DNA from: Zootoca vivipara
Lineage: Eukaryota
DNA: 64,000 nt
NCBI RefSeq assembly: GCF_963506605.1
Contig: NC_083284.1
Location: 10,602,001-10,666,000 of the forward strand
Direction of reading: 5' to 3'
Positions 1 to 64,000 of this stretch are shown here, one piece after another. How positions within the stretch are numbered: the stretch's first letter is position 1; each line of letters opens with the position of its first letter. The notes beneath the pieces were generated by a model. The model saw only the letters and a list, made by a program, of their open reading frames with translations. It searched no databases and was not told the origin of the DNA. A program made the translations under genes and the position numbers.

Positions 1-600
1 ATATGGTGGACATGCAAGACAGTAAAAAGATTTTGGGAAAATTTGTATAACGAGTTGAAAAAGATATTTAAGTATACTTTCACCAAAAAAAACTGAAGCG
101 TTCTTATTGGGACTAATGGGCGATGAGATTGCTAAGGGGGATCAGAGACTATTTATGTATGCCACAACCGCGGTGAGAACTTTCCAAAAGTGGAAAACGC
201 AGGATGTACCAACTATTGGGGAGTGGCAGACAAAAATGATGGACTATGCTGAACTGGCAAAGTTGACCTGTGGGATCCGAAACCAGGGAGAGACAAAGTT
301 CCAGAGAGAATGGAGTAAATTCATTGACTGTATGGAGAAAAACTGTACAACTTTAAAGACACTTGCAGTACTGAAATAAATCCTACGAAATTGGACTGAG
401 TTTGCAAAAAAAAAAAAAAAAAACCTGCGAGATTAGAGTGAAATAACAAAGCCATATGAAGGGAGGGAGGGAAGTTACAGCTCGGCAGAGTGAAAGGAGA
501 TTAGATGAGGAATATATGATGTAATCAATGAGTTTTATTTTTGTGTATGTGTGTTTTATGTTTTGTCTAATTTGAAAATTGAATAAAAATTACTTAAGAA
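1..600 (+). mobile_element. L1-clade LINE 3' fragment
   Basis: Degenerate ORF2 C-terminus (IWWTC..., LFMYATTA..KWK..PT..EW), 3' UTR and A-rich tail. Confidence 0.7.
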
Positions 601-634
601 ACAAAAAACAAATCCTGTCTTAAGGCCACATTTG

Positions 635-1111
635 TGTATTGAATAGGGTGAGCCTGTGACCTGGATTCAGGTACAAAAGTATTTACCATCACAAAAGAAT
701 GGCCAGGCTGCCCACGTAGAGCAATCAGTGACCATTATCAGGTATCCTGGCAGACAGGATTTCTGCTATAGACCGCCTCCTAAGCTGTAGACCACCTCCT
801 TGTGTGATGTATGTACCGTATGACGTTTTAGTGGCATGGTCTTGGGCTAAAGTGTGGGCAATTTTAAAAAGTCTATATTAGGGTTTGTGAACCATTGTTC
901 AGGGTTCTCCTCCCTCCTGCATGTGATGAGTGGGGACCCTGTTGCAACAGTTCCTTTAATAAAGATCAGGCTTACTAGCTCGCTTTGCTTCTCAATATTC
1001 TCTGGTTGGCCTCTGTTATTTTCTCCCTACCAATAGGGAACCCACCTAAGGACTCTATATGGGCTCCGGAATACCCCATAAGGGAAAGGGAGCAGTTTTT
1101 CTTATAATACA
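635..1111 (+). mobile_element. Putative solo LTR
   Basis: TGTATT...AATACA termini, internal TATA-like element and AATAAA (~958). No TSD found. Confidence 0.5.
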
Positions 1112-1501
1112 AAACTACATTTATGCACCCACTTCCCATTAAATTACACTGTACTTGCCTTTCCCATGGGCAGATTTTTGGATTGCAAGCTGCTAGGGAC
1201 AGAGACCAGTCTTTTTTTAAGCTCCAGAAAGCTTTGTGTGTATTGATGGTATTGCATTAACAGGACTCACACACACACACCCCGACAAAGCACAAACAAC
1301 ATTTAGCAAGGAACTAGAAGCAAGATACAAAAGGACTAACAACACTTGTCATCTAGGAAACATGCCAACTCTTCTCCTGCAATAACAAGCTACCTATTAA
1401 CCCTTTCAGTTTTCTAGAACTGCTCAGTCCCAGCAGCTTATACTGCAGCCTCCGTGTGAACAATCTCCTATGCTAACAACCAGAGAACCGCTGAAACTCA
1501 C

Positions 1502-1510
1502 ACAATCCAT
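1502..1510 (-). CDS. First coding exon (MDC) of a third galectin paralog continuing beyond the left edge
   Basis: ATGGATTGT|GTGAGT inside sequence paralogous to the exon 1/promoter blocks of copies A and B. The downstream exons are not in the window. Confidence 0.7.
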
Positions 1511-1597
1511 GGGATACTCTTGCAGGAGTCCGACCAACAAGTAAGCAACTTTCTCTTCTGCCTCAGTTCTGCAGTTCTAGCAGAACAAGCCCCAGCT

Positions 1598-1740
1598 GCT
1601 TTAAATAGCTGGGGAAACAGCATCACCTGACAAAAAGGGTCTGCTGTGAGTGGGTGGTCTGTTCAGGTACCCAGAAATGCAAGGCAGAGAAAATCTGGGT
1701 TGATTAGCAAAAATCACTGATATGTTTAAACAGCTGTTGC
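1598..1740 (-). promoter_or_regulatory. Proximal promoter of third galectin copy
   Basis: TATTTAAA TATA-like element (~1600-1607), E-box CACCTG 1624-1629 and a TGACAAAAAGGGTCTGC block shared with the other copies. Confidence 0.55.
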
Positions 1741-2917
1741 TAGTTTGCTTTGCCGGCCCTCACCAACCTTTTGCTTTCCAGGTGTTTCGGACTACAGCTC
1801 CCATCAGCCTGAGCCCTCACCTGTGCTAGATGGGCTGATGGGATCTGTAGTCCAAAACACCTGGAAAGCACAAGGTTGGCAAAGCCCGCTTTATGCAATT
1901 GATTATCAGCAGCTTCCCAGCTGGCACTCATTGGAACATTTGCCCATTCTATTTTTTTACTTTGATCTGGGTTTTGAGTGCCAGCAGACCAAAAAAGGCA
2001 GGTCAGCAAACAACTGCGCCAAGGAAGTAAATGGTCTTCAGTGGAATAAGGTGATTGGTTCATGGACGAGTGAGGATTTGTACCAGGTCTTGCCTGTTGT
2101 AGTCTGGAATGGCTCTAACCACTACACCACACTGGCTTCCTACCAGCTGCTGTTACTATAGAACTGAGTACTTGCTAGTCTAGGCCAATGCAGAAGTGTC
2201 CCTTCCCACATCTTCTGGAATCTGGAGAAGCCTCAGCTGTGGACACAGCAAATGTCAGAGGGGTAGCCATGCTAATTTGCTGCAACAAAGGGAGAGAGTC
2301 ACTTAACAGGCCCTGTCAGCCAGTGGCATAGCGTAGGTTGCCAGCACCCGGGGCTGTGCAGAGGGCAGAGTACACATGCACATTCAACTTCAACTGCCTA
2401 ACGGCATCTGCGTCGCCCAGGAGATCGTAGATAAGCAAAGAATAGTTTTTCCGTTGTCTTGAGAGGTCACTTCCTGGTTCGCATGGAGAAGCCATTTTAA
2501 AGAGAGTCCAGCAACGGAAGCATGCAGCTGTATTGAGGCAGGGGTGTTAAAATTTTGCACCCGGGGCAGCTGTCCCTATGGCCCCCACCCACTCTATGCC
2601 ACTGTCTTCAGTGGCTGTGCAAAAGGACTTTCACCACCACTATGTACCACCCAAATTGGCTCGGTGAGAGTCAGGAGAACCCCCAAAAGAGTGTGATGGA
2701 GAAGGAAGGGATTGTTCCATCTGACAAGCTGTAAAGTTTGTGCAGATGAAGCATTTGTCAGAGTGACATGCTGAATTCCACCCAAAGTATCTTGTGACTA
2801 GGGAGAATTTTGATCGAGTTCACATTTAAAGGTTAACCCACCCATCCAGTTCCCAATTTCCAAAGCAGTAAAAAGTGTGTCTCTTTTAAAAAAATAAAAA
2901 ATCTCATATTACAGAAT

Positions 2918-3137
2918 GTTGTTGTTTAGTCGTTTAGTCGTGTCCGACTCTTCGTGACCCCATGGGCCATAGCACGCCAGGCACTCCTGTCTTCCACTGC
3001 CTCCCACAGTTTGGTCAAACTCATGTTCGTAGCTTCGAGAACACTGTCCAACCATCTTGTCTTCTGATGTCCCCTTCTCCTAGTGCCCTCAATCTTTCCC
3101 AACATCAGGGTCTTTTCCAAGGATTCTTCTCTTCTCA
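2918..3137 (-). mobile_element. Bov-B (RTE) LINE 3' end
   Basis: LEKTLMLGKIEG...HGVTKSRTRLND, (CAA)n tail, TSD ATATTACAGAAT. Confidence 0.9.
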
Positions 3138-3163
3138 ATATTACAGAATAAACAGTATTAAAA

Positions 3164-3317
3164 TGGATAGCTCAGTTGGTTAGAGCATGGTGCTGATAAT
3201 GCCAAGGTTGCAGGTTCGATCCCTGTATGGGGCAGCTTCATATTCTTGCTTTGTGTGGGGGTTGGACTAAATGACCCTCAGAGTCCTTTCCAGTTCTACA
3301 GTTCTATGATTCTATGA
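3164..3317 (+). mobile_element. tRNA-derived SINE with CR1-type tail
   Basis: A/B-box head (TAGCTCAGTTGGT...GGTTCGATCC) and (TTCTATGA)n tail. Confidence 0.75.
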
Positions 3318-4362
3318 AAATAAAAAAAACCATCTACCCTTTCCAAGACATGAGGTCAGATTCTTACATCCTTTAGTTATATTTAATAATAATTTTAATA
3401 ATAATTTTATTATTTATACCACACCCATCTGGCTGGGTTTCCCCACTCTGGGCGGCTTCCATTTGTGAGACAATTCCAGTTACCACATGCAAACATAGCA
3501 ACCCAAACATTTTGTAATTAGTGGAGGAGGTCCCACTAATTTTTCCGTACATGATAAAAGTACACCAACCCACAAACTGTCTCTTTGACCAAGGAAAATA
3601 TTGTGGTCTAAGGTTTCACTATAAAAATATCACCAGGGTTTGGTTTCGGTTTTGAGAAATAATTTGGAGTTGTAGCCAACATTAGTCCTACTCTGAGGTA
3701 TTAATAGACTTGGTAAACTTAAGCCCATTAATTTCACTGGGTCTTCTCTGAGTAGAACCTAGTTGCACACAATCCTTTACCGGTGTCCAACGCAAGAGGT
3801 AGCAAAAAGGTGAACCCACTGGTCTTGCATCAGTGCGATTTACATCTTCAATCCACAGTTGAACATCTGTTGCAGCAGGTGTTGCAAATTGTGGAGTTGC
3901 CAAATTTCGCACTCCGGTTCTGCAGCTGTGCCTTTAACAGTAGCTTTTACATGCAGCAATTGGCAGGTGAGAATTGCTAAGCTCCCTGCTGTGAAAAGCT
4001 CATACAGTCCAGAGGTGCTATTAAAGGCACATTCTGATGGTTTCCTAAAAATAGAGCCATCTGAAGGTTGTTCAATGCCTGGGTGGGTTGCAGGGATGTT
4101 GGGGAGAGAGAAGTGAGAAGAGAAATGAGAGGGAGTGAGTGAGTGAAACAGAGAGTTTAGTAGAAATGATAGCTAAAGTAGAGTGTGTGCTAAAAAGAGG
4201 AAACAGGAGTGGGTTGGCAGGAACTGGGCTTTGCCCGCATTGGCAGAGTGCGAATAAAGGCCACATTTTCCACTGAGAAAGGAAGCAATATTTCTGTCTG
4301 GGCTGCACCACCTCAGCTTGGTCAGATGACAGAATTCACCTGCATACAAAAGATTCCCTCTG

Positions 4363-4568
4363 CAGACTCAGAAGAGGACAGGATTTCTGTGCCTTTAATT
4401 GCCCTGCTCTCTTTTGAGTCTGGAAACCTTAAAGAGAAACCAGCAGATGCTTTATTTAATTTCCAAGCAAAGGGTCTGCTGGTTTCTCTTTAAGGTTTCC
4501 AGACTCAAAAGAGAGCAGGGCAATTAAAGGCACAGAAGTCCTGTCCTCTATTGAGTCTGGCAACCCTA
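4363..4568. repeat. Long inverted repeat / fold-back MITE
   Basis: About 85-bp near-perfect arms (4363-4447 / 4476-4560) around an AT-rich loop. Confidence 0.85.
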
Positions 4569-5248
4569 TTGAAGACTAACGTGTTGCAATGATGGCCAAG
4601 CTACAACCTCTCTCATTGCCTGCTGGCATGTTAAGTCTCTTGGCTGGGAGGGATTTTAAAAATAATAACAAACAGAGAAGCCTGAAGTAATTACTGTACT
4701 ACCTGCGGTCTGAAGTGGTGCAGCCTAGATTTATGGCCTTGTGGAAAACTAAACCTAAGATGCACATACAAAAAAGGAATGCAAAACAATTAGTTGGGTA
4801 GCCATAAGACCTTTTACTTCCTGAGGCAATTGTGAGCGCATACCGGTACTTGCACAGGGATAATCGGTAGTTCATGCAATCAATGTTAACCTCATGACTA
4901 GGTCTGCAAGGAAGGATTTTGTATTGTGCTTTATCACTAGTTTTATCCTGTGTATTTTTATATATTCTTGTTCCTGGCTTATATATTTTATATTAAGTTT
5001 AGAAATTCATTTAATAAATGAATTAAAACACAGACCCCTACAGCTTACACCTAGTTGTCTCTCTCTGAACTCTAACAATGCCTCTTGGTTGTCTGGATGA
5101 GGACCAGGGGGAGGTCTGTGAACGCACCTAGAAACTACCGTACTGTTCAAAAGCAAGATTTATATTTGTTTCTCTGCCCACTTTTGCCCTGACTCCACCC
5201 ACTATGGACATGTAGCCCTCACAAAGTTGCCTCATCCCACAGGGAATG

Positions 5249-5670
5249 CATAGCTGCCAAGTCTCCCGTTTCCCCCGGGAAACCCCCGTTTTTACTTACC
5301 TTTTCCCGGTGGTCCCCTGTATCACTTCGTCTCCCGTTTTTCTCTGTTATTTTCTCCTGCCAGCGGCCATTTTTTTCCTTTCCGATTTGCCCTTCTATGG
5401 GCACAAAAAATGGCCGCTGCCGGCTCCAAAAGTCGCATCTACGACTTCTGGTGTCGGCGGCGGCCATTTTGGTGCCCATAGATGGGTGGGGCGACACCGG
5501 AAGTTGCGTCGACGCACTTCCAGTCATGCGAAGAAGCTACTTTTGAAGCCGGCGGTGGCCATTTTTGGTGCCAATAGAAGGGCAAAGTGACACCGGAAGT
5601 TACGTCGACGCAACTTCCGTTGTCACACAGCTGCCGGTCCCGGATTCTGCAGTCCGGGACTTGGAAGGTA
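5249..5670. mobile_element. hAT-type MITE (CATAGCTGCCAAG family)
   Basis: Imperfect TIR and 8-bp TSD AGGGAATG. Absent from the paralogous flank of copy B. Confidence 0.75.
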
Positions 5671-5764
5671 AGGGAATGCAATGTTCGGACTGAAAAAGTG
5701 CCACCCGCCACCTGATATAAAATAAAACCATGTTACACTGCCCATTTCAAATAGCCAAGTTGAA

Positions 5765-5770
5765 TTTATT
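5765..5770 (-). terminator. Poly(A) signal AATAAA, galectin copy A
   Basis: AATAAA about 27 nt after the stop, conserved in copy B. Confidence 0.7.
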
Positions 5771-5796
5771 CGGACATGTTACAGGACTGCAGGAAA

Positions 5797-5949
5797 TCAA
5801 GAGCCGAAGAATTTGAGGCCTCTGATTCTGAAGCCTCCTTCCACCGCTATGTATTCAAGGACCCTCAGGCCCAGCCGGTTGGGAAAGGAGATCTCGTGGT
5901 CGTCATCCAGGAGCACCTTGATCTCAGAATTAAGGAATGTGAAGGAAAG
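5797..5949 (-). CDS. Galectin copy A last exon
   Basis: ccttgcag|CTTTCC..., encoding FPNRLG and YIAVEG, with TGA at 5799-5797. Confidence 0.92.
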   Translation of the reverse strand, partial: LSFTFLNSEIKVLLDDDHEISFPNRLGLRVLEYIAVEGGFRIRGLKFFGS

Positions 5950-6768
5950 CTGCAAGGAGCAGAGAGGGAGCCATCAACACAGGACACTGAACAGTTTTTT
6001 AAATGACCTGGCAACATTTTAACTTCTTAAATTGGAACCATCTCCTTCGGGAGGTGGTGGACTCTCCTTCCTTGGAGGTTTTTAAGCAGAGGTTGGACGG
6101 CCATCTGTCATGCATGCTTTAAGTTAATGCATACAGACTGCGCATGTGCAGCATCCGGGGTGCCGCCCCCGTTACCAGCTGGGCTAGGTACACCCCTGTC
6201 TTGGGGTCCCTTTCAACTCTACAATTCTACGATTCTAAGGGAATGGCAGACACTGTTGTCAACAGTGCAAGCTAGTGTGGTGTAGTGGTTAAAAGCGGTA
6301 GACTTGTAATCTGGGGAACCGGGTTCGCGTCCCTGCTCCTCCACATGCAGCTGCTGGGTGACCTTGGGCTAGGCACACTTCTCTGAAGTCTCTCAGCCAG
6401 GTGTCTGTTGTGGGGGAGGAGGGGAAAGGAGATGGTTAGCCGCTTTGAGACTCCTTCGGGTAGTGATAAAGCGGGATATCAAATCCAAACTCTTCTTCTT
6501 CTCTTCTTCTTCTTCTTCTTCTTCTTCTTCTTCTTCTTCTTCTTCTTCTTCTTCTTCTTCTTCTTCTTCTTCTTCTTCTTCTTCTTCTAGCCATTCTGGG
6601 TTTCACTTTCCTGACAACAGCACCAAAGGCTGCTTTGACCCCCAAGGCCTTTCCACTGCTGATGAGTCTGTAGTACATCAAAGCCCAAGGACCAGAAGAG
6701 CAGCATTTTTATGCCTATCCGCATACCGTAGAGCCACTCATACCAAAAGTGTGTCCACCTGACTTGCA

Positions 6769-6802
<34 letters not shown>

Positions 6803-9482
6803 GTGCATAAGCATTGTAATAAAAAACACATGGAATTCATAAACATCCACAAAACAAAGGCAACGATCATTTCATTTGTGTGCCCTTGTAATTAAAAACG
6901 GGACACAATTGTTGTTCAGACAGGCCAGGTCCCCCAACACTGGCATTCCAGTTGTTCTGCACATATAAAAGGAACCCTCCTATGAAACATGGAGGCGTCC
7001 CACTTTCCCATGTGCCAGGGAAAGTAAACTTGTCCCCCCTCCAGATGTTGTTGGCCTGTTGGTTCCATCATGCCTCACCATCAGCCATGCTAGCCGAGGC
7101 TGATGGGATTATAATGTCATCTGGAAGGCTACAAATGCTTCTCCCTCGGAACAGGGAACTCCAGGAGAAGCTGCCTGCCTGCCTCCATTTGATCTACTGC
7201 TCAGACCTCACCTGAACTCTGCCGCCTTGCTGAAAAGGGAACTTGGAGATGCTCTCCTCCTCTTTCCCCCACACCCCATTTTCCTTGGAGTTGCACACAA
7301 TGGTGTTCGGACACTTCTGGCGGTGAAAGCGCGGATTGAAGTAAAGAACGAGGTTATCAGGGTCTTGGCCCAGTTTCACAACAAATCTTGAAGAGGTTTG
7401 AAAGTTATGAAAGAAACAAGAATAACAAACGTGAGAGGCTTACTGGACTTCAGCTGCAACAACAACAGGGCCCCTCTCCTAGGGGTTCACATGCTTGCCA
7501 TGCCGTAAGAATATTGAGAACATTCTTACATGCCACTTCAATCTCTGACGGGTGTGAGACTCCAGGGGTTTCAAGCGCTTACCAAGGGTTCGCGTTTCCT
7601 TCAGAATGAGGTGCAGCAGAGACTGAGGTTCACAGCATTAACACCCCCTTTGCTTCCCCCTTAGATGCAGCCTTGGATTCAAGCAGAAATCAGGCATGGC
7701 TCTGGCTTCCCTGGCTTCCCAGCTTCTAGCTTCTAGGTCACATAACTCAACTCTCTCTCCCAGTCTTTGTCTTTGTAACTACCAGTGAGTTGAGTGGGGG
7801 GGGGGGAGCACCCATTTGACCTCTGGCACTGAGCCACTTCCTTTGCTACCTGAATGACCCATACTTTGGGCCATTAGGAATAAGCAGGAATCTCGCCTGG
7901 CTAGTCTAGGAATTGTATCCATGCTGGATCCAAGAAGTGGAACGCCCTCCCATCAGATGTCAAAGAGAAAAACAGCTACCAGATTTTTAGAAGACATCTG
8001 AAGGCAGCCCTGTTTAGGGAGGCTTTTAATGTTTAATAGATTATTTTATTTCATTTCTCTGTTGGAAGCCACCCAGAGTGGCTGGGGTATAAATAATATA
8101 TTATTATTATTATTATTATTAATTATTATTATTATTATTAGGGGACCCAGGCATATAGCCTAAAAAACCCACCTCAAATTCATATATTGTGCTGGATTTG
8201 GGCTTCATGAAAACACTTTAAAAATTAAAAATAAAGCAAGGTTGTAGTCCTCATGGTTGCAGAGATTCAGGAATTATCTACCTGGAGCTTGATATAGACC
8301 AATGATGTCTATATCAAGGATGGAGCCCAAGATCTGCATAATGTGTCTGCCAATCCCTGTGACTCTTAAATTACTTAACTCACAACAATATCCCACATTC
8401 CCCATTACGTAATTTACAACAGCCTTGTAAGGAAGGCCAACATCCCCCTGCTGAAGATGAGGGGGCTACGGGAAGGCAACTTGGTTCATGGGACCAAGTA
8501 AGATACTGTATGCAGGTTCTAGACAAGGATGCTATAGGAAAGGCATCTTCAAATGTTTTGAAGGGCTTGCCATACTGATGGAGCAAGTTTATTTTGTTGC
8601 TGGCTACTGCATTCCGTAACCTGGTACCCTCCAGATGTTTTGGAAACTCCCTTCGGCCCCAGCCAGCTGGTAGGAACAAAGCCAAGGAAGAGGATTTCAC
8701 CTACACATTAGCACAGGGGGTGGGGCACCTGTTTAAGCCCAGTGGGGAGGTGCTTTGCATTCCTTTCTAGGTAACATGGCAGTCGCAAGCAGTGCCAGAG
8801 GCAGAAGAGGGTAGGCAAATACATTTTACTTTTGTACAATAGGGCATTTTCTCCATACACAGCCCTCTTGCAATCTCTCTCCTAATTTACTCTCCATTTT
8901 AAGGGTGTGGGCTGTAGTAGGAAATCAGGTAAAAAAAATGAGAGGATCTGTGTCCTACATCCTGCCTTGTTTAGAACATGATTCGCCCTTCCATGCCCTA
9001 TTTTAATAAATCCGGTGCTTCGGCATTCAGCTTAAGATCTTGGTACAGGTTTTAATTGCTATGTCCTGGACGCATGACCTGGGCAGAGCTTGCCCGGCAT
9101 ACGCAAGAGATTCTCCGTTCTCAGAAACACGTTTAAGGGCTATGTACACAGTGTGCCTACACCCGAGTTCCCGGAGACATGTGATATTCCCCCCCTTCCC
9201 TACTCACTCTTTGGCATCTGGCAGGATCCTCCCTTTCACCTGGACCATGTCTCCATGCAGGGCTTGGAAATCAGTGGCAACCACTCCCTAGGGGAAGGGG
9301 AAACAAGAGACATTTTTTCAGCCGCAGTGTTGGCAGGATGAGATTCAGGAGGGGAAGGGGAAGGGAAATTAATGTGCTTACCGTTTTTGTCCTGGAAATA
9401 AGGTGAGCCCAGGGACCACTGAGCAGACTTGGCGGTTTCTGCAAAAGGAGGACAGAGGGAAGCCGTCGACAGAGACAGACAC

Positions 9483-9543
<61 letters not shown>

Positions 9544-10593
9544 GACAGACAAGAGCACAGATAACATTGGTTAGTGCAGTGCTAGGGAACCTGTGCAGCA
9601 ATTTCAACACTCAGGTTAATAGAATGAGCTGCTTCCAGGAACTCTGCTTTAGGGCAGCCTACAAATACAGTGGTGCCTCGCAAGACGAATTTAATTCGTT
9701 CCGCGAGTCAATTCGTTTTGCAAAAAAATCCGTCTTGCGAATCGCGGTTACCCATAGGAATGCATTGAAAGTTCTTTTTTTGCCCATAGGAACACATTAA
9801 TTAAATTTCAATGCAATCCTATGGGACACCGTGATTCGCCAGACGAATTTTTCGCAAAACGAATTCGTCTTGCGAGTCACCATCAGATCGCAAGACGCAT
9901 TCGTCTTGCAAAAAAATCGTCTTGCAGGGCATTCGTCTTGCGAGGTACCACCATACTGTAAGTGAACCATAGAATAGATGACTTAGCCACATTCACTCAA
10001 ATACAGATGTTTTCAAGCCCTTCTCAGATCCCACATTTTCCTGCTAGGTCCTTTATTTATATAATTTCTATCTTGCCCCAGTGAGCAGCTGACCTCCTGC
10101 ATTTTGCAGTAGCTGCTGCTTCTGGACCTACCTTAGAAGCAGTATAATGAAATTTGGAACATATTCACAAACATATGGTTATAAATAACCCTACATGTAT
10201 TTGGATAACAACGACATTTATATGCCTGTATTCTAGAGAAGCACTTGTGGAATTGTAGTTGATTGCATACATAGTGATATAATACACCTTCTTTTTCTCT
10301 TTATGACTTTTTATTTTTACTTTATTTTGCTCAATTGAAATGCTCTCGATACAAAATTAAAATAAAAGAACCCAGAAGCAGCAAGAGAAACAGAGGCAAG
10401 AAGTCAGAGATACTGTATAAGAGTTAGCAGCTGAGATACAATCATGCTCCTCCCTAGAGAGAACAAGCCTCCTATTAACCCTTCTAATTTTCCAGCCTAG
10501 TTTTATTGCACTTGGTGGTATTACAGCTTCAATAGCAACTGCCTCCTATACTAACAACCACAAAAATGGACATACAAGACTCACGGACTGCAT
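5797..10593 (-). CDS. Galectin-1-like (16 kDa beta-galactoside-binding lectin/CG-16-like) copy A, 5 exons, 157 aa predicted
   Basis: Manual splice join(10593..10585, 9438..9382, 9287..9208, 7386..7212, 5949..5797), all GT-AG and in frame: MQS|KPPSLLSGPWAHLISRTKT|GVVATDFQALHGDMVQVKGRILPDAKE|FVVKLGQDPDNLVLYFNPRFHRQKCPNTIVCNSKENGVWGKEEESISKFPFQQGGRVQ|LSFTFLNSEIKVLLDDDHEISFPNRLGLRVLEYIAVEGGFRIRGLKFFGS*. Galectin motifs FNPRF, IVCNS, WGxE, FPF, FPNRLG are present, and intron phases match galectin-1. Confidence 0.9.
6268..6588 (+). mobile_element. tRNA-derived squamate SINE (Squam3-like) with (CTT)n tail
   Basis: TGGTGTAGTGGTT/GGTTCG boxes and a long TTC tail at 6491-6588. Confidence 0.75.
7212..7386 (-). 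CDS. Galectin copy A CRD core exon (175 nt)
   Basis: ttcaag|ATTT...GTTCAG|gtgag, encoding LYFNPRF, IVCNS, WGKE, FPFQQG. Confidence 0.93.
7935..8140 (+). mobile_element. L2 LINE 3' end
   Basis: TGGAACGCCCTCCC...GAAGACATCTGAAGGCAGCCCTG with (ATT)n tail. Same family at ~35160-35500 and ~48505-49170. Confidence 0.7.
9208..9287 (-). CDS. Galectin copy A 80-nt exon
   Basis: ttcccctag|GGAGTG...AAAGA|gtgagt, encoding GVVATDFQALHGDMVQVKGRILPDAK. Confidence 0.9.
9382..9438 (-). CDS. Galectin copy A extra 57-nt exon (KPPSLLSGPWAHLISRTKT)
   Basis: cctccttttgcag|AAA...ACG|gtaagc, phase 0-0, no stop. Same length and position as the exon in copy B. Confidence 0.7.
9468..9552. repeat. (AGAC)n microsatellite
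   Basis: Directly visible. Confidence 0.95.
9668..9958. mobile_element. Tc1/mariner-type MITE
   Basis: CAGTGGTGCCTCGC...GCGAGGTACCAC TIRs flanked by TA. Confidence 0.8.
10585..10593 (-). CDS. Galectin copy A exon 1 (MQS)
   Basis: ATGCAGTCC|GTGAGT. A 9-nt coding first exon as in galectin-1, paralogous to 1502-1510 and 24845-24853. Confidence 0.8.
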
Positions 10594-10664
10594 AATGATC
10601 TCTTCCAAGGGTGCAGCCAAAGAACCAAAACTTTATTTCTTCCAACCTCTGCGAATGAAGCCCC

Positions 10665-10810
10665 ACTTAAATAGCTGAGGCTTGTTTTCAAGGTCCTTTT
10701 AAACCGCATCACGTGATAAAAAGGGTTTGCAGTGAGTGGAGGGTCTGCTCCTCTCTCTAGCATTGCAAGGTGGAGAAAATCAGAGTCAATAGGCTAAACA
10801 GCTGGCCTGT
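10665..10810 (-). promoter_or_regulatory. Proximal promoter of galectin copy A
   Basis: TATTTAAG (~10666-10673), E-box CACGTG 10710-10715 and the shared AAAAAGGGT block. Confidence 0.55.
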
Positions 10811-10827
10811 TTCTGACGACTGGGAAC

Positions 10828-11227
10828 CGGTGCCGGATTTACGTATAAGCTAAACAAGCTATAGCTTAGGGCCCCACTCTCTTTGGGGGGGGGGGGGCAA
10901 ACAATTTAAAGGGGGAAAAACTGGGTGTACATTTCCAAAATATAAGAAAAAAACAAATAAAATGGCTTTAGATACCTATTANNNNNNNNNNNNNNNNNNN
11001 NNNNNNNNNNNNNNNNNNNNNNNNNNNNNNNNNNNNNNNNNNNNNNNNNNNNNNNNNNNNNNNNNNNNNNNNNNNNNNNNNNNNNNNNNNNNNNNNNNNN
11101 NNNNNNNNNNNNNNNNGAAAAACCAGCAACAATTTGTTGTTGACATATAAAGCTGGACATATAAAGGGCTCCATTACCTTCAGTAGCTTAGGGCCTAAAT
11201 CTGACCCTGACCCTAAATCTGACCCTG
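10828..11227. mobile_element. hAT-type MITE (spans assembly gap 10982-11116)
   Basis: 8-bp TSD CTGGGAAC on both sides and imperfect TIRs. Confidence 0.75.
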
Positions 11228-11769
11228 CTGGGAACACACCTGATAAGCTCAAACAACTGGTGCTGTTTCTTTACGCCAGCCTAGTACCTCCAGATCAGGC
11301 ACCCCAAAACTTCGGCCCTCCAGATGTTTTGGACTACAATTCCCATCTTCCCTGACCACTGGTCCTGTTAGCTAGGGATCATGGGCAGGGCCGGTGCTAG
11401 GGCTTTTTGCACCCTAGGCAAAACACCTTTTGGCGCCCCCGGCACATGAGTCAGGACGCGTGCGTCGTGCGTCATGACGCATTGCTGACGCCCCTGCGTT
11501 CCCTCCATAGGCAGGAGGAGCGCAAGCCAAAAGAAGAGTGAGCGGTGGAGGTAGCAGCAGCGCCCATAGCTGAAGGCTCAAGGGCGTAGCCAGGATCAAA
11601 ACTAGGGGGGGGGGCAAGCCATGATCATTTAGGGGCGGGGCCACAAAGTGGGAACGTGGGCGGGGCTACAGGGCCAGCTGGCCTGACGACATCGTGGTGG
11701 TGGCAGCGGCGGCAGCGGCCACCTTGTGCTTCTGGGGCTGGCAACGGCGGCGGCTACCCTGCTTGGCTG

Positions 11770-13340
11770 GAGAGGACGGGAGGGTCGGGCAGGCAAGAGG
11801 GGGTGACAGGGTGGGCGAGGGCAAGGCAAGGCACGGCCGCAGTCATGACGGCTCCAAGGCGTTGCTGCATATCAGCATAATATTTCAACCATGTTGTGGG
11901 TTCAAGCCCCACCTTAGGAAAAAATTCCTGCATTGCAGGGGGTTGGACTAGATGACCCTTGTGGTCCCTTCCGACTACAATTCTATGATTCTATTGATAT
12001 ATTGCCATAGCATATGCATCATTCTGCTTTCTTGAATTGTCCTACTCCTAGGCATAGCAGCCAACTCCTAGAGGCCTAGGTGCCTCCCCCCCCCCAATTA
12101 CTAGTAAATACCGTATGTGAAAGAGTCATCCCCCCATGTTGATGGGCTTTCTATGTGGGGCTTATCTGCCCCCCCCCCATATTTTATTAAGAATGGAAGA
12201 GGGAGGGAAGGAAGGAAGAAATAGAGAGAGGGGTAACTCATATTTGTGGGTGCCTCTGGGTGACGCTGTGATGCTGGAACTCTGCAGCAAGAGGACGGGA
12301 GGGTCGGGCAGGCGAGAGGGGGTGGCAGGGCAGATGAGGGCGAGGGAAGGCACGGCCGCAGTCACGACAGCTCCGAGGCGTTGCTGCATATCAGCATAAT
12401 ATTTCAACCATGTTGTGGGTTCAAGCCCCACCTTAGGAAAAAATTCCTGCATTGCAGGGGGTTGGACTAGATGACCCTTGTGGTCCCTTCCGACAACAAT
12501 TCTATGATTCCATTGATATATTACCATAGCATATGCATCATTCTGCTTTCTTGAATTGTCCTACTCCTAGGCATAGCAGCCAAATCCTAGAGGCCTAGGT
12601 GCCTCTCCCCCCCCCCAATTACTGGTAAATACCGTATTTGAAAGAGTCACCCCCCCCATTTTGATGGGCTTTCTATGTGGGGCTTATCTGCCCCCCCCAG
12701 TATTTTATTAAGGATGGAAGAGGGAGGGAAGGAAGGAATAATAGAGAGAGGGATACCTCATATTTGTGGGTGTCTCTGGGTGATGCTGTGAAGCTGGAAC
12801 TCTGCAGCAAGAGGATGGGAGGGTCGGGCAGGGGAGAGGGGGTGGCAGGGCAGGCGAGGGCGAGGCAAGACAGGGCCGCAGTCTTGATGGCTCCGAGGCG
12901 TTGCTGCATATCAGCATAATATTTCAACCATGTTGTGGGTTCAAGCCCCACATTGGGGAAAAATTCCTGCATTGCAGGGGGTTGGACTAGATGACCCTTG
13001 TGGTCCCTTCCGACTACAATTCCATGATTCTATTGATATATTACCATAGCATATGCATGATTCTGCTTTCTTGAATTGTCCTAGGCATAGCAGCCAACTC
13101 CTAGAGGCCTAGGTGCCTTCCCCCCCAAAAAAGAAATTACTGGTAAATACTGTATTTTAAAGAGTCCTCCCCCCCCCATTTTGATGGGCTTTCTATGTGG
13201 GGCTTATCTGCCCCCCCCCCCCAGTATTTTATTGAGGATGGAAGAGGGAGGAAAGGAAGGAAGAAATAGAGAGAGGGATAACTCACATTTGTGGGTGCCT
13301 CTGGGTGACGCTGTGATGCTAGAACTCTGCAGCAAGAGGA
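11770..13340. repeat. Tandem triplication of a ~520-bp unit
   Basis: GTTGCTGCATATCAGC at ~11861/12380/12900 and TTGATGGGCTTTC at ~12139/12661/13181. Confidence 0.9.
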
Positions 13341-13400
13341 AGATACCGGTACACCTGTACAGGAGCCTTGTAAGCAGCTTTCTCTCTGCTTGATTTACAG

Positions 13401-13736
13401 CAGGCACGTCCAACAGGTAGATTGTGATCTACCAGTAGATCACTGGATGTCTGTGGTAGATCACTGCTAGATCACTGGCACCCCTAAAAAAAGCTCACCC
13501 AAATTTTTCCTCCTCCCTAAAAAAAGCTGAACTATGACCTGAAGCCCTAAACAATAATGGGCCTGCCTCCCTCCTAAAAGAAGCTCAACAAGTTTGACCT
13601 AAACCCCCCAAAACAGGGCTTCCCTTCCTTAAAGAAACTCAACAGCTTTGACCTGAACCCCCCAAAAGGGGGTAGATCACTCCCAGTTTTTAACTCTGTG
13701 AGTAGATCAGAGTCTCTTGGGAGGTGGCCACCCCTG
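13401..13736. mobile_element. hAT-type MITE
   Basis: CAGG...CCTG ends with TSD ATTTACAG. Confidence 0.8.
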
Positions 13737-15376
13737 ATTTACAGTATACAGATGCAGGAGGAGGGGCAGACTGGAACACCAATGCTTTTTATAAACATCA
13801 CTGTGTCTATCAAAGGTCCAGCCCCCCCCCCCTTCTTATTCACTTCCTTTTAGCCTTGCAGGGCCACCTTAGTCAAATTGAATCCTCTGCACCCTCATTA
13901 AATCGCCAATAGAACTGTTAATGCGATCCCTGAATGCCCATTAACAACTCCCACTGAATAACAATAGGGTGAATAGGGTGGACCTTGCCTGAAGGGATAT
14001 TCTGCTCCATTGTCTTAACTGCTTAAGTACTGGTAGCCACTTTGCTTTATTTATTTGATGTGTTTTTGTTACAGCTGTGTTCCCGCCCCCAGCAAGTGGA
14101 GAGCTGCTCTTGCTAAAGCAAAGCCCTTTCCACTTCAGTTTTTGGAGGGGCAAAGTATTGGTTATGGTCTGTAAAATACAATAATTTTTTGCTTCTAGGG
14201 GGGGCAGCTGCCCCCTCCTGCCCCCCCTGTCTACACCCATGTGAAGGCTTCAGCTACGGGCGCTGCCGCCACCACCACTCACTCGCTGCAGCACTCAGGA
14301 GCTCACAGCGTCCCTTCCATAGGTGGGAGGAGCGCGAGCGAGCGCTGTGGGAGGGCGGTGGTGGTGTGGGGGTTTTGCGGGGCAGGCTGCCCAACGCCCC
14401 CTCCATTTATGCACTCTAGGCGATTGCCTAGTTTGCCTAAATGGACGCACCGGCCTTGATCATGGGAGTTGTAGGCCAAAACATCTGGAGGGCCACAGTT
14501 TGGGATGCCTGCTCCAGATGTTTGAGAATACGGCTTCCATCAGCCTGAGACCTCACCTGTGCTCAGGTGAGGTTGATGGGAGTTGGATTCTGAAACCAAT
14601 GGAGGGCACACTGTTGGCCAACAGCGCCTTATGCAATTTAAATCAACAGCCTCCTGGCTGGTAACCATTCAGACATTTGTTCATTCTCCCTCCCTGCCTT
14701 TGATCTGGATTTTGGATGCCACACAAGCAGAAAAGCAGGCCAGCCGACAACTGAGCCAATGATAGGAAAGAGCTGAGATGCCCATTGCTTTGATTGGTCT
14801 TCAGTGTGGAAGGGATGGAGCACGGGACTGCTTCGTGGCTGAGTGAGGATTTGAACCCAGGGCCCTCCTGTTCTAGCGCTGGCACTGTTGTGAGTTTGTG
14901 AGGGGCCAGATCCCCCCTAAATTCCTGGGTCTGATAAAAGCTAGAATGAATCAGTGCTTGTCGGGTTAAGCTGAAAGTTAGACCCAGCTTTCCGTGTCCA
15001 CCTGGGAGAGGAGCCATCAGGAAGAACCATCAAGGGGTCATTACTGAAGTGGCCAAGTCATGGACCTAGTGAAACAGAGAGAGAAGCCGTCAGCAAGGCT
15101 ATGTGCTCTGAGTAGTTAGCAAAACACAATGCCAGAGCAGAGAGAGAGAAGTCCCAGGTTGGCAGTTTGGATAGCAAACGGGAGTAAAGTGTCCTTTTTG
15201 CAAGCTGGGTTGGGGGGCAGGGAGAAGGGGGACTGTCTGTTTTGTGCTGCACAGAGGGTCAGACACAATGTTTGGGGTCTCTTGGAATCTGAGACGGCAG
15301 CACTGGAAGGAACAGGACCCTCCTGGGATGCGAATGCCATCTAGACCAATCTCGCCATCTAGACCCAGGTTGTATA

Positions 15377-15844
15377 CAGTGATACCTTGGTTTACAACCA
15401 TAATCCGTTCTGGAGGTCCAGTTGTAAACCAAAACAGGTTGTAACCCAAGGCGTGCTTTCACCAATGGGGCCTCCAAAAATAATAATGGTTGTAATAAAA
15501 AAAATGGGTTGTAATCCAAAAAAAGGGACACACACCTCAGGGTTTGACGCGGTTGTAATCCAAAACGGTTGTAATCCAAAATGGTTGCAAGCAAACCATT
15601 TTGCACGGTACACAGTGGTACCTTGGTTTAAGAACAGCGCTGTTTACGGACTATTCAGTTTACGAACTCCGCAGACTATTCAGTTTGCGAACTTTACCTT
15701 GGTCTAAGAATGGAAGCCAAACGGTGGAATGGCACTGGTGGCACGGGAGGCCTCATTAGGGAAAGCATGCCTTGGTTTAAGAACAGTTTTGGTTTAAGAA
15801 AGGACTTCTGGAACGGATTAAGTTCATAAACCGAGGCACCACTG
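15377..15844. mobile_element. Two adjacent Tc1/mariner-type MITEs
   Basis: CAGTGATACCTTGG / CAGTGGTACCTTGG starts and a CCGAGGCACCACTG end. Confidence 0.7.
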
Positions 15845-16494
15845 TTTGTGTAAATAAACCGTATAACATAAAGACACCACAGTCTCCGCTGAGCCTCCTG
15901 GTCCAAAAGGAAACACAGACCCCCCCCCTGGATCGCACAAGGCTTGGAGATCGAGGTGGTGAGTGGGTGGGTGGGGAACAATATTTAAAGGCACCATGCA
16001 GTAGACTTTTCCTACGTTGCTTTGTATCCATTTGGATGGTGGTAGATCAGTTCTGGGATAACCATACAGGAAGGCGGATATATTTGCTGTATTTCATTTT
16101 TAAAAAAAATAGATTTAAAGCTACTTGTGCTTTTGGCATCTCCAGTGAACTAATGTGCTTTGCCTGGAGTCTATTTTCAACCATCCACCCTTCCACTATT
16201 TTGTTATTATAAATAATTACATTCTGGCCCACTCTCCTTCCAAGAAACTCAGGGTGGCAGGCATGGCTCCCCCTCATAGTCTCATGACAGCCCTGGCAGC
16301 TCAGCTCAGCTGAGGAATTGTGACTGGCGATGCATGTCTAGGGCTTGGAACTGGGGTCTCGCTAGTTCTAGTCTGACACTACTCTAACCACTACACTGCA
16401 CTAACTTCCTGCCAACGTTGCTGTTCCCACAGAGCTGAGCACTGGGAAGATTTGGAAATGTCTCCTCCCACACCAGCTGGGGGAAGCCGCATGC

Positions 16495-16983
16495 AAGAAG
16501 GATACTGACAAGCTGGAACATGTCCAGAAGAGGGCAACCAAAATGGTCAAAGGCCTGGAAACGATGCCTTATGAGGAACGGCTTAGGGAGCTGGGTATGT
16601 TAGCCTGGAGAAGAGAAGGTTAAGGGGTGATATGATAGCCATGTTCAAATATATGAAAGGATGTCATATAGAGGAGGGAGAAAGGTTGTTTTCTGTTGCT
16701 CCAGAGAAGCGGACACGGAGCAATGGATTCAAACTACAAGAAAGAAGATTCCACCTAAACATTAGGAAGAACTTCCTGACAGTAAGAGCTGTTCGGCAGT
16801 GGAATTTGCTACCAAGGAGTGTGGTGGAGTCGTCTCCTTTGCAGGTGTTTAAGCAGAGGCTTGACAGCCATATGTCAAGAATGCTTTGATGGTGTTTCCT
16901 GCTCAGCAGAAGGTTGGACTGGATGGCCCTTGTGGTCTCTTCCAACTCTACAATTCTATGATTTTATGATTCTATGATTCTAT
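16495..16983 (+). mobile_element. CR1 LINE 3' end
   Basis: RT C-terminus ([21 protein letters not shown]) and (TTCTATGA)n tail. Confidence 0.9.
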
Positions 16984-17084
16984 GCAGACAGGCTGCTTGC
17001 ACAAGTAGAACCGACAGCCTGTCTTCTCAGCCCTTGTCCATCCTGGCTCATAAAAGCGAGCTGGGCAGAGCTGGGCAATGGGCT

Positions 17085-17310
17085 CCGTGGGGTGGCGAAT
17101 GCTTCCCTCTGTGAGGGAGTCTTCCTGGAACCTCTTAAAGAAGCAGTTATTAAACCACCTTTGGACCCGGCCACTATGGCTAACTATTGCCCAGTCTCCA
17201 ATATTCCATTCCTGGGCAACGCAGTCAAGCAGAGTGTCGTGGAACAACTCCAGGCATGTCTGGAGGATGCAGACCATTTAGACCTCTTCCATTCAAGTTT
17301 CAGGCCCCAA
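17085..17310 (+). mobile_element. L2 LINE RT fragment
   Basis: LKEAVIKP...NYCPVSNIPFLG, a decayed NYRPVSNLPFL. Confidence 0.65.
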
Positions 17311-18170
17311 AGTGTCTGTTTTGGGTGATGTCACATTACCTCATATAGCATCCTCTCACTCATGCCCACAGCTACTGTGTCATTGGGGCAGGGGTCGCGA
17401 GGCGGCGCACATAATGTGGCTTCTGAATATACCGTACTTTCCTTCCCCACCTCCCAGGAGATCTTCCTCAGTGGCCTTTCCTGGTAAGTGGTTGCTTATT
17501 ATTTTGTCCGTCTAGATTACTTGTTGTTTAGTCGTTTATAGTCCTGTCCGACTTTTCGTGAACCCATGGACCAGCACTTACCTGCCCAAAATGTGCAAAG
17601 AATTACCATGATCTTGCTTCAAAACATTGACCTGTGCATCATGCCTTTGAGACTGCAACCCTTTTGTGGGCGGACACCTCCCCTGTACTGTTTTAATCCT
17701 GTGATTTAAACTGCCAGCCAGGACAACCCATCAGAATAGGTACCAAACAAAAGAGGCTTTCATATCATTTTGACACAGGCAACTGTAGAAGAGGACACCA
17801 GAATTTCCCCTTTTGCATGTTTAGACCTTTAAACCTCCCCCTATAAATAAATTCAGACAAAACTCAAATTTTGGTTTGGTTTTTGGCAGAATTTAGGCCA
17901 CAACTTTATTGATTACATCGGGTGAGTGGTTGCACCTGATGTAATCAATAAAGGGCACCAGCCTAGGTCAGGCTAGGGTGAACACCTGGAATGGCGGAAA
18001 GCTGGGAACAGGCTATGTCCACCACCCAGATGTCCCCCTGGACTCGGGCATGGGACCAAACCATTGAGTCCCTGGATTCCTTTAACGGAATACCCTTCAC
18101 ATAGGGATGGCGAGAGCGTTCCCCCATCCCTTTCACCTGAACCAGAGCCCATTCACAACCTTACAAGTTG

Positions 18171-18488
18171 CATAGCTGCCAAGTCTCCCGTTTTCCCCGG
18201 GAAATCCCCGTTTTTCCAGCTGTTTTTTCCCTGGTTTATTCTGGCACGGCGGCCATTTTGGTACTGGGCGGAGCATGCTCAGAAGCGACTTTTGATGCTG
18301 CTCTGCCCAGTTCCAAAATGGCTGCAGTGCGACTTCTGGCGCAGCGGCCATTTTGGAACTAGGCAAAGCAGCATCAAAAGTCACTTCTGAGCATGCTCCG
18401 CCCAGTTCCAAAATGGCAGCAGCGCTACTTCCGGCCTGCTATTTCCAGCCCGGTCCCTTATTTCTCTGACAGCAACTTGGCAGGTATG
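18171..18488. mobile_element. hAT-type MITE (CATAGCTGCCAAG family)
   Basis: TIR CATAGCTGCCAAGT/ACTTGGCAGGTATG with TSD ACAAGTTG. Confidence 0.85.
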
Positions 18489-19057
18489 ACAAGTTGTGAC
18501 GATTTGCTACGCAGCAGGCGAAACCCAAGTGGCACCAGCCAATCAGCCAAGTGGGGAAAATTCCTGCTGTGCCCCTGTGCCAATGACAGACGACACACGA
18601 CGGCATAGCAAGGTCAAGCGCGCAAGCCCTAGAAGTAGGGAGAGGTGGGCAGGTGTTCCGATGCACTGACCAGAAAAGGAAGCTCTGAGTAACATGCATG
18701 GGCATATATAGGTCCCTTGATTGGTTTGGCTAGCGTCCCATTGGCCTGATTAACCCAGCATCAAGGGACCTACCAATAGGGTGTTGTGGCTATCCAATCG
18801 TACCCACCCACAACACAGGGTTCGGTTGCCAGGTTGCACCGCAACATGTGCCCTCTTTGAGGACATGATTTCCCCACAGCAAATGCAGGACAGCAGGATG
18901 TACCAATTTTTATAAAATACAGGTGGGGAACCTCAGTCCAGTGACCCAAATGTGGTCCCCAAGCCTCCTTTGTCTGGCCCTCCATATGTTTCCTAGCCAC
19001 ACACCCCTATTTCACATCTTCAAGTGTTCTTGCCCAATGCCTCCTGCTTGTCTAGAG

Positions 19058-19545
19058 CAGAGGATTTCAACCTTTGAGTCCACGGCTCCCTTGACCAACT
19101 ACATTCTTTCTGTGGCACCCCTGTGGGGCTCGGAAATTGGGCGGCGCTGGGACCCAAAATGGAGCCTCCCTGGCAGGTAGGAAATCTGGGGGGTTTACGG
19201 GATTCTTTCCAATCCGGGCTGCCAGCGGGAAACAGTTTAAAATACAGGGGTTTCCCGCGAAAAACGGGAGACTTGACAGCTATGGTCTAGATCAGGCACC
19301 CCCAAACTGCGGCCCTCCAGATGTTTTGGCCTACAACTCCCATGATCCCTAGCTAAGAGGATCAGTGGTCAGGGGTGATGGGAATTGTAGTCCCAAACAT
19401 CTGGAGGGCCGAAGTTTGGGGGTGCCTGGTCTAGACCAGCCTTTTTTAACCTTGGCTTAGTTCCCATCACCCTTGGTTCTGCTAGCTAGGGATGATGGGA
19501 TTTGTAGCCCAATAACAGCCGGGGACCCAAGGTTGAGAGAGGCTG
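19058..19545. mobile_element. Stack of hAT (Charlie-like) MITEs
   Basis: Elements separated by repeated GTCTAGAN target sites at 19050, 19285, 19429 and 19546. Confidence 0.8.
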
Positions 19546-19767
19546 GTCTAGAGGGAGATGTGAGTGGGGCCTTTGAGTGTGCCTAGAATATACCCTACTG
19601 TTCAAATGCAATATTTCTATTTGTTGCCCTGCCTCTGGCTCCACCCACCATGGTCATGTGAGCCTCAGAAGGCTCCCCAGCAGGTAATGAGGTTCCCGGA
19701 CTCAAAAATATTTCCCCTCACCGTTATAAACTAAAACCACGCAGGCAGTTTTTGAAGAACAGATGAG

Positions 19768-19773
19768 TTTATT
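19768..19773 (-). terminator. Poly(A) signal AATAAA, galectin copy B
   Basis: AATAAA about 38 nt after the stop. Confidence 0.7.
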
Positions 19774-19810
19774 CAGACTTGTTGCAGGACTGCAGGGACA
19801 CAGAACGAAA

Positions 19811-19957
19811 CTAGAGAAATTTGAGGGTTCTGATTCTGAAGTCTCCTTCCACCCTGATATAGCCGATGGTCTTCAGGCCCAGCTGGTTGGGAAAGGTGAA
19901 CTCATGACCCTCTGCCAGCTTCACCTTGATCTCCGCAGAAAGAAAAGTGAAGGAAAG
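19811..19957 (-). CDS. Galectin copy B last exon
   Basis: ttcttgcag|CTTTCC..., encoding FPNQLG and VEGDF, ending in TAG. Confidence 0.92.
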   Translation of the reverse strand, partial: LSFTFLSAEIKVKLAEGHEFTFPNQLGLKTIGYIRVEGDFRIRTLKFL

Positions 19958-22900
19958 CTGCAAGAAGCAGGAGGAGGAGGAGTCATGAGAAAACCAGGAC
20001 ACTAAACGCTTTACATGCCCTGAAAGACTAAAAGGAATGGCAACTACTGCCTAGACATTGGGAGTTCAGCATTTCCATTTCCTGTCTGAGGCTACTTCTA
20101 CCCAAGTGCTTACATTTCAGCTGATCAGGAGGCACTTCAGAGCCAGGGGCGTAGCAAGGCGCCGCAACACCCGGGGCGGCATATTGCCATGTTCCGGGGG
20201 CGCGCGCAGCGTCGCTATGTAACGACACATGCTACTTCTAAACAGAGTGCCCAGGCTCCAGGTAGATAACCCACTGGCGTGGCACGCCCACCACACCAGT
20301 GGGCTATCTGCCTGGAGCCTGGGTGCTCCGTTTAGGCTCCATTTTGAAGTCACGGGGGTGCAGTACCCTCTCTGTTGTACGCATGCACAGCATCCCGCTG
20401 CACACGCATGCTAGGTAGAGGAGGATCGCGCGCCTCCCGCGACTTCTAAACAGAGCGCCCAGGCTCAGGCAAGGTGCCGATCCCGGGGTGGGGGCGCGGC
20501 CCCGAGTGACACCCCCTCCAGGGCAGTACCCAGGGTGGACCGCCCCCCCACCCGCTTGCCCCGCCCCTGTTCAGAGCCCAAGGACCAGAGTTGTCTTAAT
20601 CCATGGGTAGGCAAACTTAGGCCTGGGGGCAGGATCCAGCCCAATTGCCTTCTAAACCCAGCCCACAGATGGTCCGGGAATGAGCGTGTTTTTACATGAG
20701 TAGAATGTGTTCTTTTATCTAAAATGCATCTCTGGGTTATTTTGGGAGCACAGGAATTCGTTCATTTTCCCCCCAAAATATAGTCTGGCCCCCCACAAGG
20801 TCTGAGGGACAGTGGGCCGGCCCCCTGCTGAAAAAGTTTGCTGACCCCCTGGACTTAATCCCTCATGTTAAAAGCAGGATAAGATGCGGAGAAGGGTGTA
20901 CATGCTAGTTTTCTGTAGGCAAAGGTGAACTGGCCTGTGCACTTATTTTTTTTTTTTTAAAGCACAGAAGTCTTATTCAGTCAAGCCACTCTCCAAACAC
21001 CTGCATTCCAGTTCTATACATATAAATTTAATTTTTTTGAAAGAAGGAAGGTCCTCCTTCCACACCCTCTAAGGCAGCCATCCCCAAACTCAGCCCTCCA
21101 GATGTTTTGGGACTACAACTCCCATCTTCCCTGACCACTGGTCCTGTTAGCTAGGGATGATGGGAGTTGTAGTCCCAAAACATCTGGAGGGCCGAGTTTG
21201 GGGGTGCCTGCTCTAAGGGAAAGATACCTGGGGTCTTCCAGATGGTCAGGTATTGCTCCCATGGCTGACCATTGGCCATACTGGCTGGGGTCGATAGGAG
21301 TACAAGCATTGCATGACCTCTGCAGAGAAGCCACTCCCCTACCTCCTCCATTCGCACACAGACCTTCGATAAGACTGCCACACCCTCACCTGAACTTTGG
21401 CACCTTGCTCAAAAGGGAAATCGGTGATTCTCTGTTCTTTCCCCCATACGCCGTTCTGCAAGGAGTTGCACACGATGGTGTTCAAAATGGTGTTGTCGTC
21501 CGTCTGGTAGTCAAAGCGGGGGTTGAAGTGAAGGACGAGGTTGTCGCGATCCTGGCCCAGATTCACGACAAAACTTGAAGAGGATGGAAGTTATGGAAAA
21601 CAAAGAGCGTGGAGGTTAAGGCTTCCTGGACCTCTGTATAAACAAACAACAACTACGCAGCCCCCCTCTTGGGCATCTACCTGTATGCCAAACAGTGAGA
21701 GCATTTAGTGCTATATTTGGGCTTCATCATCATCATCAATTATTTATACCCCGCCCATCTGGCTGGGTTTCCCCAGCCACTCTGGGCGGCTTCCAACAAA
21801 ATATTAAAATACAATAATGTATTAAACATTAAAAGCTTCCCTAAACAGGGCTGCCTTCATGAGAACAGTAGCTTTAAAAATAAATAAAATAATAAAATTA
21901 AAATAAAGCACGGTTCTAGCGCTCATGGTTGCAAGAGTATCACACGGGAACTAGCAACCTAGAGCAGCATATAGACCAGGGTTTCCCAAACTTGCGTCTC
22001 CAGCTGTTTTTGGACTACAGTTATCATCCATGACCATAGGGTCCTGCTAGTTAGGGACGATGGGAGTTGTAGTCCAAAAACAGCTGGAGACCCAAATTTT
22101 GGAAACCATGATATAGACCAGGCATGTCAAACCTGCGGCCCTCCAGATGTTTTGGACTACAATTCCCATCTTCCCCAACCACTGGTCCTGCTAGCTAGGG
22201 ATCATGGGAGTTGTAGGCCAAAACATCTGGAGGGCTGCAGGTTTGACATGCCTGATATAGACTGTTGGGGGGGCAGGATGTACCCCAACATTTCCCCTTC
22301 CCCCCATGGGTCATTTGAGAATCACCGCAGGTCCACATAGAGAACTTGGTGATTTTCCTCTGCCTGTTGTACTGCAACAGGTGCTGTAGGATTTTGAATT
22401 ACGTTTTTACAGACAGGCTATAGGCCAACCGAATGAAGCTCACAGATCAGAGTTTGGAGAGCCCTGTCGTGCAACAGGAGTCACAAAGTGTGCAACATAG
22501 GATTCTCCACACTCCATCCTAGCTAGCATGAAAAATTAAGAGTTCAATGGAACATTCCAACCAGGCAAGAACACTCTGCAGGCATCAGGGCCAGTGAGGG
22601 ATTCAGCCTGGGGAGAGGGCCAAGGGCCAAAGAACGGTGTGGAGGGCCACTTCTCATCCTCACCCCCGCATTAGCAAAACTATCCAAGGCTGCATTTGCG
22701 CTCCTGTCGACTCCTGCTGGAGCTTTAAATCTGCATCCGCATGATGTCATCTAGAGTAACTGCATTATTTTGAGAACCAGTGGGGAGTAGTGGTTAGAGC
22801 GCTGGACTTGCACCTCGGAGACCCAGGTTCAAATCCCTGCTCAGCTATGAAACTCTATGGGGCATCCCCCCTCCCCCGCTGTCACTCAGCCTAACCTACC

Positions 22901-24853
22901 TTGCAGGGTTGTTGGAAGGATAAAAAATGGGTGGTTGTTTTTTTTTAAAAAAATTCCTTCCAGTAGCACCTTAAAGGTAAAGGTAAAGGGACCCCTGACC
23001 ATTACGTCCAGTCGTGACCGACTCTGGGGTTGCACGCTCATCTCGCATTATTAGCAGAGGGAGCCGGCGTACAGCTTCCAGGTCATGTGGCCAGCATGAC
23101 AAAGCCGCTTCTGACAAACCAGAGCAGCGCATGGAAACGCCGTTTACCTTCCCACTGTAGCGGTTCCTATTTATCTACTTGCATTTTGACATGCTTTCGA
23201 ACTGCTAGGTTGGCAGGAGCTGGGACCAAGCAATGGGAGCTCACCCCGTCACAGGGATTCAAACCGTTGACCTTCTGATCAGCAAGCCCTAGGCTCAGTG
23301 GTTTAACCCACAGCGCCACCTGGGTCCCCCCAGTAGCACCTTAGAGACCAACTAAGTTTGTCATTGGTATGAGGTTTCGTGTGCATGCCTCGTGTGTGTA
23401 TCTGAAGAAGTGTGCATGCACACGAAAGCTCATACCAATGACAAACTTAGTTGGTCTCTAAGGTGCTACTGGAAGGAATTTTTTTATTTTGTTTCGACTA
23501 CGGCAGACCAACACGGCTACCTACCTGTAACTAAAATGGGGAAAGTGTGCATGCCACCTTTCACTCTCTGGAGGAAAGGTGGGATAGAAATATAATAAAT
23601 TACAAACGGGTATCCTGTGTAACAGGCAACAGTTTGGTGCAGTTTTATAAAGACTGGAGTCCTTAAGGTGTTCCCAACTCATCTCTAGCCAAGCTACGAA
23701 CACCTTTGCATAGGAATTAGACATTTCTGCCCCATAAGTGCTCTCTGGTGTGTATACTAACTAACTGAAGCCATGCGGAAATGAACAGCTTCGGGGCCAA
23801 GCTGGGGAGATAGCAACTTCTCTGTACTCCAAAGCAGTAATATGAATGCACAAGAGTCTCAATACGCTTTCCTCCTTCCCAGCTTACTCTTTGGCATCCG
23901 ACGGGATCCTCCCTTTCAGTTGGACAGTCTCTCCATGCAGAAGGAGAAAATCCGTCGCAACCAGCCCCTAGAGAGGAGGGAAACACATCTTCAACTGCGG
24001 TGGTGGAATGGTGAGATTTAGGAGGGAAAGGGGCAAGAAAGTGAATGCTCTTACTTTCATTGGGTTGGAGTGAACCCGGGTCCATGGATCAATGAGGGCA
24101 CTTCCTAATACCTGTGGGACGGGACAAGAGGAAGGAGTCACCAATAAATCAATAGGCAGAAGCACTGAGCATTTCATTTGCTACAGCCAGTGTTGGGAAT
24201 CCAAGGGTTGTCAGATCTTTAGGACTAGCAGCCTGCTAGTCCCATATAGCAAGCAATTACTTCTCCCTCCTGCCATGTTATTCCCAGTAGCAACCTCCAA
24301 TTAAAAGTGCTGCATTCACTGACTCTTATAGGGAAGCCTAAAGACACTGCAAATAAATCGTTGTTGTTGTTTGCATACTCATGTTTCCAAGCCCTCTTCA
24401 AATCTTGCCTTTTCTGTGAAACCTCAACACCCATCCCTTCTACAAAGACTTTTTGAGTATGAACTGCATTGGCACACATTCGCCTCTTAAGTTACATTAC
24501 ACTCATCTCTCCCACGGGCAGACCTTTGATTGTAAGCTCTGCAGGGCAGAGACCATTCCCTCCCACCTTTATACTAGAAAGCACAACTGTATGGATAGCA
24601 CATCATTATTAACAGAGGACAGCCCTACTAACAATGCACCAAGAATAGGTTATCAAGAACCCCAAAGCAAGGGAAAGATAGAATGCAATAGTGACACATA
24701 CAAAATGTGCTTGTTTCCTAGCTGATACACCGCTTCCCCAAGAAACCTATTGATGCTTATAAGTTTCCGGCCTTGTTTAGGTCTTGCTGCTTGTAAAACA
24801 ATCTCAATCTCAGTAACCAAGGAGCAGCAATAAAGAGGACTCACGGGATCCAT
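19811..24853 (-). CDS. Galectin-1-like (16 kDa beta-galactoside-binding lectin/CG-16-like) copy B, 5 exons, 158 aa predicted
   Basis: join(24853..24845, 24111..24055, 23967..23888, 21573..21390, 19957..19811): MDP|VLGSALIDPWTRVHSNPMK|GLVATDFLLLHGETVQLKGRIPSDAKD|FVVNLGQDRDNLVLHFNPRFDYQTDDNTILNTIVCNSLQNGVWGKEQRITDFPFEQGAKVQ|LSFTFLSAEIKVKLAEGHEFTFPNQLGLKTIGYIRVEGDFRIRTLKFL*. Carries the full HxNxR...N...WGxExR signature. Confidence 0.92.
20144..20569. mobile_element. hAT-type MITE in copy B last intron
   Basis: CAGGGGCG...CGCCCCTG TIR with TSD TTCAGAGC. Confidence 0.8.
21390..21573 (-). CDS. Galectin copy B CRD core exon (184 nt)
   Basis: ttcaag|TTTT...GTTCAG|gtgag, encoding LHFNPRF, IVCNS, WGKEQR, FPF. 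Confidence 0.94.
21977..22254. mobile_element. Two tandem hAT MITEs sharing one target site
   Basis: ATATAGAC at 21969, 22111 and 22255. Confidence 0.85.
22974..23328 (-). mobile_element. Sauria SINE inserted in a Penelope terminal repeat
   Basis: Sauria consensus, (ACCTTT)n tail and TSD CCAGTAGCACCTTA. Confidence 0.9.
23329..23530 (+). mobile_element. Penelope-like element terminal inverted repeat
   Basis: Matches the Penelope 3' end at ~63470-63598, here arranged as a hairpin. Confidence 0.8.
23398..23435 (+). ncRNA. Minimal type I hammerhead ribozyme motif (Penelope-associated)
   Basis: GTAT-CTGAAGA-A-GTGTGCATGCACAC-GAAA-GCTC-ATAC. Confidence 0.65.
23888..23967 (-). CDS. Galectin copy B 80-nt exon
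   Basis: ctctctag|GGGCTG...AAAGA|gtaagc. Confidence 0.9.
24055..24111 (-). CDS. Galectin copy B extra 57-nt exon (VLGSALIDPWTRVHSNPMK)
   Basis: cttgtcccgtcccacag|GTA...ATGAAA|gtaaga, phase 0-0. Confidence 0.7.
24845..24853 (-). CDS. Galectin copy B exon 1 (MDP)
   Basis: gtcATGGATCCC|GTGAGT. Confidence 0.8.
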
Positions 24854-24965
24854 GACACAATCTTGCTCAGGTCCAGCAATGCCTTCTCCCTTCCAATCTC
24901 AGTTCTGTGCCTCAGCAAAAGAAGTACCAGCCAGCTACCTTGAAAAAAGAAAGTCCTCCCTGGTG

Positions 24966-25090
24966 CCTTTAAGTAGCTGGGGGGAAATGGACCACATGAC
25001 AAAAAGGGTCTGCTGTCACTGGAGCTCTGTAGAAATGCAAGGAGGAGGAAAATCAGGGTCAACAAGCAACACAGCTGGCCTGTTTTGAAT
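24966..25090 (-). promoter_or_regulatory. Proximal promoter of galectin copy B
   Basis: TACTTAAA (~24968-24975), E-box CACATG 24993-24998 and the shared TGACAAAAAGGGTCTGC block. Confidence 0.55.
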
Positions 25091-26988
25091 GCAGGAGAAC
25101 AGTGATTATTAACTCAAACAGCTGGTGCTATTTCTCCCCACTGCCCTTCACTCACCTGGTACCCTCCAGGTGCTTTGGCGGCTGCAGCTCCCATCAGCAT
25201 TAGAGCCCTCACCTGTGCAGGTTGGGGGTGATGATAGTTGTAGTCCAAAACATCTGGAGAGGACATCCTTGGCCCCACTCTTCCTCCAAGAAACCCAGGA
25301 TGGCATACATGGTTTCCTCTCATTCACATCACAGCATTAAGCCAGCAGGCAACTGATCCAATAGAAAACAAGGAATTCAGAGCAGGGTCTCCCAAACTTG
25401 GGCCTCCAGCTGTTTTTGGACTACAACTCCCATCATCCCTAGCTAGCAGGACCAATGGTTAGGGATGATGGGAATTGGACTCCGAAAACAGCTGGAGACC
25501 CAAGTTTGGGAAACACCCCGTTAAAACATTTTTATTCGTCTTCAGTGTGGAAGGGCTGGAGCAGGGGTCAGCAAACTTTTTCAGCAGGGGGCCGGTCCAC
25601 TGTCCCTCAGACCTTGTGGGGGGCCAGGCTATTGGGGAGGGGGGGTAGAACGAATTCCTATGTTCCACAAATAACCCAGAGATGCATTTTAAATAAAAGG
25701 ACACATTCTACTCATGTAAAAACACGCTGATTCCCGGACTGTCCGCAGGCCGGATTTAGAAGCTGACTGGGTCAGATCTGGCCCCGGGGCCTCAGTTTAC
25801 CTACCCATGGGCTGGAGAATAGAGCCTGGAATGTGGCTGAGTCCTGGGGGATTTGAACCCAGGACTCACCTGTCCCAGCCTGACATGACTCTAACCACTA
25901 CCCCACATTGGTTTCCAACGAACAAATATATTGTGACATAAAATTTTATAAATATAAAGATCATAAATACAAACATTTCTATGTATACAGATTTTTTTGG
26001 GGAAAGGATAATATTGGGTTGCATCAAATGTTAGTCCAATGCTTAGGGTGGGGGGTGAATTGAAATTAATCGACATTGTTGACAGGTCCATTAAGTTCTC
26101 CTCGTAGTTGGAGACAGACTCTCTACATAGACCCCGTGCAAGAGGCAGCAGCAAAAAAAAAGTGTCAGCAGCAATCTTGCAGCAATGTGAATCAGCTTGA
26201 AAGGCATCTCCAAAGATTCGCAGAGACCATTAAAAATCCCTCCGCCCTCGTGGGGTGCTGTTGCATCAGCTGTTGCAGATTCTGGAGCTGCCAATTTTTC
26301 CAATCAGGTTCTGCGGCTGTGCCTTTAACAGAAGCGGTTAAATGCAGCAACTGGGAGGTCAAAATTGCTTATCTCCCTGCAGTGGAAAGCTTCACCTACT
26401 CATTCATATAGTTCAAGGCATTTTTAAAGACACGTTTCCCAAAACAGTAGTAGAGTCACAAGTATCCTTTCCTAGTAAACATTTGTTTGCAATTTTGTTG
26501 CTTGCATATGCATTCACAAAGAAACTAACTGTCCCAATTCTGCAAAGGAGAAAATCATTCCTATCCTCTTCCCTCAAAGATGGACAGGTGAATTATTACT
26601 TTAGATTAGCCCTTTCAGGGACAGACACCTCCCCTGCACAACTTTGGTTACCTATAATGCTCTACTGAAACAGGGACAGGTGCAGATCAAACTCAAGAGC
26701 TGTGTTTTTGTATTTTTAGCTGTAAGCTGTCTGAAAGAAAAGGCAGGATAGAAATGATATTATGGTTATTACGATTATATATATATCAATAAAAGCTCTG
26801 CAGAGTTCTGCAGAACTTCCTTTGACTTTCTGGGATCTAATTGCACAGACCAAATCCCTTCTGTTTATTCATTTAAAAGTTTGTCCCTGTTATTAATTGT
26901 GCGAGCAGCTGAAGGGAACGAAGAGATGCTTATGGCAGAATGAAGACCCTTGTTTCCATCTGAGGCTGGTGGCATCACATTAGGTGAC

Positions 26989-27348
26989 GGTAAAGGTAAA
27001 GGGACCCCTGACCATTAGGTCCAGTTGCGGACGACTCTGGGGTTGTGGTGCTCATCTTGCTTTACTGGCTAAGGGAGCCGGCATACAGCTTCCGGGTCAT
27101 GTGGCCAGCATGACTAAGCCACTTCTTCCCGCTTCGGGTGAATCAGAGCAGCGCATGGAAACGCCGTTTACCTTCCCGCCGGAGCGGTACCTATTTATCA
27201 ACTTGCACTTTGACGTCCTTTCGAACTGCTAGGTTGGCAGGAGCTGGGACCGAGCAACGGGAGCTCACCCCGTCGCAGGGATTCAAACCGCCAACCTTCT
27301 GATCAGCAAGTCCTAGGCTCTGTGGTTTAAGCCACAGTGCCACCCGCG
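26989..27348 (-). mobile_element. Sauria SINE
   Basis: Family consensus, full length. Confidence 0.9.
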
Positions 27349-28991
27349 ACTGTACTGAAATAAGAATCACTGAAGTCAGGGGAGGATTTACTTCCAGGAA
27401 AGACTGAGAATAAGTGGATGCTGTCAGACTATTGGTCCATCTAGCTCAGTACTGTCTACACCAGGCATCCCCAAACTTCGGCCCTCCAGATGTTTTGGAC
27501 TACAATTCCCATCTCCCCCGACTGGTCCTGTTAGCTAGGGATCATGGGAGTTGTAGGCCAAAACATCTGGAGGGCCGCAGTTTGGGGATGCCTGGTCTAC
27601 ACTGACTCTCCAGAGTTTCAGACAGGGGAAACTCCCAGCCCTGGGAGGCAGAGGATTGCTGGACATTCCACATTCCCCACATTCAGTCTAAGTAAGCTTT
27701 ATGGCAAATGGATGGAAAATGTGTCCAAAATAGTGGCTGCAAGGAGTTTCGTTATGTAGCTCCATTTATTGAGTTGAGGCTTTCCACTGAAATACATTTA
27801 CCAATCCAAAAGTTGTTTCATTTTTGGTCACCTATCATTTAGCAGTACCTTAAATTTATAAAGGCCTTGAACATTTCATACCTGCGTTTTTCTCACATCC
27901 ACCCTGCGTCATGGGTGTGTTGGTTTGTTTTTGTCTCAAGGCTGTATTAATTAACAGTCTCATACATGCACCTCCTAGTTCTAAGTATTTCAGGGATTAC
28001 AAGGTTAAAGTGTCATGGGAATGCACACAGCCCGGCCCCTGAGTGCACTTATTTTGCTCATAGAAATGATTTAAAGTGGCTTAGAATGAAAGAAAATGCG
28101 AGTTGAACGCAAATACTGTAAGAATACGTAATACTAATGCTTGCGAGAATGACTCACTCAGCAAAGACGTGGTAGATTAGGAATAGCTAGCAGAATTTTC
28201 AGATCAGAACTAAGACGCTTGCAATTTGCAATACTGCATTCTCTCCAAACTCTGCATTTTTATTTTTATTTTCTTTAAAAAGGATGTTGGTGGCACATCG
28301 TCTATAAACCAGCCCTTACAAAGGTTTATTTGGGGTCAGCCTTTCTCAAGTTGGTGTCATCCAGATGTTCCGGACTTGTGCTGGTTCGAGCTGATAGGAG
28401 TTACAGCCCGCCCCAAACATCTGGAGGGCACCAGGTTGGAGGGGGGTGTACTGGACCACGGAAAATGTCTGGCAGCCTCTTGCAACATGGTGCTAGGGGA
28501 TGGAGTTTTTTTTTATTTAAAGGCTGTTGCAAAGCAGTGGGTGGAAAATAGCAGGAGCCAAAAGGAACTAGGAAATTGAAAGAACATGTGATTCCTGTCA
28601 TCAGACAGGCCGCTCTGTCTGAAACACTTTGAAGGAAATGTCTCCTGGGTGCTATCTGATACCTGCTGCAGACTCCCAGTTTCTCAATGCATCCTTCTGT
28701 CTTTTGCTCACTAATAACATTTATCCCAAGCACAGTTGTTCCAATGAGCGCATGTTTGGATTGCAGCATGCCAATCTCCATGAGGTAAGCCACCACATCC
28801 TTCCCTCTTTCTGCTCGGCGATTTCTTTACTTTAGTGCAGGCATCCCCAAACTTGGGCCCTCCAGCTGTTTTGGGAGTACAACTCCCAGCATCCCTAGCT
28901 AACAGGTCAGGGATGATGGGAATTGTAGTCCCAAAACAGCTGGAGGGCCGAGTTTGAGGGTGCCTGCTTTAGTGCTAAAGTATGCAGTGAT

Positions 28992-29335
28992 GGGATGTGG
29001 GTGGCACTGTGGGTTAGGACCTAGGGCTTGCCGATCAGAGGGTCGGCGGTTCGAATCCCCGCGACGGGGTCAGCTCCCGTTGCTCGGTCCCTGCTCCTGC
29101 CAACCTAGCAGTTCGAAAGCACTTCAAAGTGCAAGTAGATAAATAGGTACTGCTACAGCAGGAAGGTAAACGGCGTTTCCGTGTGCTGCTCTGGTTCGCC
29201 AGAAGCGGCTTTGTCATGCTGGCCACATGACCTGGAAGCTGTATGCCAGCTCCCTCGGCCAATAACGCGAGATGAGCGCCGCAACCCCAAAGTCGGTCAC
29301 GACTGGACCTAATAGTCAGGGGTCCCTTTACCTTT
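28992..29335 (+). mobile_element. Sauria SINE
   Basis: Family consensus. Confidence 0.9.
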
Positions 29336-29639
29336 AAGGATACTTTGTTGTAAAGGTAAAGGGACCCCAGTGATGATACTTTATTATAAAGAGCCTTCGA
29401 ACCTAGAAGGGTTTGTGACGATTTGATGCATTTTGCCACAATGGAGGAGGGAAGAATGTAGCTTTAACAAAATTATGAATGAATGAAGTTGGGTGACCCG
29501 AATAAAGCAATTTGGCAGGGGTGGGGCCCCTCAGAGTCTGGGAGTGAATGTGGACCTCCAGACCTCTTTAAATGGCCCTCTAAATTCTGCCCAGGCCATT
29601 CATTTCCAAATGTTGGAAATGTAAAGAGAAAGAAGGTTC

Positions 29640-30775
29640 TTTTTATCATATGTGGTGGTCTTGTAGTAAGGTTAAAGCTTACTGGGAAATGATATGTAAT
29701 AAATTGAAAAGGATGTTCAAAATGACTTTTATTTTATTTATTTTTTAAAAAAACAAAACCAGAAGCTGTTCTTTTGGGAATTATAGGGACAGAACTACCT
29801 AAATTGTATAGAAATTTATTCTTGTATGCTACTACAGCAGCAAGAATGTTAATAAATAATAATAATAATAATAATTTTTATTTATACCCAACCCTTCCCA
29901 ATTTGAAAACCGGGCTCAGGGCTGCCAACAGCAAATATGAAACATTAATTAAAAGCGACTTTAAAAACAGCTTAAAAACAGCATAAAATACAACATAAGT
30001 ATACCATCCATTTCAATAAAATTCAGGGTCATTTTTTGGGGGGGAAACCCAGTTTAGTAAACGTCAAGTAATCGCCAGGGCTAACTGGCCAATTTTGGTC
30101 CTGCTAGCGCCAGCAAGGAGACCAGGGAAGAGTTTAAATGTGGGGTCCCAAAAGAGTTTCTTCATAGAAAAAGGAACGGGAAAAGGGAATGGAGGATCAG
30201 GCTAATTAAAATTGAAGGCCAGGCGGAATAGCTCTGTCTTACAGGCCTTGCGGAAGGAGATCAAGTCCTGCAGGGCCCTAGTCTCGTGGGACAGAGCATT
30301 CCACCAGGTCGGAGCCATCACTGAAAAGGCCCTGGCCCTGGTGGAGGATAGTCTGGCTTCTTTAGGGCCTGGGACCCTTAAGCTATTATTATTCATGTCC
30401 CAAAATGAAATGAAGCAGAAGTCCCAGTAAAGGAAGAATGGATACAAAACCTTGATGGAATATTCAGAAAAAATAAGAAATCAAGATAACAAACTTTTTT
30501 ATGAAGGAATGGAAATGGTTTATTGACTATTTACAGACAAATTGTAAACAGATAAAAGCATTAGCAGGCTTGTTGTAATAACCTGCAGTTTTATAAGAGT
30601 ATATATTTACAGTAGATAGTTAAATGAGCAAGTTAAATGAATTTGGATATGCAGAAGATATGAAAAAATAAATCTAAGGAACTGCAGAAAGAGGGGGAAG
30701 GAAGTCAAATTTTGAAATGTTAAATGGATTGTAAAATTAATGAAATGTATAAATTTGAAAAGTATTTTTTTAAAA
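29640..30775 (+). mobile_element. L1 3' fragment interrupted by an inverted L2 3' end (~29855-30380)
   Basis: LFLYATTAAR motif on the plus strand; RAFSVMAPTWWNAL...FRKACKTELF on the minus strand. Confidence 0.65.
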
Positions 30776-31202
30776 ACAACACCTCTTGCTTTAGCTGAGA
30801 TTCCTGCATTTCAGGGGTTAGATGAAATGACCCTCTGGGTCCCTTCGAACTCTACAATTTTACTATTCTATTATTGTCTGGATGGAGGGCGGAGAGGACT
30901 GCCTGAATGCAGGTAAAAAGTAGCCTACTGAACAAAGGTAAAATTCACATTTGTGGCTCCGCCCACTTTTGCCTCTGGCCCCGCCTACCAGCAGCAGGAG
31001 GTCTTGGAAGGTTGCTCAGCCTGTGTTCCTCAGTCGGAAAAAGGTTTCCATCCCTGCAATTGCGGGAGAGGAAGAGAGGTACCCATTCCCGTTGCTGCTT
31101 TCCTTGGTGGTAGTTTGTTTTCATTGTGATGTCATTGGCCACATCAGCACTAACCCTGAGCTGTCCAAGTCCTCATGTGAGAGGGTGGTTGCTTTCTATA
31201 TA

Positions 31203-31650
31203 CAGTGGTATGTTGGTTCTCAAACTTAATCCGTTCCGGAAGTCCATTCCAAAACCAAAGCGTTCCAAAACCAAGGCACGCTTTCCCATAGGAAGTAATG
31301 CAAAACGGATTACAGTCGTACCTCGATTTACGACCCGCTCAGTTTGCGAACACTTCGGGTTACGAACTCTGTAAACCCGGAAGTGTTTTCGGCATGCGCG
31401 CCCCCCGCGCATGCGCAGAAGCGCGCACTCGGTTTGTGACCTTTTCGGGTTACGAACCGTGATCCGGAACGGATCGTGTTCGTAACCCGAGGTACTACTG
31501 TAATCCGTTCCAGACTTTTAAAAACAACCCCTAAAACAGCAATTTAACATGAATTTTACTATCTAACGAGAGCATGGATCCATAAAATGAAAGCAATAAA
31601 GCAATGTACTGCAGTCACACGATCAATCAATCAGTAGCTGAACTGGGCAG
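31203..31650. mobile_element. Tc1/mariner MITE with a second MITE nested at TA (31313-31500)
   Basis: CAGT...ACTG TIRs and TA duplication. Confidence 0.75.
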
Positions 31651-31949
31651 TGGTGGAGCTTCATGCTCTGACACCGGGGGCGGGGCTGGCGCCCATTCTG
31701 GAGGTGGGGCGCGCCTCCCTGAGGGGCAGGGCGTGCATTCTGGGGGCGGGGCGCACCTCCCAGAGGGGCGTGGTGCACATTTCGGGGGTGGGGTGGGCCT
31801 CCCGGAGGGCCGTGGCGCGCACAGGGTCTCAGCCTGCGTACCAGATGGAGCTGCCCTGGACACAGAATTGACCTGCGCCTCCATGGACAGCTGTGAGTCC
31901 AAAACTTCATATCCTCCAACATTTCTCCAATGAAAATAGGGATGTCCTA

Positions 31950-32291
31950 AGTGGCGCTGTGGGTTAAACCACTGAGCCTAGGGCTTGCCGATCAAAAGGT
32001 CGGCGGTTCAAATCCCCGCGATGGGGTGAGCTCCCGTTGCTTGGTCCCTGCTCCTGCCAACCTAGCAGCTTGAAAGCATGTCAAAGTGCAAGTAAATAAA
32101 TAGGTACCGCTACAGCGGGAAGGTAAATGGTGTTTCCATGTGCTGCTCTGGTTCGCCAGAAGCGGCTTTGTCATGCTGGCCACATGACCTGGAAGCTGTA
32201 CGCTGGCTCCCTTGGCCAATAACGCGAGATGAGCACCGCAACCCCAGAGTCGGTCACGACTGAATTGTCAAGGGTCCCATTACCTTTACCT
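31950..32291 (+). mobile_element. Sauria SINE
   Basis: Family consensus. Confidence 0.9.
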
Positions 32292-34660
32292 AAGTGAAAG
32301 TGGGACATTCCGTGATCAAATCGGAAACCAAAATGTCTTCTGTAAATCCGGGACTGTCCCTGGAAAATAGGGGCACTTGGAGGGTCTGGATTCCTGCATG
32401 CTCTTTTGGACTCACGTCTTTGTCCAAATGCTTTGGGAAGATTGGCCCCTTTGGGAATGAAGACGAGAAATAAATACGAGTCTCCTTCTTGACTTGTGTT
32501 CCCTCTCTCTGACTATTAATGTTCTATAGGTGGCTGCTGGGAACTATTAATCCATCTCCACTAGTCAGCAGAGGAGGCATTTCCCTCAATTTGGTCCCAT
32601 TTTATTGATTACTTGGTGTGCACTTAAGTGCTGCTGAAAGGTGATAAGAGCTGACAGGTCTGGAGAGCAAAGAGCTGTCTCCTCGCAGCTTCCTCCTTGC
32701 CCTGATAAACTGACAGAGGAGCTCAAATTCCTGAGGCCTGAGGATTCCTGTCCTTTGCGCCCTGATGGGATTGTTGAGACAATCTCCCCGCTCTGTGGGG
32801 GGGACAGGGGGTGGGCTCTCCTCAAATTAGCTTTTTACTTTGAAGCGTGCCAGTTCCACCAAGTGTGCGTGATGATGCCTGCCGAACCCAATCGCCCTGG
32901 GGTGCGTTTGAAGGAACAAACATAGACCTCTTATATCCAAGATCTGTGATAAAATAGGTACATCTGTCTTGAGGAGAGCTATGAGTCAATCTAGAATTCT
33001 TCCTCTTCTACATCCTCTTTTCCATTTGGCATTTTTTAAACGTGGCACAGATGGGCCAGAGGCAAAAAAATAAATAAATCTTATTTTGCACATGTTCCTT
33101 AAGCATGTGCTGCATGCTTGGTTGTAGAACAGCTGTATGAAAGTTACTGGTTCTTTCTTATTCTCAGAATAACATTCGGTTTTGAATGGTCCTATGGGTT
33201 TTTTTTTATAAAAAAAACCTTTCCACCAAGACAAATGGGTTCAATAAAGGTCATCCATTCACCTGCCTTCTGCTTATAGGTTTTTTAAAAACACATTTAT
33301 TAATTACCTTTCCAATAACAGAGCTAGTGAGGCACAGTGGTTGGACTAGGAATGAGAAGACCCGGGTTCAAATCCCCACTCAACAATGAAGCTCACCAGC
33401 CAGAATCCAGTCACATCTTTCAGCCTGCCCGCCTCACAAGGCTGTTGTTGGTTGAGGCGGGGACCAGGTCACACCTGTAGTTTGTTTGCTTCCAGACCTT
33501 TATATATTGAAGTTTAACCTAGTATTTGCATTAACGCTTGGAGTCAACACTTGGAGTTCCAGTTAGTATCTTATCTATGAATGCGATCTAAGTATGTTTT
33601 TGTAAGTGCATTGTTGTCCTTTTTTTTAATGGTATAAGAACTGATGACATATTCCTTTATAATAGACAGCATTCTACTCACTGAAGAAGCCAGTTCCAGC
33701 AAAACAAGGTATATAACCTGGGTAACCTTGTCTCGTCTTTTTTGTCACCATCCATTGTTGCTTCTCATTTTCATTTGGATACTCCATTGCCACCGTCATT
33801 TTTTTTACCACAATTGGGTGCTCCGTTGTTACCTAGATCCTTATTCATCTACAGTACTTGAAAACATCTTGGAACCTTTTCATATCCCATATGGATGCCC
33901 TATATAAGCTGTATTTAAGACTTGATACTTTTTGGGCTGTTATTTGGACTGAATCTCATCATACGTTTTTCTATGATGTTTGAATGTTACATATTCTTGT
34001 GTGTATGATTTTCTCATTTTGTGTTATAAGTCTATAAATTGGTGACTGAGAATATCGGCCGGTTACACACACATACATACACAACCCAAACCTTAAGTCT
34101 TTAAGATGATATACAACACGTTAAAAACCAATCCGTCACAGCAAGAAAACACTATTTGGCAGCAGGAAAGACGCTTATTAACCTGCTCTCACAAATGCTT
34201 TCGAAAGAAAAGATTTTCTGATAGCAGCCACCTTCACGCAATTAGAATTTCCAGATTTCCTTGGCTGAAAAAAACATAAAAGGTCTGAAACAGGTTTAGC
34301 AGAGGAGAAACTGGTTTGTCTGGGCACAGAAGTCATCAGTTAACTCCAGATGCAAGGCGCATAATGAGTTGTTAGCTGCAGATTTATGACGTATCTGCAA
34401 ATAAAAATATGCAGTTTACATGGCAGTCTTCATTCTTAACTATGTTTTAGGACATACACTGTGAACTACAGCCAATTAATTCACTTATTAAATGTATATT
34501 TGTTTCCTGTGTCACAGCAAGAAATAGGACTTGTCCCATAAATTAGCCCCAGTCAGACGAGTCTATATCTTCAGATCCCGAAATCTTCCTTCTGGCTTTG
34601 GCGAAGATCAAATGTCATTTACAGACAAAAAAGAATCTGTATACTGACAATCGGTTGGTT

Positions 34661-34661
<1 letters not shown>

Positions 34662-34720
<59 letters not shown>
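34662..34720. repeat. (CT)n microsatellite
   Basis: Directly visible. Confidence 0.95.
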
Positions 34721-34723
<3 letters not shown>

Positions 34724-37234
34724 GCTCCAAGCGAGCGAGTACATTTTTATTACCCCAAAGCTTTCAGTTTAAAGGTGGTTTAAAGGTGTTTCCTTGTTTT
34801 ACTGGTGAGTGGTTTTAACCATGCTGCCTGGTTTCACTATTATGAATTCAATTTCAGCATTTAAACTGCTTTTATTGTAATTTAAAAATATATTTTTGCA
34901 AGCCGCTTGGAGTGGGGCATACATTTTGGGGTAAATAAATACAACATTGCAAACTTGCTGGAGATAAGCAGGTCTGGCTCTAGCTGAGGGGTTGCCTAGG
35001 AACTTAATTAGTTCTTGCATTTTTACCCCTTTCCTTCAGGGCCCTGAAGGTAGCGTGCATAATTCTCCTCTCCGTATTTAATCTTCACAACAACCCTGTG
35101 AGGTGGGTTTGGGGGGAAACAGGGACACCCAGTGAGCTTCATGGCTGTATGAGGATTTGAACCTGCATACCTGAAGGAGCGTCTCCACCCCCATCGCTCA
35201 GTCCTGACACTGAGGTCTTCCTCCAAGGGTCTTCTGGTGGTTCCCTCACTGCGAGAAGTGAGGTTACAGGGAACCAGGCAGAGGGCCTTCTAGGTAGTGG
35301 CTCCTTCCCTGTGAAACGCCCTCCCATCAGATGTCAAGGAAATAAACAACTATCTGACTTTTAGAAGACATCTGAAGGCAGCCCTGCATAGGGAACTTTT
35401 TAATGTTTGGTGTTTTGCTGTGCTTGATGTTTTAATTTGTTGGAACCCACCCACTGTGGCTGGGACAACCCAATTGGATGTGCAGCATATAAATGAATGG
35501 ATGAATTAATTAATACTATTATTAACCCTAAGACTCAGCTATACAGCTGCAAATATAACGTTTTAAGTGTACTTTAAGTGCATTATACTAGTGTGACACT
35601 AGATGGCGATGGTGAGCTCATGGTAAAGTCAATATATTTTTCAAAACTTTTTTTAAAGCTTTTTTTAGGGTGTCTAGATTCCACCACAGGCCCACGGGGG
35701 TCGTTTCAACAGCCCACGAGCCACCCCCAAACTGAGCGGCCTGCTTGGCGAGTCCCCATGCGCTGCACTAAACCGGCACAGTGCAGAGCGGGGACTCACT
35801 TATGCAGTGCTGGAAATCATGTCTGCGCATGCGCAGATGCCAGAAATCGCATCTGCGTGGACGCCGGAAATCATGTCTGCACAGGCGCGATCCGGCCCAC
35901 GGAGCGATCTCCGTGGGAGGGAACCAGCCCAGGAGAGGTAAACCTTGCCAACCCCTGCTCTAACCATTACTCCAAGTATTCCTTGAGTTCCATGCTGGAA
36001 GATGTGTGGGCTGTATAATCAGTGATGTAGTTGGACAGCAAGGATAAGGTCCCATGAGGGATGGAGGAGGAATCCCGCAGTTTAGATTCCAGAGCAGACT
36101 CACCTGGGCCAGAACAAGTGGCTCATGACCCAGATCAGCTCAGACCCCGAGATTCCGGCATTGCAGGGGGTTGGACTAGATGACCCCCAGGTTCCCTTCC
36201 AACCCTACAGTTCTATGATTCTAAACAGTGCTGGCTGGTGTCTACTACTGGGGCTGGTATGGTAGAAAGCAGGCACACCAACACAGGCGGAGCCACCCCC
36301 TCCTGACTTACTGTAAGCAAGAAGGCAGGCAGGTGGGGGCTGGCTGAGGGTGGCCTCCCCTGCTCCTAAAAAGATGCTACTCAGCAAAAGTCAATGGAAA
36401 GTGTTCCTTCCACGGCATCAGGGTGTGAATTGCATCAGACTCAAGAGAATCTCGTTGTCTGTCACGGGAGCTGCCTTTAATCCAAATATTGGGTGAAACG
36501 CCCCGCAAACCAGGACTGTTCTGTGTCTGGTTTGATTTTCCTGGAGGTCAGCTGCTGCCAAGTCTTGCTGTTCTCATCCATTTCCTCGCTCTAAGCTCCC
36601 AGTCCCAAGACGATCAATGGAGGAGGCTAAGCAACAATCAATCAACAAGCCATGGCCCTCATGTCACCGAGAACATCTTACGTTTATGCATAGTGAAAGG
36701 GCGTCTCAGAAGAATGTTATGCCTTTTGACTCTTTGGTTTTACATCTCAGGCCAGCTTGAGTGATAAGATCTGATCGGCTGCTGTTCATTCTGTTTAGGA
36801 TCAGAATCAAAGCGGCTTCTCAAGCTTAGGAATTTCTAGCTGCCTCCCACCTTGCTATGTTGGCGTGCAGGTTAGGTGGGTGCCAAATAAAATTTAGGAC
36901 CAAAGTTTACGCGACATTTCAGGACTCCTTAACACGACCCGTGTTTTCAGCCTGAGAGAGGGAGGAGACAATTGGATCAGGGCTTCCGTGTCGGGGAAGT
37001 GTGGGCTAGCCTGTCCCACCCATCCCTCCTTCACTGGGCCCCTGATCCAAGTGCACTGGTTTCTGTGGCTATTAGCCATGGAAGGGAAAATATTCAGTCA
37101 CAATTGTTATGGGCATGTGGTTTCCCCTCCACTCCTAATAACAGATCCGAGGAAGCCATTTGGCTGTGGTGCACTGTAAACTACAGCCAATTTTTTACTG
37201 GGGGGAGGAGGAGGAACCTGCTTCAAATGTGCTT

Positions 37235-37910
37235 TAAAGTAGCTGTCTTATTACAAAAGAATTTCAGAAATAGACTGGAAAGATAAGTTGCTGAATTGCA
37301 ACTTATTACCATGCTTAAAACCATGGAGAGACCCGGTTTGAATAGAGACATTGGATTCTTATCTCATTATACAGTCATACCTCGGGTTACAGACGCTTTG
37401 GGTTGCGCATTTTCGGCTTGCGCACCCTGCTGAACCCGGAAGTACCGGAACAGGTTACTTCCAGGTTCCGGCGCTCGCACATGCGCAGAAGCACTAGATC
37501 GCGCTTTGTGCATGTGCAGAAGCGCCGAATCACGACCCGCGCATGCGCAGATGCGGCGCTGCAGATTGTGAATGCTGCGGGTTGCGAACATGCCTCCCGC
37601 ACGGATCATGTTCGCATCCCGAGCATCCACTGTACATGATAAAGCTATTTTTAGTCATCTCACCCCTTTCTTTTTCCTGTAAGACCAATTGCAGTCATTA
37701 AGAGTCATCAACAGGTTTACCACACCTATCAGCCAATCACCCCTTCCCACCACCCTTCTGAGTAATACCCCTCCCCACCCTCTCACTATATATAAGGGTC
37801 TGGTGACTTCTGTTTCAGTGTATCTGAAGAAGTGTGCATGCACACGAAAGCTCATACCAATGACAAACTTAGTTGGTCTCTAGAAGGTGCTACTGGAAGG
37901 ATTTTTTTTT
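37235..37910 (+). mobile_element. 5'-truncated Penelope-like element with a Tc1 MITE inserted (~37372-37632)
   Basis: KVAVLLQKNFRNRLE matches the ORF at 62831. The 3' end has a hammerhead motif at 37820-37857. Confidence 0.85.
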
Positions 37911-38567
37911 TTATTACAGTAAGTTTTAGATATCGAAAGTAATCCACATCTCAGGGTGGCTCCAAACATTTGTTTTTCCTAACGTGAACAACACTAGCTT
38001 GGCTTGTGCTTCCCATGGGTTTCTGCCTAGGAAAATGGGTGTGCACTGAAGTTGCATCTGGTGCAACCCCCATGCAATGCAGGAATATGTTGCTGTCCCA
38101 TATGGGGGACTCGAACCTGCAACCTTGGCATTATCAGCACCATGCTCTCACCAACTGCCATATCCAGGCTGATACTTTGCAAAGGGCTCTCATGAAGGGA
38201 TTGTTAGAGGACAATTCTCTAACTGAAGGAATCCTCTATTTGAAAGGTTGTCGGGGACCAGGTCTGGTTTAAAGATTGATTGAAACCTTAAGAAGGGAGA
38301 GCAGGTGCACTGAATTTGCCCATCTACAATGATCACCTGGCTGTCAGACTGTGCAGGTATACAAATTGCCTGGTCACGGTCTTCCCCACTGCAGCGAGAT
38401 GTATGCATTTCTATTTAAATCAATTTATACACCACCCTATACCTGGAGGTCTCCAGATTTTCACCTTTATGTATAAATTAACACGTGCCAATTTTATGCA
38501 AACCCATGTTTTCTGGGGGGGGGGAGTAATGTGTTTCTTTTTTGCAGGTGATACCTAAGAGACTGTT

Positions 38568-38935
38568 AAAGTAAAGGTAAAGGACCCCTTACAGTTAAGT
38601 CCAGTTGCGAATGACTCTGGGGTTGTGGCGCTCATCTCGCTTTACTGGCCAGGGGAGCCAACATTTGTACACAGACAGTGTTTCCAGGTCATGTGGCCAG
38701 CATGACTAAGCCACTTCTGGCGAAACCAGAACAGCACACGGAAACACAGTTTCTGTTCCCGCCGGAGTGGTACCTATTTATCTACTTGCACTTTGAAGTG
38801 CTTTCTAACTGCTAGGTTGGCAGGAGCTGGGACCAAGCAATGGGAGCTCACCCTGTTGCAGGGATTTGAACCGCCGACCTTCTGATCAGCAAGCCCTAGG
38901 CTCTGTGGTTTAGACCACAGCACCACCCGTGTCCC
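38568..38935 (-). mobile_element. Sauria SINE
   Basis: Family consensus, more diverged. Confidence 0.85.
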
Positions 38936-39809
38936 GTGACCCCTAAACAGCAGGGTCTCCTCTTTGAAAGATTTGCACCCAGACCTTGCTGGTCCAAAAC
39001 GGTTGCGCCGCCTTAGCAAGGGAGAAAAGCTGAAAGAATTAATCCAAGCCCAGCAATTGCAGCAAACAGATGGAGAGGATGAAGGAGAGATCAGATGGCA
39101 GTCACAAATGAGCATGTGCTGCTGTTTTGCTAGATGAAGCATCTATTTGTGTACCCCTCCAGCACATGCAAAGCCATTCTGCCAGTTTCTGCCCTTGGCA
39201 GCCTGGGTGCCTCCGGAGAAAAGCTTGTTTCAAAAAGTGCAAGGGGGGGGGACGGAGGACTGCATTGCCCTCGCTCTGCATATCAAAATCCTCTGTGATT
39301 CAAGAAAGCCATTATGTAAAAGTACCCTCTGAATGATAACCTTTGTAATAATGGCTCGTAAAACCCAAGCACTTTGAAGTTTTCTCTAGGCACCTGAAAA
39401 GGAAGCCAAGGAAAACAGGTCCACATTTAAGTGCGACAAAGAGTTTGTCCTGTCACTGGCACCTGTCTCTGGGCATCCAGAAGTGAAACTCTGTGGCTGT
39501 GTTTATTCTGCAATCATCCACTGGTGCAGAATGCAGAACCGAGTCGCCTGCATAACCCAAGTTTTCTTTTTTATTAAAAAAAACGAAACAAAAACAAATC
39601 CACAAGTTTCCTATGCCTTGCTGCCGTGCAGCCGTGAGATTGCTTATAAATCGTGCTGTCATTTTGACTTTGCTGCTGCTGTCCTTACTGTTGCGGTCTG
39701 AGTACCTTAGAAGTCAACCCTGTACTTTCCGTATCTCTTGTTAATCTACCACCTTGGAAGGCCTCAGAAAGGCAGAATACAATGCAATGAGGTCGAGGGT
39801 ACGTTCTTT

Positions 39810-40385
39810 CATATGTGGTGGACCTGTAAAGGGGTAGAAGGAGTATTGGGAAATAATTTATAATGAATTGAAAAAAAATATGTTTAAATTCATTTTTCAA
39901 AAAACAACAACCAGAGTCCTTTTTGTTGGGGATAATTTAGAGGGAAATTCCCAGGTGTCAAAAAAGGTTAATTATGTATGCCACTACTGCGGGCTGTGTT
40001 TTGTTAGCCCAAAAATGGAAAACAAGCGTGGTCCCAACTAAAGAAGAATGGCAGCTTAAACTGATGGAATATGTGCAGCTTGCGGGCCTAACACACAGAA
40101 TAAGAGAACAAGGAGAACATATGTTTAAAGAAGATTGGAAAATGATTATTGAATATGTGGGGGGAAATTGTGTACACTTGAAAATGTTGGCAGCGTTAAG
40201 ATAAATTCAACAGTATAAATAAGTTTTGATGGCTGTAATAATGGAAATATAATGTTATGTAAAATGAACCATGGGAAGAGAAGAAGGGAAGTCATTGATA
40301 TTTTTAAGGTTGTTTAAATGAATGTTCTAAATTGTAAAACAGAAAAATTAATAAAAATTATAAAAAAGAATTAAAAAAAGAAACG
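39810..40385 (+). mobile_element. L1 3' fragment
   Basis: MYATTA...AQKWK...PTKEEW and A-rich tail. Confidence 0.7.
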
Positions 40386-41032
40386 CAGACTACAGATAGA
40401 TGCTCCAAAAGCTGGAGGAGGAAGCCAGCATTACATAAAAGCCTGCTGGATCAGGCCAGTGGCCCATAGAGCCCAGCTTCCTGTTCTCACAGTGGGTCAA
40501 CCTGAGAGAAATGTGGAAGCAGGATCCGAGGACCAGAGCCCTCTCCCTCCTCTGGTTTCCAGCAACTGGTATTCAGAAGGATTACTGCCTCTGGTCCTGG
40601 AGGCAGAGCCTAGCCATGGTGTCTAGTCTTATCCTCCATGAATTTTAAAGCCATCACTGCCACATCTGGACATTTCTGGGTGCCAGGTTGGCGACTGCTG
40701 TTTACAAACCTCTGCCTTACTCGATAGTTAATACCATTTCAATTTGCCCTGTGGATGTTTCTCTTTCTTGGGACAAGTGAATTGTTGTAAGAGCAAGCAA
40801 AGAAGTTGAGATCATAGAATCGTAGCATTGGAAGGGACCCCGGGGGTCTTGTCTAGTCCAAACCCCTGGCAAACAGACATTCCATTGTGGTGGCCTAGCA
40901 TTTGGCACCTAGCTTATATACCCAAGTTTCTAACACTGCCTGGGTAAGTGTCTGCAACCCCTGGAATCTCACAGCACTAGGTGTGAAACACTATATCTAC
41001 TCTGCAGAGTTCAAGGAACTGCACAGACCCTT

Positions 41033-41382
41033 AAAGGTAAAGGGACCCCTGACCATTAGGTCCAGTCGTGACCGACTCTGGGGTTGCGCGCTCATCTCAC
41101 ATTATTGGCCGAGGGAGCCAGCGTATAGCTTCCAGGTCATGTGGCCAGCATGACAAAGCCGCTTCTGACAAACCAGAGCAGCACATGGAAACGCCGTTTA
41201 CCTTCCCACTGTAGCGGTTCCTATTTATCTACTTGCATTTTGACGTGCTTTCGAACTGCTAGGTTGGCAGGAGCTGGGACCGAGCAATGGGAGCTCACCC
41301 CGTCACAGGGATTCAAACCGCCGACCTTCTGATCAGCAAGCCCTAGGCTCAGTGGTTTAGACCACAGCGCCACCTGGGTCCC
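41033..41382 (-). mobile_element. Sauria SINE
   Basis: Family consensus with TSD TGCACAGACCCTT. Confidence 0.9.
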
Positions 41383-43068
41383 TGCACAGACCCTTAACCC
41401 TGGGCAAATCCCTCCCTGTAATTTTTAGAGTCCTCCCCCCCACTCAAGTATGCTCTGCACTGTGTCAGAAGAACTGCTAACTTTCAGAGCTTTGTGCTTG
41501 AAAAAATGTGCAAGTAAAGCCTGCCAGGGGGAAATTCCATCCGCCTTTCAGCCCAATGTCCCATTCCCTCTAATTTGGATTTTCTTGACAGGTGTAGGCT
41601 TCAGAATGTGCGGCTCCACCCTGGCTCCCAGTCATCGTGTGTGCAGCCTGAACCTTCAGGTGATTCAAACATTGTCCCTCTTTTTTTTTAAAAAAAGGTA
41701 CCCGACTTCAAAACGCATAGCAGCTTATCTGGCACAAATTCCTATACAAAGAAGGCAACACCTGCGAGGATAAGGCTGGCAGGAGACTTCCTATGGCAAT
41801 AGGCTGCTTGATTCTGCATGCTGTGCTCATCACAAGATGTTCACTCTTCTGCAGCCTCATCGTCTGTGCACGAAAAGAACAAGGCTGCATACGCTGGAGA
41901 AATATTTCCTTCATCCCAAAAGAGCAGAACGAGTGAAACTGAACAGCACTCAGCAATCGAGCAGGGCTGCAGTTGCATGCGCCAGGAGGGGTGTGTGTGT
42001 CTTGCTTAAGTAAGGAGAGCTCTGTGGGTTCGGATCAGTGGCCCATTTAGTTCAGCATCCTGTTCTCACAGTGGCCAAACAGGTGCCAATAGCTGGATCC
42101 ATGTGCAACAGCATTCTCCCTACTTGTGATAGGCGGGGGGAGGGGTACCTAGGTACCAGATTGGACCCCGCCAAAGACCCAGGCCAAAATCGGACCTCAG
42201 CAACCTGGCTCGAAGTGGCTAGGAGGCCACCTGCCCATACACACACACACACACAACCGGCTGCTCTTCTGCTGCTCTGGGTAGCCGCGATGCCAAGGGC
42301 GCAAGGGAGCTTAGGTATTCCTCTGATTGCAATTCTCAGAAACTGGCATTCAGAGCAGTGTTCGAAATTAGCCAGGCACATTTTGCACCTGGCTATCGGC
42401 CCCTTGCAACCAAGTGAAGGTGCCCGGGGTGCCAGGATGGCACCTGACAGCTCCACCATCTGCAGGTGGGATCCTTGGATCTGGACTGTTTTCACACACT
42501 AACACCCTATCCGTGATATTTCATCTGCACTATCAGAATGAATTTGAGGGAAAAAATGCTTCATCTGTACAGCCTGCGCAGGAGCAGCGAACAACGCGGT
42601 AGTTAACTGTTGCAGCTTGTCTTCACTTACCCCAACCCACTGCACTGTGAAGAATATTCCTACATTATGAATGGCCCAAGTCACCATTAAGAAAAAGAGG
42701 TCAAAATAGGCCTATATATTTGTGGACCGTCGCTGGACCAAGTGACTTTTCTTCTTTGAGTTCTCAAAGCTCTGAACCTAGCTCAAGGCGGTCATCTGAA
42801 CTAGCCAGAGGCTTATCTGATAATCACAGTCAGTCCATCATTTGAAAAATAAGACTTTAGAGCCACCTGGCCCCAAAATGGCAACTAGACATTCAGTTTT
42901 GGCAAATGTAACCTTGGTTTATGGTGACATTTGGCCCCTAGCTTATGTATCTGAGTTTCTAACACCGGTTCAGAGGCATGCTGCGTCCAACTGTAGAGGT
43001 GAAGCAACCATGCCTAGTAACGATAGAAGGCCTTCTCCTCCGTGAATTTATCTCATGCTTTTTTAAAG

Positions 43069-43422
43069 GTGGACGCGGGTGGCACTGTGGGTTAAACCAC
43101 GGAGCCTAGGGCTTGCCGATCAGAAGGTCGGCGGTTCAAATCCCCATGACGGGGTGAGCTCCTGTTGCTTGGTCCCTACTCCTGCCAACCTAGCAGTTTG
43201 AAAGCATGTCAAAGTGCAAGTAAATAAATAGGTACCGCTACAGCGGGAAGGTAAATGGTGTTTCCATGTGCTGCTCTGGTTCGCCAGAAGCGGATTAGTC
43301 ATGCTGGCCACATGACCAGGAAGCTGTACGCCGGCTCCCTCGGCCAGTAAAGTGAGATGAGCACCGACACCCCAGAGTCGTTCATGACTGGATCTAACGG
43401 TCAGGGGTCACTTTACCTTTAC
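43069..43422 (+). mobile_element. Sauria SINE
   Basis: Family consensus. Confidence 0.9.
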
Positions 43423-43899
43423 CTATTTTAAAGGCACCCAAGTTGGTACCCATCACTACCGCTTTGGGAAACAAATTCTGTATGCACTGTGTGAAGACAT
43501 ATACTTACAGCTGCTTTAGACAGAGTTAAAACTATATTGCACCATCCATGATGTCGTCCAATATTGTGAGGACAACACAATAAGCTCAAAGCTGCCTTAG
43601 CAAGACCCATGTGGGACTTGAAGACACTGTGCATCTCCCCGGTTCTTTTTGCTGCTGTCTCACACTGAGTTAAACCAAGGTATGACTTAGCACGCTGCCC
43701 AAAACAAGTTAAGCTCACAGGTAATTTCTTTCCCTCGCTTGCCATGAGCTGTAACCGAGGTTTGTTCAACAAAAAAGTGGATTAAAAAAAGGAAGCCCAC
43801 TGCCACCCAGCATTCCAGCAACATTGACATAAACAATATGTCTAACACAGGCCAAATGATATTGAATATATGTCAAGGAGCAAAGGAAAATAAAATAAA

Positions 43900-43905
43900 T
43901 TTATT
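43900..43905 (-). terminator. Candidate SOWAHB poly(A) signal
   Basis: AATAAA on the minus strand about 880 nt after the stop, followed by a T-rich tract. Confidence 0.5.
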
Positions 43906-44784
43906 AACAGGTTTTTAAAAATAACATAGTAAAATAAATTCCGAGGTTTTGTTGATTGTTTTCTTTTCAGCTCTGTGCTTTGGGGTGGCCATAGAGGGAA
44001 AGGATTTCATTTCATTAACCCAGTATTTGAGATAACACTTCAACCCCACTCCACAATTTTGTTGTCATTGTTTTCCTTAGGTTTAAATTCCTCCACAAGG
44101 TGATCCCAGCTTAATTAAAAAGGAGTCCCCAGTCTGTCTGTCTCATTCACAACCTATTCCTGAAGGCAAACAATTAATTGCGGCTGTTGCAGGGCAAATG
44201 ACACCCCAGTTCAAAAGCCTGGCCACCTTCACCCCAAGTGGCATCCTGAATACTGTTATTATGGTGGTTTCGGCTAAAATCCCACCAGCCCCAGTTCCCC
44301 AAGCGCCTACATATTAAAAGCTCTCCTGCATACAAAAAAGCTCTCTTTGGAGGGGGAGTTAAAAATGGGTTTGAGATTCTTAGCTGCTTGGTTCACCCTT
44401 CCATACAAGCATTCTTAAGAGGCCTAAGCTGTCCCCACCAGCATCCAAACAGAGTACATTCTCCCACGCCCGACTCTAAAGATGGAGCACTAATAAGAAC
44501 ATGGTTAAAAACATAGTTTCTCTGCGATGGGGCACAGAGCAACAAAACTGGAAGTAGTGGATACTGCAAGACTTCTCCATCAATTGACCCCGGCAGAAGC
44601 ACCTACCTGCCTAGGATAACTGGAAAAAATAAAATCAATTAAAATAAATATGGATAAAGTGCTCAATTGTGCTCTCCTCTTGTCCCTTGCCAAATCCAAC
44701 CACATTGCAGGCAAAACCCTTGGGAATCTGTCCTGTGACACCCTCTCCAGTGGTGTTTAGCAGAGAGCATCCCCCCCGTGGTCC

Positions 44785-46821
44785 TCAGTCGCTGTATTCC
44801 TCCTCCCTCTCCTGCAGCAGGTGGAACCTGCTCCCCATTTTCCACTTGATATGCTGAGGTTTCAAGTACGCTGCCAAGGAAGTCTTCCTGCTGACTTTCC
44901 TGCCCAGCTCTGGGCTCTTGCCCTTTTTTGCACCGAGCGAGGTGAAGCTCCTGGCTATGGGGTGGGCCGGGAAGATGGTCTTGCCCTGAGGAGCCTCCAG
45001 GAGCTGCCACACCTCCCCCGAGGTGGCGCTGCTCAGGTACTGCCAGGGCCTCTTGCCGCTGCTGTCGCGCACCTGCGTGCTGCACCGCAGCTTCTGCACC
45101 AGCAGCTTGACGACCAGCTGGTGGCCGTGCATGGCAGCCAGGTGCAGAGGGGTGTACCCGCAGCCGGACTTGGCGTCCACGTCAAGGTCCACGCCGGCTT
45201 TCCTGGCGCCGGCGACAAAGTCCTGCATCACTTGCACGTTCCCATGCTTGGCCAGCCAGTGGAGCACAGTGTAGCCCATGATGAAATCTTTGCGGGTGGC
45301 CAGGTGGGGGTCTTCCAGGAAGAGCGCCCTGGCCTGCATCCATGAACCGGTGGCTACTTTCACCAGCCAGGCATGCTCTCGGGGTTCCAAGGGCACAGAG
45401 GAAGACCTGCCTTCGCTCTGAGCATCCGCATCTGGGCCCAGCCCTTGCAGGTCAGGAGAAGTGGCTGAGCATCCTTGCCTCTGGACTAGGCGTGGGCTCA
45501 GGGGGGTCTCCAGGGGAGAGGGAGACAGCCTGGTCACTTTCCAGGGGTTGGGTGGCTCTTTGCCAGGTTTCTGGGAGTCTGCGTCCCACAGCTTGTCCCA
45601 GGAGGCAGCTCTGCTCACCACCCGGTTCAGCAAGGCGAGGTGATCTGGCAGGGCGCCATCCTTGGCCAAGTCATTTCCGTGGGGTCTGTAGCAGATGCTT
45701 TCTGGCGAGGCCCGGGTTGTCCCTGTTGAATTACCGCCGTGTCCGTTCTGCCTCGCAGGGAAGGGCTGGTGAAGGACGCCGGCGCGCCCTTCAGGCCGGT
45801 AGGAGTCGCTGCCTCCGCTGGCGCTGCTGCCGTCTTCGCTCGCCGAGCTCGCCTTCTCGATAAAGTCCTCCAGGTCCTGCAGGGAGAGCTGGCACCGGAT
45901 GCTCCGGAAGACGGGCGCAGGGTCCCGCCGGGCACCCAGCCCGGGCAAGGAATCCTGAGAAAGGCAGGCGCTCCGCACCGAGCTGGGGGGCGACGGCCGG
46001 GTTGGCCAGGAGGACCCTTCTTCACGCTGCAGAAGGGGGTCAGGCAGGGCGGACTGGTGCGTAACAGCATGCGCCCTCTCCACCCACTCGCGGATCCTTT
46101 GCTGGGGGCTGGCGGCACTTGGAGGCGCGACCATTTTCCCGACGGGTAAATAGGGGCCATTTGTCTGCGGCGCCCCGCCTAGCAGGAGCGGAGGGTCTCC
46201 CCGAAGAGCCTGACGGGGCTCCCTTTGGCTGTGCTGCTCCGTTCCAAGCAGGGCGCACGGCTCCGAGGGGCTTCTCCGGCCGCCTAGCGCGGTGTTTGGC
46301 GGAAACAGCGCCCCCGTTCGCCCTCCCAGCCCCCCCGGGGGGCACCTGCGAGGCTCCGGGAAAGTCCTGAGCTGGTGGGCCGAACCTGGGCCGGCGCGCT
46401 CCTCTTCCACCTGGCGCCGGGGAGGCTCCTCGCCGTGCGCCCTGCGCGCGCGCTGCGCCCCGGCCTGGCCCTGCAGCGCCCCCCGGCCGATTTCTACTTC
46501 CAGATGCGGTGGCGGCGGCTTGGCGGCTTGGCTGTGGGCGGCATCGTCGGCAGGTGCCCTGGGTTCCTCTCCCACCAGCTCTCGGTAGCGTTTCCTGAGC
46601 ACCACGTACTTGGCGGCGCCCGGCGGCTCGTCCTGCTTCACGGTGGCCACGGAGTTGACGAAGCCCTTGAAGAGCTCTCGGCGGCGCTGCAGCTGAGCCG
46701 GAGACGCGTCGGGGTCCCGCAAGAAGAGCCTGAAGTGGCTCAGCAAGGCGGCGTTGGCCACGGTCCCCCCGGCCTGGCAGAGGAAGTCCAGCACCTCGGC
46801 TTGGCTCAGCTCTTTGGCCAT
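44785..46821 (-). CDS. SOWAHB: Sosondowah ankyrin repeat domain family member B (ANKRD56), single exon, 678 aa
   Basis: The N-terminus MAKELSQAEVLDFLCQAGGTVANAALLSHF...RRELFKGFVNSVATV matches the recalled SOWAHB N-terminus. Has an internal PVFRSIRCQLSLQDLEDF motif and C-terminal ankyrin repeats (LHWLAKHG; GYTPLHLAAMHG). Intronless, as known for this family. Confidence 0.95.
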   Translation of the reverse strand: MAKELSQAEVLDFLCQAGGTVANAALLSHFRLFLRDPDASPAQLQRRRELFKGFVNSVATVKQDEPPGAAKYVVLRKRYRELVGEEPRAPADDAAHSQAAKPPPPHLEVEIGRGALQGQAGAQRARRAHGEEPPRRQVEEERAGPGSAHQLRTFPEPRRCPPGGLGGRTGALFPPNTALGGRRSPSEPCALLGTEQHSQREPRQALRGDPPLLLGGAPQTNGPYLPVGKMVAPPSAASPQQRIREWVERAHAVTHQSALPDPLLQREEGSSWPTRPSPPSSVRSACLSQDSLPGLGARRDPAPVFRSIRCQLSLQDLEDFIEKASSASEDGSSASGGSDSYRPEGRAGVLHQPFPARQNGHGGNSTGTTRASPESICYRPHGNDLAKDGALPDHLALLNRVVSRAASWDKLWDADSQKPGKEPPNPWKVTRLSPSPLETPLSPRLVQRQGCSATSPDLQGLGPDADAQSEGRSSSVPLEPREHAWLVKVATGSWMQARALFLEDPHLATRKDFIMGYTVLHWLAKHGNVQVMQDFVAGARKAGVDLDVDAKSGCGYTPLHLAAMHGHQLVVKLLVQKLRCSTQVRDSSGKRPWQYLSSATSGEVWQLLEAPQGKTIFPAHPIARSFTSLGAKKGKSPELGRKVSRKTSLAAYLKPQHIKWKMGSRFHLLQEREEEYSD

Positions 46822-47140
46822 GATGACCTCGAAATCCCGGGCGCACGGATCACCTCCGCGGGCCCAGCGCGCACGGCTCTCGCTGCTGCTGCTGCCGCTG
46901 CTTCCTCCTCCATCCGGCCATGCTCCACCTCGCCAAGCTTATCTCCTCCCCAGCCCCGCCGCGGCTCCGCACGCCCGAGGCATTCGGGAACAGAAACCGC
47001 CGCACACGCGCGCTCTCCCCGGGGCGGCGCCCAGGATGAAACTTCTTCCCGGAGTCAGTTTCACCTGGGCTCCGTAGCCCCGCCCACGTCCCCACCTCGT
47101 GGCTCCTCCCCTCCCGTGCCTTGGCCCCGCCCCTTCTGCT
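45700..47140. promoter_or_regulatory. CpG island / SOWAHB promoter with GC boxes
   Basis: Very high GC and CpG density over the 5' half of SOWAHB, with GGGCGGGG boxes (minus) near 47078 and 47125. Confidence 0.8.
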
Positions 47141-48504
47141 CTTTCCCCCCATCCTTGGCAACTAAACTTCTTCCTCTTGCTTTCTTTGCAAATCAGCCTG
47201 ACCTGTTTTGGAGATATTCCCAAGCGGAGGTCAAGGAAAGTGTGTCTGCGGAGGTGAGGCCCAGGAAGAGTTCCAAGAGAGAACTGTTAGTATCTTACCC
47301 TCAGGTGCATTACGTTACCATGGGGGGGGCACACCTTACAGCTTCACTTTCGTATTGTATTTGTGGGCGGCTGTGGAAGTGTGTGTGTTCAGAAATTGCA
47401 TTACTTTTTCCTTAGTGAAGTGCATTAAGGAAAAAACAACACTGCATACACCAGCAGCCCCCGCCCCCAGAGCACCCCATCTTTAAGGTTAAAAGGAACA
47501 GGAAAGATGAAGCTGTTTCTAAAGTTTCACAAGCTTTTGCTATCTCTCCCTGCAGTCTTTCAGAAATTGCAGGTGGCAGGGGACGAATGCGGGACAAAAG
47601 TCCCCGTTTAAAGTTTACAGAGGAGTTATACATTAACAGCACCGTCCCAGAGGTGTGATTTCCTAGGAAGTGCTACTCAGTTCCATGGTTTTTACCCTTA
47701 GGTAAGCGTGTGTGCAGGATTGCAGCCGGATCTGAGGCACATTCCTTCACTTACTCTACTCTATTGCGGGGGGTGAGGGGGGGCTCAGACTGGGGAAGCG
47801 AAAATAGCATTTCTATCTGGCCCTCAGAACCCTCCCCAGGAGAAAGTGATTTGTTTCCTGGATGCCTCTGGGCGGCTTTTGAACACCCTCTGCTAAGCTA
47901 AGCAGGTGTAGACCCAGTCAGTCCTTGGATGGGTGGAGATCACTAAATCTCAGTGGAAGTCGCTGCATGTCCCGCTGTTTACCCATCCATTCTCCAAGGA
48001 ACTCGAAGCAACACCCGTGAGCTTATCCTCTCTTATCCTAGCCTATCTCTCTGTCCACAGGACTTTGTTGTCCTGGCCAGCTCCGTCTGCAAATGCCCCT
48101 GCACTGGATTTCTGATGTTCCAGCTGACAACAAGACTGTCACATACCACAGGGCTAAACTTCTGGTCTGCAAATAACTCAAAGGTTGCAGATCTGTGTGT
48201 GCTTACTTGGGGGGGGGGGAGCCCCGCTGGGACTAACTTCTGAATAAACATCCTTCAGATTACCCTCAGGACAGAGTCCAGTCTGTGGACATGGCCTATG
48301 GCATGCCAGCCAAGTCAGCAGGTACTTTCTCTGCCTTGCAAGAAGATTGCTAGGTTGGACTATACTAGAAAGTAGGCCATAGCATTATGGCAAATCAGAC
48401 TGGTGACTCACCCTATTTTGGGGGGGATTGCATTTTTTGTTAATTTTAAAAACAATTTTAATGCCCTGGGACCTTAGCATGAAGGGCAAGGAATAAATAA
48501 AAAT

Positions 48505-49172
48505 AAAATAATAGTGCCCAGGGTCTGCCAGCTCCATCTAGTACGCCAGTTACGACCCTACCTGCCTGCGCACTGTCTCCCCAGAGTGGTACATGCCCTG
48601 GTTATTTCCTGCTTGGATTACTGCAATGCGCTCTACGTGGGGCTACCTTTGAAGGTGACTCAGAAATGACAACTAAACCAGAATGCGGCAGCTACAGTTT
48701 AACCTACAAGGTTAAACTGCCTATCACTATGGCTTATTTTCGGAGAAACATGGTAGACTGGTGACTGGGAGCGGCCTCCAGGACCATATAACACCAGTCC
48801 TAAAAGACCTACACTGCCTCCCAGCACAATTCTGAGCACAATTCAAAGTGTTGGTGCTGACCTTTAAAGCCCTAAATTGCCTTGGCCCAGTGTACCTGAA
48901 GGAGCATCTCGACTCTGTAAGAAGTGAGGTTACAGGCAGAGGGCCTTCTCAGTAGTGGCACCTGCCCTGTGGAACTCCCTCCCATCCAATGTCAAGGAAA
49001 TAAACAACTATCTGACATCTAGAAGACACCTGAAGGTATCCCTGTATAGGAAAGGGTTTTTTTATGTTTAATGCTTTATTATGTTTTTATTTGTGTTGGA
49101 AGCTGCCCAGAGTGGCTGGGGCAACCCAGTCAGATGGGCGGGGTACAAATAATAATATTAATATTAATAATT
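48505..49172 (+). mobile_element. L2 LINE 3' fragment
   Basis: LDYCNALYVGLP and VLKDLH.LP remnants, plus L2 tail. Confidence 0.75.
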
Positions 49173-49178
49173 ATAGTA

Positions 49179-49428
49179 CCGTGTTTCTCCGAAAATAAGA
49201 CACCCTCTTATATTTATTTTTCCTTTTAAAAAAAACCCCACAGTGGCTTATTTTCAGGGGATGTCTTATTTTTTATTACGCATCCAGCCTCGCCTCTTCC
49301 TTGGGGCCCTCCAGAACTGCGCCTATCACTATGTCTTATTTTCGGGGTATGGCTTATATTGTGCAAATGCTTAGAAATCCTGCTATGGATTATTTTATGG
49401 GTATGTCTTATTTTAGGAGAAACAGGGT
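49179..49428. mobile_element. Tigger/pogo-like MITE
   Basis: TIR CCGTGTTTCTCCGAAAATAAGAC / GTCTTATTTTAGGAGAAACAGG with TA flanks. Confidence 0.75.
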
Positions 49429-50399
49429 AGTGGTCAACATGCATAGGGTTGTGCTGAAAGTCAGAATTTTTCTGTTGTCTTTTTTTTTAGCACAAGGCTT
49501 CAAACTGGAAGCACACCTTAAATCAAAAAGATGCACAGAACCTTGATTGACTTCCAGAACAATGGCATGTAGCCTGGCTATTTGCAGAGAAAAGGGACCA
49601 GATCAGACAGCTCTTGGCAGGCTTTCAAGCCTAAGAATTCTTTGCATTTCTTTACTCTCCTCTTCCATTCCACATCCTTGCTTTTAAGTTGCCTCCTTCT
49701 GCAAAGTGCCCTGCCTGTTTTATTTTCTTGTGTTTTCTGCTGCAAATTTAAATTATCTGCTGATAACTCTTAATGAATGCTCACCATTGATAAAAAAAAA
49801 ACCTGTACAGGCTTACAAACCCCTTAATTGGGGAGTGGTTAATGTCCAAATGCAGTTTCAATGGCATGTGTTTTATAGCAGAGACAGCGCACCAAAAAAT
49901 GACAGCCAGATGAAAGGAATTGTATCTGCTGCACCTCCTTGGAAAGGCCACTTCATTAAGGAAGGCTGATGAGGGCCTGTTGTCTACTTCTCAGATCCTA
50001 CAATCAATGATGTGTTGCAGACAGCCTGCTCAGCTTTTGCAAAGACACACAGCAAGCAAACTATGCTCCTGAGGAATGCAGCTGGGCAGCCAGGTAAGGG
50101 TGGAATGCAGAAGAGGATTACAAACAAACAAACGCCCTCCGGCTTTGCTTAATTAGCCTTCAAAGGAAAGTCTGGTTCCGTTTCCAAGAATCTTTTACTC
50201 CTGGCTTACAGCAGGAACTCCTCCCGCAGGGTTTTCCTTGCCCATCAACCACCTTCGTAATTAAAGTGGCACATTCTGGCCTCTGCCATCAGCCAGAGGA
50301 CCAGACGATGCTCTGGAGGGTGCCCTACTACCACCACCCCACACCTCCCTGGAAGGGGGAGACATCGGCTGCCTACAAAATACTGGCTTACATTGCAGT

Positions 50400-50747
50400 G
50401 GTAAAGGTAAAGGGACCCCTGACCATTAGGTCCAGTCGTGACCGACTCTGGGGTTGCGCGCTCATCTCGCATTATTGGCCGAGGGAGCCGGCGTACAGCT
50501 TCCAGGTCATGTGGCCAGCATGACAAAGCTGCTTCTGGCAACCCAGAGCAGCACATGGAAATGCCGTTTACCTTCCCGCTGTAGCAGTTCCTATTTATCT
50601 ACTTGCATTTTGACGTGCTTTCGAACTGCTAGGTTGGCAGGAGCTGGGACCGAGCAACGGGAGCTCACCCCGTCACAGGGATTCGAACAGCCGACCTTCT
50701 GATCAGCAAGCCCTAGGCTCAGTGGTTTAACCACAGCATCACCTGGG
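50400..50747 (-). mobile_element. Sauria SINE
   Basis: Family consensus. Confidence 0.9.
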
Positions 50748-53700
50748 AGTGCAGGTGCAGTGAGGTTATCCTTATTCTCAGTTTGGATCAAAGCTGGTTT
50801 GGGGAAAGTGCATCAAAACACCTGAGGTCAGCAACCTTTTTCAGCCATGAGCCGGTACACCATCCCTCAGACCATGTGGGGGGGCCAGACTATTTTTTTT
50901 GGGGGGGATGAACAAATTCCTATGCCCCACAAATAACCCAGAGATGCATTTTTAATAAAAGCACACATTCTACTCATGTAAAAACATGCTGATTCTTGGA
51001 CCGTCCACGGGCCGGATTGAGAAGGCGATTGGGCCGCATCCAGCCCCCAGGCCTTCGGTTGCCTACCCCTGGAGAAAACAGGGAGTAAACAAAAGTGTGC
51101 ACAGCTCTCTCTTTTTTGGCTCAGCCTGAGACAGAACAGCACATTCCCTGCCCCCTTCTGCAAAGAATCCTGGGGGAAACTTTAGTTTTCCCATCACATA
51201 GCTACAATACTCAGCATCCTTAAGGAACTACTGCTCCCAGGATTCTTTGTGGGGGGGCAGAAATGTGGATTAAATGTACAGTGTGTATGCAGTCTAAGAA
51301 CTAGTGCCTGGATTTGTTTTGTTCTTCCTGCCTCCCAGTCCCTTTTCTTTTTATGTCATGTCTTTTGTCAGGCTGAAGGCAGAGACTTTCTTACTACTAA
51401 CTGTTATAAGCCACTCTGGAAGTCTTTTTTGACCGAAGAGCAGGCTAAAAATGCCTATAAATAAACTCACTTACCAGGGAGTGAAGCCCTGCTTCATAAA
51501 CACGCATAGTATTTAACTGCATGCTTGACTTACACATTGTTTGGAAGTTAAGTCCTGGTGGTTCAGTGGACCTTATTCTAAGTACTGTAGTGTGGCTTGA
51601 CATTGTCGATTCAGTGCAGCAGAGGATCAATAAGTTGGCAAGCCCAGGTTGGAGAGAAGCGGTGTGCAAGGAAGCTGTGAGCAACCTGCCTTTGTTGTGC
51701 TTTACAACAGACACGCAGACTTTAGGTTTGTTGCATTTTCTTTGGGGGGTTTTACTAGAAACTCAAGATCTACCAGCTAGAGCCTGGTGTGCAAACGAAA
51801 CAACGCATGGATGAGAAATATAGCATATATTGCAACCTGCCGTAGATAAGCCGGCACTTCTCGTTAGCTCCCTTTGTGTTTACCAAGTTGATTTACTGAA
51901 AAACTCATTATACTGTACTGGTTTGCTGCAATCATCTCATTATTATGTATGTACCATAAAATTAGGTGTTTATTATTTTAACCCCCCCCAGTGACCTATT
52001 TTCAGTTAGTCATGTCATGTTTTATGATCCACATGTGCATGTGATGTTGTAACAAGAAAATATAAGAAAAAGAAAAAAAAAAGAACTACAGCCAGCTGCA
52101 AAAAGGCATACAGTTAAAATAAAAGAGCAAGGTGCGCTCTGAGCCTAGGAGTGGCTTTTCAGAACCAGACATGAGCTGAGCTCACACAATTGTGACCTCA
52201 AGTTTCCTCTGCTTCAACAGCCTCATTTAAGGATTTAAAGGGGCCCTTTTTGTTGCTGCCAAATGCAAAGCACACCACACACTGGAATCCTTGCTGGATC
52301 GCCTGCAAATCACCGAGAGACCTGCTGTTAGATCCTGATTTACTTTTTGTTCACCTTGCACACCGTATTCATTCTATTTTAACGCCAGTCTGTTGCTAAA
52401 CCAGTCCGAAAACACATCAGGCACCTTTGACGCATTTAGCAAATATTTACATTATTCGTTTATTGAAAAGCATGTCTGCCTTGCTTTTATGCTCTTGTGA
52501 TTAACACTAACAATACATTAATTAGTAAATAAATTAATAATGCATTATTAATTACAGTAGCTGTATTTCCTCCCAAAGGAGCACAGGGTAGCAAACAAGA
52601 AGTGATAAAACAGTAAAACCTCATCTTTTGGGGGGAAGGCTCGGGTGAACAAGTTATGCCTATCTATGTACCATGAAACAAAGGAGGATATAATTTTTAA
52701 AAAAATCTACATGGAAGACTAACTTGTGTGGGAGGCCATATGCATGTAACACACCTAATATTTCCCAGCTGGTATTAGCACGGTCCCCTAAGGATTGACA
52801 TTCCCGTAGTGCAGAGTGATAAAGTGCAGATTTCCAAACCACTAAGCTGAATCAGAGTCAATACAAAGAGGCTCGGCAGCTGGCTCCGATCCTGGGCCTC
52901 TCTTGAAATCAATGCTGCTAGGTGCCATTGATGTGCCTGGAAAACTTGAGATGGATGGCAACAAGGGAAAGACATTCCACTGTCATCGGCAAGGGCAGCA
53001 AAAACTCTCAAGGGAAACCTGTCCTAATTGTCTCCACTTTTATTTGTTGGTTTGTGAAAGAATATCGGTATACCCGTGTCACAAAAAATATATAGTGAAG
53101 CGATTTGCAGCAATAAAAAAGCCGAACCATACAATAGAAACCATTAAAAAGTTTTAAAAATGCATCGGTTAACCACATGGAAGGATGTGTTCTTAATTGC
53201 CTGCATGGGCCTGGCAGAATAGAAAAATTTGCTGCAGGCCTTTGAAAGTTGGCACAGAAGGTGCCTGCTGAATCTCTAATGGCAGGGAGTTCCACAGGAC
53301 TGGGCAGGTGGTTTTGAATAATTTCTTTATCATGAGCTAAAGTAAGCATTAGGGTGGGTCATAAAAAACTTTTTTTGGAAAATGTTTCCTCCCTTGATCT
53401 TATATCAGGCGTATGGTATAAACATAGTCAGACTTCAAATTTGGGACAAATCGGTTAATATTTAGACCCTGCTCCTACAGATTGAAATTTTGCCTCACTA
53501 CGAGTGATGAAAACATAGGAATTTGACTCATTTATTCTCAGTATGTTAAATTGTGAACTAATAAACATAAATTTTAGGTTTTATGTAGAGCAATAATAGT
53601 TGCATACTATTATTTTCTGCAATATTTATTTAAGATAAAACATGTTGATAATTTACATGAAAAACCAATGGTTTTGAACAAATTATATGGAACAATTAAA

Positions 53701-54561
53701 CAAGCAAAAAACAATTAAGCAAACAAGCAAAAAAGCTGGAGATAGCTGGAGCAGCTGAATTTCCACTTATCACACGACTATTGGTATAGGAGCCCAGGAG
53801 AGAATGTGGCTCAGCATTGCCACCTTTTTATACTGGTCCTGTTACTGTGTCTTTTAATGGCAGAAAGGCACAGACAGATGTAGCAGGTAAAGTGTTTCCT
53901 AGCCCTGAAATGGAGGAGACGGCTTCTGGGCTTACCTTTTGCTGATCAGGCTTGTTAAGAGCATAGGGACAGAACAGGGCAGGTTTTAAAAATGTGGCAA
54001 ACCTGCTTCTGGTTCCATCCCGCCTTCTTACACCAGAATTACAGAGCTGCCAGTTTTAATCATGGAGGCTATTATGGGTTGCTGATACTACTTAACTTTG
54101 CATTGTATCTGCATTTTGTTCCATTATGTAGCGGCCGTGACTGAACTGTTTGACCATCATATTAAACAGAGCTGAAGTGGCCAACTTTTCTACTCAGCTG
54201 TGCTCCTGTGCCTTTAACGGCTGCTTGAGCTACATTGCATCAGCAAGTGATCATGTTTGCTGGCCTCCCTTCCCTTTTGGCAAGGGACTGTACCAATGGG
54301 TTGGTGACATGATCGTACTGGACTATTTATTTTAAATGTTTGTAAATGATGCCAATAAAGGTTTTGATTGATTGATTGATTGAAGTGATCATGCTTGTCT
54401 CAATGCCCTATTTTTAAGAAGCCCCCTCACCTTTTAACAGGTCATCCTTCTGTAAAAGGCACAGGAGCAAACCAAGTCCTTTCCCCCCCCCTCGGTCAGT
54501 TATCAATCCAACAGCACTGGCCTTTCCTTAACGGTCTTGCTGTTTCCACCTATAGCCAGTA

Positions 54562-54929
54562 CAGTGGTACCTCGGTTTATGAACACAATTGGTTCCGGAA
54601 GTCTGTTCATAAACTGAAGCATTCATAAACTGAAGCGAACTTTCCCATTGAAAGTAAATGAAAGTGGATTAATCTGTTCCAGACGGTCCGCGGAGTACTT
54701 AAACTGAAGTGTTCATAAACTGAAGCGAACTTTCCCATTGAAAGTAATGGAAAGTGGATTAATCTGTTCCAGACAGTCCGCAGAGTACTTAAACTGAAGC
54801 GTTCATAAACTGAAGCGAACTTTCCCATTGAAAGTAATGGAAAGTGAATTAATCCGTTCCAGATGGGTCCGCGGCGTTCGTAAACCGAAAATTCGTAAAC
54901 CGAGGCGTTCATAAACTGAGGTTCCACTG
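54562..54929. mobile_element. Tc1/mariner MITE with internal ~84-bp tandem repeats
   Basis: CAGTGGTACCTCGG...GAGGTTCCACTG with TA flanks. Inverted sister copy at 61101-61437. Confidence 0.85.
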
Positions 54930-55075
54930 TAGTGTATCTTCCTTTTTTCTTTTTCTTTTTTTGAATAAGCAAGGCTGTGGCTTGGGATTACATAGTACGC
55001 AAACAAGTTGTATTTCTTCCAAATCGCCCATCATAATCTTTCTTTCTTGCAAGCTTTCACAAACTGTGTCCCCGC

Positions 55076-55165
55076 CATAGCTGCCAAGTTATCCCTTTTT
55101 TAAAGGGATTTTCCCTTATGCTGAATAGGCTTCCTCGCGAGAAAAGGGAAAACTTGGCAGCTATG
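55076..55165. mobile_element. 90-bp hAT MITE
   Basis: Perfect TIR CATAGCTGCCAAGTT with TSD GTCCCCGC. Confidence 0.9.
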
Positions 55166-55888
55166 GTCCCCGCTCAGTGCTGCTCTGCAGAGAATAACTA
55201 GGGGGTTGGGGGGTTAGGAAATGCATCTTGGCCACGTAATGTATTGTTCTGGCCAATACTAATTGGCCTGTAGAGCTTAAGTGGAATACAGCGTTCCTTG
55301 CCTAATGTCTCGGAGAGCTGTGTGGTCTTTCTGCAGAGACACAAACCTGCAGACTCATCTCGCTGCTGCAGCCTCTTCAGAAAGGAACAGAAGTTGGGAC
55401 TGTGGGAGACACACCAAGCCACATCCAAACATAAACTTGTGCTAATATTTTAAAAGTTTGTTTTTTGATAATAATGATGATGATGGATGGATGGATTACA
55501 GCAAGGATAGGGCGGGGTTGATTGGGAAGCTTTNNNNNNNNNNNNNNNNNNNNNNNNNNNNNNNNNNNNNNNNNNNNNNNNNNNNNNNNNNNNNNNNNNN
55601 NNNNNNNNNNNNNNNNNNNNNNNNNNNNNNNNNNNNNNNNNNNNNNNNNNNNNNNNNNNNNNNNNNNNNNNNNNNCTCACTGGCTCAATTAGCTCTGTCG
55701 GTTCGGCACAAAGACTCTCCATTTCAGGGTTGTGGGTTCAAGCCCCCTGTTTGGCAAAAGATTCCTGCATTGCAGGGGGTTGGACTAGATGACCCTCGTG
55801 GTCCCTTCCAACTCTACAATTCTATGATCTGGCCTTGTGCTATGTTACCTATGATCATTAAAATTTGTTAACATTTCCAAAAATAAAA

Positions 55889-55889
55889 T

Positions 55890-55972
<83 letters not shown>
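55889..55972. repeat. (GA)n microsatellite
   Basis: Directly visible. Confidence 0.95.
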
Positions 55973-55974
<2 letters not shown>

Positions 55975-56324
55975 CATTTTTTAAATAATGGAAAGTAAGG
56001 TTCGGTGCTCAAATTATTGGGATGATAATAATAATAATAAAATATAAATATAAATAAACAAACAAACAAATAAATAAATAAATATGTAGCCCTAGCAGTG
56101 GTGGCCAAACTTGGCTCTTTATCAACACAAATATGTAGAAAATAAAGAAATAATATAGTGGATTTTTTTTTTTTAGAAACAGCAGTGTGTAATAGGTGGG
56201 GAATAAATAAGAAGTGGAAGTTGGGGGAAGCCCAGGAGGGGTGGAAAGAGGGAATGTGATATGGATGTGTGATGTTTGTAATTGAAAAAGAAAACTGAAT
56301 AAAAAATTAATACAAAAAATAAAC

Positions 56325-56432
56325 TCTCGGCTATGTCCTGTCCGCCTTGGGTGGCCCTGCACGGCATAGCTCATAGCTTCTTGGAGTTATTCAAGCCCCT
56401 TCGCCACGACAAGGCAGTGATCCATGAAGGGG
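56325..56432 (-). mobile_element. Bov-B 5' fragment
   Basis: CACTGCCTTGTCGTGGCGAAGGGGCTTG...GGGCCACCCAAG matches the recalled Bov-B 5' end. Confidence 0.65.
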
Positions 56433-57681
56433 CTAGCTAGATAAGGGGACCATAATAGCCAAAGTATTGTTAGGGCAGCTGGCAGGATGGCCTAGGAGGG
56501 TTGGTTAACTCGGGGTGAACTTGTGAATTTAGCAGAGTCTACACCAGGCATCCCCAAACTGCAGCCCTCCAGATGTTTTGGCCTACAACTCCCATCATCC
56601 CTAGTTAACAGGACCAGTGATCAGGGATGATGGGAATTGTAGTCCCAAAACAGCTGGAGAGCCAAGTTTAGCCACCACTGCGGCCTAAAGGAAACCCACA
56701 ATCATCACTCCTCATTTTCCTCCGATTTTTGCCATTTCACGGCACCCTTGTCAAAATCACAAAAGATACCCAGGGAGGGTCTTCTCTGACAACCCATCCT
56801 GTAATTTGAGCACTATTATATTGGACGGGGAATAAATTTCTTTTTTGGGGGGGGTTAAGTGTTTGCAGAGGAAATACCCTTCCAGGTTTTTTTGGGGGGG
56901 GGGGAGGGAAAAGAATGGGAATTTAGAATCATTCTTCTGTTATCAAGAGGAGGAAACTATCAGCCAGACCCTGGGGTAGATTGTTCTAATCTGGCAGAGG
57001 AGCAGACTGAGAGGACAAGCATGAATGGATTTTATAGCAGGCTGAAGGTTATCTTCATAGCTGGGAGAGATAATTGCTTTGGTTTTACAATTAAAAAAGA
57101 AGAAGGAAAAACCCACAGCTAGACTTCCACTGCACTGCCACCACAAGGTCCTTTGTTTTTACTTTTTCCCATTGATTAACTCCAGTGTTTTCCAGCTTTT
57201 CAGCCAGAATATTTGTGACTTTAATGGCAGCATGATGTGCGGATATTAGCTGGTGATAATGCTCATCTTAGAATCGTAGAGTTAGAAGGAACCCCCCCAT
57301 GGTCATCTAGTCCAACCCCCTGCAGTCTCTGAGGTGTAATAAAAGCATCATTTGCCAATTTCCATATATCAAGCTGCCGCTGAAGGAACGTTGCAATCCT
57401 GTTTGCCTGCCAAAGTGCGTTTCTTTCTACCATATGCTTTTATCTATGTACATTTAAATTGGAAGAAGCTTTGTTTGAGGGGACACAGTGTGATTCAGTG
57501 GGTGTAATGTTGCCAACTCTCTCGTTTTAAAAATAAATATAAAAACTGGCTCTGTTTCTGTACCTTGAACTGCAGTCTCATGCACAGAAATCAAGCAAGG
57601 CATGCCGTTCTAGGAAAGGAGAATGATGGGAAAAGATTTCCCGACTTAGCTTCTGAATGTCAGGCTGCTGACAAAAATATA

Positions 57682-58364
57682 CAGTGGTACCTTGGTTCTC
57701 AAATGCCTTGGTGCTCAAACACCTAGGTTCTCAACTGCCAAAAACCCAGAAGTAAGTGTTCTGGTTTTCGAACGTTTTTTGGAAGCCAAATGTCTGATGC
57801 AGCTGTCGGCTATTGTTTCTGGGGCGCCTGCACCAATCAGAAGCTGTGGCTTGGTTTTCAAACATTTCAGAAGTCAAACGGACTTCCAGAACGGATTAAG
57901 TTTGGTGCTTTTGTTTTTACTATTTACTGTATTTTGCATTTTTGTTTTTGAGGCTTTTTCCATGAATTTGTTTTTGTGACTGTGTGAAACCCAGTTCAGC
58001 TACTGATTGATTGATTGATTGATTGATTGTGTGACTGTGGAAATGGATAAAAGCCCCCCATCCAAACAATGACTTTCATCAGTGCACATAAGTGGGGGGG
58101 GGGGTTAACTTTAATTTTTATCATCTACAATAATTTATTTTATAGTACAGTGCATTGATTATTGCTTTCATTTTGTGGATCAATGGTCTCATTAGATAGT
58201 AAAATCCGTGTTAAATTGCTGTATTAGGGGTTGTTTGTAAATTCTGGAACAGATTAATCTATTTTGCATTACTTTCTATGGGAAAATGTGCCTTGGTTTT
58301 GGAATGCTTTGGTTTTGGAACGGACGTCCGGAACGGATTAAGTTTGAGAACCAACATACCACTG
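57682..58364. mobile_element. Tc1/mariner MITE
   Basis: CAGTGGTACCTTGGTTCTCAAA / TTTGAGAACCAACATACCACTG with TA flanks. Confidence 0.8.
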
Positions 58365-59455
58365 TATGGGCACGAGCAGTATAAACGCTAGTCATTAGGG
58401 CTGCCAACTTACTAAGAAAAGAAAGGCTTAACTGGCTCCTGTCGCCTTTAGCAACATCTTTAAAAGTGAAGCTTTCATTCTTTTATTCTGTGAATTCTAT
58501 TGTGAAGAACGAATGTGACTCATTTTACCCCTATTACCAAAATTCACACCCTTGCAATATTATCTGGAATTCTCCCCCGAAACATTACATAAATTCCTTT
58601 TGGAAGATTCTTTGAGCTCAGTATCCTACACTGTGGCCAAATTTTGCACCTTAGTTATAAAAAACCCCATAAATCTCTTTTATTGAATAACATATTATAA
58701 CAATTTGTCCTGCCCTCTGACAATGATATTGCTGCTACAGTTTTTAGTTAAATCTCTTACTTTTTATGGTGTTTTATTCCTCTGGACCTGTATTTTAAGT
58801 ACTGTACATTTAATTAGTATATTGACTGTTAAAACCCCATATCAGTTGTTTTTATTGTTTATGTTGAGAATTATGCAGAATTGTTAATGTAGAGAATGTA
58901 CAGAAGCGGCTGCCGCCGTCTGCATATGCGCAGAAGCACATTGCTGTCAAATGTGCCTGCACACAACGGCACTTCTACCAGCGACCCGGATCGACTTACG
59001 GATGGACCTCCGGAACTGATTGTGTCCGTAAGTAGAGGTTCCACTGTATATTCTTATTGCATTATTTATTGCAATTTTTTTGCACTTTTCCGTCCTTTTT
59101 TCTGTCTTTATTTTGTACAACTGAAATGTTCTTAATAATTTATTTAAAAAAATAAATGAGTGAGAAACTTTCAGATTCCTAAGCTATCTCCATTTCTTTG
59201 ATCTCTGTGCTGAGCTTTGAAGTCAAAGTAATTAATGTTTGTNNNNNNNNNNNNNNNNNNNNNNNNNNNNNNNNNNNNNNNNNNNNNNNNNNNNNNNNNN
59301 NNNNNNNNNNNNNNNNNNNNNNNNNNNNNNNNNNNNNNNNNNNNNNNNNNNNNNNNNNNNNNNNNNNNNNNNNNNNNNNNNNNNNNNNNNNNNNNNNNNN
59401 NNNNNNNNNNNNNNATTCTTTGCTTCTCCAGTTAGTTATCTAGGACTATAGAACT

Positions 59456-59802
59456 AAAGGTAAAGGTAAAGGGACCCCTGACCATTAGGTCCAGTCGTGA
59501 CCGACTCTGGGGTTGCGCGCTCATCTCACATTATTGGCCGAGGGAGCCAGCGTATAGCTCTCAGGTCATATGGCCAGCATGACAAAGCCACTTCTGGCAA
59601 ACCAGAGCAGCACATGGAAACGCCGTTTACCTTCCCGCTGTAGCGGTTCCTATTTATCTACTTGCACTTTGACGTGCTTTCAAGCTGCTAGGTGGGCAGG
59701 AGCTGGGACCGAGGACCGGGAGCTCACCCCGTCGCAGGGATTCGAACCGCCAACCTTCTGATCAGCAAGCCCTAGGCTCAGTGGTTTAACCACAGCGCCA
59801 CC
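59456..59802 (-). mobile_element. Sauria SINE
   Basis: Family consensus. Confidence 0.9.
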
Positions 59803-60084
59803 ATTTCCTATCAAATACTGTGCTTCCCTTAATGAACCTAAGCTTTTGAAAACTTTATACCAAGTCGCACCCTGAATGCTTTCCAGTTTAAGCTGTGCAC
59901 CATGCGGTTCATGAAAGGTTAACTTCTGCTTTTGCACTACAAACTCTATATGCCAACAAGGAAGCTGTGAGCTTACTGGGGGATGCTCCCTCTTTTGGGG
60001 TCAGGGAGCCTGTAGGTCCGTGGCGGGGAGGGCAGAATAGTTCCTGCAAAGCAAAGAACAGAGGGGCTGAGTGGAGTGGGACAT

Positions 60085-60940
60085 TCACAGGGCAATCAAA
60101 ATGCTTGTTTACAAAGCTATTGTACTACCAACCCTACTGCATACTTGTGAAACATGGACCACTTATAAACGCCATCTCCAACTCCTGGAAAGATTCCATC
60201 AAATGGTGTCTCCAAAAATTTTTACACATCACCTGGGAAGACAGGCGGACTTATTCCAGTGTACTGGAAGAAGCAAAGATCACCCGTGTCAAAGCAATTA
60301 TTCAACTTCATTGGACTGTTGTACAGATGCCTGATTCTCATCTTCCAAAGCAACTACAGTGGTACCTCGACTTCCGAATGCCTTGACTTCTGAAGGTTTC
60401 GACCTCCGAAGTCCGCTAACCCGGAAGTATTTTCGCCCTGTGCGCGTTCGCGGCACGTGCGGTCTGTGCATGCGCAAAGCGCAAAATTTCGAGTTCCGAA
60501 GGTTTCGACTTCCGAAGAGCGCCGCGGAACGGATCGCCTTCAGAAGTCGAGGTACCACTGTACTTTATTCTGAACTTAAAAATAGAAAGCGTAATGCTGG
60601 TGGTCAACAAAAGAGGTTTAACGACTCTCTCAAGGAAAAAAAAGAAATGTAGTATAAGCACGGACAACTGGGAAACACTGGCCTGCGAGTGTCCAGTTCG
60701 AGAACAGCCTTTACCGAAGGTGTCATGGGTTTTGAAGACGCTCAAACTCAGGACGCAAGGGAGAAACGTGCTAAGAGGAAGGCATGCTTGGCAGACCCAC
60801 ACCACACCATGATCAACTCCTGCCTGGAAACCAATGTCCCCACTGTGGAAGGACACATGGATCCAGAATTGGCCTCCACAATCACTTACAGTCTCATTGT
60901 TAAAACCGTGTTTATGGAAGGCAATCTTACTCGGCTACGA
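60085..60940 (+). mobile_element. RTE-clade LINE 3' fragment interrupted by a Tc1 MITE (60357-60560)
   Basis: VYKAIVLPTLL.TCETW and ELKN.KRNAGGQQKRF.DSLK, with frameshifts. Confidence 0.8.
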
Positions 60941-61100
60941 GTTAGTATTGCAAGCACATTTGCTCTCCTTCCAAGAAAATAACAGTGTTGCTTCTCTCTG
61001 TTGGAGCCGCAACTTCTACTGTAGCAACTAGAAGTCTGCCACCTCCTCTCTGGGGTGTTATGCACAAAGGCTAGTGTTACAATTACATTTATTTTAAGTA

Positions 61101-61437
61101 CAGTGGAACCTCGGTTTATGAACACCTCTGTTTACGAATTTTCGGTTTACGAACGCCACGGACCCATCTGGAATGGATTCATTCACTTTCCATTACTTTC
61201 AATAGGAAAGTTCGTTTCAGTTTATGAACGCTTCAGTTTATGAACAGACTTCCGGAACCAATTACACCCATGCTTCGGGTTAAGTACGCATCAGGTTGAG
61301 TACTCTGCGGACCCGTCTGGAACGGATTAATCCACTTTCCATTACTTTCAATGGGAAAGTTCGCTTCAGTTTATGAACGCTTCAGTTTATGAACAGACTT
61401 CCGGAACCAATTGTGTTCATAAACCGAGGTACCACTG
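61101..61437. mobile_element. Tc1/mariner MITE
   Basis: TIRs and TA flanks, same family as 54562. Confidence 0.85.
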
Positions 61438-61877
61438 TATCTGTTAACAGTTGCCAGGCCAAGCCTGAACAGCAATACCGATTTATTTCATAGGCATTGT
61501 CTTAGCTCCTTCCTGGATCCAGGATTAATTCACACATAACTTAAAGGTAATTTTAGGGCATGTTTTTCCTGGGCCACGTGGCAAAGTGGTCCTCTGACTA
61601 TTCCATCACCCCCAGCCAGATCAGATTTCAGCATGAGGGCAAAGGTAAGGTTTGCAGCACACCTTTTCACATGCTGAAAAATGATCTGGCTGCGTAAGGG
61701 AGCTGCTGGATAACAGCCTGCCATCTGGTCCACCAAAAGGAGCACTAAACTTCCCACAAGGCCAGGATACGTTTTATCCTTTGCTTGTTTATTTCAGAAA
61801 TATATTCCCTGCATTCCCAGAATGCAGATGGGTAAATTGCCAGGGCTAAGCCAGTCTTCAGGAAAGGGCTACAGAGG

Positions 61878-61878
61878 C

Positions 61879-61933
<55 letters not shown>
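61878..61933. repeat. (CAA)n microsatellite
   Basis: Directly visible. Confidence 0.95.
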
Positions 61934-61935
<2 letters not shown>

Positions 61936-62783
61936 GTGAAAAGTATTAATTTTCCATCTCAATCTCTCCCCCCCCTTCATAATAAATTTTATTCAATTTT
62001 GAAAACTTAAACACATTAACTTCAAATTCAATGTATGTTTTCTTGCAACATTACCCCTGTGGTGTTTTTATCCCCACCCATAATATCCTGCATTATATGT
62101 CAAACCATATCTAACACCTACTTCCTATTTTACATTTGTTGTCCTTCTCAATCTGCTGCTCATAATTCAAATCCTTCCCCCTGATTTCATTTGACCATAG
62201 ATCTTTCTCAAATATTCCAAGCCATCTTGATTTATTTTTAGATGCCCGAGCAGAAGAAGAAGTTCATTTTTAATCAGGCTTTTGGCCCTTAATTTGGAGG
62301 GGTTTTTTTGTGTTTGCACCCCCTTTTAACATGGTTGGGATGTGTTCAGCCTGCCTTGTATATTATTTTATGATTTATTATTTCATAAAATTTATACACC
62401 CCTTGACTGTAAAAAAAAAGCTCAATAAAATTATCAATGAGAAAAATTAATCAGAATTTAAGACCCTTGGAAAGTTAAAATAGCAATGAGCTAAAACAGA
62501 TTAAACTTGCACCAACTTTCTAAATATCTGGGTAGGCTTGTTTAAAGATAAATGTTTTTAGCAGGTGCTGAAAAGAGGACAGTGATGGTACCTGCCTGGT
62601 GTCAATAGCCAGGGAGTTCCAAAGTCTAGATGTTGCTAGTGCCACACTAAAAGACTAAGCTCTTACAAATGCAGAATGGGTATTACCGCACGTGGCACCA
62701 GTAATAGTGCCAAATTCTGCTAATCAAAGTGGTCAATCAAAGTGCAATGTTTGACATAAGGCAATGCAGGTAAACTTGTCCCA

Positions 62784-63599
62784 ATCTTAAACAACTCCTC
62801 ACCCACAATAATACAACCACCAGACTTAACATGGACACTGGTACCAGAGCCTGCAATAAACCCAGATGCCAACTTTGCTGCCACATACACCCGGACAACA
62901 TCATTACTGGCCCCAACAACATCCAACATACCATCTCAGGACTATTTAATTGCTCATCTTCTAACATTGTGTATGCCATCAAATGCCAACAGTGCCCTTC
63001 AGCTCTCTATATTGGACAAACAGGCCAAACCCTACGCCAAAGGATAAATGGACATAAATCTGACATCAGGAACCAGAAGACAGAAAAACCAGTAGGAGAA
63101 CACTTCAATCTCCCAGGACATTCTATACAAGATCTCAAAGTAGCTGTCTTACTACAAAAGAATTTCAGAAATAGACTGGAAAGAGAAGTTGCTGAATTAC
63201 AACTTATCACCAAGCTCAAAACCATGGAGGGACCTGGTTTGAACAGAGATATCGGATTCTTATCTCATTATACATGATAAGCGATCTTCAGCCATCTCAA
63301 CCCTTGCTTTTTCATGCAAAACCATTTGCAGTCGTTTTCGGTCATCAACAGCTATCAGTCAGTCAATCACCCACTTCCACCACCCTTCTGAGTGATCCCC
63401 CCTCCCCTCCCCATCCCCACCCCTCCCCACCCCTTCTCTACATAAGTGCCTGGGGACTTCTATTTCACTGTATCTGAAGAAGTGTGCATGCACACGAAAG
63501 CTCATACCAAAATAAAAACTTAGTTGGTCTTTAAGGTGCTACTGAAGGAATTTTTTTATTTTACTTCGACCCAGACCAACACGGCTACCTACCTGTAAC
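62784..63599 (+). mobile_element. 5'-truncated Penelope-like retroelement, GIY-YIG endonuclease end (ORF 62831-63277)
   Basis: CNKPRCQLC linker, NIVYAIKC..C...YIGQT...RINGH. CTTGTCCCAA on both flanks and a hammerhead motif at 63470-63507. Confidence 0.9.
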
Positions 63600-63624
63600 C
63601 TTGTCCCAAGCTAATACTCTTCTT

Positions 63625-63905
63625 CTTTCTTCTTTGGCAATCACTCTTGGCCGAGTAAGATTGCCTTCCATAAACACGGTTTTAACAATGAGTCCATAAG
63701 TGACTGCAGAGGCCAATTCTGGATCCACATGTCCTTCCACAGTGGGGACATTGGTTTCCGGGCAGGAGTTGATCATGGGCCAAGCGTGCCTTCCTCTTAG
63801 CATGTTTCTCCCTTGCGTCCTGAGTTCAAGTGTCTTCCAAGCCCATGACACCTTTGGTAAAGGCTGTTCTCCAATTGGAGCGCTCACAGGCCAGTGTTTC
63901 CCACC
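63625..63905 (-). mobile_element. RTE-clade LINE 3' end
   Basis: Reverse-complement match to 60670-60940. Confidence 0.8.
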
Positions 63906-64000
63906 TTGAACGTAGCCCAATGTCAGGGACTGGACAGAGGAGGAATAGTGGAGACCGCCTCCCCAGCCTGACCATTCCAGAGAAGAAGTCGACAGTTCAG

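Follow-up and report, generated by a model that had tools for sequence, protein, structure and literature searches.

A galectin-1A tandem array of five genes in Zootoca vivipara, with likely division of work among its copies

Five complete galectin-1-type genes, A to E, of four exons each, are arranged in one head-to-tail series on the minus strand at a single locus of the Zootoca vivipara genome, partly within the window analysed here (64,000 nucleotides; NC_083284.1, positions 10,602,001 to 10,666,000). They are best read as a galectin-1A (CG-16) tandem array that arose by local duplication, likely before the lacertid-amphisbaenian split, and whose copies have likely divided work, a reading to which a probability of roughly 0.6 is attached. 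New functions are likely for some copies, as suggested by an extra tail exon in three of them and missing sugar-gripping residues in two. The array is real and of moderate interest as a further variation on a known family at a known locus, with functions that are predicted. A literature search found no publication on the five-copy expansion. RefSeq automatic models under Zootoca vivipara labels are already present for all five genes and, the locus being known as well, the weight of the finding depends on functional tests.

The array and its locus

The galectin-1 gene has a layout of four exons, with a first coding exon of 9 nt. All five genes have this layout, with the sugar site in exon 3, and A, B and C have one optional exon in addition. 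Copies A and B lie within the window, together with exon 1 of C; the rest of C, D and E lie to its left. The features are as follows (window positions, unless prefixed C9).

1502-1510, minus strand: coding exon 1 of copy C (MDC); RefSeq model P0006 matches the four-exon reading at 100% identity
1590-1716, minus strand: proximal promoter block of copy C, alignable to the promoter blocks of A, B, D and E
3867-4000, no strand assigned: non-coding block that lies upstream of C and aligns with 26258-26391 at 82.8% identity; candidate shared enhancer
5797-5949, minus strand: exon 4 and stop of copy B; AATAAA begins at 5770; joint 5949-7212 spliced in a contig of run X1
7212-7386, minus strand: exon 3 (sugar-binding exon) of copy B, with H44 = Y, R73 = E and a one-residue insertion; joint 7386-9208 in runs X1 and X2
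9208-9287, minus strand: exon 2 of copy B, from the gene reading and splice joints
9382-9438, minus strand: exon X of copy B, 57 nt, phase 0, encoding a 19-residue tail; RefSeq P0122; joint from X to exon 2 in X1 and X2
10585-10593, minus strand: coding exon 1 of copy B (MQS); promoter block at about 10701-10812
19811-19957, minus strand: exon 4 and stop of copy A; AATAAA begins at 19773
21390-21573, minus strand: exon 3 of copy A, which keeps the seven canonical sugar-binding residues and has four residues inserted in the loop that follows the HFNPRF motif
23888-23967, minus strand: exon 2 of copy A, from the gene reading
24055-24111, minus strand: exon X of copy A, 57 nt, phase 0, encoding a 19-residue tail; RefSeq model P0002; self match alone in the genome DNA search
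24845-24853, minus strand: coding exon 1 of copy A (MDP); promoter block at about 24958-25085
26258-26391, no strand assigned: non-coding paralogue of the block at 3867-4000, located upstream of A
44788-46938, minus strand: putative SOWAHB, a single long ankyrin-repeat open frame; name inferred from synteny (PMC4224342)
C9:10600772-828, minus strand, left of the window: tail exon of copy C
C9:10600593-672, 10598123-294 and 10595925-6080, minus strand, left of the window: exons 2, 3 and 4 of copy C

An earlier note, made from the window alone, had proposed an array of at least three copies, two of them complete, with first exons starting at 1510 (MDC), 10593 (MQS) and 24853 (MDP). These starts are real, each with an alignable promoter block behind it, and exon 1 in C, B and A consists of ATG plus two codons followed by a GTGAGT donor on the minus strand. 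Both A and B are complete, with four exons, introns bounded by GT-AG, uninterrupted frames and AATAAA signals; their proteins are identical at 90 of 135 residues (66.7%), close to the two-thirds estimated by hand; across the five copies, pairwise protein identity ranges from 44 to 71%. The note had allowed that the third copy might lack downstream exons, but exons 2-4 of C are present to the left of the window, followed by complete D and E. No sixth copy was found by Pfam, tblastn, blastn or a genome search with exon 4, the last of which missed C and so has limited sensitivity. A 25-nt match at C9:10569110 was judged to be chance.

The galectin-SOWAHB neighbourhood remarked on earlier is real but not new, the SHROOM3-SOWAHB interval being the known sauropsid gal-1a (CG-16) site in published synteny, from which the SHROOM3 and SOWAHB paralogue names were also taken (PMC4224342). 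Birds and turtles have the gene at this position too. SHROOM-type ASD2 exons lie at C9:10.556-10.563 Mb, ~10 kb beyond E. The Gal-1B-like gene of this genome is on C10, at 44.24 Mb, and has a cysteine in residues 4-12, where the four-exon readings of A-E have none; Cys8 is a marker of Gal-1B (PMC4224342).

The shared non-coding sequence that the earlier note had listed stands in part. An intronic block (8221-8301 versus 21894-21978) is 77.9% identical, and neither side is flagged as repeat within 264 kb. The downstream block (5127-5224 versus 19582-19670) is alignable at 74.5% identity, but its B side also matches 30874-30988 and C9:10539702, which makes it an old interspersed repeat at matching places. 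The pair 3867-4000 and 26258-26391 may be a shared enhancer.

Phylogeny and selection

The tree comprised 59 rows; 27 of 86 had been dropped beforehand as redundant or partial, also from the residue count given below, and mis-annotated ends were masked in four rows, three of them kept. The outgroup was sampled from clustered protein matches rather than genomes, so that arrays in other squamates could be missed. The array copies nest in a Gal-1A clade with chicken CG-1A (99/96, a starred branch), outside Gal-1B and mammalian Gal-1. This placement supports the proposals that the copies are local duplicates rather than separate ancient genes and resemble CG-16 more than mammalian LGALS1, the second of which also gains from the best structure match (below). 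One motif cited for that resemblance, AVEGDF, is absent from A (RVEGDF) and B (AVEGGF) and present in E, outside the window. The 19 rows of the array unite lacertids and amphisbaenians in a single group (91/94, below the starred level), and A-D fall with three Rhineura copies in a starred clade (98/93). Forcing the four Rhineura copies together was rejected (p-AU 0.007), and orthologues of each of A-E occur in Podarcis and Lacerta. A set of separate ancient galectin genes, or an artefact of assembly, is a highly improbable explanation of the copies. Three short N stretches do occur in the window, one of them at 10982-11116 between A and B, but protein divergence between the copies is 29-56%, promoters and intron blocks are common to them, all of them fall within Gal-1A, and each has its own counterpart in other lacertids.

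Pairwise dN/dS among A-E is 0.24-0.66, at dS of 0.52-0.74, indicating that the frames, which the earlier note had taken to have stayed open, are kept under purifying selection. Bootstrap upper limits are below 1 in seven of ten pairs, and the three intervals that include 1 all involve C. A birth-and-death course, with B and especially C decaying under relaxed selection into pseudogenes, is an unlikely alternative. In its favour, the dN/dS of C is the highest (0.59-0.66, with three of its four intervals including 1), and the Zootoca protein is only 65% identical to its lacertid orthologues, compared with 81-97% for the other copies. C is also faster in relative-rate tests (23:6, p=0.002; 18:3, p=0.0015; 19:6, p=0.015; 23:12, p=0.09), which are four of 20 tests with uncorrected p. 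Its tail has lost the tryptophan, its RefSeq model skips the tail exon, and different B orthologues miss different site residues. Against decay, none of the five genes contains a stop or frameshift despite their dS, B and C both have orthologues in Podarcis and Lacerta, and B is spliced in two public runs.

The tail exon

In A, B and C, intron 1 contains a 57-nt in-frame exon, X, which encodes a 19-residue N-terminal tail; neither this exon nor the site-residue losses appear in the earlier note. D and E have the acceptor and DNA homologous to exon X but lack the GT donor. A transposon origin of X is unsupported, as homologous DNA is present in intron 1 of all five copies and a genome DNA search, weak for old repeats, returned the self match alone. 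Tails of different paralogues share just 3-8 of 19 residues. A protein search with the tail alone (P0122 residues 1-40) gave zero candidates and missed close relatives too, and so says nothing on the spread of the tail. An older origin was sought with an ungapped profile among 51 retrieved proteins that are extended at the N terminus; the top scorer outside lacertoids, Anolis sagrei isoform P0202, was reached by 16 of 300 shuffles, on a profile in which C-type tails also score low.

Public sequencing runs show B spliced from exon X to exon 4, with joints in X1 and X2 and the last joint, to exon 4, in X1. None of the runs listed for the locus is on record as RNA. No exon-1-to-X joint of B occurs in the X1 and X2 contigs, both of which extend 25 nt past the X acceptor, up to a skipped microsatellite, with zero depth in the exon-1 bin; this is compatible with RNA that is only partly spliced or with an alternative start within intron 1. 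B exons have almost no depth in two of four runs (X20 and X21, ~6% of each read). A exons have no depth in three of the four and little in the fourth, which carries another organism label, and no splice joint of A was established among the repeat-swamped joints listed.

These observations bear on a possible, though less probable, alternative, that A-E are ordinary galectin-1A lectins, for the most part redundant, which persist because of dosage or expression in particular tissues; exon X would then be a splice variant that is tolerated, or an alternative first exon that mostly goes untranslated or contributes only a start codon. The B contigs without exon 1 would suit it, as would the last codon of X, which reads ATG in one X1 contig (depth 8.4) and would give a tail-less domain. 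Exon X of A has a Met near its end, which is the first residue of P. raffonei model P0130. In addition, exon 2 is where an older RefSeq model of B (P0005) begins, and three of the copies retain every canonical site residue. On the other hand, exon X is 54-57 nt long and in frame in 13 of the 13 tails listed, and the B tail is more similar to that of Rhineura P0144 (14/19, 74%) than is the lectin domain (67%), both of which suggest that the exon is constrained as coding sequence. Rhineura has models with and without the exon (P0144/P0066 and P0003/P0142). The concentration of site-residue losses in the duplicates also argues against redundancy.

The lectin domain and sugar site

The Gal-bind_lectin domain (PF00337) was recognised in all five proteins at 71-110 bits (cut-off 22.1), with B scanned as the 122-residue P0005. 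The predicted model of A (pLDDT 86) has CG-16, 1qmj, as its best structure match (51% identity; TM 0.94 when normalised by target length), and that of B has the same all-strand layout, with the beta-sandwich kept; the tails are of low confidence in both. Exon III is the sugar-site exon, and the seven canonical galactoside-binding residues are H44, N46, R48, N61, W68, E71 and R73 (PMC12116657). A, D and E each have all seven, whereas B carries H44Y and R73E, and C carries H44R and N61M. At least one canonical residue deviates in 8 of 15 duplicate-clade rows, compared with none of four E-type rows and two of 40 outside rows. On its sequence, E is the conservative copy, while B and C are, judged by these residues, galectin-fold paralogues set apart from canonical lectins. 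In galectin-3, LacNAc affinity falls ~70-fold when the arginine equivalent to R73 is lost, but about a quarter of the lactose affinity remains (PMC2966122), suggesting that B may still bind some galactosides. Of the lineage-expanded, diversifying lectin cluster proposed earlier, the expansion holds; "lectin" is only partly apt, given the losses in B and C, and positive selection is unsupported.

Proposed roles of the copies

Under the favoured reading of an array with divided work, intron-1 sequence common to the five copies would have become the 57-nt in-frame exon on the branch to A-D, and D would later have lost it. E is predicted to keep the ancestral galactoside-binding role and A and D to bind sugars with altered fine specificity, while LacNAc binding by B and C is predicted to be weak or absent. 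Inclusion of exon X would yield an N-tailed prototype galectin of 157-158 residues. The first strand of Gal-1 forms the dimer interface, and a tail adjoining it would be a protein-contact or dimerisation switch. B and C may thus act via protein contacts or unusual glycans instead of cross-linking LacNAc. A bolder combination is put forward only tentatively, namely that lacertids and amphisbaenians have in these duplicates a third independent class of N-tailed prototype galectins, derived from an intron-1 cassette exon, in which repeated site loss at different residues (H44, R48, N61, W68, R73) has produced tail-dependent protein-binding factors, with C accelerating in Zootoca. On a single scaffold, the array offers natural comparisons between copies that have the tail and copies that lack it, and likewise for the site, which would make the role of short galectin N-tails, called unknown in the accessible part of PMC8699261, directly testable.

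Comparison with known galectins

By layout, A, B and C with exon X included would resemble GRP and rat galectin-5, which have a short N-terminal extension on a single domain and are the sole N-tailed prototype-like galectins named in the accessible text of PMC8699261. According to the same text, GRP has lost beta-galactoside binding, like the predicted state of B and C, and rat galectin-5 derives from galectin-9, with the first exon kept. The predicted array tail would have a separate origin, since the exon that encodes it lies inside intron 1 of galectin-1A.

Local multiplication of galectin-1 is also known from frog and fish Gal-1 duplications and from four Anolis Gal-1 homologues (PMC4224342). 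The frog copies, unlike the array, sit at the gal-1b locus, and the paper's text gives the Anolis homologues no placement at the gal-1a locus (PMC4224342); the present tree places one Anolis cluster with squamate Gal-1A and a second one in a different clade. An LGALS1-like protein has been reported in marine iguana secretions in one paper, the accessible portion of which shows no link to these copies (PMC8143647), and a femoral-gland role was set aside.

Chicken CG-1B/Gal-1B and mammalian LGALS1 share the prototype galectin-1 fold and family with the array but differ from it by locus and clade. The closest counterpart is chicken CG-1A/CG-16 (PDB 1qmj), with the same shroom3-sowahb locus, clade, fold and single lectin domain. 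Gal-1A is described as the conservative copy of sauropsids and, in chicken, as a mediator of limb precartilage adhesion (PMC4224342). The gene is treated there as one conservative gene without positive selection, whereas here there are five copies, three of which carry an extra exon and two of which have site-residue losses.

Organisation and surroundings of the array

The earlier note had claimed at least three tandem CG-16/galectin-1-like genes beside SOWAHB. A Pfam search of the genome raises that count, with exon 3 matched five times inside 50 kb of C9 (contig NC_083284.1). Two full galectin-1A (CG-16)-type genes, copies A and B, and exon 1 of another, copy C, had been read from the sequence and lie on the minus strand of the window (C9:10602001-10666000).

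24853-19811, minus strand, copy A, 139 residues in the four-exon reading
10593-5797, minus strand, copy B, 138 residues in the four-exon reading
1510-1502, minus strand, copy C, exon 1

The remainder of C, whose downstream exons had been named as the test of a third gene, was recovered left of the window together with complete copies D and E; all five run head to tail with open frames. In A, B and C alike, coding exon 1 measures 9 nt and is followed by a GTGAGT donor, exon 2 measures 80 nt and exon 3 172-184 nt, and a last exon completes the gene. Protein identity is 90/135 between A and B and 44-71% between pairs across the array, and RefSeq models labelled Zootoca vivipara match all five genes at 100%.

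The shared non-coding blocks described earlier are present, but the downstream block is partly an interspersed repeat. Upstream of C, 3867-4000 is 82.8% identical to 26258-26391 upstream of A, which exceeds the coding exons; no counterpart was found at B, D and E, and the block is a candidate enhancer. Between A and B, a 520-bp unit occurs in three tandem copies, 91% alike (window 11771-13340). An open frame of 167 residues at 62774-63274 (plus strand) may encode the GIY-YIG endonuclease of a Penelope-type element, which it resembles. A 299-residue, two-domain Podarcis lilfordi model (P0128) fuses the A and B orthologues; the fusion is probably an annotation artefact, but shows that the two genes adjoin in that species.

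SHROOM-type ASD2 exons stop approximately 10 kb past E, and a frame with ankyrin repeats occupies window 44788-46938. The order shroom3-gal-1a-sowahb is kept across sauropsids, and in frog, fish and mammals the interval lacks a galectin, according to the published account (PMC4224342), so the locus itself is known. Neither family nor fold is new, and automatic annotation already covers the genes. The anatomy of the array appears to be undescribed so far: a literature search covering a minority of subscription journals found no paper on the expansion, the extra exon or the site losses.

Origin of the copies

A maximum-likelihood tree (59 of 86 rows, 131 columns, LG+G4, tails left out) was used to place the copies. 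In it, the Gal-1A clade with chicken CG-1A takes in all five (support 99/96), and these form one group (91/94) with Podarcis and Lacerta orthologues and four models from the amphisbaenian Rhineura floridana. The copies are local duplicates, and an artefact or ancient paralogy of separate galectin genes is very hard to credit. E and one Rhineura copy, both on short branches, diverge first, and A-D fall with three Rhineura copies in a strongly supported clade (98/93). Constraining the four Rhineura copies together was rejected (p-AU 0.007), so the array had begun to expand before lacertids and amphisbaenians split. Consecutive accessions on one contig suggest that the Rhineura genes are adjacent. 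Among the matches, which come from clustered proteins rather than from annotated genomes, each of the other squamates has one Gal-1A-type cluster.

For A-E pairs, dN/dS is 0.24-0.66 at dS 0.52-0.74, with intervals below 1 in seven of ten; the remaining three all involve C. Decay of B and C, an explanation to which we give little weight, would draw on the fast evolution of Zootoca C. The Lacerta agilis E orthologue, P0021, also seems accelerated (3:14, p=0.013; 5:14, p=0.06; uncorrected).

Elsewhere in the genome, two more galectin-1-like genes stand in tandem at C2:13.62-13.65 Mb (L023, L024). One, P0084, whose RefSeq model begins inside the 3' end of the neighbouring gene, joins lizard, snake, turtle, alligator and tuatara proteins in a strongly supported clade sister to Gal-1A, with no bird row in the tree sample; this clade could represent a third Gal-1 subfamily of sauropsids. 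An intronless processed galectin pseudogene with stops and a frameshift (L017, C9:38838800-38839210) is matched best, among eight queries, by Anolis P0157 of the same clade. At C10:44238689-44244251 (L014), a Gal-1B-like gene carries the N-terminal cysteine marker and groups with Gal-1B-type rows of birds and turtles.

The additional exon and its transcription

For A and B, the database models exceed the four-exon readings by approximately 19 residues, owing to a phase-0 exon, exon X, that lies some 90-100 nt 5' of exon 2.

24055-24111, minus strand, exon X of A, 57 nt, phase 0
9382-9438, minus strand, exon X of B, 57 nt, phase 0
C9:10600772-828, minus strand, exon X of C, 57 nt, phase 0

D and E lack its GT donor, though acceptor and homologous DNA are present, and in E an insertion follows the homologous stretch. 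Gain on the A-D branch and later loss in D is the simplest reading, the direction being deduced. Rhineura has models both with and without exon X. A- and B-type tails have a serine-x-x-x-x-proline-tryptophan pattern in common; the B tail matches that of Rhineura P0144 at 14/19 residues, above their lectin domains (67%), and the A tail that of the Rhineura 325 gene at 10/19, below their domains (80%). Predicted structures of A and B combine a confident beta-sandwich with a low-confidence tail, and the best structure match of A is CG-16.

Four runs were aligned to B, two contig sets (X1, X2; taken as RNA by guess, with intron-skipping joints present) and two raw-read runs, and four also to A. 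X-to-exon-2 and exon-2-to-exon-3 joints of B occur in X1 and X2, and exon-3-to-exon-4 in X1 also, at depth 4-8; the raw-read runs cover the exons of B hardly at all. The X1 and X2 contigs both extend 25 nt upstream of X's acceptor, up to a skipped microsatellite, and in the runs aligned to B, exon 1 has zero depth and no exon-1-to-X joint was seen, so this splice is unproven. The last codon of exon X reads ATG in X1's contig, which fits use as an alternative first exon. Exons of A have no depth in three of four runs, and low depth in one carrying another organism label. It is possible, if rather unlikely, that the copies are redundant and exon X mostly untranslated.

Sugar-binding site and a probable division of labour

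All seven residues termed essential for the sugar site in PMC12116657 are kept in A, D and E; B carries H44Y and R73E, and C carries H44R and N61M. Deviations occur in 8/15 duplicate-clade rows, against 0/4 E-type and 2/40 outside rows of the tree, and, related rows not being independent, the eight represent approximately four lineages and not eight events. Losses vary by lineage: Podarcis B carries R48H, and two Rhineura copies carry R48C and W68C.

Our preferred explanation, with a probability of roughly 0.6, is that tandem duplication was followed by a division of labour among the copies. The ancestral galactoside cross-linker role would stay with E, A and D would retain a working site with altered neighbouring loops, and B and C would have drifted toward weak or non-canonical binding. 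Galectin-3 without the R73 equivalent has approximately 70-fold lower affinity for LacNAc and fourfold lower for lactose (PMC2966122); from this analogy and the residue changes, B and C are predicted to bind sugar less. By analogy with GRP and rat galectin-5 (PMC8699261), the optional tail would serve as a switch for contacts or dimerisation.

Follow-up and report, generated by a model that had tools for sequence, protein, structure and literature searches.

An open galectin gene with an eroded sugar-binding site in a five-copy galectin-1A array of Zootoca vivipara

Copy A, one member of a galectin array of Zootoca vivipara, has an open frame and has lost three residues of the galectin sugar-binding network, namely His44, Asp54 and Arg73. 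We read it as a kept, folded, likely non-binding galectin that acts through protein contacts, and we give this reading a probability somewhat below one half (about 0.47). The window is the whole stretch of DNA analysed, with a length of 64,000 nucleotides; residue numbers are those of human galectin-1, as taken from the alignments.

The gene of copy A consists of five exons with four GT-AG introns and encodes a 157-aa product that is identical to the Z. vivipara RefSeq protein XP_034967857.2 (Table 1). No lesion breaking the frame or the splicing was found. The splice sites, promoter and poly(A) signal had been described as intact in an earlier note on this DNA, and all were located, the promoter as a putative TATTTAA element and the poly(A) signal as AATAAA. 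Over exon 4, 41 of 50 residues are identical to those of the P. lilfordi ortholog. Intron 3 carries a 33-unit TCT microsatellite (window 6491-6588).

Table 1. Positions of galectin features and a flanking gene, numbered from the first letter of the window
Feature	Position	Strand	Basis or remark
Copy A, TATA-like TATTTAA (putative)	10667..10673	minus	Similar elements upstream of exon 1 in B and C
Copy A, exon 1 (ATG + 6 nt)	10585..10593	minus	Matches RefSeq model P0003; same form in 5/5 copies
Copy A, exon 1b (tail exon), 57 nt in frame	9382..9438	minus	Joined to exon 2 in a contig of run X17
Copy A, exon 2, 80 nt	9208..9287	minus	Joints in contigs of run X17
Copy A, exon 3, 175 nt	7212..7386	minus	Strands S3-F3 of the CRD; AG/GT ends
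Copy A, Tyr codon TAC at the His44 position	7341..7343	minus	Codon map; motif LVLYFNPRF
Copy A, Cys codon TGT at the Asp54 position	7311..7313	minus	Codon map; L4 HRQKCP
Copy A, EEES segment	7251..7262	minus	One codon longer; Glu71 present, Arg73 missing
Copy A, exon 4 and stop codon	5797..5949	minus	Open frame
Copy A, poly(A) signal AATAAA	5765..5770	minus	Sequence
Copy B	19811..24853	minus	Five exons, 158 aa, own 19-aa tail, 4-aa L4 insertion
Copy B, tail exon	24055..24111
Copy B, exon 3	21390..21573	minus	All seven signature residues
Copy C, exon 1	1502..1510	minus	Remainder of C, plus D and E, left of the window
Copy C, tail exon	about 1.2 kb left of the window
Ankyrin-repeat ORF	44788..46938	minus	Flanking marker of the sauropsid gal-1a locus

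By a six-frame scan and the codon map, 7212-7386 coincides with a single exon of the minus strand, which contigs from runs X17 and X19 show joined to exon 2. The same scan and map bear out the LVLYFNPRF motif and the replacement of His44 by Tyr that had been claimed for copy A. The stretch from 7271 to 7233 reads WGKEEESISKFPF, which contains no Arg and is one residue longer than in every sibling; the absence of Arg73 and the gain of one residue had thus been read correctly. The cysteine in HRQKCP is likewise real, but it had been taken for an added residue; because L4 matches the canonical length found in copies C, D and E, Cys54 is a substitution of Asp54. Asn46, Arg48, Asn61, Trp68 and Glu71 are still present, so that copy A has five of the seven signature residues (H44, N46, R48, N61, W68, E71 and R73) and the signature is broken, with Asp54 gone as well. 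Copy B, as had been stated, retains all seven. Judging from the codons of copies B and C, the EEES segment would likely have arisen by slippage or duplication of GAG together with an Arg-to-Ser change.

An error of the assembly or of its consensus, a caveat already attached to the original observation, has next to no probability as the source of these substitutions. No support for it was found: an earlier RefSeq version (P0001) has the same residues, and contigs of run X17 span all of exon 3 with no exon difference among those listed. It is ruled out because Cys54 and EEES are common to the lacertid ortholog models of L. agilis, P. muralis and P. lilfordi.

What the lost residues mean for sugar binding can be approached from other galectins. 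His44 bonds the O4 of galactose and Arg73 contacts GlcNAc (PMC3396283), while Arg48, Asp54, Glu71 and Arg73 form a salt-bridge network (PMC4422656). In the latter paper, the galectin-3 mutant hGal3-R186A, altered at the equivalent of Arg73, shows no measurable binding with its structure unchanged, and E165A, at the equivalent of Asp54, lowers binding 2.5-8.5-fold. Galectin-13, in which Arg takes the place of His44 and His that of Arg48, is described as not binding lactose (PMC5772480, PMC6294630) and as still agglutinating cells (PMC5772480). Our literature search found no galectin-1 point mutants. Because the Arg73-equivalent mutant of galectin-3 shows no measurable binding, loss of lactose binding in copy A is likely, and the suggestion to that effect in the earlier note finds support. 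In our judgement, which is not a computed result, copy A probably no longer binds lactose or LacNAc.

We consider it unlikely that copy A is still a lectin with a changed specificity, in which Tyr44 would act by stacking and the basic L4 would serve a charged or microbial glycan. The five remaining signature residues, including Arg48 and Trp68, would suit such a lectin, and Tyr44 recurs in 4 of the 120 homologs aligned (out of 123), including paralogs of alligator and Hemicordylus. Chicken GRIFIN is not known to have an equivalent of Arg73. It binds the blood-group B tetrasaccharide (PMC8699261), and a Xenopus prototype galectin with Lys in place of Arg73 has a distinct binding profile (PMC3396283). 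However, the orthologs of copy A disagree in the residues concerned, with Tyr44 and Arg48 in Zootoca, His44 and His48 in the three Podarcis rows, and His44 and Arg48 in L. agilis. These differences from lineage to lineage therefore argue against one selected new specificity, and drift fits them better.

The order of the losses can be read from the orthologs. In a tree of 32 rows, with tails removed, read-through ends trimmed and two frameshift-like P. muralis models omitted, the lacertid A sequences form one clade (support 100/100). Cys54 and EEES occur in all five lacertid A rows tabulated; since they are shared by all A rows, Asp54 and Arg73 were lost first, on the stem of this clade. Of the two features whose conservation in orthologs had been proposed as a check, EEES is indeed conserved in the lacertid models and Tyr44 is not. 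At exon 3 position 7343, runs X12 and X20 from other organisms have His44 and X13 is unchanged relative to Zootoca; in run X15, among the differences listed, the position is changed only in a second, more divergent contig. Per organism, the exon 3 differences listed comprise at least 3-6 nonsynonymous and at least 2-3 synonymous ones, too few for a ratio. The Rhineura model XP_061439331.1, which has Arg48->Cys, groups with B on the domain alone, weakly (83/76), and with A when the tails are included (61/27); because these groupings conflict, its substitution was excluded from the events of the A lineage.

Sequence and fold both identify copy A as a galectin CRD. The match to Pfam PF00337 has an E-value of 3.7e-28, and the best single-domain PDB match by sequence is 1qmj (E 9.8e-37), compared with E 3.2e-28 for 3dui. 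Copy A is nearer to CG-1A than to CG-1B, and exons 1-2 encode no Cys, hence it is without the Cys8 of Gal-1B. The structure predicted by AlphaFold2 from a 21-sequence alignment is an all-strand domain with a mean pLDDT of 79.1 and a pTM of 0.74, in which residues 1-21 have a pLDDT below 50 and residues 92-95 lie within a strand. A Foldseek search with this model returned human galectin-1 first (TM 0.84 by target) and chicken CG-16 second; copy A is thus predicted to keep the galectin fold. The dimer surface of galectin-1 is formed by the first and last strands. In copy A both strands align to those of galectin-1 without gaps, with the hydrophobic pattern kept.

It is possible, if doubtful, that copy A is instead a redundant duplicate in slow decay, in which selection lapsed after sugar binding was lost, the frame survives only for want of time and the few transcripts frequently keep intron 3. 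The loss of different site residues in different lineages would fit this, and expression is thin. Four runs of the own species were compared over 6810-9465, the span that holds exons 1b-3. Spliced copy A contigs occur in two of the four, X17 and X19, which are presumed to be RNA, at contig depths of 2.4-4.2; contigs of X17 join exons 1b, 2 and 3 (depth 4.2) and those of X19 join exons 2 and 3. The two raw RNA runs X21 and X22 (tissue unstated; about 6% of each, 7.5 million records each) both gave zero depth over exons 1b-3, which favours decay. So does the read-through of intron 3: contigs of X17 and of X20 (another organism) continue past the exon 3 donor, and a stop after five codons would give a 112-aa protein, as in the L. 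agilis model, which lacks exon 4. One P. muralis copy model also looks frameshifted. Against this, read-through models exist for paralogs with an intact site as well (P0081, P0082), the tail is conserved, and the P. lilfordi model has a complete domain. Over the span compared, which covers exons 1b-3, neither an exon 1-1b nor an exon 3-4 joint was seen, and the sole support here for a full-length copy A transcript is the RefSeq model. Among the differences listed, exon 3 of four other organisms contains no frameshifting indel while the flanking introns have about 10 indels, which again speaks against decay, with numbers too few for significance.

The rate of evolution bears on the same question. 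In a codon model on five paralogs (129 columns, terminal-branch dN/dS), the ratio of A is 0.72, or 0.60 in the free model, which cannot be told apart from 1 (2dL 0.52), as decay would have it. Among the siblings, B has 0.18 (2dL 20.5), C 1.03, D 0.63 (1.8) and E 0.29 (10.3). Copy D, like A, is without a signal of purifying selection despite its intact site. The A branch measures 0.46 substitutions per codon, which by our own arithmetic corresponds to about 0.15-0.2 neutral substitutions per site, and over such a long branch an open frame counts against decay: in simulations, the chance that a neutral frame stays intact is 0.001-0.005 at a distance of 0.15-0.2, without indels. At a distance of 0.05, for the time since the lacertid split, this chance is 0.04-0.19, which makes a weak test. 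The difference between A and its P. lilfordi ortholog (23/154, 14.9%) is also near that of B (18/145, 12.4%) and D (19/141, 13.5%), with E at 4/135 (3.0%), and this too weighs against decay. Because the frame outlasts the neutral expectation, relaxed constraint rather than free decay throughout is indicated. Our best reading is that copy A appears to be under relaxed constraint, and a recent release from constraint would also fit. The earlier view of copy A as an intact gene and not a pseudogene therefore stands as regards frame and splicing, while a decaying copy is only weakened, since a dN/dS not distinguishable from 1 and the thin expression are compatible with it. Neofunctionalisation, which had been proposed too, is not demonstrated, given a branch dN/dS that cannot be distinguished from 1.

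Erosion of this kind is not confined to copy A. A profile search gave 123 homologs, of which the 120 listed were aligned; the signature is kept whole in 101 of these and deviates in 19, with Arg73 missing in seven. Copy A is alone among these 120 of 123 in being without His44, Asp54 and Arg73 together, and, to judge by this survey, it stands at the extreme of a pattern of eroded duplicates that recurs in sauropsids. Galectin-1 paralogs of Hemicordylus capensis and Alligator sinensis (P0050, P0265, P0273, P0249, P0232 and P0274) have His44->Arg or His44->Tyr, some of them without Arg73. The model P0017 (CAI5784795.1, Podarcis lilfordi) fuses B to A in 299 aa, with one intact and one eroded site, and this two-domain fusion is probably an annotation artefact. 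To judge by models P0018-P0021, the B and A genes may be duplicated in Podarcis; in P. raffonei, B-like models lie on two different contigs.

Exon 1b would extend copy A at its N-terminus by 19 aa, a tail in which a PW motif is conserved. A 57-nt tail exon with intact ends is also found in copies B and C, and broken remnants of it are found in D (a stop and no donor) and E (no donor). The tail is present in models of four species, including L. agilis, P. lilfordi and Rhineura; three paralog models of this amphisbaenian carry a tail exon of the 57-nt type, and most tails have the PW motif. The tail of copy A is identical at 17/19 residues to that of P. lilfordi, at 17/19 to that of L. agilis and at 14/19 to that of a Rhineura paralog. 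Outside lacertids and Rhineura, no tail with the PW motif was found among 120 of the 123 homologs, and the genome holds no DNA match to the tail exon of copy A elsewhere, hence no donor was found. An older model of copy A begins at Met36. When copy A was considered as a short-tailed galectin, the exon 1b-2 joint was seen once. The PW-tail exon may be a more novel feature of this locus than the loss of the site in copy A.

A genome search returned 10 galectin matches, five of them inside one 50-kb stretch in the order B, A, C, D, E, and all five copies of this array have open frames. The signature is complete in copies B, D and E and broken in A and C; in C (equal to RefSeq model P0055), His44 is replaced by Arg and Asn61 by Met. 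Because the array has five copies, two of them eroded, a degenerate copy with a canonical sibling is too small a description, and the pairing of A with one such sibling given in the earlier note does not hold; nor is B a plain canonical partner, since it has an L4 insertion and a tail itself. Both changes of copy C recur in its L. agilis ortholog, and a likely P. lilfordi ortholog of C has His44, Arg48->Cys and Met61. The L4 insertion of copy B (window 21480-21500) resembles a short tandem duplication and is common to the lacertid B orthologs. An L4 insertion as long as that of B also occurs in a Rhineura paralog whose tail is of the A type, hinting at conversion or an ancestral insertion. The further galectin exon matches are L006 and L008 (on G000:C2, 13 kb apart), L007 (C10), L009 (C1) and L010 (C9).

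ORFs with SHROOM ASD1/ASD2 flank the array on the side opposite the ankyrin-repeat ORF, which is likely SOWAHB, a name taken from the synteny described in PMC4224342. The shroom3-sowahb locus is called gal-1a in that paper and LGALS1B in PMC10343441. By these flanks copy A lies at the locus of the sauropsid Gal-1A lineage, while its extra 57-nt exon and long branch depart from the conserved sequence and four-exon layout of that lineage; copy A is a descendant of Gal-1A. Four Gal-1 genes have been reported in anole, and Gal-1A has been described as the conserved one of the two sauropsid paralogs (PMC4224342). Our search found no literature on this array or its tail exon, the anole Gal-1 sequences in the supplements of PMC4224342 lying outside its range. 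PMC8143647, PMC12860763 and PMC8742010 mention galectins in ways that do not bear on copy A.

For copy A as a kept, non-binding galectin, we propose the following course of events. Asp54 and Arg73 were lost first, followed by lineage-specific losses (Tyr44 in Zootoca, His48 in Podarcis). Without the Arg48-Asp54-Glu71-Arg73 network and the bond of His44, the site could not hold a disaccharide. With binding lost, the rest of the site would have been free to drift, with the fold, frame and tail under weak selection. Copy A would then act as a sugar-independent partner through its 19-residue tail and a probably retained dimer surface. Through its terminal strands it would form homodimers, or heterodimers with canonical siblings, and such dimers would be unable to cross-link glycans. 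A more speculative extension, to which we give little credence, is that lacertids and amphisbaenians acquired a tailed galectin subfamily through the gain of a 57-nt exon, in which A and C are kept as sugar-blind partners of canonical galectin-1A, forming one-armed dimers that would brake glycan cross-linking, with the PW tail as a docking or sorting signal.

In this array, a conserved sauropsid Gal-1A (PMC4224342) is expanded to five copies, two without the sugar site and three with the tail exon, and the databases still name all copies beta-galactoside-binding lectins. If copy A is a kept non-binder, it would be a young and tractable counterpart of galectin-13 and GRP, with canonical siblings and graded orthologs, and would offer a way to study the sugar-independent roles of galectins and the purpose of N-terminal tails. 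If it is decaying, it would be a case of ordinary birth-and-death evolution.

The closest known system is the sauropsid galectin-1A itself (chicken CG-1A/CG-16, PDB 1qmj), which has the same locus and fold and of which copy E is the conventional form. Copy A differs from it in being without His44, Asp54 and Arg73, in one additional residue in S6, in a fifth exon with the 19-aa tail and in its place in a five-copy array, and it evolves much faster than E. The best functional analogue is human galectin-13 (placental protein 13). This prototype galectin from a tandem cluster is altered where galectin-1 has His44 and Arg48, and it fails to bind lactose (PMC5772480, PMC6294630). Similar changes are seen here in copy C (His44->Arg) and in the A copies of Podarcis (Arg48->His). 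Galectin-13, however, derives from the galectin-4 neighbourhood and has another exon layout (PMC10343441) whereas copy A comes from galectin-1, and its lack of binding is measured whereas that of copy A is predicted. Mammalian GRIFIN and GRP/LGALSL also combine a galectin fold with an eroded signature and are described as not binding carbohydrate (PMC3396283), and GRP has an N-terminal extension (PMC8699261), comparable to the predicted tail of copy A. They are ancient single genes at other loci (PMC10343441), in contrast to the young squamate duplicate described here. Copy A as an ortholog of GRIFIN, GRP or galectin-13 was rejected, as it lies at the gal-1a locus and those genes have other neighbours (PMC10343441); by analogy it probably works like galectin-13 or GRP, being an ortholog of neither. 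The N-tailed galectins, such as rat galectin-5 and GRP, have a single domain preceded by a short N-terminal extension whose function is not known (PMC8699261). Unlike these, copy A has its predicted tail in a separate 57-nt exon, also found in copies B and C and in Rhineura paralogs, and galectin-5, for its part, binds lactose.

Follow-up and report, generated by a model that had tools for sequence, protein, structure and literature searches.

In a 64,000-nt stretch of the Zootoca vivipara genome (hereafter the window), two tandemly duplicated galectin genes on the reverse strand, here called A and B, each carry a 57-nt segment ahead of the canonical 80-nt exon. In our judgement this segment is probably a genuine and conserved coding exon, the second of five, in galectin-1A-like (chicken CG-16-like) genes of lacertids and the worm lizard Rhineura. 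Prototype galectin-1 genes consist of four exons, namely an ATG with two codons, an exon of 80 nt, one of about 172 nt, and a last exon. The lizard genes depart from this plan, as all four canonical exons and their phases are present, plus a fifth of 57 nt between the first two. Inclusion of the extra exon would insert 19 residues just before the first beta-strand, resulting in a galectin-1-fold domain preceded by a flexible N-terminal tail of some 22 residues; skipping it would yield an ordinary prototype galectin. The tailed form is presumably produced in Zootoca.

The extra exon occupies positions 9382-9438 in gene A (KPPSLLSGPWAHLISRTKT; residues 4-22 of XP_034967857.2) and 24055-24111 in gene B (VLGSALIDPWTRVHSNPMK, ending in ATG AAA; residues 4-22 of XP_060135107.1). 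In both genes it measures 57 nt, lies in phase 0-0 and has no stops in frame 0. Its borders are ...ctccttttgcag/AAA (acceptor) and ACG/gtaagc (donor) in gene A, and ...gtcccacag/GTA and AAA/gtaaga in gene B. The preliminary description of a stop-free, phase 0-0 segment of 57 nt between a polypyrimidine-CAG acceptor and a GTAAG donor thus holds down to the single nucleotide, in coordinates as well as letters. The distance to the 80-nt exon, put there at about 90 nt, measures 94 nt in gene A (mini-intron at 9288-9381) and 87 nt in gene B (23968-24054). The 80-nt exon that follows is located at 9208-9287 in gene A (GVVATDF...PDAK, residues 23-48 of XP_034967857.2) and at 23888-23967 in gene B (GLVATDF...SDAK).

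Upstream, the coding part of exon 1 reads ATG CAG TCC (MQS, 10585-10593, residues 1-3 of XP_034967857.2) in gene A and ATG GAT CCC (MDP, 24845-24853, residues 1-3 of XP_060135107.1) in gene B, each followed by a GTGAGT donor. Since exon 1 thus contributes an ATG and two whole codons, the frame is kept whether the extra exon is in or out. With this canonical exon 1 present in both genes, the idea that the gene B segment is simply a first exon made up of 5’ UTR and ATG AAA was rejected. Further upstream, blastn and reading of the sequence identified a promoter-like block in gene A (10710-10812), with an E-box CACGTG and a TATA-like TTTAAAAGG, which is kept in gene B (24993-25085), there with CATGTG and CTTAAAGG; the two align at 74% over 104 nt and may well act as promoters. 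An assembly gap, read from the sequence at 10982-11116, lies 170 nt upstream of the gene A block and 389 nt upstream of its start codon (10593). This gap is intergenic and outside all exons and introns of both models, so that no reading frame crosses it.

Exon by exon, the five-exon reading of gene A equals XP_034967857.2 (157 aa), and that of gene B XP_060135107.1 (158 aa), both RefSeq proteins of Zootoca vivipara. Each exon translation, matched singly to the database proteins and not as one joined sequence, is an exact substring of the respective protein, in the proper order, with GT-AG at every splice site and an open frame throughout both genes. These entries, named ‘16 kDa beta-galactoside-binding lectin-like’, are automatic predictions under a generic name. 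In the current RefSeq the tailed form is the sole model for both Zootoca genes; in an earlier model, XP_034967858.1, the acceptor of the extra exon was joined to another, repeat-borne first exon. The novelty initially implied for the extra exon therefore does not hold, as it was already annotated in the genome of Zootoca itself. With both gene models public, ours is a correct reading and not a discovery, and adds nothing at the level of sequence. A published description of the 19-residue insert was not found in the open-access literature searched.

Are two such segments to be expected by chance? Without gaps, the extra exons of A and B share 29 of their 57 nucleotides, which reproduces the earlier hand count; 25% would be expected from base composition (P ~3.5e-5), and shifting the register by up to nine positions either way yields between 9 and 24 matches. 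Exon-like segments, here defined by at least 70% pyrimidines before the AG, a GTRAG donor, a length of 30-150 nt that is a multiple of 3, and an open frame, number 18 on both strands of the window, or roughly one for every 7 kb of strand. Given this rarity, two segments of equal length at homologous places are more than chance would provide. The identities per codon position (11, 8 and 10 of 19) and those between residues (5 of 19) carry no coding signature, which is uninformative given the age of the paralogues. Between A and B, the extra exon is in fact less conserved than the neighbouring mini-intron, in which 68 of 94 positions are identical, with shuffled controls reaching at most 62%, and where the blastn alignment begins precisely at the first intron base. 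This measure was applied to the mini-intron only, because the shuffled baseline for gapped global identity of short stretches is already ~57%. Inclusion of the extra exon may be regulated, and this conserved mini-intron of 87-94 nt would be a candidate control region.

Among predicted gene models, on which the entire cross-species evidence rests and which pipelines can spread from species to species by reusing protein alignments, a 19-residue insert is found at the same place in Lacerta agilis, Podarcis muralis, P. raffonei and P. lilfordi, as well as in three genes of Rhineura floridana. Its length is 19 in all ten gene copies from six species, with S4, P9 and W10 invariant and both the frame and the core motif kept. 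This core reads S-x-L-x-D-P-W in B-type copies and K-x-P-S-L-x-x-x-P-W-A-H-L-x-S-R-T-K-T in A-type copies. The gene A insert is identical to its Lacerta and P. lilfordi counterparts at 17 of 19 residues, and that of gene B to its lacertid orthologues at 14-18 of 19. The family of Rhineura split from lacertids well over 100 million years ago. Zootoca A and Rhineura gene 3 share 14 of 19 insert residues and 19 of 26 in exon 2, so that, judged from the protein models, the insert is here conserved like exon 2; for Zootoca B and Rhineura gene 1 these counts are 10 of 19 and 19 of 26. In a tree built on the part after exon 2 only, all genes with the insert are united in a single clade (support 95/91), which is seen only in Lacertidae and Rhineura and has as its sister group the canonical 135-aa genes of those species; two paralogue groups inside this clade are modelled without the insert. 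A search with the first 48 residues of a Rhineura tailed protein returned its own cluster only. In a tree without galectin-1B sequences, the genes group with RefSeq ‘16 kDa beta-galactoside-binding lectin’ proteins. The suggestion of a lizard-specific subfamily of tailed galectins is thereby supported, and so is that of a real, possibly skippable fifth exon, given the identical RefSeq proteins, the ten copies of the insert, and the skipping isoforms modelled in two Rhineura genes, XP_061439328.1 (MEP/GLVATQF) and XP_061439332.1 (MAQ/GVVATEF).

The remainder of both genes encodes a galectin domain. Exon 3 (gene A, 175 nt, 7212-7386; gene B, 184 nt, 21390-21573) holds the core of the sugar-binding domain and scores 54.8 bits in gene B and 46.4 in gene A against Pfam PF00337 (Gal-bind_lectin; cut-off 22.1 bits), with values of 22.2 and 24.5 bits for the pair of fourth exons. 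The coding part of exon 4 spans 5797-5949 in gene A, with stop TGA and an AATAAA at 5770-5765, and 19811-19957 in gene B, with stop TAG and an AATAAA at 19773-19768. The signature sugar-binding residues of galectins are, in human galectin-1 numbering, H44, N46, R48, N61, W68, E71 and R73. Gene B keeps all seven of them (LHFNPRF, VCNS, WGKEQR), whereas gene A has lost two (LYFNPRF, WGKEEES), with His changed to Tyr and Arg to Glu.

Structural models were built on XP_060135107.1 of gene B. AlphaFold2 gave a mean pLDDT of 85, with the domain mostly above 90 and residues 1-20 below 50, and the 22-residue N-terminal extension is accordingly predicted to be disordered. Foldseek returned galectin-1 and CG-16 structures as top matches (E 1e-15), identifying the beta-sandwich galectin fold; among solved structures, chicken CG-16 comes closest (1qmj; TM 0.96 on the target, 52% identity) and also provides the best PDB sequence match of exon 3. 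The homodimer model reached an ipSAE of 0.72 against 0.00 for the best control. Of 30 proteins solved as one-chain pairs, 21 attain the mark used here, as opposed to none of 23 solved as single chains; contacts are at least 87% consistent from run to run, and the partner pLDDT is at least 81. This score may reflect the model’s memory of solved galectin-1 dimers. The modelled interface comprises residues 22-30, 145, 147 and 152-157, i.e. the first and last strands, so the predicted dimer keeps the interface of galectin-1, and the earlier proposal that the insert could alter dimerisation finds no support in it. Chicken CG-16/galectin-1A and mammalian galectin-1 as such share fold, exon plan, phases and, in the model, dimer interface with the lizard genes, which differ from them in the extra phase 0-0 exon and its 19-residue insert after residue 3.

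Four RNA runs were examined over gene B (19700-25699), and depth was zero on exon 1, the extra exon and exon 2. Almost all depth belonged to intronic interspersed repeats, with the stretch 23700-25099 at zero in all four runs. One low-depth RNA contig touches exons 3-4 and ends precisely at the acceptor at 19957. Gene B is silent in these runs, and this blank gives no verdict between inclusion and skipping.

If the extra exon is real, how much of it is used? It could be a minor, mostly skipped cassette, with an untailed main product (MQS/GVV... and MDP/GLV...) and a rare tailed isoform of little consequence. This is what the in-frame join of exons 1 and 2, the annotated skipping isoforms of two Rhineura genes, the related paralogues modelled without the exon, XP_034967856.1 among them, and the absent codon-position signature between A and B would lead one to expect. 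However, an insert that matches its orthologue at 14 of 19 residues where exon 2 matches at 19 of 26, and whose length is fixed in ten copies, would not be expected of a peptide that is hardly made, and RefSeq currently models only the tailed form for both Zootoca genes; we therefore regard a minor cassette as unlikely. Less probable still is that the segment is a chance pseudo-exon of intron 1, copied between species by gene predictors and unused in vivo. Stop-free runs of 19 codons are indeed common (a chance of ~0.4 each, by (61/64)^19), the RNA test of gene B was blank, and one P. lilfordi model using the segment plainly runs two genes together. Against this, even undemanding requirements on splice sites and frame let through no more than about one segment in 7 kb of strand, and this one recurs at the homologous place in ten copies from six species, always of equal length, open in frame and with strong sites, sharing up to 14 of 19 residues across the deep split between Rhineura and the lacertids. 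Furthermore, the gene A segment was read straight from the window DNA, independent of annotation.

As the gene B segment closes with ATG AAA/GT, translation of gene B might also begin there (MK/GLV...), a start that the preliminary description had already pointed to; exon 1 and the bulk of the segment would then be 5’ untranslated sequence. A counterpart does exist, as the P. raffonei model XP_053260344.1 begins MN/GLVATDF at the same ATG, and the repeat-borne first exon of the old XP_034967858.1 led into the same acceptor. Yet neither gene A nor any A-type copy has this ATG, nor do the three Rhineura copies, and the 17 codons preceding it are conserved as peptide. Moreover, it has a C at -3, as opposed to the in-frame ATG of gene B exon 1 with a G at both -3 and +4, a purine at -3 being found at the exon-1 ATG of both genes. 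Such an internal start is thus very unlikely for gene B.

On the preferred reading of a genuine coding exon, what could the tail do? Its role would lie in binding or regulation, as a short motif with the core S-x-L-x-x-P-W, and not in the fold. The tail exits at the seam of the N- and C-terminal strands, which is the predicted homodimer interface, and a dimer would therefore display two tails side by side. That a splice-controlled linear motif provides a glycan-independent partner or tunes the dimer, with gene A as a lectin-dead copy kept for its tail, is a speculation that we consider rather improbable. If the tailed form is made, lacertids and worm lizards would possess a family-specific switch, a frame-neutral cassette exon, by which the N-terminal tail is added to a prototype galectin or left off. 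With the tail exactly at the dimer seam, this would offer a natural experiment on N-terminal extensions and galectin behaviour.

The effects of such extensions have so far been studied in rat galectin-5 and galectin-3. Like the lizard proteins, the chimera-type galectin-3 has a non-lectin N-terminal tail before one sugar-binding domain; in galectin-3, this is an N-terminal segment with nine collagen-like repeats, and the protein is monomeric in solution (PMC6026190), in contrast to which the lizard tail has 22 residues and carries no repeats. Rat galectin-5 is reported to be monomeric and to combine one sugar-binding domain with a short N-terminal extension, described from Ser2 to Asn12, which can alternate between a flexible and an ordered state. 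Its likeness to the tailed lizard galectins is one of architecture alone: the lizard tail is longer and encoded by a separate cassette exon of galectin-1A-like genes, and the lizard protein is predicted to dimerise.

The 57-nt segments that precede the canonical 80-nt exon 2 of genes A and B, the two minus-strand galectin-1-type paralogues of the window, are very probably real coding exons, and probably cassettes. With exon 3 of gene B as query, a profile-free search across 1.84 billion representative proteins matched galectin-1-type proteins, two of which, from Rhineura floridana, aligned from residue 50 instead of 31. Zootoca RefSeq proteins were reached by further searches and cluster look-ups, and exons were compared with them singly, without any joined sequence. 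Translated singly, the exons of gene B all recur without a mismatch in XP_060135107.1 (158 aa; at positions 1, 4, 23, 50 and 111), the split codon GA/T giving D49, and the same holds for gene A and XP_034967857.2 (157 aa; positions 1, 4, 23, 50 and 108), where GA/A gives E49. Five-exon models of both genes are thus already public. This exon-by-exon identity bears out the structural interpretation of the preliminary description; the novelty it implied falls away, since the exon is already in RefSeq for this genome and five other species, leaving nothing new at the sequence level. Our literature searches did not find a paper on this insert. Bhat et al. 2014 (PMC4224342) report a sauropsid galectin-1A/1B duplication, with four homologues in Anolis, and a term search of that paper for 'N-terminal' returned nothing. 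Tailed single-domain galectins are already known, the lizard insert being a variant in another lineage, and the remaining interest lies in the biology, namely how frequently the exon is included and what role the tail plays.

In gene A, the coding part of exon 1 (10593-10585; ATG CAG TCC, then donor GTGAGT) is followed by the extra exon (9438-9382), exon 2 (9287-9208), exon 3 (7386-7212) and exon 4 (5949-5797); in gene B, the corresponding exons lie at 24853-24845 (ATG GAT CCC, then donor GTGAGT), 24111-24055, 23967-23888, 21573-21390 and 19957-19811, all on the minus strand. All eight introns are GT-AG, and A and B are the only genes for which we could recognise exons. Both genes have the canonical galectin-1 first exon 5' of the 57-nt segment, and once this exon was found upstream, the reading of the gene B segment as a mere first exon ending ATG AAA was dropped. 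The block before exon 1 is 74% identical over 104 nt between A and B and appears promoter-like, with an E-box-like CAYGTG and a TATA-like TTTAAAAGG or CTTAAAGG. An assembly gap (10982-11116) precedes the gene A copy of this block by 170 nt and the gene A start codon by 389 nt; it is intergenic and interrupts none of the exons, introns or reading frames of A and B. Of the superseded models, XP_034967857.1 starts at a Met within exon 2, and XP_034967858.1 joins a first exon at 25266-25210 (minus strand; MSSPDVLDYNYHHPQPAQ) to the acceptor of the 57-nt exon; this first exon is probably repeat-derived, as several look-alike copies occur in the window.

The segments themselves are exactly as first described: stop-free, phase 0-0, with a pyrimidine-rich CAG acceptor and a GTAAG donor, and 94 nt (A) or 87 nt (B) before exon 2, where about 90 had been given. 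The reported identity of 29/57 in register is also correct, against 25% predicted from composition (P ~3.5e-5); shifting the register gives 9-24 matches. In the window, a segment that satisfies simple criteria for splice sites and frame turns up roughly every 7 kb of strand. Only 5/19 residues of the insert are identical between A and B, and the three codon positions match at 11, 8 and 10 of 19 sites, compared with 23/27, 23/27 and 16/26 in exon 2. The comparison on which the preliminary description relied is the weakest view of insert conservation. A blastn alignment of A and B starts no earlier than the segment's donor and then runs at 73% through the mini-intron between the two exons (A 9288-9381, B 23968-24054; 87-94 nt) and through exon 2. 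This mini-intron is identical at 68/94 positions (72%; shuffles at most 62%), better conserved between these old paralogues than the extra exon, whereas most other intron sequence is unalignable, and we infer that it is a candidate splicing-control element. A (GTCT)n microsatellite (9470-9560, minus strand) directly adjoins the acceptor region of the gene A 57-nt exon and is open in its frame, with an ATG at 9567-9565.

Could the segment be a neutral intronic stretch that happens to be open? The models of other species make this hard to sustain. The insert is annotated in Lacerta agilis (B-type XP_033016280.1, the counterpart of gene B, and A-type XP_033015469.1), Podarcis muralis (XP_028600607), P. 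raffonei (XP_053223376.1), P. lilfordi (CAI5784795.1, a fused B+A model with both inserts) and three genes of Rhineura floridana, in all of them at the same place and with a length of 19, with S4, P9 and W10 invariant and positions 5-6 hydrophobic. The Zootoca A insert matches that of Lacerta A at 17/19 residues, P. lilfordi A at 17/19 (exon 2, 23/26) and Rhineura gene 3 at 14/19 (exon 2, 19/26), while the B insert matches lacertid B copies at 14-18/19 (exon 2, 21-24/26) and Rhineura gene 1 at 10/19 (exon 2, 19/26). Judged from these orthologues, the insert is about as constrained as the adjoining domain sequence, which is difficult to square with neutrality. The 299-aa CAI5784795.1 joins a B-type gene, cut within its last exon, to an A-type gene from the 57-nt exon of the latter, and is likely an annotation error.

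The proposal of a tailed lizard subfamily agrees with a maximum-likelihood tree of 27 proteins, in which all insert-bearing genes fall in one clade (support 98/95 for whole proteins, 95/91 for the part after exon 2 only), with the canonical 135-aa '16 kDa lectin' genes from Zootoca, Lacerta and Rhineura as its sister group. Two nested paralogue groups within this clade are modelled without the insert, and constraining the insert-bearing genes alone as a group is mildly rejected (AU p = 0.039), so that these copies have either lost the insert or had it missed in annotation. As far as our searches reach, the insert seems confined to lacertids and Rhineura: in other squamates, turtles, birds and crocodilians it was not found, matches being 134-135 aa long or carrying unrelated extensions, an absence left unproven by searches based on shared words and cluster representatives.

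As phase 0 is shared by exon 1 and the 80-nt exon, including the 57 nt adds 19 residues and skipping them yields an ordinary prototype galectin, with predicted N-termini MQS/GVVATDF... (A) and MDP/GLVATDF... (B). That the exon might be skippable finds support in RefSeq, where two Rhineura genes have insert-less isoforms, XP_061439328.1 (MEP/GLVATQF...) and XP_061439332.1 (MAQ/GVVATEF...), listed alongside the tailed ones. The internal start suggested for gene B fares less well: P. raffonei XP_053260344.1 does start there (MN/GLVATDF), but this ATG has C at -3, compared with G at -3 and G at +4 for the exon-1 ATG, and is restricted to lacertid B-type copies. Gene B (19700-25699) was compared with four Zootoca runs, two of them contig sets and two raw RNA-seq reads; in 4/4 the depth at 23700-25099 (exon 1, extra exon and exon 2) is zero, which decides neither inclusion nor skipping; exon 4 has only one low-depth contig, ending exactly at the acceptor at 19957. 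With the B exons silent in these runs, reads and contigs stack on interspersed repeats in and upstream of the gene (20500-20900, 21100-21300, 21700-21900, 22100-22300, 22900-23700 and 25300-25700), where many joints and loose ends stem from other repeat copies.

Exons 3 and 4 match Pfam Gal-bind_lectin, the closest solved relative being chicken CG-16 (1qmj). Gene B keeps 7/7 signature sugar-binding residues. Exon 3 of gene A (7212-7386) has an intact frame in which the signature His is Tyr (LYFNPRF) and the last signature Arg is Glu (WGKEEES); as this Glu is common to the Lacerta and Podarcis A-type copies, gene A has the look of a lectin-dead paralogue that has been conserved, not of a recent pseudogene. 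An AlphaFold2 model of XP_060135107.1 (30-sequence alignment; mean pLDDT 85) has pLDDT below 50 at residues 1-20 and a confident beta-sandwich from residue 23. The homodimer model reaches an ipSAE of 0.72, where the best of three controls scores 0.00, with at least 87% of contacts in agreement between runs and partner pLDDT of at least 81; the mark it passes is also passed by 21/30 proteins solved as one-chain pairs and 0/23 solved as single chains, and the pass may reflect memory of solved galectin-1 dimers. Interface residues modelled with confidence (22-30, 145, 147 and 152-157) make up the first and last strands. This supports, rather than shows, that the tailed protein could still form a galectin-1-type dimer, from whose seam both tails would exit side by side.

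Elsewhere on the minus strand, a tandem array at about 11757-13400, between the assembly gap and gene B, comprises at least three copies of a unit of about 520-570 bp, each with a long open frame (NHRIVVGRDHKGHLVQPPAMQEFFP.VGLEPTTWLKYYADMQQRLGA...), and a weak exon-2-like match at 4779-4811 (GLMATQLIVLH, E 0.36) may be the relic of a third gene copy.
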